Origin: an archaeon
Lineage (GTDB): Archaea > Iainarchaeota > Iainarchaeia > Iainarchaeales > CSSED10-239
NCBI GenBank assembly: GCA_041657425.1
Contig: JBBABY010000008.1
Span: 17,270-49,269 of the forward strand
Direction of reading: 5' to 3'
Length of the DNA: 32,000 bases
How positions within the stretch are numbered: position 1 is the first letter of the stretch; every line of letters begins with the position of its first letter. The notes beneath the pieces were generated by a model, which did not search any database, was not told where the DNA came from, and saw only the letters and a program-made list of their open reading frames with translations. Made by a program: the position numbers and the translations under genes. Below, one piece after another: positions 1 through 32,000 of this stretch.

Positions 1-89
1 ATATAATTAGGTATAAATATATTTTAAATATGTTTTGTTTAACAATAACTATATTATATCTATATAAATTATGTAAAAAATGAAAAACT

Positions 90-548
90 ATGTTAAAAAT
101 ATTTAAATCTATATTTAAAAAAATACCAAAAGAATCAACAAGAAATAATATTGCGGTTTTTGTAGATGGTCCAAATATCTTAAGAAAAGAATTTAATATT
201 GATCTTTATAAAATTAAATTACAATTATTAAAGGATGGTCCATTAAAAATTGCAAGAGTTTATTTAGATCAATATGCAACGGATAAATTAATTGAAGCAG
301 TTGTTAATCTAGGATTTGAAAGTGTAATTACTGTGGGGGACGTTGATGTTGCAATGGCCGTAGATGCCACAGAGTGTGCCTTTAGTAAAGAAATAGACAC
401 AGTGGTTTTTATTACAAGAGATTCAGATTATTTGCCTGCAATTTTAAAAGCAAAAAGACAAGGAAAGAAAACAATTGTATATCTTGTAGAAGACGGTTCT
501 GCGATTGCATTAAAAAATACTGTTGACAGAGTGGTTTTCATTAAGTAA
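90..548 (+). CDS. NYN-domain (LabA/DUF88-like, PIN-like fold) protein
   Basis: 152-aa ORF. 'IAVFVDGPNI' near the N-terminus and 'VVFITRDSDYLPAI' later resemble the acidic motifs of NYN/LabA domains. The size matches small stand-alone archaeal NYN proteins. Confidence 0.5.
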   Translation: MLKIFKSIFKKIPKESTRNNIAVFVDGPNILRKEFNIDLYKIKLQLLKDGPLKIARVYLDQYATDKLIEAVVNLGFESVITVGDVDVAMAVDATECAFSKEIDTVVFITRDSDYLPAILKAKRQGKKTIVYLVEDGSAIALKNTVDRVVFIK

Positions 549-559
549 AAGGAAAAAAT

Positions 560-1060
560 ATGAATTTGCCAGTATTAAACCCAGTGGTTAAAAATGCGCC
601 ACTAGAGAAAATAATTCCAGATAAATTGTTTTTAGATTTATTTGAGAAAAGTTTCGAAGGGTATATATATTTGACCATTCAAGGAAAATACGGATTTGAA
701 GAATCAATAATTATTTTTTCAAAAGGGAAGATTGAAGGATTAATATTTTTAATAAATGGATATGACACAGAAGTATTTGGAAAAGATGCAGTTAATTATT
801 GTTTAAATTGTTTTGGAGCAAAATACGGAATATTAAATTTATTTGTTTTAACAGAAGATCAAATTAAATTAGTCCTATTATTTAATGATAAAATAAAATA
901 TAGTTTAGCAGTAACTACAAAGAAAGATATGTCCATTTTAAAAGATATAAAATATAATGAGACAATGATAGAGAATCTATTAAAAGAGAAGGTACAAAAA
1001 GAAAAAACCAAAAAAGAAGTATTAGACGACTTAGGATTAAATGATCTATTAAGAGAATGA
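560..1060 (+). CDS. hypothetical protein, possibly DUF2226/DUF4388-like
   Basis: 166-aa ORF starting 11 nt after the previous stop, with an 'aaggaaaaaatatg' SD-like leader. The 'FEGYIYLTIQG...IIIFSKGKIEGLIF...FGKDAVNYCL' pattern is reminiscent of DUF2226/DUF4388 domains. It has a Lys/Glu-rich C-terminal tail. The family assignment is from memory and is weak. Confidence 0.3.
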   Translation: MNLPVLNPVVKNAPLEKIIPDKLFLDLFEKSFEGYIYLTIQGKYGFEESIIIFSKGKIEGLIFLINGYDTEVFGKDAVNYCLNCFGAKYGILNLFVLTEDQIKLVLLFNDKIKYSLAVTTKKDMSILKDIKYNETMIENLLKEKVQKEKTKKEVLDDLGLNDLLRE

Positions 1061-1076
1061 AACTGATGTGACAATA

Positions 1077-1514
1077 ATGAATGCAATAACCAAATTAATT
1101 ACAAGATTTTCAACAAAAATATTAAATATCGAAGATAGAACCACTGAGAGTTCTATTTCAACGCTATTAGATTACAGGCCAATATTTATTCATTCTTCTG
1201 ATCTAACAGATTTTTTACAGAAATTAAGAATGAAACATCTAATAAATGATATAATAATTACTGATCTTGACGGAGTAGTAATTGGAAGCACAAATAAAGA
1301 TATAAAGGAAGGATTTAAAAGTGCAGCAATGTATAATTATATAAATTCAGAAATAAAAGAATTATCAATAATTTTGTTTGAAGCAAATGGCTGGCAAATA
1401 ATTTTTAAACATGAGGAAAAAGTTTATTTCATTAAAGCAAATGATGGATTGTCAAGAATTGAAGTATTAACTATTGTTAAAGAAATAGAGAATTTTATAA
1501 AATGTATTGTTTAG
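1077..1514 (+). CDS. hypothetical protein, possible Roadblock/LC7 (MglB-like) fold
   Basis: The track ORF begins at GTG 1068, and the first in-frame ATG is at 1077. 'IIITDLDGVVIGST' followed by an alpha/beta-like pattern resembles Roadblock/LC7 domains. It lies directly upstream of the MinD gene. Confidence 0.3.
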   Translation: MNAITKLITRFSTKILNIEDRTTESSISTLLDYRPIFIHSSDLTDFLQKLRMKHLINDIIITDLDGVVIGSTNKDIKEGFKSAAMYNYINSEIKELSIILFEANGWQIIFKHEEKVYFIKANDGLSRIEVLTIVKEIENFIKCIV

Positions 1515-1557
1515 AATTATATTGTTTTTAATATATTAAAAAGAAGTGAAAATAAAA

Positions 1558-2370
1558 ATGGGAGAAATAATCGCAATTGTTTCAGGAAAGGGAGGTGTTG
1601 GAAAAACCACACTAACTGGGAATCTTGGAATTGCACTTTCTGAACTTGGTTATTCTGTATTATTGATTGATGCAGATTTAGCTATGGCAAATTTAAGTTT
1701 ATTAATGGGGCTTAAGACTCCGCCAATAACGATACATGATGTATTACTTGGATCTGCTCCCGCAAATGATGCAATTTATGAAGGGCCAAAGGGCGTTAAG
1801 ATTATTCCTGCAGGTTTATCAATATCATTTTATACAAGAGTAGATGTTGAAAGATTAGTTGCGATTACAAAAGATTTACAAAAGAAGTTTGATTATATTT
1901 TAATTGATTCTCCGGCAGGTATTGAAAAGAATGTAATTGCTGCAATGTCTGCGTCTACTCAAATATTACTAATTACAGAACCAACTGCGCCTTCTGTTGC
2001 AGATGCATTTAAAGCAAAGATAGTTGCTCAAAGATTAAATCAAAGGGTTTTAGGGGTTGTAGTAAATAAAGTTAGTAATACAAAAGGAGAGGTTTCAGAA
2101 TTAGAAATCATAAAAATGTTAGAATTGCCATCATATGGTAAAATTCCATATTCAGACGATATTAGAGAATCATTTTTATTAAAGAAAATAAAGCCAATTT
2201 TAGTTCATAATCCAAATTGTATTGCTGCAAATTCTTTTAGAGCAGTTGCAAGAAAAATAACTGGTAAAGAAGTAGATGTAACACAAGTTGAAAAGAAAGG
2301 TTTATTTTCTGGATTGATTGAGGCTTTAAAAAATATATTTAAAAAGAAGAAAGGAGTAAAAACAGATTAA
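1558..2370 (+). CDS. minD: MinD/ParA-family P-loop ATPase (archaeal MinD-like)
   Basis: It has the deviant Walker A 'SGKGGVGKTT', 'LLIDADLAMANL', and the Walker B-like 'ILIDSPAGI'. The C-terminus 'KKGLFSGLIEALKNIFKKKK' looks like an amphipathic membrane-targeting helix. The track start is GTG 1546, but ATG 1558 gives the canonical MinD N-terminus 'MGEIIAIVSGKGG'. Confidence 0.85.
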   Translation: MGEIIAIVSGKGGVGKTTLTGNLGIALSELGYSVLLIDADLAMANLSLLMGLKTPPITIHDVLLGSAPANDAIYEGPKGVKIIPAGLSISFYTRVDVERLVAITKDLQKKFDYILIDSPAGIEKNVIAAMSASTQILLITEPTAPSVADAFKAKIVAQRLNQRVLGVVVNKVSNTKGEVSELEIIKMLELPSYGKIPYSDDIRESFLLKKIKPILVHNPNCIAANSFRAVARKITGKEVDVTQVEKKGLFSGLIEALKNIFKKKKGVKTD

Positions 2371-2401
2371 ATTTGTTTTAATATATAAAGGAGAAAAAAA
2401 T

Positions 2402-2632
2402 ATGACTGAAATAAAAATATCGAGACCATTTGACATGCTTAATAATTCCTTAAATAAGCAAGTATTAATTACACTTAAAGGAAATGTTACAGTAAGAGGC
2501 AAATTAAAAGCATTTGATGTGCACTTAAATGTAGTTTTAGAAGATGCAGAAGAAATTGAAAATGGAAAACCAAAGGCAAAATATCTTGAAGTTTTCTTAA
2601 GAGGAGATAATGTTATTTTATTAACAGTATAA
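2402..2632 (+). CDS. Sm-like archaeal protein (LSm/SmAP)
   Basis: 76 aa. The Sm1 motif is 'VLITLKGNVTVRGKLKAFDVHLNVVLEDAEE' and the Sm2 motif is 'VFLRGDNVILL'. An 'aaaggag' SD sits upstream. Confidence 0.85.
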   Translation: MTEIKISRPFDMLNNSLNKQVLITLKGNVTVRGKLKAFDVHLNVVLEDAEEIENGKPKAKYLEVFLRGDNVILLTV

Positions 2633-2690
2633 ATCTTTTTGCTTCTCTTTTCTTTTTAAAAAAATTAATAGGTAACCAGTGTAATAGAAT

Positions 2691-3605
2691 ATGAATAATA
2701 TTTTTTTAGATGTTTATTTAGGTAGCAAACTTGCTGAAAGTATTAGTTCAGATACTACAATTAGTAATTTATTTACCTATAATAATCTATTTTATTTAGG
2801 TATATTTTTAATTGGAACGTTTTTTATATTTTTTGTGTCGTTTTTTCTAATTCCAAAATTATTTAGAAATCCACAAAATTATTTTAAAAGGTACATAGTG
2901 ATTAGAGAAGAGATGGCAAATATAGATGAATTATATACTAGAAAAAAAATGTCTTTTGAAGATTATTCTTTTGCTCAGTTTCATTATGCTAAAGAATATG
3001 AACACATAATAGTTTATTTATCTAAATTTCCGCAATATAAAGAAAAATTACAAAGTTATAAGATTTCTGTTGTAAAAATAAGAGAAACAGAAGAATCAAA
3101 ATTAAATAATACAGATAAACAACAATTGAGTACAATAAATTATTATGTGGATCTTTTAAGAAATCCAGCAGTTTTTTATCAAAAAAAAGAAATTTATCAG
3201 GCATTTTTAGATGAAGGATATATTCCAGATATTGCAGAAAAGGTTGTAAGTAAATTAGAAGATATGGGTGTTGAATTTGCAAGTCAAGATAAAGATGAAA
3301 ACCATAAAATTAATGATTTAGTTAATTCATTATTGGCTTCTAAAAAGTCAGAACTAAATTATAATTTTAATACAAGTATTAATCTTAAGGATTTATCTAC
3401 TAATAAAAAAACCTCGCCAAATTTCGGAGAAACTACAACTACATTTTCTAAACTTTCAAAGTCTAAAACTGAAAATAAAGACGAGAAACCTTTATTTTGG
3501 TCTACAGTAAAGGGAATATTTAAATCAAAAGAGCGCCCACACACAGTTACAGAGATAAATGATATCTTTAAAGATATCGAAACAACTTTAAAAGAAAAAA
3601 AGTAA
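2691..3605 (+). CDS. hypothetical membrane-anchored protein
   Basis: 304-aa ORF with one clear N-terminal TM helix ('LFYLGIFLIGTFFIFFVSFFLIP') followed by a Lys/Glu/Asn-rich soluble region. No recognisable motif. Confidence 0.5.
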   Translation: MNNIFLDVYLGSKLAESISSDTTISNLFTYNNLFYLGIFLIGTFFIFFVSFFLIPKLFRNPQNYFKRYIVIREEMANIDELYTRKKMSFEDYSFAQFHYAKEYEHIIVYLSKFPQYKEKLQSYKISVVKIRETEESKLNNTDKQQLSTINYYVDLLRNPAVFYQKKEIYQAFLDEGYIPDIAEKVVSKLEDMGVEFASQDKDENHKINDLVNSLLASKKSELNYNFNTSINLKDLSTNKKTSPNFGETTTTFSKLSKSKTENKDEKPLFWSTVKGIFKSKERPHTVTEINDIFKDIETTLKEKK

Positions 3606-3606
3606 T

Positions 3607-3759
3607 TTAATTCTTTGATTTTAATAACAATATTAATCCAATTACTATTAGAATTAATCCAATGTAATTATTAATTATGGAGAATACTCCTGGTAATGCG
3701 GGAATATATAATCCAATTCCTATTCCTAATAAAATACCGCCAACTAAACTTTGAGTCAT
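3607..3759 (-). CDS. small (50 aa) two-helix membrane protein, absent from the ORF track
   Basis: Hand translation of the minus strand gives ATG (3759-3757) ... TAA (3609-3607), 51 codons: 'MTQSLVGGILLGIGIGLYIPALPGVFSIINNYIGLILIVIGLILLLKSKN'. It has two hydrophobic, Gly-rich helices and fills an otherwise empty 233-nt gap. Confidence 0.45.
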   Translation of the reverse strand: MTQSLVGGILLGIGIGLYIPALPGVFSIINNYIGLILIVIGLILLLKSKN

Positions 3760-3838
3760 TTTTTCATCCCTTCCTTTTAATTATATAAATACAATAAATA
3801 TATATTGATTTGTCTTTAAATATATATAGGTATTAATT

Positions 3839-4534
3839 ATGAAAACGAAAATTGGTTTTGGATTATTTGATGTTTTAATAAAAGGAAAGATGAATCATAA
3901 ACCAGACACTTCATTTATGAGCGAACTTGTAGATTATGCTAAAGAAAATAAAAAAGAACTATTTTTAATAACTGGCCTTGATGAAGAGAAAGGCGAGAAG
4001 ATAATTCAAGAACAAGGAATTAATTCTTATTTTGATTCTAAGAGCATTCATCATATTAAAGAAGATTATTATTCAACACTTTCAGACATTGATAGAGAAT
4101 TAAAAAAAGAAGCAAAAGAAAAAGATCCAGATTATGCAGACGAATACTATAAGGTATATTTTTTCAATAATCTTTTTAAATACCCAAAAGAAGAAGCATT
4201 ATTTATTGGGCACGATATTTGGGTCGATGCTTATTATTTGCATAAGTATTCAAATATAAACTCTATATTACTAAAAGAAACTTTATCTAATAATCACGCA
4301 CCGAATATAACTGAAATAAAAGATTTAAATATTATTGAACCGACATTTGAAGATATTAAAAACTATATAATAAATAAAAAAGAATTCAAGTATTCTTCTC
4401 TTGATTCATATGCAAATAAATTATTATATTCTGAGATATTTGGAACCAGTTTATTTAATAGTAAATTAAGTGTAAGGAAAATACTTGACAAGAGTAATGC
4501 AAAAGTAGTTTTAAAAAAGAAAGAGGATGAATAA
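3839..4534 (+). CDS. hypothetical protein, divergent HAD-like hydrolase fold (weak)
   Basis: 231 aa. 'GLFDVL' (motif I-like, but the second Asp of DxD is missing), 'LITG', and 'FIGHDIWVD' (motif IV-like) loosely follow the HAD motif order. Confidence 0.3.
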   Translation: MKTKIGFGLFDVLIKGKMNHKPDTSFMSELVDYAKENKKELFLITGLDEEKGEKIIQEQGINSYFDSKSIHHIKEDYYSTLSDIDRELKKEAKEKDPDYADEYYKVYFFNNLFKYPKEEALFIGHDIWVDAYYLHKYSNINSILLKETLSNNHAPNITEIKDLNIIEPTFEDIKNYIINKKEFKYSSLDSYANKLLYSEIFGTSLFNSKLSVRKILDKSNAKVVLKKKEDE

Positions 4535-5167
4535 ATGCCAATTAAAACTATTGATTTAGATAATTCGGTTCTTTTAGTAATTGACGTAGTGAACTCGTGT
4601 TGTAGTGAAAAATGCGAAATAAAAAAATGGAACATAACTTATAAAAAAATAAGAAAGATGATTCCAAATCTTGAAAGATTTATTGTAAATTATAAAGCAA
4701 TTACAAAACGTCCAGTAATCTATATTAAAACAACGCCTTGGAGAAAAGAATTTCTTACAAAAAATTTAATTGAATTATATAAAAATCCAGATTGTAATTA
4801 TTATTCATTAGATAAAACTGGATATTCTGAGGAGCTTTATTTGTTAAAGCCAACTTCGAAAGATTATGTTTTAGAAAAAAACACCTATGATGCATTTACA
4901 AATAAGAACTTAGAAATAATATTACATAAATTAAAAGTAAAGAATATAATTATTGCAGGAGTTTTTGCAGACGGTTGTGTAAATTCTACAATAATAAATG
5001 GGTTTTCAAAGGGTTATAATTTTATAATTTTAGAAGACTTAGTTGAAACAACCGATAAAAAAGAAAGACAAGATATAAAAAATTTATTAATAAAATATAC
5101 TTGGAGACAAATGTATGGTAAAATTGTAAAATCCAAGGATTTATTAAGATCTTTGGAAACTAAATAA
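4535..5167 (+). CDS. isochorismatase-family cysteine hydrolase (nicotinamidase-like)
   Basis: 'LLVIDVVNS' (Asp), 'EKNTYDAFTNKNLE' (Lys / xxAF) and 'IIIAGVFADGCVNSTI' (Cys) match the family's D-K-C triad arrangement. The start abuts the upstream stop. Confidence 0.7.
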   Translation: MPIKTIDLDNSVLLVIDVVNSCCSEKCEIKKWNITYKKIRKMIPNLERFIVNYKAITKRPVIYIKTTPWRKEFLTKNLIELYKNPDCNYYSLDKTGYSEELYLLKPTSKDYVLEKNTYDAFTNKNLEIILHKLKVKNIIIAGVFADGCVNSTIINGFSKGYNFIILEDLVETTDKKERQDIKNLLIKYTWRQMYGKIVKSKDLLRSLETK

Positions 5168-5191
5168 TAGTAAATAAAAACGCGATGAGAT

Positions 5192-6421
5192 ATGAATATT
5201 AAAAAAATAAAAGCAATTAGAGTTCTTGATTCTAGAGGAATACCAACAATTAAAACTTTTGTTTACACCAATAACACCATTGCAAGCGCGTCTGTTCCAT
5301 CTGGAACAAGTAGTGGTAAGAGAGAAGCAATAGAGTTAAGGGATGGTGGCAAAGCTTACAATGGAAAAGACGTAAGTAAAGCAATTGATAATATAAATAA
5401 TAAGATTTCTAAGAAATTAACTGGAGAATTTATTCTTGACCAAAAAAAGATAGATAAAACTATGATTGAACTTGATGGCACAAGCAACAAATCAAAACTT
5501 GGCGCTAATGCAATTCTTTCTGTAAGTCTTGCATGTGCAAGAGCAGCTTCTCAAGAACTAAGTATTCCATTACATAAATATATTTCTAGATTAAACAATA
5601 AGCAAGAAGGCGAAATAATGCCAATTCCATTTTTAAATATAATAAATGGTGGAGCACACGCAGGAACTGATTTGGCTTTCCAAGAATTTCAAATAATTCC
5701 AAACAAGAAAACAATTTCCGAAAATTTACGAATTTCATCTGAAACGTATCACGCGTTAAAAGGAATAATTAAACAGAAATATGGAAGTAGTTCAATAAAT
5801 GTAGGCTTAGAAGGCGGGTTTGCTCCAAATCTTAAAGATCCAAAAGATGCTTTAAATTTAATAGAAACTGCAATTGAAAAGGCAGGATATAAAAAAGAAA
5901 TAACCATTGGTTTAGATGTTGCAGCAAGCGAAATTTACGAAAATAAAAAATATTTAGTAAATGATAAAAAATATTCTTCTCCTCAGATGATTGATTATTA
6001 TGAAGATCTTTTAAAGAATTATAGAATAACATCAATTGAAGATCCGTTCTCAGAAGATGATAAATCAATTTGGCCTGAATTTACAAAAAAGTTTGGAAAT
6101 AAAATAAATGTAATTGGTGATGACTTATTAGTAACAAACCCAATATTAATAAAAGAAGCAATAAAAAAGAAGCAATGTAATTCTTTATTATTAAAAGTAA
6201 ATCAGATTGGCACATTAACCGAAAGTATAGATTCTTTAAATTTAGCAAAGAAAGCAAATTGGAAAGTTGTAGTTTCTCATAGGTCAGGAGAGACAGAAGA
6301 TTCATTTATTGCAGATCTTGCTTTTGGTTTGGTTGCAGATTTCGTGAAGTTTGGAGCGCCCGCAAGATCAGAGAGAACTGCAAAATATAACAGGTTATTG
6401 GAGATAGAAATGGGAATTTAG
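5192..6421 (+). CDS. eno: enolase (phosphopyruvate hydratase)
   Basis: 409 aa. The N-terminus is 'IRVLDSRGIPTI', and the protein also carries 'GANAILSVSLA', 'NIINGGAHA' and the enolase signature 'LLLKVNQIGTLTES...VVSHRSGETED'. Confidence 0.95.
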   Translation: MNIKKIKAIRVLDSRGIPTIKTFVYTNNTIASASVPSGTSSGKREAIELRDGGKAYNGKDVSKAIDNINNKISKKLTGEFILDQKKIDKTMIELDGTSNKSKLGANAILSVSLACARAASQELSIPLHKYISRLNNKQEGEIMPIPFLNIINGGAHAGTDLAFQEFQIIPNKKTISENLRISSETYHALKGIIKQKYGSSSINVGLEGGFAPNLKDPKDALNLIETAIEKAGYKKEITIGLDVAASEIYENKKYLVNDKKYSSPQMIDYYEDLLKNYRITSIEDPFSEDDKSIWPEFTKKFGNKINVIGDDLLVTNPILIKEAIKKKQCNSLLLKVNQIGTLTESIDSLNLAKKANWKVVVSHRSGETEDSFIADLAFGLVADFVKFGAPARSERTAKYNRLLEIEMGI

Positions 6422-6528
6422 GTAATTTAGTAAAGTTAACAATTTACGAAACATTTAAAAAACAAATATTCTATAAATTTATTTATAATATAACTAATAT
6501 TAAAACTAAAAACAAATGTGATGATTAA

Positions 6529-7374
6529 ATGCCAAAAGATATGGGTGACGATTTCGGTTCAGATTTTGATGCAGGAAGCTCAGAAAAAAAACAATTTGGG
6601 GGAGTTTCTTTTAAATGGGAAAATCTTTTACCAATTATAGTAATAATAATTGTAATTTTATTAATTGTTTTTAAAACAAATATACTTGCAGGTGCAGGAT
6701 TATTTAGTACAAGTCAAGGTGCAAGAATATTAGTTCTTGGTGCACCAAGTCAAGAAACAAGACAAATTTTAAATGATCAAGAGAATAAAGATTTAATTAA
6801 AGAAGCAAGAATTTTAACTTTAGCAAGTATTGAACATAACCCCGCAGAAAGAGTTAAAGGTTATGATATAATAATACTTGATCAATCATTACAATCAGAT
6901 AAATCTATTTCTAGAAGAACTGCTGATGCAATAACTGATTACGTCAAGAAAGGTGGAAAATTAATAGTTGTTTTAAATTCAGGAATTGAGAGACCAAATG
7001 ATGTTTCTGTTCTTGGTTGGCAAGCAAACTTTGGAGATATAATTCCAGTAAGTTGTGATATGATAAATTCTGTGCCATCATGTAAGAGTCCAAAGGATTT
7101 ACAAGGAACACTTTACGCTTCACTAGAATCACATCCAATAATGAAAGGAATAATGCAAGTTCCAGCAATAGAAACAAGTGGGCCAATAAGGACTACAACA
7201 TTTGAAGTTGCAGTAGATGGTAAAGAGATTGCTTATTTAGAAGATGACAGAACTAATAAGTATTACACAGGTATTGTTGAAAAATCCTTATTAATGGGCA
7301 AAGTAATTTATTTCAATTTCAATCCCGGAATAAGTAAGGCAATATTCATTAATACTATTGAATACTTAAAGTAA
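6529..7374 (+). CDS. hypothetical N-terminally anchored membrane protein
   Basis: 281 aa with an acidic N-terminus and a TM helix 'LLPIIVIIIVILLIVF'. The extracytoplasmic domain 'YDIIILDQ...ITDYVKKGGKLIVVLN' is vaguely like class-I-glutamine-amidotransferase-fold (DUF4159/ThuA-type) proteins. Confidence 0.4.
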   Translation: MPKDMGDDFGSDFDAGSSEKKQFGGVSFKWENLLPIIVIIIVILLIVFKTNILAGAGLFSTSQGARILVLGAPSQETRQILNDQENKDLIKEARILTLASIEHNPAERVKGYDIIILDQSLQSDKSISRRTADAITDYVKKGGKLIVVLNSGIERPNDVSVLGWQANFGDIIPVSCDMINSVPSCKSPKDLQGTLYASLESHPIMKGIMQVPAIETSGPIRTTTFEVAVDGKEIAYLEDDRTNKYYTGIVEKSLLMGKVIYFNFNPGISKAIFINTIEYLK

Positions 7375-7397
7375 ATCAGATTTTACTTTATTTTGAG

Positions 7398-7432
7398 CCG
7401 GTTACGCTTGAGCTCGCGCGCAACTGGTTTTT
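7398..7432 (+). terminator. GC-rich hairpin followed by T5 (terminator-like)
   Basis: This is the only GC-rich patch in the region. ccggtt (7398-7403) pairs with aactgg (7422-7427, one G-U). The inner cgc (7405-7407) pairs with gcg (7418-7420). A ttttt run follows at 7428-7432. It lies 24 nt after the stop of the 6529-7374 gene and upstream of the TATA-like box of the L1 operon. Confidence 0.35.
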
Positions 7433-7440
7433 CTGTAACC

Positions 7441-7450
7441 TTTATAAATT
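7441..7450 (+). promoter_or_regulatory. TATA-box-like element for the uL1-uL10-P1 operon
   Basis: 'tttataaatt' lies about 70 nt upstream of the TTG start, and a strong SD 'ggaggtg' (7504-7510) sits 8 nt before the start. In AT-rich DNA such boxes carry little information. Confidence 0.3.
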
Positions 7451-7518
7451 GAATTATTCATATATTATATATTATATTTTCCCGTTATTACTGCTTTTAC
7501 GCAGGAGGTGCTAAAATT

Positions 7519-8190
7519 TTGGATAAGAATATAACAGAAAAACAAACAATAGAAAAGGCATTAACTGAATTAATGGCAATTTCTAAAAAAAGAAATTTTG
7601 ATGAAGCAATCGAGATGGTTGTTACTCTAAAAAACATCAATGTTAAAAACAAAGATCAAAGATTAGAGTACGCAGTTAGTCTTCCTCATCCTTATTTAGA
7701 CAAAGTTAAGTCTTTAGTTTTTGTTAAAGATAAAAATCTTGCTCAAGAACTTAAAGGCGTTGTTGATAAGGTAATTTTAGACGAAGACATCGCAAAGATT
7801 GCAAAAAAAGATGCAAAAAAGATGACTGAAGAGTACAAAGTATTTTTAGCTGAAGGACCTGTAATGCTTACTGTTGGTAAGCACTTAGGACAAGTACTTA
7901 GTCCTAGAGGTAAAATGCCTATTGTCGCTCCACCAAATATTAATGCAATTAAAACATTAATTACTACATCTATTTCTCAACAAAAGATTTCAAACAAGAA
8001 GAATAAATCTTCTGTAGCTTTGCAAATTAAAGTTGGAAAGAAAAGTCAAAGTATTCCTGATTTAACAGATAATACATTAACAGTAATTAAATCATTGATT
8101 GATAAATTGCCAGTAGGTTTACAAAATTTACACACAATTTATATCAAGACAACAATGAGTAAGACTGTGAAAATAGGTGATGATAAATGA
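7519..8190 (+). CDS. rpl1: 50S ribosomal protein uL1
   Basis: 223 aa with a TTG start behind SD 'ggaggtg'. 'FDEAIEMVVTLK', 'AVSLPHP' and 'VFLAEGPVMLTVGKHLGQVLSPRGKMP' are typical of uL1. Its stop overlaps the next start (ATGA). Confidence 0.9.
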   Translation: MDKNITEKQTIEKALTELMAISKKRNFDEAIEMVVTLKNINVKNKDQRLEYAVSLPHPYLDKVKSLVFVKDKNLAQELKGVVDKVILDEDIAKIAKKDAKKMTEEYKVFLAEGPVMLTVGKHLGQVLSPRGKMPIVAPPNINAIKTLITTSISQQKISNKKNKSSVALQIKVGKKSQSIPDLTDNTLTVIKSLIDKLPVGLQNLHTIYIKTTMSKTVKIGDDK

Positions 8191-8942
8191 ACCATACAAA
8201 ATCATGGAGGCTTGCACAGTTTGATGAAACAAGTAAATTAATTTCTCAATATAAGGTTGTAGGTATTGCTGATCTTAAAGACTTCCCATCTGCTCTTTTA
8301 CAAAAAGTTAAAAAGAATGTAATTGACGCAACATTTAGAGTTACTTCTAAAAGTGTTTTAAAGAAAGTTTTAGATGCAAAAGGTCATAAAGATATTGTTG
8401 AAAAATTACCTGAGCAACCAATATTAATCTTAACAAATAAAAATGCATTTGAATTATATGCGGCAATTAAGAAAAGTAAGGCGCGTTCAAAAGCAAAGAT
8501 TGGAATGCTTTCACCAATTGATATTATTGTTCCAGAAGGAGATACAGGTCTTCCTCCAGGTCCAGCATTATCTGATTTGAAGAAAGTTGGAATTAAAGCA
8601 CAAGTAAGAGGTGCAACAATTTTTGTTCCAAATGACACAGTAATTGCTAAAGAAGGTTCTGTTATCAATAGTGATATTGTTAGTATTCTTTCAAAGCTTG
8701 ATATTAAACCAGTTCAACTTATGTTAAATGTGATTTTAGTCAAGGAAGATGGAATGATATACAACAAGGATGTACTTGATATTGATGCAGAAACAATAAT
8801 CATGCAAATTGCAACAGCAGCAAAACAAGCAATTGGTATTGGTGTTGAAATTGGTTACATTTGTGAAGATACAATAGAACCAATGATTGCAAAAGCAACA
8901 AGAGAGGCTAAAGCACTTGATGCTTTAGTTAATAAAGAATAA
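8187..8942 (+). CDS. rpl10: 50S ribosomal stalk protein uL10 (archaeal P0), short form
   Basis: 251 aa. It sits between uL1 and P1, and SD 'aggtga' is upstream. '[20 protein letters not shown]' and '[21 protein letters not shown]' are characteristic of archaeal P0. It ends 'ALDALVNKE' with no acidic/GLxALFG tail. Confidence 0.85.
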
Positions 8943-8965
8943 TTAAAATAAATGAGGTGTTAGAT

Positions 8966-9250
8966 ATGGATTATATATACGCAGTGTTATTATTACACAA
9001 AACAAAGAAAGAAATAAACGAAGCAAATTTAAAGACAGTTTTGACTTCTGCAGGCGTTCACGCTGATGATGCAAAGTTAAAAGGACTTGTGTCAACATTA
9101 AAGGACATAAACATCGAAGATGCTATCGCAAAAGCGTCAGTAGTTGCAGTTGCAGCAGCACCAGTACATGAGAAGAAAGCAGAAGTTAAAGAAGAACCAG
9201 TAGTTACTGAAGAATCAGCAGCTGAAGGTTTAAGTGCATTATTTGGTTAA
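8966..9250 (+). CDS. rpl12: 50S ribosomal stalk protein P1 (L12e)
   Basis: The track begins at GTG 8957, which is itself part of SD 'gaggtg'. ATG 8966 gives the canonical '[11 protein letters not shown]'. An Ala-rich hinge follows, then the acidic tail '...[13 protein letters not shown]'. Confidence 0.9.
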
Positions 9251-9265
9251 TTTTAATTAACCAAA

Positions 9266-9282
9266 TTTTCTTTTTCTTTTTT
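9266..9282 (+). terminator. oligo-T tract downstream of the stalk operon
   Basis: 'ttttctttttctttttt' starts 16 nt after the P1 stop. Archaeal RNA polymerase terminates at oligo-T tracts. Confidence 0.35.
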
Positions 9283-9324
9283 ATATCTTCTTTTAAATCT
9301 TTTTCTTTATAGTTTAATATACTT

Positions 9325-10899
9325 ATGAATGATTCTAGTTTTGTAATACACTCGCTTGTTAAGAAAGAAACAATAGAAAAAAGATTATATCAAGAACTAT
9401 TAACAGCGCAAGCAATTAATGAAAGTACATTAGTGGTTGCTCCAACAGGTCTTGGTAAAACCATCGTTGCTGTTCTCTTGATAGCTTATAGCTACAATCC
9501 AAAAAAATCAATTATTCTGTTATCTCCAACAAAACCATTAATTGCTCAACATAAAAAAAGTATCTTGAAGTTTCTTGAAATCCCAGAAGAAAAAGTAATT
9601 CTTCTAACAGGAGAAATACCACAAGAAAAAAGAAAAGAAATGTATGATGCTGAAGGGCTTGTCATTTGTGCAACTCCTCAAACAATACAGCATGATCTTG
9701 AAAAAAAACTAATTAACCCAGGGCATTTTAATCTAATTATTTTTGATGAAGCGCACAGAGCAGTTGGAAATTATTCATATACATTTATTTCTCAGTACTT
9801 TTCAGAAGATACAAAGAGATTAGGGTTAACTGCTTCGCCAGGATCAAGTAAAGCAAAGATTCAAGAAGTTGCAGACAACTTAGGAATAAAACATATAGAG
9901 ATAAGAACAGAAGAAGACTTAGATGTTAAAGATTATGTTAATGATATAGAGATTGAAACAATTTATACAGAACTTGATAAAGACTCAAGGTTTATTTCAG
10001 ACAAACTAAAAGAGTTCATTCAGTCAAAGATATTAATCTTAAGAAGATTTGGTTTCTTAATCCCAGATAACTATTCCAAAAAGCAAATACTTGATATGCA
10101 GGCAAAGTTATTTCTCTTAGCAAACAAAATAAAGTCTAAAAATAACTTTATAGCAATTTCTTTTGTTTCAGTAATTATAAAAGCACTTCATGCCAGAGAA
10201 TTGATTGAAACTCAAGGGTTTATTGCTTTTAGAAATTATTTAGATAAGGTTGTAGAAGAAGCAAAGGTAAAAAAATCAAGTAAGGCCTCAAGTACTTTTA
10301 TAAATTCAAAAGAGTTTGGAGAGATTATTCTTTATCTTGATAGGCACAAATATAAATTAGAGTATTCAAAAGAAGCAGAACTAATAAAAATAGTTAAAAA
10401 ATTTGTAAAAGAAAATCCTAAATCGAGAATTTTAATATTTAATAATTTTAGAGATAATGCAACAAGCATAGTTGATAAATTAAATACTTACAAAGAGATA
10501 AAATCTACACGATTTGTTGGACAAGCCACGAAGCTTTCCGACAAGGGCCTTTCTCAAAAAGAACAACTTTCAATCCTTTCTGAGTTTAAGGAAGGAAAAT
10601 ATAATGTTTTAGTGTGCACTTCTGTTGGCGAAGAAGGCTTAGATATTCCTTCTGTTGACTTGGTAATTTTCTTTGATGCTGTTGCTTCTGAGATAAGAAA
10701 TATTCAAAGAAGAGGAAGAACAGGGCGGTTTAATGCTGGCAGAGTTGTTCTCTTACTTAATAGAGATACAATTGATGAAAAATATTATTTCGTTTCTCAA
10801 AATAAAGAAAAAAGAATGAAAAGTATCTTGAAGAATTTTCATAAGAGTGCAATCAAGAAAGTAAGAAAGAAAGAACAAACACAAATTGGAGATTTTTAG
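9325..10899 (+). CDS. hef: Hef-type (ERCC4-like/FANCM-like) SF2 helicase, stand-alone helicase half
   Basis: 524 aa. 'RLYQELL...LVVAPTGLGKT' is motif I. 'IIFDEAHRAVGNYSY' is the DEAH box with the Hef-typical extension. It also has 'LGLTASPG' and the helicase-C region 'VLVCTSVGEEGLDIPSVDLVIFFDAVASEIRNIQRRGRTGR'. Confidence 0.85.
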   Translation: MNDSSFVIHSLVKKETIEKRLYQELLTAQAINESTLVVAPTGLGKTIVAVLLIAYSYNPKKSIILLSPTKPLIAQHKKSILKFLEIPEEKVILLTGEIPQEKRKEMYDAEGLVICATPQTIQHDLEKKLINPGHFNLIIFDEAHRAVGNYSYTFISQYFSEDTKRLGLTASPGSSKAKIQEVADNLGIKHIEIRTEEDLDVKDYVNDIEIETIYTELDKDSRFISDKLKEFIQSKILILRRFGFLIPDNYSKKQILDMQAKLFLLANKIKSKNNFIAISFVSVIIKALHARELIETQGFIAFRNYLDKVVEEAKVKKSSKASSTFINSKEFGEIILYLDRHKYKLEYSKEAELIKIVKKFVKENPKSRILIFNNFRDNATSIVDKLNTYKEIKSTRFVGQATKLSDKGLSQKEQLSILSEFKEGKYNVLVCTSVGEEGLDIPSVDLVIFFDAVASEIRNIQRRGRTGRFNAGRVVLLLNRDTIDEKYYFVSQNKEKRMKSILKNFHKSAIKKVRKKEQTQIGDF

Positions 10900-10960
10900 A
10901 AAGCTTTAAAAACATTTATTAATTTAAGTTATGTAAAGTAAGGTTAAATAAGGTGGTGTT

Positions 10961-11230
10961 ATGTTAGATAAGTCAGTAAATGTAAATCTCAAGATATCAG
11001 ATTATTCAAATAGGGTATTAGGGGTTGTAAAAGAGAAGTACGGTTACAAAGATAAATCTCAAGCCCTAAATAGAATACTAGATATTTATGGAGATGAATT
11101 TGTAGAAAAAGAAGTTAGAGATGAACTTGTTTTAGAAGTAATTGCAGAAGTAGAGAAAATGAAGAAACAAAAATTAAAACCTATGTCAAAAAACGAACTT
11201 AATAAATTCTTTGAAAGTTGCAAAAAATAA
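10961..11230 (+). CDS. putative antitoxin (DUF2683-like)
   Basis: 89 aa with SD 'aaggtggtg'. 'ISDYSNRVLGVVKEKYGYKDKSQALNRIL' resembles the DUF2683 family, which pairs with RelE-like toxins in methanogens (from memory). It ends 9 nt before the toxin gene. Confidence 0.45.
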   Translation: MLDKSVNVNLKISDYSNRVLGVVKEKYGYKDKSQALNRILDIYGDEFVEKEVRDELVLEVIAEVEKMKKQKLKPMSKNELNKFFESCKK

Positions 11231-11239
11231 AGTGATAAA

Positions 11240-11521
11240 ATGCCATTCAATTCTGTTTTGTCTGAAGAATTAAAAGAAACAATAAAAAGATTATATTCTA
11301 AAGATAAACAGCACTTTACTGAATTGAATAAAAAGATGTTACAAATAGTTGATTGCGATAGAGAAACAATAAATCATTACAAAAATCTAAAATATAATTC
11401 TTCAGATTATAAACGTGTGCACATTGGTAAATCTTTTATTTTACTTTTTTCTGTAGATATCCAAAATAACATAATTTATTTTGCAAAATTTGAACATCAC
11501 GATAAAGCTTACAAAAGATAA
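11240..11521 (+). CDS. RelE/ParE-superfamily toxin (type II TA)
   Basis: 93 aa. The layout 'IKRLYSKDKQHF..LNKKMLQIV' then 'YKRVHIGKSFILLFSVDIQNNIIYFAKFEHHDKAY' follows the RelE/StbE consensus (..yR.r.G.yRiiy.id....i.i..i.hR...Y). It has the small basic character typical of these toxins. Confidence 0.55.
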   Translation: MPFNSVLSEELKETIKRLYSKDKQHFTELNKKMLQIVDCDRETINHYKNLKYNSSDYKRVHIGKSFILLFSVDIQNNIIYFAKFEHHDKAYKR

Positions 11522-11524
11522 ACT

Positions 11525-12193
11525 ATGCCTCAACCAATACATATCATTTGCGATACAAGAGAAAGAGTAAGTCAAGTAATGCAGGAGTTACAAAAGCTTT
11601 CAAGTGAAGATTTTTCTGTAGAAATAAAGATGGAGCAATTATCTTTAGGCGATTATCAACTAAGTAATGATGTGTTAATTGAAAGAAAAACAATTGCAGA
11701 TCTGGAGTCCTCAATAATTGATGGAAGAATATTTTCTCAACTTGATAATCTTTCAGAGAAGGTATCTAAACCAGGCTTAATTGTAGAAGGCAGCATTAAT
11801 TTTTCAGACACAGACAATAGAATAAACAATAAGTCAATGATTGGTTTGATTACTTCAATTGGTTTAAACTACAGAGTGCCAATATTTTTTACAAGAAATC
11901 AAAAAGAAACTGCGCTTTTTCTTTATGTGATAGCAAAGAGAGAACAATATGGATTAATTACTGCACCAAAGCACAGATTCAGTAAATCCAAGATGTCTTT
12001 CTCTGATCAACAGTTATTTATTCTGGAGTCCTTTCCAGATATTGGTCCAACTTTAGCAAAAGCTCTTCTCAAAAAATTCAAGAATATTAAGAATATATCT
12101 CAAGCAACAGTAAAGGAACTACAAGAAGTAGAAAAGATGGGCCCAAAAAAAGCAGAAAAGATGATTTATCTTTTCAGTAGAGAATTTGATTGA
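11525..12193 (+). CDS. Hef/XPF-type ERCC4 nuclease with C-terminal (HhH)2
   Basis: 222 aa. 'IICDTRER', 'LSLGDYQL' and 'VLIERKTIADLESSIIDGRIFSQ' form the ERCC4 nuclease signature (GDY...ERK). The C-terminal 'LESFPDIGPTLAKALLKKFKNIKNISQATVKELQEVEKMGPKKAEKM' is a tandem helix-hairpin-helix. Confidence 0.85.
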   Translation: MPQPIHIICDTRERVSQVMQELQKLSSEDFSVEIKMEQLSLGDYQLSNDVLIERKTIADLESSIIDGRIFSQLDNLSEKVSKPGLIVEGSINFSDTDNRINNKSMIGLITSIGLNYRVPIFFTRNQKETALFLYVIAKREQYGLITAPKHRFSKSKMSFSDQQLFILESFPDIGPTLAKALLKKFKNIKNISQATVKELQEVEKMGPKKAEKMIYLFSREFD

Positions 12194-12197
12194 TTAA

Positions 12198-12527
12198 TTA
12201 TAGTTTGTTTATTATTAAAATCTGGTTTTTTTCCTGGTTTTCTCTGATAATCTGATGTATTTGATTTGTGTTATTAAGTATTAAAAGCATTTCTGTTTCT
12301 AGGTCTTTTGCAATATTGATTTTATCATTAAATTTATTCATTGCTTGAAAGACCGCCCAGTCTATTTTCTCAGTTGCGTGTTTGTTTTGGGGCAAGATTA
12401 TGCAAGAAACAACCGTTTTATTCAATTCTAGTCTTTTTAAATAGTTTTCTATATTATTTATATTTATACAAGATATATATTTAGTAGTATATTTCTTATT
12501 GCCTATTTCAAAATAATTGTTTTTCAT
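12198..12527 (-). CDS. hypothetical protein, possibly KEOPS subunit Cgi121-like (short)
   Basis: 109 aa, convergent with the nuclease gene (4-nt gap). 'ATEKIDWAVFQAMNKF..INIAKDLETEMLLILNNTNQIHQIIRE' resembles the central Cgi121 helices as I remember them. It is shorter than typical archaeal Cgi121. Confidence 0.3.
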   Translation of the reverse strand: MKNNYFEIGNKKYTTKYISCININNIENYLKRLELNKTVVSCIILPQNKHATEKIDWAVFQAMNKFNDKINIAKDLETEMLLILNNTNQIHQIIRENQEKNQILIINKL

Positions 12528-12586
12528 GGTATTATTTGTAATAGCAGAAACAGTTTATAAATATTAATTAAAAAGAGGAATAAAAA

Positions 12587-12982
12587 ATGGTTGAATGGAA
12601 AAAAGTATCAAGAAGAAAAGCAACAGGTGGAATTAATAATGCAGTTAATGCAAAAACAAAATCCTTAAGTGAAAAAGGTGGAAAATTCTCAAAAACAACA
12701 GTCGCTAAAGAAGATAAAATATATAAGATAAGAGGCGTTGGCGGAAACGAGAAAGTAAAGATTTCACACGCACAACACGTTTTAATCTCAGAAGGGAATA
12801 AAACAGTTAAAGCAAAGATAATTGATGTTACAGAAAATAAAGCAAATAAACAATTTGTTAGACAAAAAATAATTACAAAAGGCGCAATCCTTAAAGTTGA
12901 TATCAATGGAAAAGAAGCAAAAGCAAAAGTAACATCAAGACCAGGTCAATCAGGACAAGTTACTGGTGTATTTGTTAAATGA
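12587..12982 (+). CDS. rps8e: 30S ribosomal protein eS8
   Basis: 131 aa. The N-terminus 'WKKVSRRKATGG' and the C-terminus 'ITSRPGQSGQVTGVFV' are typical of archaeal S8e. SD 'agagga' is upstream. Confidence 0.85.
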   Translation: MVEWKKVSRRKATGGINNAVNAKTKSLSEKGGKFSKTTVAKEDKIYKIRGVGGNEKVKISHAQHVLISEGNKTVKAKIIDVTENKANKQFVRQKIITKGAILKVDINGKEAKAKVTSRPGQSGQVTGVFVK

Positions 12983-13536
12983 ATTCAAAATCTTTTTTAA
13001 AAAGGTTTAGGAAAGATATAAAGGATAAAAGAGAATATCAAAAAGCTCTTTTATTTCTGTTTTTATTTATTTTTTGTTTTTCAATTTTTTATTTAATTTT
13101 ATCAATTTCTCAGATTTCTAATTATATTAGTTATTTTTACGGATTACTTTCAAGCATTTGTTTGACAGTATTTTTTGGGATAAATAATCAATTTGTTTTC
13201 GATGCCGTTAGTAAGACGTCTTCAATTGTCGTTTCCACAATTTCTGAACCAATAACAATTGGCTTTCTTTGTTCTGGAGTACTGGAATTTTGTTTACTAG
13301 CTTCAGCAATGATTGCGTCTGTTGGTATTTCAATAAAGAAAAGGCTAATGGGCGTATTAATTTCAATTCCTGTAATTGTGATATTTAATGTTTTTAGAAT
13401 TACTGTAACTTCCTACATCATTGTTGCAGGCAATCTTTCTTTTGCCAATCTGGTGCACGGTTTTCTTTTTAGAATATTTCTAATAGCAATGGTTATTGGA
13501 ACCTACTTTGTTTGGTTTAAAGAAGTTTATAAGTGA
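12979..13536 (+). CDS. exosortase/archaeosortase-family transpeptidase (short form)
   Basis: 185 aa and polytopic. It has the family's three catalytic landmarks in the right order and in TM context: 'GFLCSGVLEF' (Cys), 'FNVFRITVT' (N..R) and 'LVHGFLFRI' (His). Its start overlaps the eS8 stop (ATGA). I did not attempt a subtype (ArtA-G). Confidence 0.6.
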   Translation: MNSKSFLKRFRKDIKDKREYQKALLFLFLFIFCFSIFYLILSISQISNYISYFYGLLSSICLTVFFGINNQFVFDAVSKTSSIVVSTISEPITIGFLCSGVLEFCLLASAMIASVGISIKKRLMGVLISIPVIVIFNVFRITVTSYIIVAGNLSFANLVHGFLFRIFLIAMVIGTYFVWFKEVYK

Positions 13537-13541
13537 TTAAT

Positions 13542-14114
13542 ATGCCAAAAAGAAAAAACCCAATAACTCCATTACCTGAGAAAAACAAATTAATTTTTAC
13601 AAAATTAATACCTACAATTAGAAAGGTACAAAAATTAAAAAATGAACAAGAGATAATACAAAAAACTAGTCAATTGAATGCAGCAAGATTAGAAATAAGA
13701 AATTATACAAAAAATATATATAGTAACTTAGAATCAAGGCAGGAACTTGAGGGTTTGAATCAAAAAACAAGAAAGCAAGTATTTGGATTTATAGAATCAA
13801 AAATTGCAGAAAGTTATTTAAAAGGAATAAATAGAAAAATGGAAATGGACATTCAAGTTTTAGCAAGTGGATTAATTCAAGAAATAAAGAACCGCTTAGA
13901 AAAACCAAAAGTAAAGAGAGAGATAATTTCAAAGATTAAATATTATAAATATTTGACTCAAAAAGAGAAGCAGAAAATAAATGAAATAATAAATTATAAT
14001 TTAGCACTTATAAGTAAATATCCAACATTAACTTTAGAACAAGTTACAGATTTAAATAAAAAGATATTTAAGATGCTTTCTAAAATGCAATTTTCTTTTT
14101 CTAAGATTAAATAA
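13542..14114 (+). CDS. hypothetical Lys-rich helical protein
   Basis: The track ORF starts at GTG 13533, overlapping the sortase stop. The first ATG is at 13542 ('MPKRKNPITP'). The composition suggests a coiled coil. No motif recognised. Confidence 0.5.
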   Translation: MPKRKNPITPLPEKNKLIFTKLIPTIRKVQKLKNEQEIIQKTSQLNAARLEIRNYTKNIYSNLESRQELEGLNQKTRKQVFGFIESKIAESYLKGINRKMEMDIQVLASGLIQEIKNRLEKPKVKREIISKIKYYKYLTQKEKQKINEIINYNLALISKYPTLTLEQVTDLNKKIFKMLSKMQFSFSKIK

Positions 14115-14120
14115 TTATAA

Positions 14121-14507
14121 TTATTTATTATCTTTAATCAATCTCTTAACTTGATCAACAGTTGTGTATTCCAGTGGATTAATGTTATCAATGATATATT
14201 TCATTTCTTTAAGGTCTTCTGCTTTAGCGTATCTTTTGGAGAAAGATTCAAGTGTGGATTCAAGTCCTTTTATTTTAGTTTTAAGTTCTTTAATCTCTAA
14301 TTGTAAATCTTTAAACTGTTCACTAGTTGCGGCATTAACTCCTGCGGTTCCCTCTCCTTTAGAAGCGACCTTCTTATTCAAAATAAGTATGTTTCTACTT
14401 AGTATCTTCTCATTATGTACTAAATATTTAATCTTCTCTGATAAAACAAGTATACTTGATTGTAATGCTTTAACGTCTTGAGATGTTCCGGAATTGTCTT
14501 CACTCAT
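14121..14507 (-). CDS. hypothetical coiled-coil protein
   Basis: The track ORF extends to 14585, but the 26-aa extension is AT-rich promoter-like sequence. The internal ATG at 14507 gives 'MSEDNSGTSQD...'. Heptad-like 'LQLEIKELKTKIKGLESTLESF' is present. Confidence 0.5.
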   Translation of the reverse strand: MSEDNSGTSQDVKALQSSILVLSEKIKYLVHNEKILSRNILILNKKVASKGEGTAGVNAATSEQFKDLQLEIKELKTKIKGLESTLESFSKRYAKAEDLKEMKYIIDNINPLEYTTVDQVKRLIKDNK

Positions 14508-14623
14508 AATATATCCCTTAAATATATTTAATAGATGCTTGAAATATTTAAAAAACAATTGTTTTTTTGGTTTCTGTCGATTCACTATCTTTTTAAAGGT
14601 TTTGCTCCAATATATATTTATTA

Positions 14624-14646
14624 ATTAGACAAAGTTAATGTCTAAT
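14624..14646. promoter_or_regulatory. perfect 8-bp inverted repeat just downstream of a TATA-like box
   Basis: 'attagaca-aagttaa-tgtctaat' follows 'tatatattta' (14611-14620) in the divergent intergenic region upstream of the S-layer-like gene. It is a candidate operator. Confidence 0.25.
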
Positions 14647-14657
14647 CCCCCAGATAC

Positions 14658-14681
14658 AAAAGAAGGAGCTTTCCTTCTTTT
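14658..14681 (+). promoter_or_regulatory. 10-bp perfect hairpin in the putative 5' leader of the S-layer-like gene
   Basis: aaaagaagga (14658-14667) pairs with tccttctttt (14672-14681) around a gctt loop. The stem contains an 'aaggag' SD-like string. ATG 14693 lies 12 nt downstream. Confidence 0.3.
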
Positions 14682-14692
14682 ACTAAACAAAA

Positions 14693-17653
14693 ATGGAAAA
14701 AATTATGAAAAAAGCATATTTATTAAGTGTAATATTTTTAATAGCAATAATTGTACAATCAGTAAGTGCTGTACCGTTCAATATTAACTATTCGTATGTT
14801 AATACTGATTCGCAAAATCAATACTTAAACGTACAATATGGTAATTATTATGATAATGTAAATTTAAGATTAAGATTACAAGCAACAGATGGATACAGTA
14901 ATGTCCCTGTAGTTGTTTCTCCAAAAGTTTATGGAATTTTAGATGGCGGGCAATTAACTTATCTTTATTCTATCCCAACACAGACATATTATGTTTACCC
15001 AACACCACAAGACTATACTTATTCAAATGTTTTCTATTTGAATCCAAGTTATCAAGGTTATGTAGTGAAAGTTTATGCAGAAAGTGCAGGAGTAGTTTAC
15101 AATACCTATTCACAAGCTTATGTTTATCCAGTAAACACAGACCCTTATTTTTATCCAGTAGATGATACAGATAATGAAGAGACAGAAGGTACTACAGACG
15201 CAATAACAGATTGTTCAGATTTTTATCTTTCAGGCGCACATGATATTTATTTTGATGAAGATGAAGAAAGAACTTATAATCTATATATTGAAAATGAAGC
15301 AGGAGACGATCTTGAAGTTTTTGATGTAGATACAAGTAATCCTTCAGAATTAGATATTGATGACATAGAGTATCCTGATACTGTCCCAGAAAGTTCAGTA
15401 AGAACAGTAAGATTAACTCTTCAAGCAGATACTGTTGGAGACGATTATGAATCTACATTTGATGTAACTGTTAGTGCAAAGTACGATAACACTTCTGTTT
15501 GTACAAAGACATATGAAGTTGAATATCATATAAATGATCTAAGTAATGACAACGACAGTAGTTGTTCAGATATTTCTTTTGATGATACTAGTTTTACAAT
15601 CAATGACAATACAGCAACTGTAAAAAACATAGTTATTGAAAATAGTTCAGAAGATTATGATTTTGAAATAGACGATATAACAGTAGAAGATAGAGACGAT
15701 ATCTCTGCAAGGATAGTAGATGAACCAGATGCTGTTGATCAAGAAGATTCTGAAAATATTGAAATAGAGTTTGACCCAGATAATTTAACATACACAGCTA
15801 CAAGATATTTAGATTTAGAAGTTGTTGGTAATCTTGTAAGAGATGGCCACGATGATAAAGAATGTACAAAGAGAGCAAACTTAGCAATTACAATTGTAGA
15901 TAATGGAAATTCTAGTTCAGGAAATACCAATAACAACACAACTCTTTCAAGTTGTAAAAACCTTTCAATTTATGCTGCAAATATTTCTCAAGAAGAAGGA
16001 GAAACAAATAATTATTCAAGAAATAATGGTTTCTTTATAGTCAATAATGCAAATTCAGAGTTTACAATAACAAACTTAACAGTTAATGATAATTCAAGTT
16101 ATGCTAATGTTACAAATACAAATTACAATCCAAGTGTTTATTCAAAGAATTTAAATGCATATTCTTTTGATCTCACAACAAACAATGTAGATATTCAACA
16201 AAACTCAAAAGGAACAGTTTCAGTTTCTGGAAGATTTGCTGATGGTAGAGGGTGTAGTTCGTCAGATATTGGAGTTAAGCAATTTGATATAAGTATTTTT
16301 GAACCAGAGAGTGAATCTTGTGCAGGTATTGAAGTGGAATCAAAGAATGTTCTTTCAGGAAACAATCAAATAAATATTTATAATCACACAAATAAAAAAT
16401 TTTATGTTAGTGATGTTCTTTTCCAAAATAAATATGGTTTAATAGGAAATGTAAACAATAAGCAATTAACTGTTCAAGCAAACAATAGTTCAAGCATGAC
16501 TGTGGGGTTATCAGGAACAGGAAGTCTTGAAATGTTAATTAGCGGTAAGTTTGAAGATGGAAAGAAATGTACTTTCTTACAAACTAATTCTGGTTTTTTA
16601 ACAACAGGGAATACAAATATTCAAGCAAATCTCTCTTCAACTGATTGTGGTTTTGAAGTAATTGCTCCGACAGCAATAACTGTCAATAATAGTCAAGAGA
16701 CAATTACTGCAACTTTTAAAAATCTAACAAGTAAGAATGGGAGAGTTGAAATTACTGGTAATGGCTTAACAACTGATCCAAGTATAATCTTTTTAAGTGG
16801 TTTTGATAATTTTACTCAAAACATAACTCTTTCAAACTTTAGTAATCCAACAAGTGTTTATTATACAGTTAAGTTAAATGATTGTTCAGTAACAAGAACA
16901 TTTACAAATATAGTAAATAATATTTCAGAAACTGAAAGAATTAGTCTTTTAAGTTATCCAACATTAATTAGTCCTACCTCAAGTTATGTTGTTGTTATGG
17001 TAGGCGTTAACAATAGTTTTTCTGTTAACAAAAATGTAACTTTAAAGTTATCTGGTTTTCCAAGTAATTTTCAAACATCTCCAAAGACTACAACTCTTGG
17101 AGCACATGAAACAAAAAATGTGTCTTTAGATTTAATAGTTTCAGAAAATGCAGAAAAGATTGCATACAACGGTTACATTGAGTTATACACTGATAACGCC
17201 CTTTTAAACAAATATCCAATAACAATTAATCTATCTCCTGCAGTTTCTCCAATGACTGCAACAATCAAAACAGAGAAAATAGTAACAGAAGATAGAAGTT
17301 ATAATTTAACTTTAACTTTAAGAAATAATACAAATGTTATTCAAGAAACAGTTGTTGATTTTGGTTTAGATGAAACCTACACAATTGAAGGAGAAAAACA
17401 AGTTAATATTCTCTCTGGCGAAGAAACCGTAAAGAAATATAAGATTGTTTCTTCAGTATTACTAAAAGAAGATAAAGTTATAGATGTAAGAATAAGAGAT
17501 AAAGCAACTGCTCAAGAATTAACAAGTGTAAAAACAACCTTACAATCAGGGGCATCTCCATTAAGTGGTTTTTTGACTCTTGGTAATGCAGGTTTAATTA
17601 TTTTAGGTTTAATTATCCTAGTTGTTTTAGTTATAATATTTAGAAGAAGATAG
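14693..17653 (+). CDS. S-layer-like surface glycoprotein candidate with a PGF-CTERM-like sorting tail
   Basis: 986 aa. The Sec signal peptide is 'MKKAYLLSVIFLIAIIVQSVSA|VPF'. A Tyr-rich N-domain is followed by about five tandem ~110-130-aa Cys-bracketed Ig/CARDB-like domains and two further CARDB-like domains. I hand-counted roughly 30 N-x-S/T sequons. The tripartite C-terminus is described in the next feature. Confidence 0.7.
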   Translation: MEKIMKKAYLLSVIFLIAIIVQSVSAVPFNINYSYVNTDSQNQYLNVQYGNYYDNVNLRLRLQATDGYSNVPVVVSPKVYGILDGGQLTYLYSIPTQTYYVYPTPQDYTYSNVFYLNPSYQGYVVKVYAESAGVVYNTYSQAYVYPVNTDPYFYPVDDTDNEETEGTTDAITDCSDFYLSGAHDIYFDEDEERTYNLYIENEAGDDLEVFDVDTSNPSELDIDDIEYPDTVPESSVRTVRLTLQADTVGDDYESTFDVTVSAKYDNTSVCTKTYEVEYHINDLSNDNDSSCSDISFDDTSFTINDNTATVKNIVIENSSEDYDFEIDDITVEDRDDISARIVDEPDAVDQEDSENIEIEFDPDNLTYTATRYLDLEVVGNLVRDGHDDKECTKRANLAITIVDNGNSSSGNTNNNTTLSSCKNLSIYAANISQEEGETNNYSRNNGFFIVNNANSEFTITNLTVNDNSSYANVTNTNYNPSVYSKNLNAYSFDLTTNNVDIQQNSKGTVSVSGRFADGRGCSSSDIGVKQFDISIFEPESESCAGIEVESKNVLSGNNQINIYNHTNKKFYVSDVLFQNKYGLIGNVNNKQLTVQANNSSSMTVGLSGTGSLEMLISGKFEDGKKCTFLQTNSGFLTTGNTNIQANLSSTDCGFEVIAPTAITVNNSQETITATFKNLTSKNGRVEITGNGLTTDPSIIFLSGFDNFTQNITLSNFSNPTSVYYTVKLNDCSVTRTFTNIVNNISETERISLLSYPTLISPTSSYVVVMVGVNNSFSVNKNVTLKLSGFPSNFQTSPKTTTLGAHETKNVSLDLIVSENAEKIAYNGYIELYTDNALLNKYPITINLSPAVSPMTATIKTEKIVTEDRSYNLTLTLRNNTNVIQETVVDFGLDETYTIEGEKQVNILSGEETVKKYKIVSSVLLKEDKVIDVRIRDKATAQELTSVKTTLQSGASPLSGFLTLGNAGLIILGLIILVVLVIIFRRR
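17537..17650 (+). other. C-terminal tripartite sorting signal (motif + TM helix + basic cluster)
   Basis: 'TLQSGASPLSGF-LTLGNAGLIILGLIILVVLVIIF-RRR'. This has the architecture of PGF-CTERM/PEP-CTERM signals recognised by archaeosortases and exosortases, with SGF in place of PGF. Confidence 0.6.
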
Positions 17654-17677
17654 TTCTTTTCTATTTCTTTCTTTTTT
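17654..17677 (+). terminator. T-rich tract after the S-layer-like gene
   Basis: 'ttcttttctatttctttctttttt' immediately follows the stop. TATA-like 'tatataaaaata' and SD 'ggtga' (17738-17742) follow, ahead of the next gene. Confidence 0.35.
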
Positions 17678-17748
17678 AAAGTCTTCTTAAAATAAGAGTA
17701 TATAAAAATATATTGTCTAAATATATTTCTGTAATTTGGTGAAAATAT

Positions 17749-17838
17749 ATGGATAAGAAAGGACAAGCAGCTTTAGAGGTTCTAATTATTTTTGGAGTTT
17801 TAGTTATTGGTACGATTATTTTTGGAGTATTTTATCTT
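17749..17838 (+). other. class III (type IV pilin-like) signal peptide, protein A
   Basis: A short basic N-region ends in 'KG|Q', with Glu at +5 ('QAALE'), followed by a ~22-residue hydrophobic helix. Confidence 0.6.
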
Positions 17839-20800
17839 AATAGTTTAAATAAAAATGTAAATACTGGATCTAAAGTTTCCGGTGTTCTTGATACTTTTGA
17901 AGATCAACTAGGGTATAAAACTAATGATATATTATTAAGTTGTGGAGATGGAACTTGTGATGATGGAGAAACTAGTTCTAATTGTTGCCAAGATTGTGGG
18001 ATTTGTTCTACAAGTTCTTGTGGAGATAGCACTTGTAATTCTGATGAAAATTGTTTAACTTGTGAGGCCGATTGTGGAACTTGTTCAGTACCTACTTTTT
18101 CAAATTTTGTTTTGCAATTAGTTCAACCTGCAAATTCTCCACTAGGTGTTTCTTTTGGAATAAAAGCAATAGTAGAGCAAACTGATTATAATTCTGCAAT
18201 AATTAATCAGGTTGTAATTAAAAAATATGATGTCAGTGAGGGGCAGTTTGTTTCGAATTTTAGTTGTTCTTTTAATGGTGAACAAAACAGTATATTTACA
18301 TATTTAGATCAGTTATATTTAAACGGAAGCAATCAATTAGAAAACGCAATATATTTCTCTTGTCCAGAAGCAGGAGAATATCAATTTGAATTTTATGTTA
18401 AGCCAATTGATTCAGAAGAAAACGTAATAGATTCAGGCGAATTATATAAATCTATAACAAAAACAATTGAAGAAAATAATTTAGCATTTATTTCAACATG
18501 GGATACAAGTAAACCAAGTTATTCAACTAATAAAACAAATAATAATCAAATAATGTTGCCATTAGTAAATTCTGGAACCTATAATTTTACAGTTAATTGG
18601 GGAGATGGAACAACTTCTCAAATTACTTCTTGGGATCAAACAGAAAAAACACACACATATGCAAATCCAGGAATATACACATTAACAATAATAGGAGATA
18701 TTTGGGGATTTGGTTTTTTTAATGATTGGAGTTCTTTTGGAGATGCCAATAAATTAATAGAGATATCTCAATGGGGTTCATTAAGGTTAGGTGATATAGG
18801 AGGACTACATTTTTATAATGCAGGAAATTTAATTATAACTGCACAAGATGTTTTAGATGTAAGCGAAATTACTAATATGAGATCTATGTTTGCAAATTGT
18901 GTATCTTTGACTACTGTTCCAAGAATGAATGAATGGGATGTTTCTAATGTTATTAATATGACGGGTGTATTTGGTAATACTCTTTTTAATGAATATATTG
19001 GGGACTGGGACACATCAAATGTAAATAATATGCAAGGCATGTTTTCTTATGCACGAAATTTTAATCAACCGCTTAATAATTGGAATGTTTCTAAAGTAAA
19101 AAATATGCAAAATATGTTTTCAGGTGCAGGGTTTTTTAATCAGCCAATTGGTAGTTGGAATGTTTCAGATGTAAATAATATGCAAGGCATGTTTTCTTAT
19201 GCACGAGATTTTAATCAGCCGATCGGCAGTTGGGATGTTTCTAATGTAAGGACTATGGAAGACATGTTTCATTCAGCAGATAAGTTTAATCAGCCAATCG
19301 GCAGTTGGGATGTTTCTAATGTAAGGACTATGGAAGGCATGTTTCATTCAGCAGATAAGTTTAATCAGCCAATCGGCAGTTGGGATGTTTCTAATGTAAG
19401 GACTATGGAAGCAATGTTTATGTCATTATATATTATTAATGATTTTAATCAACCGATAGGCAACTGGAATGTATCTAATGTAACAGATATGCATCAAATG
19501 TTTTTAGGCGCAGACTATTTTAATCAACCGATAGGCAACTGGAATGTATCTAATGTTACAAATATGACTGAAATGTTTTCAGAAGCAACGAGTTTTAATC
19601 AACCAATCGGTAGTTGGAATACCTCTAAAGTTACAAATATGTATAAGATGTTTGCTGGTGCAATTTCTTTTAATCAGCCAATCGGCAGTTGGGATGTTTC
19701 GAAAGTCACCAATATGTCCCATATGTTTAATGCTGATGGTTTTTTAAATCACGAAAAATCTTATTTTAATCAGCCAATTGGCAGTTGGAATACATCTAAA
19801 GTAACAGACATGTCTTATATGTTTTCTGAGGCAAAAGATTTTAATCAGCCAATCGGCAGTTGGGACGTTTCTAAGGTTACAAATATGGAAGCAATGTTTT
19901 CTAATGCAAGGTCTTTTGATCAGAATATAAGTGATTGGAATGTTTCAAATGTTACTAATATGGGTAATATGTTTTCGGATGCAAATTCTTTTAATCATCC
20001 AATTGGTAATTGGGATGTTTCAAATGTTACTAATATGGCAGGGATGTTTTCTATAGATTGTTACCAAGATAATCCATCAGAATCTAATTTTAATCAACCA
20101 ATTGATGATTGGGATGTTTCTAATGTTACAGATATGAGTGGGATGTTTTGTAATGCAAAATTTAATCAAACTTTAAATTGGAATACATCAGAGGTAACAA
20201 ATATGAATAAGATGTTTGCATTTCATAAAAATTTTAATCAACCTTTAGATTTTAATACATCTAATGTTACAGATATGAGTTATATGTTTTATAATTCAGA
20301 AAATTTTAATCAGAACTTAGGGAATTGGAATACTTCTAATGTTACAGATATGTCGGGTATGTTTTGGAATGCAAAAGATTTTAATGGACAGATAGGAGAT
20401 TGGAATGTTTCAAATGTAAATAATATGTTTAGAATGTTTGGTGGTGCAACCAGTTTTAATCAAGACATAGGAGATTGGAATACTTCAAATGTAATATATA
20501 TGGGTGGGGCTGTGGATTTAGGTTTGGCAGAAGACGGAATGTTCTATAATGCAACAAACTTCAATCAAGACATAGGTGATTGGAACACATCTAATGTTAT
20601 TGGAATGGGGGGTATGTTTTGGAATGCAGAAAATTTTAATCAAGACATAAATGATTGGGATGTTTCTAATGTAACAGATATGTCTAGAATGTTTTCAGGA
20701 GCTAACGACTTTAATAAAGATATAAGTGGATGGAATGTTTCTAATGTTACAGATATGCACGAAATGTTTAGTGGTGCAACAAGTTTTAATCAAAATATTA

Positions 20801-20892
20801 GTTTTTGGAATGTAAATAAAGTAGATAATTGGGCGGCAATATTTTATAATTGTCCGATAGTAAATTTAAATAAACCATTGAAATTCAGATAA
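17749..20892 (+). CDS. giant pilin-leader surface protein A: class III signal peptide + 2 Cys-rich modules + Cys-pair Ig-like domain + BspA/DUF285 leucine-rich repeat array
   Basis: 1047 aa. The N-terminus is '[30 protein letters not shown]'. Residues 65-112 are '[22 protein letters not shown]' plus '[22 protein letters not shown]'. The preface 'FISTWDT...[13 protein letters not shown]...[15 protein letters not shown]' is typical of BspA/DUF285 proteins. About 24-27 repeats of ~25 aa follow, with consensus '[23 protein letters not shown]'. Confidence 0.8.
19210..19415 (+). repeat. three near-identical in-frame 75-bp tandem units within the DUF285 array
   Basis: Units start at 19210, 19285 and 19360 ('tttaatcagcc[g/a]atcggcagttgggatgtttctaatgtaaggactatggaag..atgtttcattcagcagataag'). 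They differ at only a few bases (gac/ggc/gca at one codon). More near-identical pairs lie at 19021-19070 vs 19171-19220 (48/50 identical) and around 19443 vs 19518. Confidence 0.85.
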
Positions 20893-20925
20893 GCTTTTAA
20901 TTTAAAAAAATAAAAATAAAATAGC

Positions 20926-21195
20926 ATGAACTCAAAAGCACAAATGGAAGTAATAATTTTAATTGGAGTATTTATAGCAGTAATTAGCTACGGCATTTAT
21001 TCTGTTGTTCAAATAAATGATCAACAGGGTGTCGATGCTAATCAACTGGACGCAAATCAAAATAATAATTCTCTTAATCAAATTATTTCTCCAAATAATA
21101 ATACATTATTAACTCCAAATAATAATTCAAATAATCAAGCATCAACACCAACTGGACAAAGTAATGGTTCTAGTTCTTCTTCGCAAGGATCAAAT
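20926..21195 (+). repeat. 5' cassette copy 1 (leader + spacer) shared with the next gene
   Basis: By eye, roughly 90% nucleotide identity with 23731-24000 over about 270 nt. The two sequences are unrelated beyond that point. Confidence 0.8.
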
Positions 21196-23697
21196 CCTGA
21201 AGCTGAAGAAGATAATTCTCCTGGCCACGATTCTTCTAATTCAGATAATGATTTAGCAGATCTTCCAAATGAACTTCCAGAAGGGAATAGTGATTCAATA
21301 GTTTGTGGTAATGGGTTTTGTGAAACAGGAGAATCTTGTTCAAGTTGTCCTAGCGATTGTGGAGCGTGTGTAACTAGTTGTACTGAGTCTCAATTAGGAG
21401 GAATTACTTTTACGCCTAATGGAGGAATTGTCGCTTCTGGAACAACAGTTGCTTTAAGTTATTCTGGGGCTTGTTCAAATTATAATATTTATTACACAAT
21501 AGATAATACAACGCCTACTGCAACCACAGTTTCAAGTTTATATAGCCCATCAACTCCAATAATAATTACTCAAAATAAAAATATAACTGCAAGAGTTTCT
21601 ACTCTTGATAGTTCTGGAAATAGAATATATGGAGTAGTTAGTAAACAAGAATATAAGATAAACACAACTATCGTACCACCTGAAATAAATTCACTTGCGG
21701 AGTTTACAAAATTCACAGAAATTTCTGGTAATTCAAATTTTGGAGAAGCAGTAGATATTGTTTCAAAGCCAACAGATTATTCTGCAGGCATTAAAGAATT
21801 TGTAGTATTATATTTCACACATAGAGGTAGTACCAGTGGACCATTTAGATTAGTTTCTTTTAAGTATAATCTTTATTCTCAAACATTAATAGATAAAAAA
21901 ATTGTAACTTTAAATAATTTAGGAAGTTTATCTGGTTACGCAGATAAGAGTTTGTATTATTTATCCGCAGATAAATATATAGTTGTTGGAACAAATAAAA
22001 TCATTAAAATAGATTTTAGTAAAGCAAATCCAGACGTTCCAGTTTGGGAATATAATTTTGCAACAATCATTGGAGAAGATCCTGTTTTTTATAACGGATT
22101 TGCAGGAATTACTACAAATCTAGATGTAGAAGGAAATTTTATATTTACAGGAAGATTATACCCAATAACTCCTGAAGTATTTTTAATAAAAATGAATGTT
22201 AATTCAGATACTGCTCCAACAGATATTTGGAGTTCTACAAATCCTACAAGTTGTGGCAATCCAAGTCCAGGTTATACTCATAGTTGCTATTCTACATTTG
22301 TAAAATCGCAGTTTGTAGTAAGTAATAATAATTTGATTTATTATTATTTAAATAGTAATGGATTAAGAATTATGAGTTTAAATAAATTAACCGGAGAGAT
22401 TATTTGGGATGTTAATAAATCTTACAATGCATCTAGTTTAAATAATTCACTAACTTTACTTGATAATGGAGATTTATTTTTAATTGATATAAATCAAAAT
22501 AAATATGTTTATTCAAAGTTAAGTAAAACAGACGGAAGCACCATTTGGCAAAATAGTGTGTTATTATCTTCAACTAATCCAGTAATGCCAATTTTAAAAA
22601 CTAGTGGAGATAATATGTTTTTATTTGATGGTTATAGTAGTTCAGATTATAGAGCAATAAAGAAATATTATAATATAAATTTAAATAATGGTACCGCCAA
22701 TGAAGTGGCATTTCCTGATGGTTTAACCATATTTACAGGAAATAGTCCTTATTCCAGAACAAAGCCAATTATTGAATTTAATCCAAATACAAATGATGTA
22801 TTGTTATTACACCAAGGATCACATCTTTCTCTTTATATTGATATTTACCGCCCCTTTACAAATATAATAAAAATAGATAAATCAGGAATTCCATATATGT
22901 TAGCTTGGGCGCAAAATGGCACTAAATATTTTACTCAATTTGGAAATTTATCTTATTTTAGAGAATCATTAATTTCTAATAATGCTCTTTATATCGCAGG
23001 TTATTCTTTTCCATATGAGAATGCAAATACAAATATATTTTTATCAAAGCAAAATTTGGTAGATTCTAAAACTCCAGTAGTTGATTATTATAAAACCATA
23101 AATTTAGCAAGTTTAAATTATTCATTAAATAAAGATTTATATTGGACAGGAGAAGAATCTTCTGCATATCCTGTTCCAAATATGCATTTTGAGTTATTAA
23201 ATGATGGATATGGAATATTGTTTGTTCCAAATCTTATGAATAAAGATACAAATGCAGAAACTGCTTTACTTACAGTAATAAATTTAAATAATGAGGATAA
23301 TAAAAATCAATTTACATTAACAGCTCCAGAAACAATAACTCCGGTTCCATGCACAGATGCTCCAGAATGGGCTAATTATTATTGTATAACTGCAAATTTA
23401 AAGTTATCAGAATCTGCAAATATTGGCATGTTTGTTTCTGATAAAAATTTATCTGTTTTAACAAGTGGAAATTTTATACGCATAAGTGAAAATAGTTCTC
23501 CATCTGATGTTGCTAGACAATGGAATTTAAATGAGATTACTTCTGGAGATTCTATTCAAAAGATAAGAACGAACTACACTGGTGCATATTATCTAAATAT
23601 TTCTTCCTATTCTTCAGCAGATAGCGGAGTAGATTATTATAATCCAAAGATTGGAAAAAGACAATTACATAGAATTTATGTTAATGCAGTTAATTAA
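20926..23697 (+). CDS. giant pilin-leader surface protein B: class III-like signal + N/Q/S-rich spacer + Cys-rich module + chitobiase-C-like domain + ~670-aa uncharacterised (beta-propeller-like?) region
   Basis: 923 aa. The N-terminus is 'MNSKAQMEVIILIGVFIAVISYGIYSV', followed by a low-complexity Asn/Gln/Ser spacer. 'CGNGFCETGESCSSCPSDCGAC' spans residues 127-148. 'ITFTPNGG...NIYYTIDNTTPT...ITARV' is CHB_HEX_C-like. The remainder has recurring '..IW..N'-type strands but no motif I can name. Confidence 0.6.
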   Translation: MNSKAQMEVIILIGVFIAVISYGIYSVVQINDQQGVDANQLDANQNNNSLNQIISPNNNTLLTPNNNSNNQASTPTGQSNGSSSSSQGSNPEAEEDNSPGHDSSNSDNDLADLPNELPEGNSDSIVCGNGFCETGESCSSCPSDCGACVTSCTESQLGGITFTPNGGIVASGTTVALSYSGACSNYNIYYTIDNTTPTATTVSSLYSPSTPIIITQNKNITARVSTLDSSGNRIYGVVSKQEYKINTTIVPPEINSLAEFTKFTEISGNSNFGEAVDIVSKPTDYSAGIKEFVVLYFTHRGSTSGPFRLVSFKYNLYSQTLIDKKIVTLNNLGSLSGYADKSLYYLSADKYIVVGTNKIIKIDFSKANPDVPVWEYNFATIIGEDPVFYNGFAGITTNLDVEGNFIFTGRLYPITPEVFLIKMNVNSDTAPTDIWSSTNPTSCGNPSPGYTHSCYSTFVKSQFVVSNNNLIYYYLNSNGLRIMSLNKLTGEIIWDVNKSYNASSLNNSLTLLDNGDLFLIDINQNKYVYSKLSKTDGSTIWQNSVLLSSTNPVMPILKTSGDNMFLFDGYSSSDYRAIKKYYNINLNNGTANEVAFPDGLTIFTGNSPYSRTKPIIEFNPNTNDVLLLHQGSHLSLYIDIYRPFTNIIKIDKSGIPYMLAWAQNGTKYFTQFGNLSYFRESLISNNALYIAGYSFPYENANTNIFLSKQNLVDSKTPVVDYYKTINLASLNYSLNKDLYWTGEESSAYPVPNMHFELLNDGYGILFVPNLMNKDTNAETALLTVINLNNEDNKNQFTLTAPETITPVPCTDAPEWANYYCITANLKLSESANIGMFVSDKNLSVLTSGNFIRISENSSPSDVARQWNLNEITSGDSIQKIRTNYTGAYYLNISSYSSADSGVDYYNPKIGKRQLHRIYVNAVN

Positions 23698-23730
23698 TCG
23701 TAATAAAAATAATTAAAAAAGAGAAAAAAT

Positions 23731-24000
23731 ATGAATTCAAAAGCACAAATGGAAGTAATAATTTTAATTGTAGTATTTATAGCAGTAATTAGCTATGGTA
23801 TTTATTCTGTTGTTCAAATAAATGATCAACAGGGTGCTGATACTAATCAACTGGACGTAAATCAAAATAATAATTCGTTAACTCAAATTATTTCCCCAAA
23901 TAATAACACATTATTAAATCAAAATAATAATTCAAATAATCAAGCACCAATACCAACAGGACAAAGTAACGGTTCTAATTCTTCTTCACAAGGATCAAAT
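23731..24000 (+). repeat. 5' cassette copy 2 (leader + spacer)
   Basis: Direct repeat of 20926-21195, 2805 bp downstream, at the same position relative to the start codon. Confidence 0.8.
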
Positions 24001-26472
24001 CAAGAAAATGATAATGAAGAAGATAATTCTGCTTCTCAGAATAATTCTTCTCAATCAAATGCTTCTGAAGAAACAAATGTAGATGCCGAAGATGATTATG
24101 TAGATATAAATGATGATGACAGCGGCGCAATTGAAATTCCAAGTGATTATGAAGAAGAAGAGGAAGATGCTGATTCTAATTATACTGTGCCAGTTCCTCC
24201 ACAACCACCAATCAATCCACCTACCATTCCAACAGGTGTATTTACAAATATTTATGCTTCAGCACCAAACACAAGTTATAATACTTCTGAACCATTTACT
24301 TTAACAATTTCAACAAATGTTCCTGGAGTGTATCTTACTCAGATCTCTATTTTTAAAAATGAAGAATACACCACTAATTGTCAACCTAATCTGCCAGGCA
24401 GTACTAGCCCTACTGATGGGCAATATTATTCGTTTGGCGGTCAAACCAATTCTTCTAATCAGTTTATTGTTCCTTTTAATAGTGGTTGTACAGAAGTTGG
24501 ACAATATAGTTTTGTAGTTTATGCAAGTTATGGAGGAGTAAGTAAAAATACAACTTTTACTTTAAATATAAGTACTTTTGCTCCAGTAAATGGAGAGATT
24601 ATGTATTTAGAACATTTAATGTACATTAATACAAACTCAGAAACAAGAGCAGGCAGTTATAAATTAATGAGAGATTTAGATTTTCAAGATTCAAGTAATT
24701 ATCTTAATCCATTAAATAAAATTGCTTGGACAACTGGTAGTGGTTGGGATCCAATTGGTTATATACACGATAATTCAGTAGTCGGATTTACAGGAAATTT
24801 TAATGGTAATAATAAAAAAATAAAAAATTTATATATTAATAAACCAACTACAGATAATTTAGGATTATTTGGAGTAATTAAACCAAATGCAAATATAAGT
24901 AATTTAATATTAGAAAATGTTAATATTACTGGCCAAAATTATGTGTCTGGATTAGTTTCAGATAACGGAGGAAATATTTCTAATTGTCAAGTATCTGGGT
25001 TAGTTAATTCTCCATCTATTAATACTTCAAATTATGTTATTGGAGGATTAGCGGGATTGAATTATGGAACAATAACTAATTGTATTTTTAGTGGAAATGT
25101 AAGTGGTGTTGATGATGTTGGAGGGCTAGCAGGAAAAAATTTTGTAGGTGTTTCAGATATTGGTGGTAAAATTTACAATAGTAGTTCCTCAGGAAGAGTA
25201 TTTGGAATAAATTCTAGTACTGGCGGTTTAGTAGGAGATAATAGTTATGGTTTAATCAAAGATAGTAATTCAACATCCACAGTTAATGGTAAAAATAATG
25301 TTGGAGGGCTTTCAGGATTTATGGGCAAGTTTTCTGTGGCTGCAGGAAAAATAGAAAATAGTTATTTCCTTGGAGACGTAAATGGTTTTAATTATGTGGG
25401 TGGTCTTGTAGGATATAATGAACGCGGAGATATCAACAATAGTTATTTCCAAGGAGTGATTATTGGAAATATTGGTGTTGGTGGAATAGCTGGCTATAAT
25501 GGCAAAGGAACAATTTCCGCAAGTTATTCAACAAGAGACATTAAAGGAGTTGATAATGTAGGAGGACTTGTTGGGGAAAGTAATAATCAAAGTATAATTT
25601 CTTCAAGTTATTCAACAGGAAATATAATTGGTCAAGATAAGGTTGGCGGAGTAATTGGTATTAATAAAGGAACAATTTCCTCTAGTTATTCCACAGGCTC
25701 TGTTTCTGGTCGTTCTTTTGCAGGAGGTTTAGTTGGACGTAATTGGGAAGGAACAATTTCTTCAAGTTATGCTACTGGAAAAACAACAGGTAGTGATAAT
25801 GTTGGAGGTTTTGCAGGTGGTACATGGTATGGTACAATTTCTTCAAGCTATGCGACAGGAGAGGTTTCCGGATCTTCTCCGGTGGGCGGATTTATTGGAA
25901 ATAATGCATATGGAACTATATCTTTAAGTTCTGCAATAGGAGCTGTTATAGGATACTCTTTGGTTGGAGGATTTGCGGGTACAAATTACGGATTAATTTC
26001 TTCGAGCTATTCAAAAGGGACCGTTTCTGGTTCGTGGTCTTCTGTTGGTGGATTTATTGGAGAAAATACTGTTGGGTCAATTACAAATTGTTATTCAATT
26101 GGAAATATTGTTAGAATTCAGGAAGCTCCAGGAACTGCGTTTTCTGGATTTGTGGGTTGGAGTGGCGGACAATATTCTGGAGGGATAGTTAATTGTTATT
26201 CAATTGGAAAAGTAATTTATGAAGGTTCAACAAATCCAACAAATGCAGGATTTTCTCAAAATAATTTAAGTCAAACAAGTTCTGGTAATTTTTGGGACAC
26301 CAGTAATTCTCAACAATCAACAAGTCCATCAAATGCTATTGGCAAAATAACCTCTGATATGAAAATTCAAAGTACATTTACAGATAGCGGTTGGAATTTC
26401 ACAAATATTTGGGTAATTAATTCAAATGTAAATAATGGGTATCCACATTTACAAAATAATCTTCCAAATTAA
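23731..26472 (+). CDS. giant pilin-leader surface protein C: class III-like signal + N/Q/S and acidic spacer + Cys-pair Ig-like domain + GLUG-motif beta-helix repeats
   Basis: 913 aa. The first ~90 aa are nearly identical to protein B. An acidic 'DDYVDINDDD...EEEEEDAD' stretch and a 'PVPPQPPINPPTIP' linker follow. From 'YKLMRDLDF' onward there are at least 12 units of ~28-30 aa of the type 'VGGLxGxNxGxIxxSYxTGxVxG' (GLUG motif). The C-terminal 'FWDTSNSQQSTS...ITSDMK...GWNFTNIWVI...NGYPHLQ' is typical of GLUG proteins. Confidence 0.7.
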   Translation: MNSKAQMEVIILIVVFIAVISYGIYSVVQINDQQGADTNQLDVNQNNNSLTQIISPNNNTLLNQNNNSNNQAPIPTGQSNGSNSSSQGSNQENDNEEDNSASQNNSSQSNASEETNVDAEDDYVDINDDDSGAIEIPSDYEEEEEDADSNYTVPVPPQPPINPPTIPTGVFTNIYASAPNTSYNTSEPFTLTISTNVPGVYLTQISIFKNEEYTTNCQPNLPGSTSPTDGQYYSFGGQTNSSNQFIVPFNSGCTEVGQYSFVVYASYGGVSKNTTFTLNISTFAPVNGEIMYLEHLMYINTNSETRAGSYKLMRDLDFQDSSNYLNPLNKIAWTTGSGWDPIGYIHDNSVVGFTGNFNGNNKKIKNLYINKPTTDNLGLFGVIKPNANISNLILENVNITGQNYVSGLVSDNGGNISNCQVSGLVNSPSINTSNYVIGGLAGLNYGTITNCIFSGNVSGVDDVGGLAGKNFVGVSDIGGKIYNSSSSGRVFGINSSTGGLVGDNSYGLIKDSNSTSTVNGKNNVGGLSGFMGKFSVAAGKIENSYFLGDVNGFNYVGGLVGYNERGDINNSYFQGVIIGNIGVGGIAGYNGKGTISASYSTRDIKGVDNVGGLVGESNNQSIISSSYSTGNIIGQDKVGGVIGINKGTISSSYSTGSVSGRSFAGGLVGRNWEGTISSSYATGKTTGSDNVGGFAGGTWYGTISSSYATGEVSGSSPVGGFIGNNAYGTISLSSAIGAVIGYSLVGGFAGTNYGLISSSYSKGTVSGSWSSVGGFIGENTVGSITNCYSIGNIVRIQEAPGTAFSGFVGWSGGQYSGGIVNCYSIGKVIYEGSTNPTNAGFSQNNLSQTSSGNFWDTSNSQQSTSPSNAIGKITSDMKIQSTFTDSGWNFTNIWVINSNVNNGYPHLQNNLPN

Positions 26473-26563
26473 TAAATTAAAATATAAAAGAGAAGAAATT
26501 TAATTAATAGTAATATTTATTAATTAATTATAGACGTATATTAATAGCACTATAAAAATTAAG

Positions 26564-29500
26564 ATGAGATTTATGAAAACAAAAGGGCAAGTTTCTATAG
26601 AGTTATTAATTATTTTAGGAATAGTAGTAATTGGGGCAGTTTTGTTTGGAGTATATTATTTAAATAATATACGCAGTAACATTAAATTGTCAGATGACTC
26701 TTATAATTATGATAATCAATTTACTCCTGGAATTGTAATTCCTACTTGTTATGATGGAATTCAAAATGGAAATGAATCTGGAATAGATTGCGGAGATATT
26801 TGTCTAGTTTGTTCATCAACAGATTGTGCAAATACAGTAACCATTTTTTCCCCAATAGGAGGTACCTATTTTTCTCCACAATCTATTCGTTTAAGTTATA
26901 ATACAATAAATTGTCCTGGTGCACACATTTATTATACCACTGATGGAACAACTCCAACTTCTAATTTACAACCATATAACGCACCAATAATTTTAAATGT
27001 TGGACAAACAACAATCAAAGCAAAAGTTATTGCAATAGACGGTGCAGGAACAGAAATTTCAGGAATTCCTAATGAGCAAACTTATAATGTAATTACACCT
27101 TCTCTAGGTTGTGATAATCCAATTGGGACTGTTACATTTTCTCCAGCAGGTGGGACTTATTCAACTACACAATATGTTACATTAAATTATAATGATCCAA
27201 ATTGTTCTGATTATAAAATATATTATACAATAGATGGTAATGAACCAACTAAAACTTCTAATTTATATTTCTCTGATTCTTTATATTCTTCAATAAGAGT
27301 TTTAGAAACAACAACAATAAAAGCAAAAGTTTTTGCAAAAAATTCATCTGGGCAAGATGTAAATGGCGATACCAATACTCAAATTTATAATATTTCTGTT
27401 TTAAAGATGCCAATTGCAACTCCAAATTCTGGTATTTATCCTGCAACTCAAACAATTGTATTATCTTTAGATTCATTAACGCCTTTAGGAGCAATAATTA
27501 GATATACAACTGATGGTTCAAAAGTAAATGATTTATCATCACAATATGTTTTACCAATTCCTATTTCTGATAGACTTGTAATAAATGCAAAAACCTATAA
27601 ATCAGGAATGGATCCAAGTGCACAAGCATCATTTAATTATTTAATAACTCCAGAGGATCCAATTACTTTTAGTAATCTTAAAATAGATTATATGACTCCA
27701 TATTCTGAGATTGATAATCCGTTTACTGTTTCTGTTATTGCAAAAACAGAAGTTCCATTTGTAAATATTAATAGTGTAGAAATTAAAAAAAATGGATGGG
27801 TTACAAATTCTTGTTCTTTTTTAGGAATTAATAATGGCAGAACTCAAATTCCAATAGAGTGTACTGGTGGACATTGTACTGATTTAGGAGATTTATCAGA
27901 AACGTATAGTGGAGAAGAATACTTTAATAATTTTTTATTCAGTTGTAGCGAATCCGGAAATTATAGTTTTAAATTTACAGGCACATTAACTCAAGCAGGT
28001 TCAACTATTACACACGATACTAATTTAGGATATATTGAGATTAAACCAGTAATCTATTATTTATCGCCTCCTAAAGCAACTCCAATTTCTGGATTCTATC
28101 CTTTAGGAACAATTATTTCATTGTATTTAGATCCGCCAATACCAGATGCAATAATTAGATATACAACTAATGGTTCAGAAGTTACTGAGACTTCTCCTGC
28201 ATACAATAGGCAAATCACTCTTAATCAAGAAACAGTATTAAAAGCAAGAGCATATAAAGTTGGGACCACTCCAAGCTCACAAGCAGTATATAATTATTTT
28301 ATTTCAGAATCTATGACCCCAAGATTTGGGAATTTAGAAATTACAAATTTAGCTTCGCAAGCAACAATTAGTTTTCCATTTAATGTAGAAGTTACTGCAC
28401 AAGCAAATCTTCCTATTGTTTATTTAGATCAAGTAGAAATCAAGAAAAATGGAAATTTAACAAACGCTTGTCAGTTTTTAGGAATCACTAATGAACCAGA
28501 AGAATATAGAGTTTGTTCTAACGGTATTTGTGAAGATTTAGGATATTTAACAATAACTGGAGGATTTGAAGAATATTATAACACTTTTAAATTTAAATGC
28601 GATGAAACAGGAACATATACTTTTAGATTTAGAGGAGAATTAGGAACAACAATCAAAATTACTCCTCCAGAAAATATTACAATTCCAGAACCTCCAGAAT
28701 ATGATTGTTCTTTAAACCCAGTAATTCCTGGACAGATTTGGTGTTTAGAAGATTTAGATGCTATACGCAATAATCTTTTAGGTACATATATTTTAATGAG
28801 AGATTTAGATTTTGAAAACAATGCACACTATCGTAATCCTACTCTGAATAAACCATTATGGACAACCGGAGAAGGCTGGGTTCCATTAGGTACAATTTTA
28901 GGAACTAGATTTAGTGGAGTTTTCGAAGGAAATAATAAAAAAATAAGCCATTTATATATTAATCGTCCAAACTTTGATTTTTATAATAGAAATCAAGGAT
29001 TATTTGGGAATATCCAACCAAGTTTCCAAAATCCTATTGTTCAAATTAGGAATCTAGGATTAGAAGATGTTAATATTACGGGTGCCGATTATATTGGAGC
29101 TTTAGCAGGAGATGTTATTGATAAATTACAGTATCTTAATAATTCTAATGTAATAATTAATAATTGTTATTCTTCTGGCGTGGTTAAAAATTCTAATAGT
29201 TCAGCTGGCGGAATTGGAGGGTTAATTGGTAGACATTTGGCATTAGGACCTATGGAGAATTGTCATTCATCAGTAGATGTTAATTCTATTGGCGATGTTT
29301 ATTCAGGTGGACTTATAGGTGTTATTCCATCAGATATTTGGGTTACAAATTATGACACAATTATTGATCATTGTTATTCTACGGGGAATGTATTTGGAGA
29401 AGAATTGATTGGTGGGTTAATTGGTCATTTAGGATATAATTCAATTGTAAGGAAATCATATTCAACAGGAAATCTTTCTGGAAATATGATTATTGGTGGA

Positions 29501-30019
29501 TTAGTTGCAGGATTAAATGATGGAATTATTGAAGAAAGTTATTCTACCAGTAATATAATTGCAACATCACCATTTTCTGGTTCCACTTATAATGTAGGAG
29601 GACTAGTGTCTGCTGCATCTGGGCATTCTGTTATATCAAATAGTTATTCAACAGGAGATTTAATTATAGCTAACCCTCATACATCTAATTCAATTGGAGG
29701 ATTTATAGGGAGTTCTGCTTCTGGTTGGGTAAATATAGAAAATAGTTATTCAACGGGGTCTATAACCTATTTGAATTTACCAAGTCCTACGAATAAAGGA
29801 TTTTCAGGACATGATTTCACAGGTAGTTTAAATTTTTGGGATACTCAAACATCTGGACAATCCACAAGCCCAGGAAGTCCTAGTGTAGCAATTATTGGAA
29901 AGACAACATCAGAAATGAAAACACCATCAACTTTTAGTGATTGGAATTCTTCTGTGTGGGCAATTAATTCTGGTATAAATAATGGGTATCCTTATTTACA
30001 AAATAATCTACCACAATAA
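26564..30019 (+). CDS. giant pilin-leader surface protein D: class III signal peptide + Cys-rich module + 4 chitobiase-C-like domains + 2 Cys-pair Ig-like domains + GLUG beta-helix
   Basis: 1151 aa. 'M(RFM)KTKGQVSIELLIILGIVVIGAVLFGVYYL' is a textbook Class_IIIsignal/DUF361-type N-terminus, and an alternative start at ATG 26573 gives 'MKTKGQ'. 'CYDGIQNGNESGIDCGDICLVC' spans residues 62-83. Repeated '..IYYTTDGTTPT..'/'IRYTTDGS' domains follow. The GLUG region runs from 'YILMRDLDF' to 'NGYPYLQNNLPQ'. Confidence 0.7.
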   Translation: MRFMKTKGQVSIELLIILGIVVIGAVLFGVYYLNNIRSNIKLSDDSYNYDNQFTPGIVIPTCYDGIQNGNESGIDCGDICLVCSSTDCANTVTIFSPIGGTYFSPQSIRLSYNTINCPGAHIYYTTDGTTPTSNLQPYNAPIILNVGQTTIKAKVIAIDGAGTEISGIPNEQTYNVITPSLGCDNPIGTVTFSPAGGTYSTTQYVTLNYNDPNCSDYKIYYTIDGNEPTKTSNLYFSDSLYSSIRVLETTTIKAKVFAKNSSGQDVNGDTNTQIYNISVLKMPIATPNSGIYPATQTIVLSLDSLTPLGAIIRYTTDGSKVNDLSSQYVLPIPISDRLVINAKTYKSGMDPSAQASFNYLITPEDPITFSNLKIDYMTPYSEIDNPFTVSVIAKTEVPFVNINSVEIKKNGWVTNSCSFLGINNGRTQIPIECTGGHCTDLGDLSETYSGEEYFNNFLFSCSESGNYSFKFTGTLTQAGSTITHDTNLGYIEIKPVIYYLSPPKATPISGFYPLGTIISLYLDPPIPDAIIRYTTNGSEVTETSPAYNRQITLNQETVLKARAYKVGTTPSSQAVYNYFISESMTPRFGNLEITNLASQATISFPFNVEVTAQANLPIVYLDQVEIKKNGNLTNACQFLGITNEPEEYRVCSNGICEDLGYLTITGGFEEYYNTFKFKCDETGTYTFRFRGELGTTIKITPPENITIPEPPEYDCSLNPVIPGQIWCLEDLDAIRNNLLGTYILMRDLDFENNAHYRNPTLNKPLWTTGEGWVPLGTILGTRFSGVFEGNNKKISHLYINRPNFDFYNRNQGLFGNIQPSFQNPIVQIRNLGLEDVNITGADYIGALAGDVIDKLQYLNNSNVIINNCYSSGVVKNSNSSAGGIGGLIGRHLALGPMENCHSSVDVNSIGDVYSGGLIGVIPSDIWVTNYDTIIDHCYSTGNVFGEELIGGLIGHLGYNSIVRKSYSTGNLSGNMIIGGLVAGLNDGIIEESYSTSNIIATSPFSGSTYNVGGLVSAASGHSVISNSYSTGDLIIANPHTSNSIGGFIGSSASGWVNIENSYSTGSITYLNLPSPTNKGFSGHDFTGSLNFWDTQTSGQSTSPGSPSVAIIGKTTSEMKTPSTFSDWNSSVWAINSGINNGYPYLQNNLPQ

Positions 30020-30089
30020 ATAATTATTAAAATAATAAGTTACAGGTAATTAGTTAACATTTAAAAACATAATTATTTATAATATATAT

Positions 30090-32000
30090 ATGAATCCAAA
30101 AATAATTATTGTTTTATTCTTAATACTGCTTTTTTCAAATGTATTTGCAGATTTTAATTTCTCTAAAGATAATTCATTAAATCTTCTTGAAAATAAAGAT
30201 AATTTAGAAGTATCAAATCAAAATAATTATCAAGATGTTTTTTATCCCCCAGAAGAAGTATTACTAAAGGAAATGGGAATAACCACTGAACAATATAAAG
30301 AACTGCTTGTAAAAAACGCACCAGTTACAAGAAATTCAAGTGTTTCTAACATCTGGGGAACAACGCCATTATCCGGGACAATACACATTCCAGTTCTTCT
30401 AGTTCAATTCACAGACAAGATGCCAACTCAAACACAAAGTGCAATAAATGAAGCATTTAATAGTTCTAATTATTTAAGTGGCAGTGGAATAAGTGTAAGT
30501 AAATACTATACAAAGCAATCCTATGGAGATTTAAATATTATTTTTGATGTTTACAATTGGACAACTATGCCAAACACGTTTTCTTATTATTCTCAAAATA
30601 GTAATAGTAATTTTTATCTAATAATTGATGCAATGAATACTTTCAATCCAAGTGTAAACTTTGCACAATATGATAATGATAATGATGGTAGACTTGATGG
30701 AATAGTTATTGTTTATCCTGACCAAGGAAAAATTAGTCCAAATGGTATTTGGGCGCAAACAAGAATATTAAAACAATATAATAATAATCCAGTTGATGGA
30801 AAATATCTAGGAAACGCGGCGTTAATTCCATCATTAGGTGCTAGAAGTATTACTCCAAGTCAATTTGAAATACCTGTAACTACTCATGAATTTGCACACG
30901 TTTTAGGAATACCAGATTTGTATGCAAATGGTTCAAGTGGTCAATTAAATGCAGGGCCAGTTTATCAAATGACAATGATGATATTTCAAGAATATACAAG
31001 TCCAACAAATCATTGTCTTAATAAGCCAATCAATCTTGATGTTTGGTCAAGATATTTTTTCGGTTGGGTTAATCCAATTGAATTAACAATAGACAGCAAT
31101 AAAGAAATAAGTCTAAGAAGTATAAACGATTATCCAGACGCAGTTATTTTAAGAAATAGCAATATGGGTCCAAGGGAATTTTTCATAATAGAGAATAGAT
31201 ACAGAAACACAGCAGACCCTAATAACTTAGATAATTGTATGTTTCTAAATGGTTCCACAATAAGAGGCGGTTTTGCAATTTATCATGTTGATGAAAACAA
31301 AATTGAATTTGACTATCCAAACAATTGGGTAAATTGGGATAGAGATAATAATTATTTTGATTATACAACTTGGCCAGGAATAATCTACAGAGAAAATATG
31401 ATTGATTCTACTTATCCAACAAATTTATCAATATATTCTAATGATTTATATTTTAACGTAGTATCAAATGGTTGTGATTCATTTAGATATTTTGATAGTA
31501 ATAAACGAATCTGTGCAACATATTATTATGCAGTTGATGATTCAACAACACGAAGTTATAATGGAACATTAGATCCATTAATTAAATTTGAAGCAATCTC
31601 TACAGCTAATTTACCAATAATGACTGCTAAGATGCTTGTTGGAGAAGAAACAATAATTCCTGCAGCAACACCTATTGAAGGAACATATACTTCTGCACAA
31701 TCAATAGTTTTAAGTTCGTTAACTCCTGGCGCAACAATTTATTATACCACTAATGGAACTACACCCACAACCTCTTCTACAATTTATGTTGGACCGATTA
31801 CTGCACCATTAGGAGCAGTAACAACAATAAAAGCAATTGCTAAAAAAAATAATTTTTATGTTAGTGATGTAATGACAAGTGTTTACACAATTTATGGGGC
31901 AGTAGCAACCCCAACATCAAGCCAACCATCAGGCAATGTTGCTTACAATTCTCAAGTGATCTTAAGCACAACCACAACTGGCGCGACAATTAGGTATACT
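30090..32000 (+). CDS. secreted M6-family (immune inhibitor A-like) zinc metalloprotease with C-terminal chitobiase-C-like domains; 3' end outside the window
   Basis: This gene is not in the ORF track. Hand translation from ATG 30090 gives 637 codons with no stop, in frame to base 32000. The signal peptide is 'MNPKIIIVLFLILLFSNVFA|DF'. 'IPVLLVQFTD', 'DNDNDGRLDGIVIVY' and the zinc site 'THEFAHVLGIPDLY' (HEFAH at 30885-30899) match the M6 domain. From about 31654 come 'GTYTSAQSIVLSS..ATIYYTTNGTTPT' and a second 'ATIRYT' domain. Confidence 0.75.
   Translation, partial: MNPKIIIVLFLILLFSNVFADFNFSKDNSLNLLENKDNLEVSNQNNYQDVFYPPEEVLLKEMGITTEQYKELLVKNAPVTRNSSVSNIWGTTPLSGTIHIPVLLVQFTDKMPTQTQSAINEAFNSSNYLSGSGISVSKYYTKQSYGDLNIIFDVYNWTTMPNTFSYYSQNSNSNFYLIIDAMNTFNPSVNFAQYDNDNDGRLDGIVIVYPDQGKISPNGIWAQTRILKQYNNNPVDGKYLGNAALIPSLGARSITPSQFEIPVTTHEFAHVLGIPDLYANGSSGQLNAGPVYQMTMMIFQEYTSPTNHCLNKPINLDVWSRYFFGWVNPIELTIDSNKEISLRSINDYPDAVILRNSNMGPREFFIIENRYRNTADPNNLDNCMFLNGSTIRGGFAIYHVDENKIEFDYPNNWVNWDRDNNYFDYTTWPGIIYRENMIDSTYPTNLSIYSNDLYFNVVSNGCDSFRYFDSNKRICATYYYAVDDSTTRSYNGTLDPLIKFEAISTANLPIMTAKMLVGEETIIPAATPIEGTYTSAQSIVLSSLTPGATIYYTTNGTTPTTSSTIYVGPITAPLGAVTTIKAIAKKNNFYVSDVMTSVYTIYGAVATPTSSQPSGNVAYNSQVILSTTTTGATIRYT

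Follow-up and report, generated by a model that had tools for sequence, protein, structure and literature searches.

We identified, in a 32-kb window of archaeal DNA (the whole 32,000-nucleotide stretch analyzed), what is best explained as a cell-envelope locus of the Iainarchaeota (DPANN), in which a conserved core of an S-layer protein and an archaeosortase is followed by an expandable array of pilin-scaffold adhesins and a protease. We put the probability of this reading at about 60%. From the genes, domains, N- and C-terminal signals, synteny, array variability, and native codon usage that were observed, we infer processing, anchoring, display, and adhesive function. A preliminary description of the window had recognized an island of six giant genes (encoding P1 to P6) but missed two organizing features: the class III signals on P2 to P5, and an archaeosortase-family gene together with a sorting-type signal at the C terminus of P1. 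Because the archaeosortase-family gene lies just upstream of the signal-bearing P1, the functional unit starts near 12979 and not at 14693.

Six large genes form an uninterrupted run

An ORF scan of the window reproduced the six giant ORFs of the preliminary description, at the same coordinates (14693 to 32000) and with the sizes, + strand, and 33- to 95-nt spacing claimed (successive gaps of 95, 33, 33, 91, and 70 nt). The span is 98% coding and contains no further ORF of at least 100 aa on either strand, in agreement with the claim that no other genes are interspersed. No tRNA or Rfam match was found. The window ends at the contig end, which cuts off P6 and the 3' border of the island, so the 17 kb previously given is a lower bound. 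Contigs from several assemblies end in or just past the island, as is typical of repeats, and the long ORFs could on that ground be taken for an assembly chimera or decaying pseudogenes. We regard this as extremely improbable, since the same DNA was recovered at 99.9 to 100% identity, over the parts covered, in five independent contigs from four other sources (L001 to L003, L005, and L006), all six frames are open for 637 to 1,151 codons (ORFs of about 1,000 codons in 29% GC DNA are beyond chance), and each protein bears a proper signal sequence and can be matched to orthologues or paralogues.

The archaeal genes upstream of the island (LSm, L1/L10/P1, S8e, and Hef/XPF) and the names carried by relatives' sequences (Ca. 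Diapherotrites or Ca. ainarchaeum) bear out the earlier assignment to an AT-rich archaeal genome. An extracellular location of P1 to P6 is predicted from Sec-type N termini (P1 and P6), class III-type N termini (P2 to P5), and composition. Compared with 20 upstream proteins, the island proteins are rich in Asn (11.3% versus 5.7%), Ser plus Thr (19% versus 12.2%), and N-glycosylation sequons (2.3 versus 0.66 per 100 aa) and poor in Lys plus Arg (5.2% versus 15.1%). The modules named previously (DUF285/PARCEL, GLUG, CHB_HEX_C, and M6) were all matched in profile searches.

A short archaeosortase-family protein is encoded upstream of P1

The features of the core are as follows.

12979 to 13536, + strand: short (185 aa) exosortase/archaeosortase-family membrane protein, from a TIGR04178 match, invariant residues, and synteny
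13533 to 14114, + strand: conserved basic 193-aa protein encoded in the interval from the archaeosortase gene to P1; most relatives have it in synteny, at 30 to 53% identity
14121 to 14507, - strand: conserved coiled-coil protein, 128 aa, divergent from P1, in every syntenic locus at 59 to 82% identity
14693 to 17653, + strand: P1, probable S-layer or major envelope glycoprotein, 986 aa, from homologues, an AF2 model, and sequons
14693 to 14770, + strand: Sec-type signal peptide of P1, aa 1 to 26, read from the sequence and an N-terminal helix in the model, with predicted cleavage between SVSA and VPF
17561 to 17650, + strand: tripartite C-terminal signal of P1 (LSGFL motif, TM helix, and RRR), with the motif conserved in homologues

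The archaeosortase-family gene sits 1.1 kb upstream of P1. Its product scored 36.1 bits against TIGR04178 (cutoff, 23) and fell below the cutoff of all named archaeosortase subfamily models (17 versus 80 for pacearchaeosortase). Ten orthologues all keep C98, N137, R140, and H160. The short family has 58 members of 99 to 206 aa, mostly 173 to 195, all from MAGs labeled archaeon, Diapherotrites, or ainarchaeum. We propose that this protein is the processing and anchoring enzyme for P1. The 193-aa protein gave no family match in profile searches; the coiled-coil protein, annotated as 128 aa in other assemblies too, gave only a weak ASRP-like match.

P1 (982 aa from the NCBI start at M5) has 27 homologues at 33 to 63% identity, all from archaeal MAGs or metagenomes. 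It has no Pfam, NCBIfam, or PDB sequence match and no detectable homology to known S-layer proteins. Its AF2 model (pLDDT 79) is all beta, with about eight beta-sandwiches between the signal helix and the C-terminal TM helix, and Foldseek returned only generic multi-Ig proteins. This model, the 30 N-x-S/T sequons, and the conserved place of the gene beside ribosomal operons make the S-layer-like sheet protein of the preliminary description plausible, and P1 is probably the S-layer or main envelope protein. T-rich tracts and a TATA-like box follow P1, which suggests a separate transcription unit.

The motif [LIM][ST][GA]F[FL] precedes the TM helix in 24 of the 27 homologues, down to 34% identity (one more has LTALF), and lies exactly 30 aa from the C terminus in 16 of the motif-bearing set, the window's own P1 included. 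L018, L021, and L022 have the motif too, and L019 has the variant ITGLF. P1 is the one candidate archaeosortase substrate seen. In 14/14 distinct relative loci that extend upstream (L021 and L022, where P1 identity is 33 to 34%, among them), the archaeosortase gene adjoins S8e upstream of P1, in the order S8e, archaeosortase, (193-aa gene), coiled-coil gene, and P1; this count excludes a second assembly of the strain that the window comes from, which keeps the order too.

A different explanation is that P1 is a type I membrane-anchored protein that keeps its TM helix, the archaeosortase-like enzyme acting on other substrates or on none, with the adjacency a by-product of frozen gene order. The whole enolase-to-rpl3 operon neighborhood is collinear across the lineage, so the adjacency says less than it would if gene order were shuffled; however, in L023 a more distant archaeosortase homologue is again found just upstream of a giant surface-type protein. 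The distant P1 homologues have a cytoplasmic tail of 30 to 60 aa after the TM helix, which is unusual for sortase-type signals, but ArtA can process signals away from the extreme C terminus (PMC6098224). No known or curated CTERM model matched the P1 C terminus at an E value of ≤0.1, and weak matches covered only the TM helix and basic tail, whereas the short motif before the helix is kept while flanking sequence diverges to about 30% identity and the enzyme's catalytic-type residues do not vary. We therefore consider retention of the helix a somewhat doubtful alternative to processing of P1.

P2 to P5 carry class III signal peptides

Each of P2 to P5 starts with a class III (prepilin-type) signal peptide, K-G/A before Gln, followed by a hydrophobic helix.

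17749 to 20892, + strand: P2, 1,047 aa; pilin-type N terminus, two Cys-rich knots, lineage-specific module of about 115 aa, PKD-like module, and array of about 20 25-aa PARCEL/DUF285 repeats, from profile matches and repeats
17749 to 17838, + strand: P2 class III signal peptide (MDKKG before the cleavage site) and hydrophobic helix, 25 residues after the site, from the motif scan and the TIGR04205 N-terminal part (E = 3.5e-5)
20912 to 21206, + strand: first copy of a 295-nt repeat from a repeat search (P3 5' leader plus its ~94 opening codons), 89% identical to 23717 to 24011
20926 to 23697, + strand: P3, 923 aa; pilin-type N terminus, N/Q/S-rich linker, Cys-rich knot, one CHB_HEX_C_1 Ig module (PF13290, 28 bits), and orphan head of about 670 aa
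23717 to 24011, + strand: second copy of the repeat, from the same search (P4 5' leader plus its ~94 opening codons)
23731 to 26472, + strand: P4, 913 aa; pilin-type N terminus, acidic/N-rich linker, lineage-specific module, GLUG beta-helix head (PF07581, 128 bits in 6 stretches), and conserved C-terminal cap
26564 to 30019, + strand: P5, 1,151 aa; pilin-type N terminus, Cys-rich segment, three CHB_HEX_C_1 modules, lineage-specific module, fourth CHB_HEX_C_1, second lineage-specific module, and GLUG beta-helix head, from profile matches and module alignment

ORFs of at least 100 aa in archaeal loci were scanned for M-x(1-9)-[KR]-[GA]-Q-x(1-3)-E ahead of a hydrophobic stretch of about 20 residues. 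The motif was found in 17 of 266; 16 of these come downstream of a P1 orthologue on its strand, with only genes of this type in the run, and the seventeenth adjoins an M6 protease gene. On these N termini PF04021 scored 20.5 to 20.7 bits (20.7 on P5), below the Pfam gathering threshold of 23.7, and the N-terminal part of TIGR04205 matched at E = 2e-6 (2.4e-6 on P5). The N termini of P2 to P5 may resemble the Methanococcus pilin sequence. The 32-kb window has no gene for a prepilin peptidase, pilus ATPase, or platform protein, and profile searches found no catalytic or solute-binding domain in P2 to P5. At 900 to 1,150 aa, these proteins are very large for filament subunits, which counts against a pilus-subunit role.

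The P2 array, encoded by 75-nt tandem DNA repeats, scored 758 bits against PF03382 (DUF285), 355 bits in 19 stretches against TIGR02167, and 498.5 bits against the Mbov_0838 family model NF045896, just below its 500-bit cutoff. Of 1.84 billion representatives, only 3 are related to the P3 head; a weak BamB match and an AF2 model (pLDDT 53) whose Foldseek matches are all beta-propellers suggest that it is possibly a beta-propeller. P5 matched PF13290 (173 bits, 4 stretches) and PF07581 (50 bits). Modules are shared between P4 and P5 (34% identity over about 550 aa), P2 and P5 (33% identity in the N-terminal 94 aa), and P5 and P6. Signs of module shuffling are the 89% DNA identity of the P3 and P4 5' ends, whose first 56 aa are 91% identical, and a 57-nt indel in the Cys-rich part of P2 between otherwise identical assemblies.

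The number of pilin-type genes after P1 ranges from 0 to 4 per locus: 4 here and in L007, 2 in L014, 1 in L017, and 0 in L016, L018, L019, L021, and L022, where rpl3 directly follows P1. To the question raised earlier of whether the island is syntenic or hypervariable among relatives, the answer is both, the order up to P1 being fixed and the downstream array not.

P6 is a predicted secreted M6 protease

30090 to 32000, + strand: P6, M6 (InhA-like) zinc metalloprotease, partial, with Sec-type N terminus and CHB_HEX_C_1 modules on the C-terminal side, from profile matches
30885 to 30917, + strand: intact zinc-binding motif HEFAHVLGIPD (HExxHxxGxxD), read from the sequence

The P6 frame is open from the ATG at 30090 to 32000 (637 codons), and an identical 637-aa protein, from the 49,269-bp contig, is flagged partial at NCBI; full-length relatives are about 650 to 1,100 aa. 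P6 scored 123.8 bits against TIGR03296 (cutoff, 110.8) and 24.1 bits against PF05547 (cutoff, 22). The TIGR03296 score, intact zinc motif, and Sec-type N terminus uphold the secreted InhA-like protease predicted previously.

The island might instead encode mainly a secretome for scavenging nutrients, made by a cell that lives freely or in loose association. The M6 enzyme would digest external protein, and the class III proteins, like the Sulfolobus bindosome, would keep substrate-binding or degradative modules at the surface in place of mediating cell-cell attachment. The intact zinc site of P6, the one or two M6 genes per relative locus, the occurrence of CHB_HEX_C modules on glycoside hydrolases, and the weak likeness of the GLUG region to the N-terminal region of IgA1 proteases are consistent with this, as are class III signal peptides known on substrate-binding proteins (bioRxiv 10.64898/2026.04.22.720090). 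However, beyond the M6 domain, P2 to P5 had no catalytic or solute-binding match, no ABC transporter genes lie nearby, and long stalks that carry repeat solenoids or beta-helices and vary greatly in copy number are more typical of adhesins. We judge scavenging unlikely.

The island resembles native genes

DUF285/PARCEL, GLUG, M6, and CHB_HEX_C_1 are mostly bacterial families, and the preliminary description had raised inter-domain acquisition. In its strong form, the island would be a recently acquired, largely bacterial-derived adhesion block serving as an episymbiont's host attachment toolkit. The codon usage check proposed for foreignness gave no sign of it: GC3 was 0.14 in the island versus 0.17 in 20 upstream housekeeping genes (permutation P = 0.12), and synonymous codon usage was alike. 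No integrase, transposase, tRNA, or flanking repeat was found, relatives carry the same array type at the same chromosomal position, and the N-terminal signal and stalk parts are lineage specific. Relatives of the M6 protease in archaeal contexts are 52 to 68% and 35 to 41% identical, versus ≤30% for bacterial-type (T9SS-tailed) proteins, and P6 belongs to an M6 clade diversified within archaea. A "Bacteroidales" M6 match is probably misbinned, because it lies on a 2.9-kb contig with a GC3 of 0.18. Acquisition of the island as a whole is thus improbable; episymbiotic attachment, taken by itself, is a possible role for it.

A bacterial origin at the level of single modules is likewise not supported for M6, where archaeal relatives are closer, but possibly holds for the PARCEL array, which alone of the island looks possibly foreign. 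No archaeal relatives of the array were found in the loci and collections searched, and the islands of relatives showed no orthologue of P2. The nearest matches (≤53% identity, repeats only) are on proteins with other, non-pilin N termini, the best being a lipobox lipoprotein. PARCEL is described as patchily distributed, prone to horizontal transfer, and, as of 2010, missing from all available archaeal genomes (PMC2996958).

Comparison with known systems

The core resembles ArtA and the PGF-CTERM S-layer glycoprotein of Haloferax volcanii (PMC6098224): P1 is predicted to be Sec exported, heavily N-glycosylated, and built of beta-sandwich domains, it has a C-terminal motif, TM helix, and basic tail, with a Gly/Ala-Phe core in the motif as in PGF, and the family enzyme has conserved Cys, Arg, and His. 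It differs in that enzyme and single candidate substrate are neighbors, in the cytoplasmic tail of some P1 homologues, in a motif that is [LIM][ST][GA]F[FL] in place of PGF and does not match the PGF-CTERM model, and in lineage (DPANN versus Euryarchaeota). ArtA is about 300 aa; the enzyme here, about 185 aa, is far shorter and fails every named subfamily model.

With Epd-type pili, the EppA-processed pilins of Methanococcus maripaludis (PF04021/DUF361), and other archaeal class III signal peptide proteins such as the Sulfolobus bindosome, P2 to P5 share a short basic N terminus, K-G/A, Gln at +1, Glu at about +5, and a hydrophobic helix of about 20 residues. Unlike these, they carry 900 to 1,150 aa of stacked adhesin modules, adjoin an S-layer-like gene and not pilus assembly genes, and score just below the Pfam threshold. 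Large non-pilin cargo on such signals is already known in archaea: class III signal peptides occur on large adhesin-like and binding proteins, and a pilus "system 1" is reported from DPANN (bioRxiv 10.64898/2026.04.22.720090).

P2 resembles the PARCEL/DUF285 surface lipoproteins of Mycoplasma, Listeria, and others (NF045896 Mbov_0838; PMC2996958) in its tandem 25-residue repeats with 75-nt DNA units and as a surface protein of a very small-genome organism, but its array stands on an archaeal prepilin-type N terminus and not a lipobox and is joined by Cys-rich, lineage-specific, and PKD-like modules. P6 has the M6 domain, HExxHxxGxxD, and Sec signal peptide of InhA and other M6 metalloproteases of Bacillus and Vibrio; it differs in being at most ~30% identical to the bacterial-type members found here, in having CHB_HEX_C_1 Ig modules after the M6 domain, and in belonging to the archaeal-diversified clade. 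It has no solved-structure match by sequence. The GLUG proteins share beta-helix-type repeats, the N-terminal lead-in, and the C-terminal cap with the GLUG/M26_N regions of streptococcal IgA1/Zmp proteases and with bacterial GLUG adhesins (weak matches to PF05342, NF046017, and 3n6z, a putative IgA1 protease to which P5 is weakly similar), but they lack the M26 catalytic domain and are fused to a pilin-type N terminus.

We know of no host for this Iainarchaeota lineage. As in other DPANN archaea, for example the Nanoarchaeota with their diversified surface proteins (PMC6142677), a small genome carries an outsized, fast-evolving set of large surface proteins, of a kind proposed to mediate partner contact; here the families are different and sit together in a single array, next to the S-layer-like gene at a constant place in the chromosome.

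Proposed working of the locus

In the envelope-locus reading, Sec would export P1, which would be N-glycosylated and stay tethered through its C-terminal TM helix. The short archaeosortase would recognize [LIM][ST][GA]F[FL], cut the helix off, and probably pass P1 to a membrane lipid, as ArtA does with the Haloferax S-layer glycoprotein, so that processed P1 would form the main beta-sandwich surface coat. P2 to P5 would be prepilin-like precursors, cut after K-G/A by a class III signal peptidase encoded elsewhere to expose Gln at +1; the retained hydrophobic helix may serve in a minor or tip subunit of a type IV pilus-like fiber or as a membrane anchor. A stalk of Cys-rich knots, Ig-like CHB_HEX_C modules, and lineage-specific modules would carry the variable head (PARCEL solenoid, orphan probable beta-propeller, or GLUG beta-helix) past the coat, and P6 would be secreted by Sec to act on external proteins. 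The array may grow and change as genes duplicate in tandem, as neighbors swap 5' ends and Ig modules, and as a foreign head is occasionally captured. The locus is informative, yet it is a variant of known systems and not new in kind.

Organization of the region and identity of the organism

Six consecutive large open reading frames, P1 to P6, had been read from the sequence on the + strand, and this layout was borne out: coding sequence makes up 98% of the span, and the same ORFs are present in other assemblies. They lie downstream of an archaeosortase gene.

Archaeosortase gene and large surface-protein genes of the region
12979-13536, +, archaeosortase, 185 aa
14693-17653, +, P1, S-layer-like protein, 986 aa
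17749-20892, +, P2, pilin-type adhesin-like protein, 1047 aa
20926-23697, +, P3, pilin-type adhesin-like protein, 923 aa
23731-26472, +, P4, pilin-type adhesin-like protein, 913 aa
26564-30019, +, P5, pilin-type adhesin-like protein, 1151 aa
30090 to the window end, +, P6, M6 protease, 637 codons

The intergenic gaps are 95, 33, 33, 91, and 70 nt, and a scan of both strands found no further ORF of at least 100 aa within the P1-P6 span. tRNA and Rfam scans of the window gave no match. Contigs 99.9 to 100% identical to this DNA, each covering parts of the region, were found from four other public sources, so the ORFs are real and not an assembly artifact. The near-identical assemblies differ in structure at one point only, where the Cys-rich part of P2 has a 57-nt indel. 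An identical P6 is deposited at NCBI as a "partial" 637-aa protein on a 49,269-bp contig; the end of the window is therefore the end of the contig, and the 3' border of the island lies outside it. P5 occurs in public gene calls only on short contigs that reach no further downstream, where it begins at Met4 (1148 aa) and not at the ATG at 26564.

The genes upstream are archaeal housekeeping genes, encoding an NYN-domain protein, a MinD-like ATPase, LSm, enolase, L1, L10/P0, the P1 stalk protein of the ribosome, Hef helicase, XPF nuclease, and S8e. Homologues of P1 and of the archaeosortase come only from metagenome-assembled genomes (MAGs) titled "archaeon," "Candidatus Diapherotrites archaeon," or "Candidatus ainarchaeum sp.," and the relatives' contigs span 0.4 to 1.0 Mb at a GC content of 24 to 32%. 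The organism belongs to Iainarchaeota (Diapherotrites), a phylum within DPANN.

Two small proteins without a family match (560-1060 and 1068-1514) lie between the NYN-domain gene (90-548) and the gene for the MinD/ParA-type ATPase (1546-2370). Hef is split into separate genes for the helicase (9325-10899) and the XPF nuclease (11525-12193), with two small ORFs (10961-11230 and 11240-11521) between them. Two ORFs of similar size occupy this position in L002, a locus of the same strain, and in locus L004, and the two Hef genes abut in the relative's locus L007. A guess that the small ORFs form a toxin-antitoxin pair was dropped, as Pfam gives no match.

A short archaeosortase next to P1

The archaeosortase scored 36.1 bits against TIGR04178 (cut-off, 23) and thus carries the exosortase/archaeosortase family signature; its homologues bear the source name "exosortase/archaeosortase family protein." All named subfamily models (ArtA-E, XrtH, XrtM, and pacearchaeosortase) stayed below their cut-offs, the best scores being 23.6 versus 125 for XrtM, 17.7 versus 86 for XrtH, and 17.2 versus 80 for pacearchaeosortase. 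Across 10 orthologues, down to 41% identity, C98, N137, R140, and H160 are invariant. We propose C98, R140, and H160 as the catalytic residues and putative equivalents of those of ArtA. The family has 58 members, mostly of 173 to 195 aa, all from the Iainarchaeota lineage. In L023:388-10252 (GCA_030634785.1), a more distant homologue (34% identity) is encoded just upstream of a protein of 2796 aa that carries CarboxypepD_reg/SpaA-like Ig domains; giant surface proteins outside the P1 family may likewise be paired with a short archaeosortase.

On this contig, one protein, P1, combines a candidate motif with a transmembrane (TM) helix and a basic C terminus. P1 ends in LSGFLTLGNAGLIILGLIILVVLVIIFRRR; its end with the motif reads ...SPLSGFLTLGNAGLIILGLIILVVLVIIFRRR. 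The motif [LIM][ST][GA]F[FL] precedes the TM helix in 24 of 27 P1 homologues, down to 34% identity, and one more has LTALF; in 16 homologues, the window's P1 included, it stands exactly 30 residues from the C terminus. It recurs in the more distant loci L018, L021, and L022, with ITGLF as a variant in L019. This layout of motif, helix, and basic tail is that of archaeosortase/exosortase substrates, the S-layer glycoprotein of Haloferax with its PGF-CTERM (PMC6098224) among them, although the motif of P1 is Ser/Thr-Gly/Ala-Phe, whereas that of the Haloferax type is Pro-Gly-Phe (PGF). A scan of the last 50 aa of P1 at an E value of ≤10 gave no match to the PGF-CTERM model. No curated CTERM model was passed in that scan, the best being Heimdall-CTERM (10.5 versus 24) and LPXTG (10.6 versus 15.9). 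Two observations weaken the sorting model. The distant P1 homologues have a cytoplasmic tail after the TM helix, although ArtA is able to process internal signals (PMC6098224). The gene order of the whole region is, moreover, generally frozen, which lessens the force of the adjacency of archaeosortase and P1.

P1 as a candidate S-layer protein

In an AlphaFold2 model of P1 built from 25 homologues (mean pLDDT, 79), about eight beta-sandwich domains lie between a signal helix at the N terminus and a TM helix at the C terminus; the sequence carries 30 N-glycosylation sequons. P1 thereby shows the set of traits associated with S-layer proteins, namely, a secretion signal, a membrane anchor, repeated beta-sandwich domains, and many sequons. 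Searches of Pfam, NCBIfam, and PDB sequences assigned P1 to no family, a PDB search with the P1 profile gave nothing meaningful, and these searches found no homology to a characterized S-layer family. Foldseek was set aside as a means of diagnosis, as it matched only generic multi-Ig proteins of the hydin and alpha2-macroglobulin type. A preprint lists an Iainarchaeota S-layer protein, A0A2G9N319, of 1039 aa, a length that fits the distant P1 homologues (length alone was compared). On the strength of the model and these traits, P1 is a plausible, if unproven, S-layer protein. The island proteins collectively have an extracellular-type composition. T-rich tracts and a TATA-like box after P1 suggest that P1 is its own transcription unit.

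Prepilin-type N termini of P2 to P5

P2 begins with MDKKG and 25 further residues, P3 with MNSKA followed by QMEVIILIGVFIAVISYGIY, and P5 with MRFMKTKG followed by QVSIELLIILGIVVIGAVLFGVYYL; the start of P4 differs from that of P3 by one residue. In all four, a short basic stretch leads into Lys-Gly/Ala; Gln stands at +1, a Glu follows early, and then come some 20 hydrophobic residues. As read from sequence, archaeal class III (prepilin-type) signal peptides are built in this way, and ordinary signal peptides are not. PF04021 gave 20.7 bits for P5 and 20.5 bits for a relative, against a gathering threshold of 23.7. The signal-peptide (N-terminal) part of TIGR04205 matched P5 (E = 2.4e-6) and P2 (E = 3.5e-5) and gave no match for P3.

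We scanned the N termini of 266 ORFs of at least 100 aa in the collected archaeal loci. A class III-type N terminus was present in 17, namely, P2 to P5 and 13 ORFs of relatives. All except one of these lie downstream of a P1 orthologue, on the same strand and in an unbroken run of such genes (16/17), and this clustering cannot be chance. The 17th adjoins an M6 protease gene in a more distant archaeon: in L025:8001-12684, the gene immediately after that for an M6 protease of 699 aa encodes a class III-signal protein of 814 aa with Flg_new_2 and CHB_HEX_C modules, so that the pairing of M6 protease and pilin-type adhesin recurs outside the P1 locus. No genes for a class III signal peptidase, a pilus assembly ATPase, or a platform protein were found within the 32-kb window. 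Class III signals on large adhesin-like and substrate-binding proteins have been described, as has a type IV filament "system 1" in DPANN archaea (bioRxiv 10.64898/2026.04.22.720090).

Stalk and head modules of P2 to P6

Profile scores upheld the modules that had been named from the sequence (DUF285, GLUG, CHB_HEX_C, and M6). P2 scored 758 bits against PF03382 (DUF285; cut-off, 25) and 354.7 bits, in 19 stretches, against TIGR02167 (PARCEL, with repeats of 25 to 26 residues; cut-off, 30); the array is encoded by tandem DNA repeats with a 75-nt period. GLUG (PF07581; cut-off, 20.5) was found in P4 at 128.1 bits in 6 stretches and in P5 at 50.3 bits. CHB_HEX_C_1/Fn3_assoc Ig-like modules occur once in P3, four times in P5, and also in P6. 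P6 belongs to peptidase family M6 by both TIGR03296 (123.8 versus 110.8) and PF05547 (24.1 versus 22), and its predicted zinc site, HEFAHVLGIPD at aa 266 to 276, retains HExxH and the downstream Asp. In addition, P2, P4, and P5 have in common a lineage-specific module of about 115 aa with two cysteines, present twice in P5, and there are clear Cys-rich knots in P2 and P3 and a looser Cys-rich segment in P5. PDB sequence searches gave no match for P2 or P6 and only a marginal one, 3n6z, for P5 (E = 0.0098).

The head of P3, about 670 aa in length (aa 240 to 923; 21643-23694), has only 3 relatives among 1.84 billion representative proteins. Its model, from an alignment of three sequences, reached a pLDDT of 53, and Foldseek matched it only to beta-propellers; a BamB/PQQ-type beta-propeller is our tentative assignment. 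By eye, one of the relatives is fused to RCC1-like repeats.

The indel in P2 lies in the Cys-rich region at about 18035-18096, is in frame, and gives a protein of 1066 aa in GCA_041678985.1 versus 1047 aa here. This suggests variation in the copy number of the Cys-rich knot within a population.

A conserved core and a variable array

The order S8e, archaeosortase, 193-aa protein (where present), 128-aa coiled-coil protein on the - strand, and P1 was kept in 14/14 distinct loci of relatives with upstream DNA. Beyond these, it is also found in L002, from the window's strain, and in L008, a second assembly of the L007 locus. What follows P1 varies.

Genes following P1 in the window and in loci of relatives
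Window: four pilin-type genes, then M6
L007: four pilin-type genes (584, 521, 518, and 449 aa), then two M6 genes
L014: two pilin-type genes; an M6 gene further on, past housekeeping genes
L017: one Sec-type and one pilin-type gene, then rpl3
L016, L018, L019, L021, and L022: no pilin-type genes; rpl3-rpl4-rpl23-rpl2 directly

Since the order is kept while the content after P1 varies, the archaeosortase and P1 form the core of the locus, flanked by ribosomal-protein genes. In one sub-lineage, P1 and the rpl3 operon are separated by the array of pilin-type and protease genes, an insertion that can expand. The preliminary description had left open whether the island is syntenic or hypervariable among relatives; the array proved to be conserved in position, clustered, and hypervariable in content.

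Two small genes share the interval upstream of P1. The 128-aa coiled-coil protein (14121-14507, -), divergent from P1, is 59 to 82% identical in all syntenic loci, a higher conservation than that of the archaeosortase or P1; no family could be assigned to it, the only match being a weak one to archaeal SMC-related proteins. The 193-aa basic protein (13533-14114), found between archaeosortase and P1 in most relatives, has no family match and a conserved N terminus, NPITPLPEKN..IFT..IPT.RK.Q; it might be functionally part of the envelope locus. One relative carries an additional gene between the coiled-coil gene and P1 (L007:8356-9852); its 498-aa product is a right-handed beta-helix (Beta_helix/NosD) protein that has a Sec signal as well as a C-terminal TM helix. 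Because of this insertion, the upstream side of P1 also appears able to gain surface genes.

Origin of the modules

Several of the modules are families best known from bacteria, and acquisition from bacteria had been raised as a possibility for the island. Codon usage did not separate it from the 20 upstream genes: GC3 was 0.140 in the island versus 0.168 upstream, and the distance in relative synonymous codon usage (RSCU) was 0.379 versus a permutation null of 0.318 ± 0.050 (P = 0.12). No integrase- or transposase-sized ORFs, tRNA genes, or flanking direct repeats were found in the window, whose 3' flank lies beyond the contig. As for the protease, the relatives of P6 at 52 to 68% identity come from archaeal MAGs, and the clade at 35 to 41% identity is also archaeal, with EF-1alpha, S10, and PolD encoded nearby in L025. 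M6 proteins with bacterial T9SS tails are ≤30% identical to P6. Three M6 proteins of 53 to 60% identity are labeled "Bacteroidales" or "Cloacimonetes" and lie on contigs of 2.6 to 2.9 kb. Among the "Bacteroidales" entries, L024 (GCA_041673305.1, JBAYXZ010000266.1) encodes a protein 60% identical to P6. We rejected it as a bacterial homologue: the contig is 2.9 kb long, with a GC content of 0.33 and a GC3 of 0.18, and was probably misbinned from a DPANN genome into a bacterial MAG.

The PARCEL array of P2 is the one part that is possibly foreign; acquisition from bacteria is disfavored for the island, by codon usage and the lack of mobility genes, and for the M6 protease, by its archaeal relatives. 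PARCEL proteins are a patchy, transfer-prone family that was absent from archaeal genomes as of 2010 (PMC2996958). No P2 orthologue was found in the relatives' islands, and a metagenome scan returned repeat-level matches only, with no orthologue and none with a class III N terminus. The best of these are ≤53% identical, in the repeats only, and have other N termini; the top match has a lipobox. The N-terminal ~235 residues of P2 are native, since they are homologous to P5 and to proteins of the relatives. P2 thus looks like a native delivery and stalk part bearing a possibly foreign PARCEL head, and any such capture would be too old to have left a trace in codon usage.

Similarities within the array indicate tandem duplication and exchange of modules between neighbors. 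P3 and P4 are alike at the DNA level (89% identity) through the 5' leader and the first ~94 codons and unrelated thereafter. P4 and P5 have a GLUG head in common (34% identity), and P5 and P6 have in common a CHB_HEX_C module that is, over a short stretch, 58% identical in protein and 82% in DNA.

Proposed mechanism and significance

From the gene structures, signals, domains, synteny, and variability of the locus, we infer the following scheme of processing, anchoring, and display. P1 would be exported by Sec and glycosylated, its C-terminal signal would be cleaved by the adjoining archaeosortase, and the lipid-anchored protein would form a coat. P2 to P5 would be processed by a class III signal peptidase whose gene lies elsewhere and would then either become minor or tip subunits of a type IV pilus-like fiber or be held in the membrane by the retained helix; their stalk modules would raise the variable heads above the coat. 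P6 would be secreted and would degrade external proteins.

We give roughly one chance in three to a reading that joins an undescribed archaeosortase subfamily, capture of PARCEL repeats by P2, and a recombination hot spot. By this reading, a ~184-aa archaeosortase confined to Iainarchaeota would serve one neighboring S-layer substrate through a new (S/T)(G/A)F-CTERM signal, and the hot spot would join native prepilin-type N termini and stalks to interchangeable adhesin heads, some captured from bacteria. P2 would then be the first PARCEL protein on an archaeal pilin scaffold, and the cell would have a built-in system for varying what it sticks to.

Taken singly, the components all have precedents: archaeosortases with a CTERM substrate, surface proteins with class III signals, PARCEL, GLUG, and M6 modules, and expansions of surface proteins in DPANN genomes. 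Compared with known archaeosortases, the enzyme is short and unclassified, is paired with a non-PGF motif and a single neighboring substrate, and belongs to a DPANN phylum. Unlike known class III-signal adhesins, those described here form a variable array at a fixed site beside an S-layer-like gene and not beside pilus genes, and bacterial-type heads, PARCEL included, are mounted here on archaeal prepilin N termini. Nothing in the locus contradicts current understanding.

The DPANN way of life is thought to rest on contact with other cells, and large clusters of surface-protein genes are expected in DPANN genomes. To our knowledge, the envelope protein and the adhesins are known for few DPANN lineages, and Iainarchaeota is not among them. 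The probable S-layer protein and the enzyme likely to anchor it would carry archaeosortase-type anchoring, by way of a new motif, outside the Euryarchaeota. Pilin-signal adhesins that differ in number and in heads between close relatives are what one would expect if they confer specificity for a partner or substrate. In this archaeon, surface modules of bacterial type sit behind an archaeal prepilin signal, and the locus cautions that "bacterial" Pfam families in an archaeon need not mean recent gene transfer. It offers testable candidates for the biology of the DPANN envelope and of DPANN adhesion.

Follow-up and report, generated by a model that had tools for sequence, protein, structure and literature searches.

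The stretch of DNA analysed here (the window, 32,000 nt in length) comes from an Iainarchaeota (DPANN) archaeon. It contains an array of four open reading frames, A to D, all on the plus strand and separated by intergenic gaps of 33, 33 and 91 nt. The initial annotation had placed four consecutive ORFs of about 1000 aa at 17749–30019; the coordinates proved exact, and the sizes run from 913 to 1151 aa. Protein D is identical to MFA5746166.1 (P0001). The features of the array and its flanks are these:

12979–13536, plus strand: exosortase/archaeosortase-family protein, 185 aa (TIGR04178 at 36.1 bits, cut-off 23; the NCBI name agrees)
14693–17653, plus strand: S-layer-like protein, 986 aa, with a Sec signal peptide and a C-terminal PLSGF..TM..RRR anchor
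17749–20892, plus strand: protein A, 1047 aa (ORF call; DUF285 at 758 bits; PARCEL repeats; 75-nt DNA repeats; leader profile 66.3 bits)
17749–17838, plus strand: leader MDKKG (aa 1–5) and predicted alpha1 helix (aa 6–30) of A (PF04021 at 19.3 bits, E 1e-3)
20912–21206 and 23717–24011, plus strand: 5′ module common to B and C, respectively (repeat family D5; 89% identical)
20926–23697, plus strand: protein B, 923 aa (ORF call)
23731–26472, plus strand: protein C, 913 aa (ORF call; Glug at 128 bits)
26564–30019, plus strand: protein D, 1151 aa, or 1148 aa from the ATG at 26573 (NCBI start) (leader profile 64.0 bits)
26573–26662, plus strand: leader MKTKG and alpha1 helix QVSIELLIILGIVVIGAVLFGVYYL of D (PF04021 at 26.3 bits as an N-terminal fragment, cut-off 23.7)
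30090–32000 and past the window end, plus strand: M6-like metalloprotease (HEFAHVLG), then CHB_HEX_C domains, with a Sec signal

How might proteins A–D be targeted? Each contains a single cluster of hydrophobic 19-mers, which is N-terminal, the 19-mers starting at residues 1–16 only. The same scan found no hydrophobic C-terminal segment in any of the four, in agreement with the initial annotation, which had reported no C-terminal anchor. The tripartite archaeosortase (PGF-CTERM-like) C-terminal signal (motif, transmembrane helix and basic tail) is likewise absent from A–D, whereas the C-terminus of the upstream 986-aa protein shows this arrangement. Both neighbours of the array, the 986-aa protein and the M6-like protease, carry ordinary Sec-type signal peptides (MKKAYLLSVIFLIAIIVQSVSA|VP and MNPKIIIVLFLILLFSNVFA|DF, respectively). 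If A–D too had class I signal peptides cut by signal peptidase I, the proteins would be released or bound non-covalently to the S-layer, and their basic n-region and missing C-terminal anchor would fit such a fate. But the hydrophobic stretch of A–D measures 23–25 residues, against about 12–15 in the true Sec signals of the neighbours; no AxA-type c-region follows it; and the conserved site precedes it. We regard ordinary Sec secretion as highly improbable.

In all four proteins a basic leader, with Lys at −2 and Gly or Ala at −1, is placed ahead of the hydrophobic stretch, and Gln occupies +1. Leader A has Lys at −2, Gly at −1, Gln at +1 and Glu at +5 (site KG|QAALE), while leader D reads (MRF)MKTKG|QVSIE, the QxSxE signature of EppA/DUF361 substrates. 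Published EppA substrates read KGQV, KGQI, KGQL and RAQI, with Gln at +1 required and Glu at +5 typical (PMC4371748), and the sites of A and D agree with them. Against the curated cut-off of PF04021 (Class_IIIsignal), 23.7 bits, the isolated N-terminus of D reaches 26.3 bits and full-length D 20.7 bits, and A scores 19.3 bits; the D leader also matches TIGR04205 weakly. From 146 independent leaders, none of them from the window, a profile was made that gives 66.3 bits for A and 64.0 bits for D, and every other stop-to-stop ORF of at least 30 aa in the window remains at or below 6.3 bits. We conclude that, as judged from sequence, A and D have genuine class III signals of the archaeal EppA/DUF361 type, joined to adhesin-like cargo, as the initial annotation had held for these two proteins.

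The leaders of B and C both read MNSKA|QME, with Lys at −2, Ala at −1, Gln at +1 and a hydrophobic stretch of 23 residues. They had been described as a related variant. The K-A|Q site and the hydrophobic helix are indeed kept, but Glu stands at +3 (QMEVI) and not at +5, the conserved glycines are lost, and alignment by eye to the leader consensus needs one deletion of 2 residues and another of 1 residue. Neither profile recognizes them: B and C give no match to PF04021, and on the 146-leader profile B scores 6.3 bits and C 2.1 bits, so that A and D stand clear of both when the N-termini are scored. The leader of B and C looks like a diverged or degenerate copy of the class III leader. It forms part of the 5′ module that the two genes have in common, which comprises 14 nt upstream of the ATG, the leader and the spacer (~94 codons). 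In a BLASTP comparison, B and C are 91% identical over their first 56 aa, and similarity is absent beyond. Perhaps B and C are cleaved, but more probably they would be helix-anchored, stalked adhesins.

How widely is the A/D leader distributed? Among 1.84e9 (1.84 billion) representative proteins, its profile matches 158 clusters at E ≤ 1e-3. In the best 150 of these 158 matches, the leader lies within the first 25 residues in nearly all, the motif [KR][GA]Q...E is present in 146, and the proteins are 54–2123 aa long, 60 of them at least 500 aa. Column by column, Q+1 is found in 146 of 146 leaders, E+5 in 144, G+16 in 131 and Y+24 in 123. PF04021 matches 37 of the 53 members of 200 aa or less, and one family member is named ‘UPF0333 family’ by JGI. 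Since metagenomic protein sequences can be truncated (one 191-aa ‘small’ representative shares a cluster with a protein of 757 aa), the proportion of genuinely small members is an overestimate. The cargo of the 60 large members includes GLUG (26), CHB_HEX_C_1 (22), Peptidase_M26_N (10) and DUF285 (4), together with the rarer Big_7 (4), RCC1 (3), Flg_new_2 (3) and PT-HINT (1).

What do the four leaders of the array carry? In protein A the leader and alpha1 helix are followed by a spacer with a Cys-rich region, an Ig-like beta-sandwich and a DUF285/PARCEL array of ~21 repeats of 25 aa, visible in the DNA as 75-nt repeats. AlphaFold, with alignments just 3 sequences deep, predicts the long N-terminal helix that a pilin-like protein should have (residues 3–34 of A), as the initial annotation had anticipated; the segment 32–112 falls below a pLDDT of 50, and the beta-sandwich (117–239) reaches ~87–92. 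A globular pilin head on the C-terminal half of alpha1 is not seen in the A model, in which the next folded unit is the free Ig-like sandwich, and a Foldseek search of the PDB returned generic Ig-like folds only and no pilin matches. A major Epd pilin without a globular head has been described (bioRxiv 10.64898/2026.04.22.720090). Because Flp/Epd-type major pilins are headless, the missing head in A does not exclude pilin function. Protein D is ordered as leader, alpha1 helix, short Cys-rich spacer, four CHB_HEX_C/Fn3_assoc domains, two Ig-like domains and a GLUG region.

Protein B begins with the variant leader, an N/Q/S-rich spacer of ~90 aa and a Cys-rich motif (CGNGFCETGESCSSCPSDCGAC), followed by one CHB_HEX_C domain and a 680-aa orphan all-beta cargo. 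From its model this cargo is probably a beta-propeller: Foldseek returns beta-propellers only, at low TM-scores, for an AlphaFold model that is poor (pLDDT 51.5). Just two homologues of it were found among 5.8 billion proteins. The only full-length one, P0284, starts with a plain N-terminal hydrophobic anchor without the leader motif, then a long spacer. Protein C has the B-type leader and spacer, an Ig-like domain, GLUG-motif repeats and a conserved C-terminus, and the cargo of C and the C-terminal half of D are homologous (34–35% identity, E 3e-46). The spacers that follow the helix in B and C are long and of low complexity. Thus the design first proposed, a pilin helix followed by large cargo, is borne out in A and D, where the helix leads into adhesin-like modules; in B and C it is the leaders that fail the profiles. 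Leaders and cargo are moreover assorted as a mosaic. B and C have a common 5′ module and unrelated cargo, C and D have common cargo and different leaders, and the A-type leader is found on other cargo in two further proteins (P0008 and P0127).

How do these genes behave in related genomes? The 986-aa S-layer-like protein shows both conservation and synteny across Iainarchaeota; directly downstream of it comes the leader-bearing array. This slot holds four giants in the window, 550-aa and 878-aa members in the relatives L004 and L016, two members of 140–150 aa in L017, each a leader plus one CHB_HEX_C domain, and no leader-bearing member in Forterrea L027, L021 and L023. Another slot, between a KaiC-like ATPase gene and scpA, contains a 142-aa leader-bearing member in the relatives L044–L047 and members of 1118 aa and 443 aa in the window organism (L040, the same MAG by the locus-tag prefix WCX82_ and the sample). 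In L043, a 73-aa member matching PF04021 lies between members of 538 aa and 390 aa. Syntenic slots in related Iainarchaeota thus hold 0, 1 or 2 leader genes, or pilin-sized ones of 73–150 aa. The presence of the same leader on pilin-sized and on giant proteins, sometimes in the same slot, is what a pilin leader grafted onto cargo predicts. We conclude that the array belongs to a gene family that evolves fast and recombines, its leaders and cargo being exchanged.

Interchangeable pilus tips are known from the minor-pilin ‘Tip’ complexes of the Myxococcus Kil (Tad) system (PMC12075869) and from the PilV adhesin variants of IncI-type plasmids (PMC9045228). In these, one filament machine presents alternative binding modules, the idea behind the ‘cassette system’ of the initial annotation. 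The genetics of Kil Tip and PilV are demonstrated. Variation in PilV is driven by a recombinase shufflon; A–D are complete paralogues, each with its own start, and neither meaningful inverted repeats nor a recombinase was found in the window. These observations give no support to a regulated switching cassette, and we do not read the array as one.

Where is the machinery that would process and assemble such proteins? The window had been said to contain none, and among its ORFs there is indeed no match to a prepilin peptidase, a T2SSE-type ATPase or a platform protein. Nor is there a prepilin peptidase, T2SSE-type ATPase or TadC/FlaJ platform in the Pfam-annotated related loci. A regular-expression search for Walker-A and peptidase motifs over loci L001–L033 gave no credible match, the sole one (‘GAKDVK’ in an 819-aa ORF of L033) being judged spurious. 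With no machinery gene in the window or the related loci examined, the genetic link to a filament machine is missing. Many archaeal pilin genes do lie apart from their machinery, as Haloferax pilA1-6 do (PMC4371748).

The lack of pilus machinery in any of the loci examined is also what one would expect if the helices were uncleaved type II membrane anchors tethering stalked adhesins, the KGQ..E pattern being inherited history and not a working signal. A single N-terminal hydrophobic segment of 23–25 residues is enough to span the membrane. The motif-less anchor of P0284 and the profile failure of B and C show that proteins of this set can be anchored by an N-terminal helix in the absence of pilin biology. 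The long spacer of P0284 and the low-complexity spacers behind the helices of B and C also fit such tethering. But a mere anchor needs none of the near-invariant K−2, G/A−1, Q+1, E+5, G+16 and Y+24 that persist over 146 leaders on unrelated cargo, and since this conservation extends beyond the cleavage site it counts for the class III or pilin reading. The same leader also occurs on proteins of 54–150 aa that match PF04021. The organism distinguishes between targeting routes, since other surface proteins of the locus have ordinary Sec signals or are anchored at the C-terminus. For A and D, uncleaved anchoring seems to us unlikely.

Could the leaders be cleaved by a prepilin peptidase with no extended pilus being formed, the proteins remaining helix-anchored at the membrane or in a short pseudopilus-like raft, as has been suggested for sugar-binding proteins of Sulfolobus? 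Class III signals on archaeal non-pilin cargo are established (PMC3387779; bioRxiv 10.64898/2026.04.22.720090). The bulky cargo, the absence of a pilin head domain and genes unlinked to pilus machinery all accord with such an arrangement. Sulfolobus bindosome proteins, which bind sugars, and other FlaFind-positive archaeal non-pilins, including the ‘relatively large pilins’ of Haloferax pilB4C4, resemble A and D in joining a class III signal to large cargo, and several cargo proteins of this class are thought to share one base machinery. Unlike those of A and D, however, their sites are PibD-type, without Gln at +1 or Glu at +5, and they carry substrate-binding cargo beside ABC transporters and no adhesin arrays. 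The cargo of A–D (DUF285, GLUG, CHB_HEX_C, beta-propeller-like) is adhesin-type and not substrate-binding, and there are no ABC transporter genes in the window. Glu at +5 and the helix face, both conserved in the A/D leaders, are tied to subunit packing in bacterial T4P rather than to cleavage alone. We judge a bindosome-like fate decidedly unlikely as a separate explanation; it overlaps the modular-pilin reading, which admits membrane tethering as a fallback state.

The reading that we favour, and consider reasonably probable, is that A and D are modular type IV pilin-like proteins, in which a pilin helix would act as ‘handle’ for grafted adhesins and in which cleavage, pilus display and adhesion are predicted. 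Each starts with a basic leader of 5–8 residues and a predicted prepilin-peptidase site, [KR][GA]|Q, after which comes a conserved helix (~25 residues, Glu at +5). A flexible Cys-rich spacer then connects this helix, no globular pilin head intervening, to the 0.9–1.1 kaa of adhesin-type modules. A and D would insert co-translationally with the N-terminus inside the cell, whereupon an aspartyl prepilin peptidase would cleave after Gly, creating an N-terminal Gln. The cleaved helix could then be a universal ‘handle’ by which a type IV filament machine encoded elsewhere loads A and D as low-abundance or tip subunits. If not loaded into a filament, the helix may tether the adhesin in the membrane, as proposed for bindosome proteins. 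Against the modular-pilin reading, a cargo of 1000 aa is sterically awkward in a filament.

How do A and D compare with known pilins? Like the Methanococcus maripaludis Epd pilins and other EppA substrates (DUF361/UPF0333/PF04021, TFF ‘system 1’), they have a short basic leader, the site [KR][GA]|Q with the helix directly after it, and the QxSxE pattern of Gln at +1, Ser/Ala at +3 and Glu at +5. The genes for the small Epd pilins stand beside EppA and EpdJKL, whereas the A/D helix carries 0.9–1.1 kaa of adhesin modules (up to 2.1 kaa family-wide), no machinery genes are close by, a DPANN archaeon is the host and processing is predicted. System 1 clusters do occur in DPANN (bioRxiv 10.64898/2026.04.22.720090).

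Bacterial modular type IV pilins comprise more than 1,200 proteins in 264 architectures, among them Streptococcus sanguinis PilB and PilC, which carry a vWA and a lectin module, respectively (PMC8179133). They too bear diverse grafted modules on a class III signal and pilin helix, and tip display is predicted for them. Their leaders, unlike those of A and D, have the form G|F/M...E5 (IPR012902), and ahead of the linker a small globular pilin module is retained. The largest described has 860 aa; A and D are archaeal, larger and have a helix-only handle. A and D thus resemble an archaeal version of these ‘modular pilins’, which until now have been reported chiefly from bacteria. The bacterial GLUG homologues P0066 and P0072 have Sec signals and a T9SS C-terminal domain instead of a class III leader. 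Homologues of the M6-like protease adjoin leader-bearing proteins in at least seven related loci.

What kind of targeting signal do the four consecutive giant surface proteins A, B, C and D (1047, 923, 913 and 1151 residues) carry? Their coordinates in the initial annotation are exact, and they stand among six large surface-protein genes downstream of an exosortase/archaeosortase-family gene:

12979–13536, + strand: exosortase/archaeosortase-family protein (TIGR04178, 36 bits)
14693–17653, + strand: 986-residue S-layer-like protein with a Sec signal peptide and a C-terminal transmembrane anchor
17749–20892, + strand: A
20926–23697, + strand: B
23731–26472, + strand: C
26564–30019, + strand: D
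from 30090, + strand: M6-like metalloprotease with a Sec signal, continuing past the window end

A–D have one hydrophobic segment each, which is N-terminal, and no other anchor. Since both flanking surface proteins carry ordinary Sec signals, distinct targeting routes coexist within one locus. A begins MDKKG/ (the slash marks the predicted cleavage site), followed by a hydrophobic helix; D begins (MRF)MKTKG/QVSIELLIILGIVVIGAVLFGVYYL. Scanned alone against PF04021 (Class_IIIsignal, cut-off 23.7 bits), the N-terminus of D scores 26.3 bits and that of A 19.3 bits (E 1e-3), and TIGR04205, another class III signal model, matches both weakly. An independent profile, built from 146 leaders from elsewhere with the window sequences left out, gives 66.3 bits for A and 64.0 bits for D. 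The EppA substrates of M. maripaludis are processed at KGQV, KGQI, KGQL and RAQI; EppA requires Gln at +1, and Glu occupies +5 in its substrates (PMC4371748). In archaeal class III signals generally, −2, −1 and +1 are the most important positions, a basic residue at −2 being the archaeal hallmark (PMC3387779). As judged from sequence, A and D fit these published site rules throughout and carry a class III signal of the EppA/DUF361 type, as the initial annotation had proposed.

Does a pilin follow the signal? We modelled residues 1–240 of A with AlphaFold from a three-sequence alignment. The model contains a helix at residues 3–34, a low-confidence stretch at 32–112 (spacer and Cys-rich region) and a confident Ig-like β-sandwich at 117–239 (pLDDT about 87–92). 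Foldseek returned only generic Ig-like matches (E > 1e-3) for this N-terminal model, and no pilin head. On this model the ‘pilin module’ is therefore a helix-only handle. The major Epd pilin has also been described without a globular domain (bioRxiv 10.64898/2026.04.22.720090).

From the A and D leaders we derived a 36-position profile and ran it with HMMER, exhaustively, against 1.84 billion representative proteins; 158 clusters match at E ≤ 1e-3. An alignment of 14 leaders, used as query for a word-index search, proved too short and hydrophobic and gave a single match (E 0.056). In nearly all of the 150 matches listed the leader match begins within the first 25 residues, and 146 of the best 150 contain the motif [KR][GA]Q...E. 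The best 150 of the 158 range in length from 54 to 2123 residues: 21 have at most 100, 32 have 101–200, 37 have 201–500, 51 have 501–1000 and nine exceed 1000, the small ones being subject to the caveat that metagenomic gene calls may be truncated (one 191-residue representative clusters with a 757-residue member). Up to +3, Lys at −2 is kept in 135 of 146 leaders, Gly or Ala at −1 in all 146 and Ser or Ala at +3 in 140; beyond it, Glu at +5 is kept in 144, Leu at +7 in 124, Gly at +16 in 131 and Tyr at +24 in 123. Conservation so far past the cleavage site is more than a simple membrane anchor needs. Among the best 150, PF04021 matches 37 of the 53 members of up to 200 residues, and JGI calls one small member ‘UPF0333 family’. 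In a Pfam census of the 60 members of at least 500 residues, GLUG occurs in 26, CHB_HEX_C_1 in 22, Peptidase_M26_N in 10, DUF285 and Big_7 in four each, RCC1 and Flg_new_2 in three each and PT-HINT in one. In these alignments the leader is conserved as a unit over unrelated cargo. The cargo families (DUF285/PARCEL, GLUG with M26_N-like regions, CHB_HEX_C Ig-like domains and a probable β-propeller) point to adhesion or to glycan or protein binding.

How are leader genes placed in related genomes? A scan for synteny, anchored on a conserved 128-residue protein (14124–14507, minus strand), found 21 loci. Those with a lineage name are all Candidatus Iainarchaeum, Ca. ‘ainarchaeum’, Diapherotrites or Ca. 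Forterrea multitransposorum, lineages of the phylum Iainarchaeota, kingdom Nanobdellati (DPANN). The slot directly after the S-layer-like gene holds A–D in this organism. In the close relatives L004 and L016 it holds a 550-residue member (KKG/QVAIE) and an 878-residue GLUG member (KKA/QVALE), and in L017 two members of 140–150 residues, each a leader with one CHB_HEX_C domain; Iainarchaeota further removed, the complete genome of Ca. Forterrea among them, have no leader gene there, and ribosomal protein genes come next. A second locus (L040), assigned to the same MAG by the common WCX82_ tag and sample ERZ27247350, encodes members of 1118 (NKG/QVSIE) and 443 residues (RKG/QGSLE) between the gene for a KaiC-like ATPase and scpA; contig L001 of that sample is 100% identical to window positions 1–9256. 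Together with A–D, these two bring the leader-bearing proteins of this genome to at least six. The KaiC-like/scpA slot contains a single 142-residue member in four related contigs (L044–L047), and in L043 a 73-residue member matching PF04021 is flanked by members of 538 and 390 residues. By this comparison of loci, the same genomic positions alternate between pilin-sized and giant members. The proposed fusion of leader to cargo is thus well supported by pilin-sized paralogues with the same leader and by the slots that they occupy.

The KaiC-domain ATPase (236 residues; L040 1865–2575, and L044–L047) is divergent from the leader gene or genes in a conserved order: DNA ligase, KaiC-like ATPase, leader gene, ScpA, ScpB, Lon. 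Considered as an ArlH/FlaH-like pilus component, it scores far below the ArlH/FlaH cut-offs; it is a generic KaiC-domain protein (KaiC_arch_3, 135 bits, below cut-off).

What of B and C, for which a related leader had been claimed? Both begin MNSKA/QMEVIILIGVFIAVISYGIYSVV, keeping Lys at −2, Ala at −1 and Gln at +1, with Glu at +3. Neither N-terminus matches PF04021, and the 146-leader profile gives 6.3 bits for B (E 0.14 among about 360 ORFs) and 2.1 bits for C. Aligning the helix to the consensus by eye requires a two-residue deletion after Gln and the deletion of one other residue, whereupon Glu, Gly+11 and Gly+21 come into register. The leader of B and C may be a diverged derivative of that of A and D. 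A search of 5.8 billion clustered proteins gave only two homologues of the B cargo (residues 246–923, 680 residues), at 40–42% identity; one is N-terminally truncated, and the other (P0284) opens with a hydrophobic anchor that lacks the motif, behind which comes a long spacer of low complexity. Given that anchor and the failed profile tests, the claim is confirmed only in part, as a diverged resemblance. The AlphaFold model of the B cargo, from a three-sequence alignment, is poor (pLDDT 51.5); its Foldseek matches are all β-propellers (TM-scores ≤ 0.22), with which a weak BamB match in NCBIfam is consistent, a hint that this cargo might be a β-propeller. In L038 the gene for the leader-bearing P0003 is immediately preceded by a partial B-like one.

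B and C share a 5′ module of 295 nt at 89% identity, running from 14 nt upstream of the ATG through leader and spacer, and their cargo is unrelated; C and D have cargo in common (34–35% identity, E 3e-46) and differ in their leaders. The A-type leader recurs nearly unchanged in P0008 (1102 residues), on D-like cargo with an additional Fib_succ_major domain, and in P0127 (894 residues). Such common modules on different partners indicate that leaders and cargo have been exchanged by recombination. Bacterial homologues of the GLUG cargo bear Sec signals and T9SS C-terminal domains in place of the leader. The idea that the array is a switching cassette found no support: all four genes are complete, and a search for the inverted repeats of a shufflon or invertible switch yielded only imperfect, AT-rich chance pairs.

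We consider it rather probable that A and D are modular pilins, each a pilin-helix handle with adhesin cargo. After membrane insertion a prepilin peptidase would cleave behind Gly or Ala, exposing Gln, which in M. maripaludis pilins is turned into pyroglutamate. The helix with its Glu at +5 would then be a substrate of a type IV filament machine whose genes lie elsewhere. As the initial annotation had noted, genes for a prepilin peptidase, T2SSE-type ATPase or platform protein are absent from the window by Pfam and ENA annotation; nor was pilus machinery seen in the loci examined. Regular expressions for the Walker A region of type IV pilus ATPases and the GxGD region of the peptidase, run over L001–L033, gave one match, which was spurious. 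To our knowledge, little has been learnt of how DPANN archaea attach to hosts or surfaces, and reports on them often give pilins as ‘not found’. System 1 (Epd-type) clusters are reported in DPANN (bioRxiv 10.64898/2026.04.22.720090); the Ca. Forterrea genome paper leaves pili unmentioned.

The bulk of the proteins suggests minor or tip subunits, as has been argued for bacterial modular pilins (PMC8179133). Alternatively, they would remain anchored by the helix, as proposed for bindosome proteins (PMC3387779; bioRxiv 10.64898/2026.04.22.720090). Pilus display of A and D is plausible. The bacterial modular pilins, more than 1,200 proteins of which the largest reported has 860 residues, are like A and D in design, but have a bacterial-type leader and keep the globular pilin module (PMC8179133). 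For one machine showing interchangeable binding modules there are bacterial precedents in the Myxococcus Kil tips (PMC12075869) and in PilV of IncI-type plasmids (PMC9045228). In the literature searched we found no description of a helix-only EppA-type handle on adhesins of 0.5–2 kaa in DPANN. A bolder and rather doubtful extension makes this handle a universal adaptor in Iainarchaeota, by which one type IV filament machine could present at its tip any of a set of rapidly recombining giant adhesins (at least six in this genome, more than 150 clusters in the lineage). On this reading the system would serve these small-genome archaea in recognising hosts or substrates, and B and C, with Glu at +3, would be non-polymerising, membrane-retained or filament-capping.

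Locus and family yield a searchable signature, [KR][GA]/Q-x-[SA]-x-E plus the conserved helix, through which a targeting signal of the pilin type is tied to a large repertoire of fast-evolving adhesins. As modular pilins, A and D would carry that concept from bacteria to archaea and to far larger cargo; were they merely membrane-anchored, the family would still be a major surface-protein class in Iainarchaeota. Its members offer candidates that can be tested by cleavage assay, metaproteomics and cryo-ET.

Behind the spacer, three of the proteins have a Cys-rich mini-motif, CG(D/N)GxCxxxExxxxCxxDCGxC:

17938–18087: A, three copies
21286–21405: B, one copy
about 26740–26830: D, altered form

No Pfam family matches this motif, which is found again in most of the large family members (alignment consensus) and makes up almost the whole of P0285 and P0287. 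The exact sequence of A is missing from a 15-billion-protein collection that contains B, C and D, which could reflect another start-codon call or an assembly variant in the 75-nt repeat array. D is identical to NCBI MFA5746166.1; the accessions of adjoining proteins run on consecutively, under the locus-tag prefix WCX82_.

The M6-like metalloprotease (HEFAHVLG, Sec signal, CHB_HEX_C domains) repeatedly adjoins leader-bearing genes:

window, 30090–32000
L004, 9959–12898
L007, 2977–5370 and 8297–10024
L009, from 3169
L010, 417–3323
L012, from 611
L034, from 963

In L007 the pair of leader-GLUG protein and M6 protease is duplicated in tandem. Protease and leader proteins may form a functional pair, for example in processing adhesins or host surfaces.

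The window is AT-rich (GC about 0.25–0.36), lacks tRNA genes and has nearly all its genes on the + strand. Named from Pfam searches of the ORFs and from the annotation of an identical ENA contig, these also encode an NYN-domain protein, a MinD/ParA-like ATPase, an Sm-like protein, an isochorismatase-family protein, enolase and ribosomal proteins L1, L10, P1 and S8e. Hef is split (9325–12193) into a Hef-like helicase gene (9325–10899) and a separate ERCC4/HhH nuclease gene (11525–12193), with two small unannotated ORFs of 89 and 93 residues between them; the latter resembles a RelE/ParE-like toxin by eye, with no significant Pfam match. The 128-residue protein is a coiled-coil of unassigned function, with no significant match in Pfam and an unusually high conservation (51–86% identity over the 21 syntenic loci); its gene is always found on the opposite strand from the S-layer-like gene, just upstream of it. 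Between the exosortase/archaeosortase-family gene and the S-layer-like gene downstream of it lie 1.1 kb; the product of the latter ends in …SGASPLSGFLTLGNAGLIILGLIILVVLVIIFRRR, resembling a PGF-CTERM-type sorting signal with SGF replacing PGF. The arrangement recurs in relatives, where tails read, for example, PLSAFF…FRKR, and the two proteins are probably a sortase–substrate pair in Iainarchaeota.
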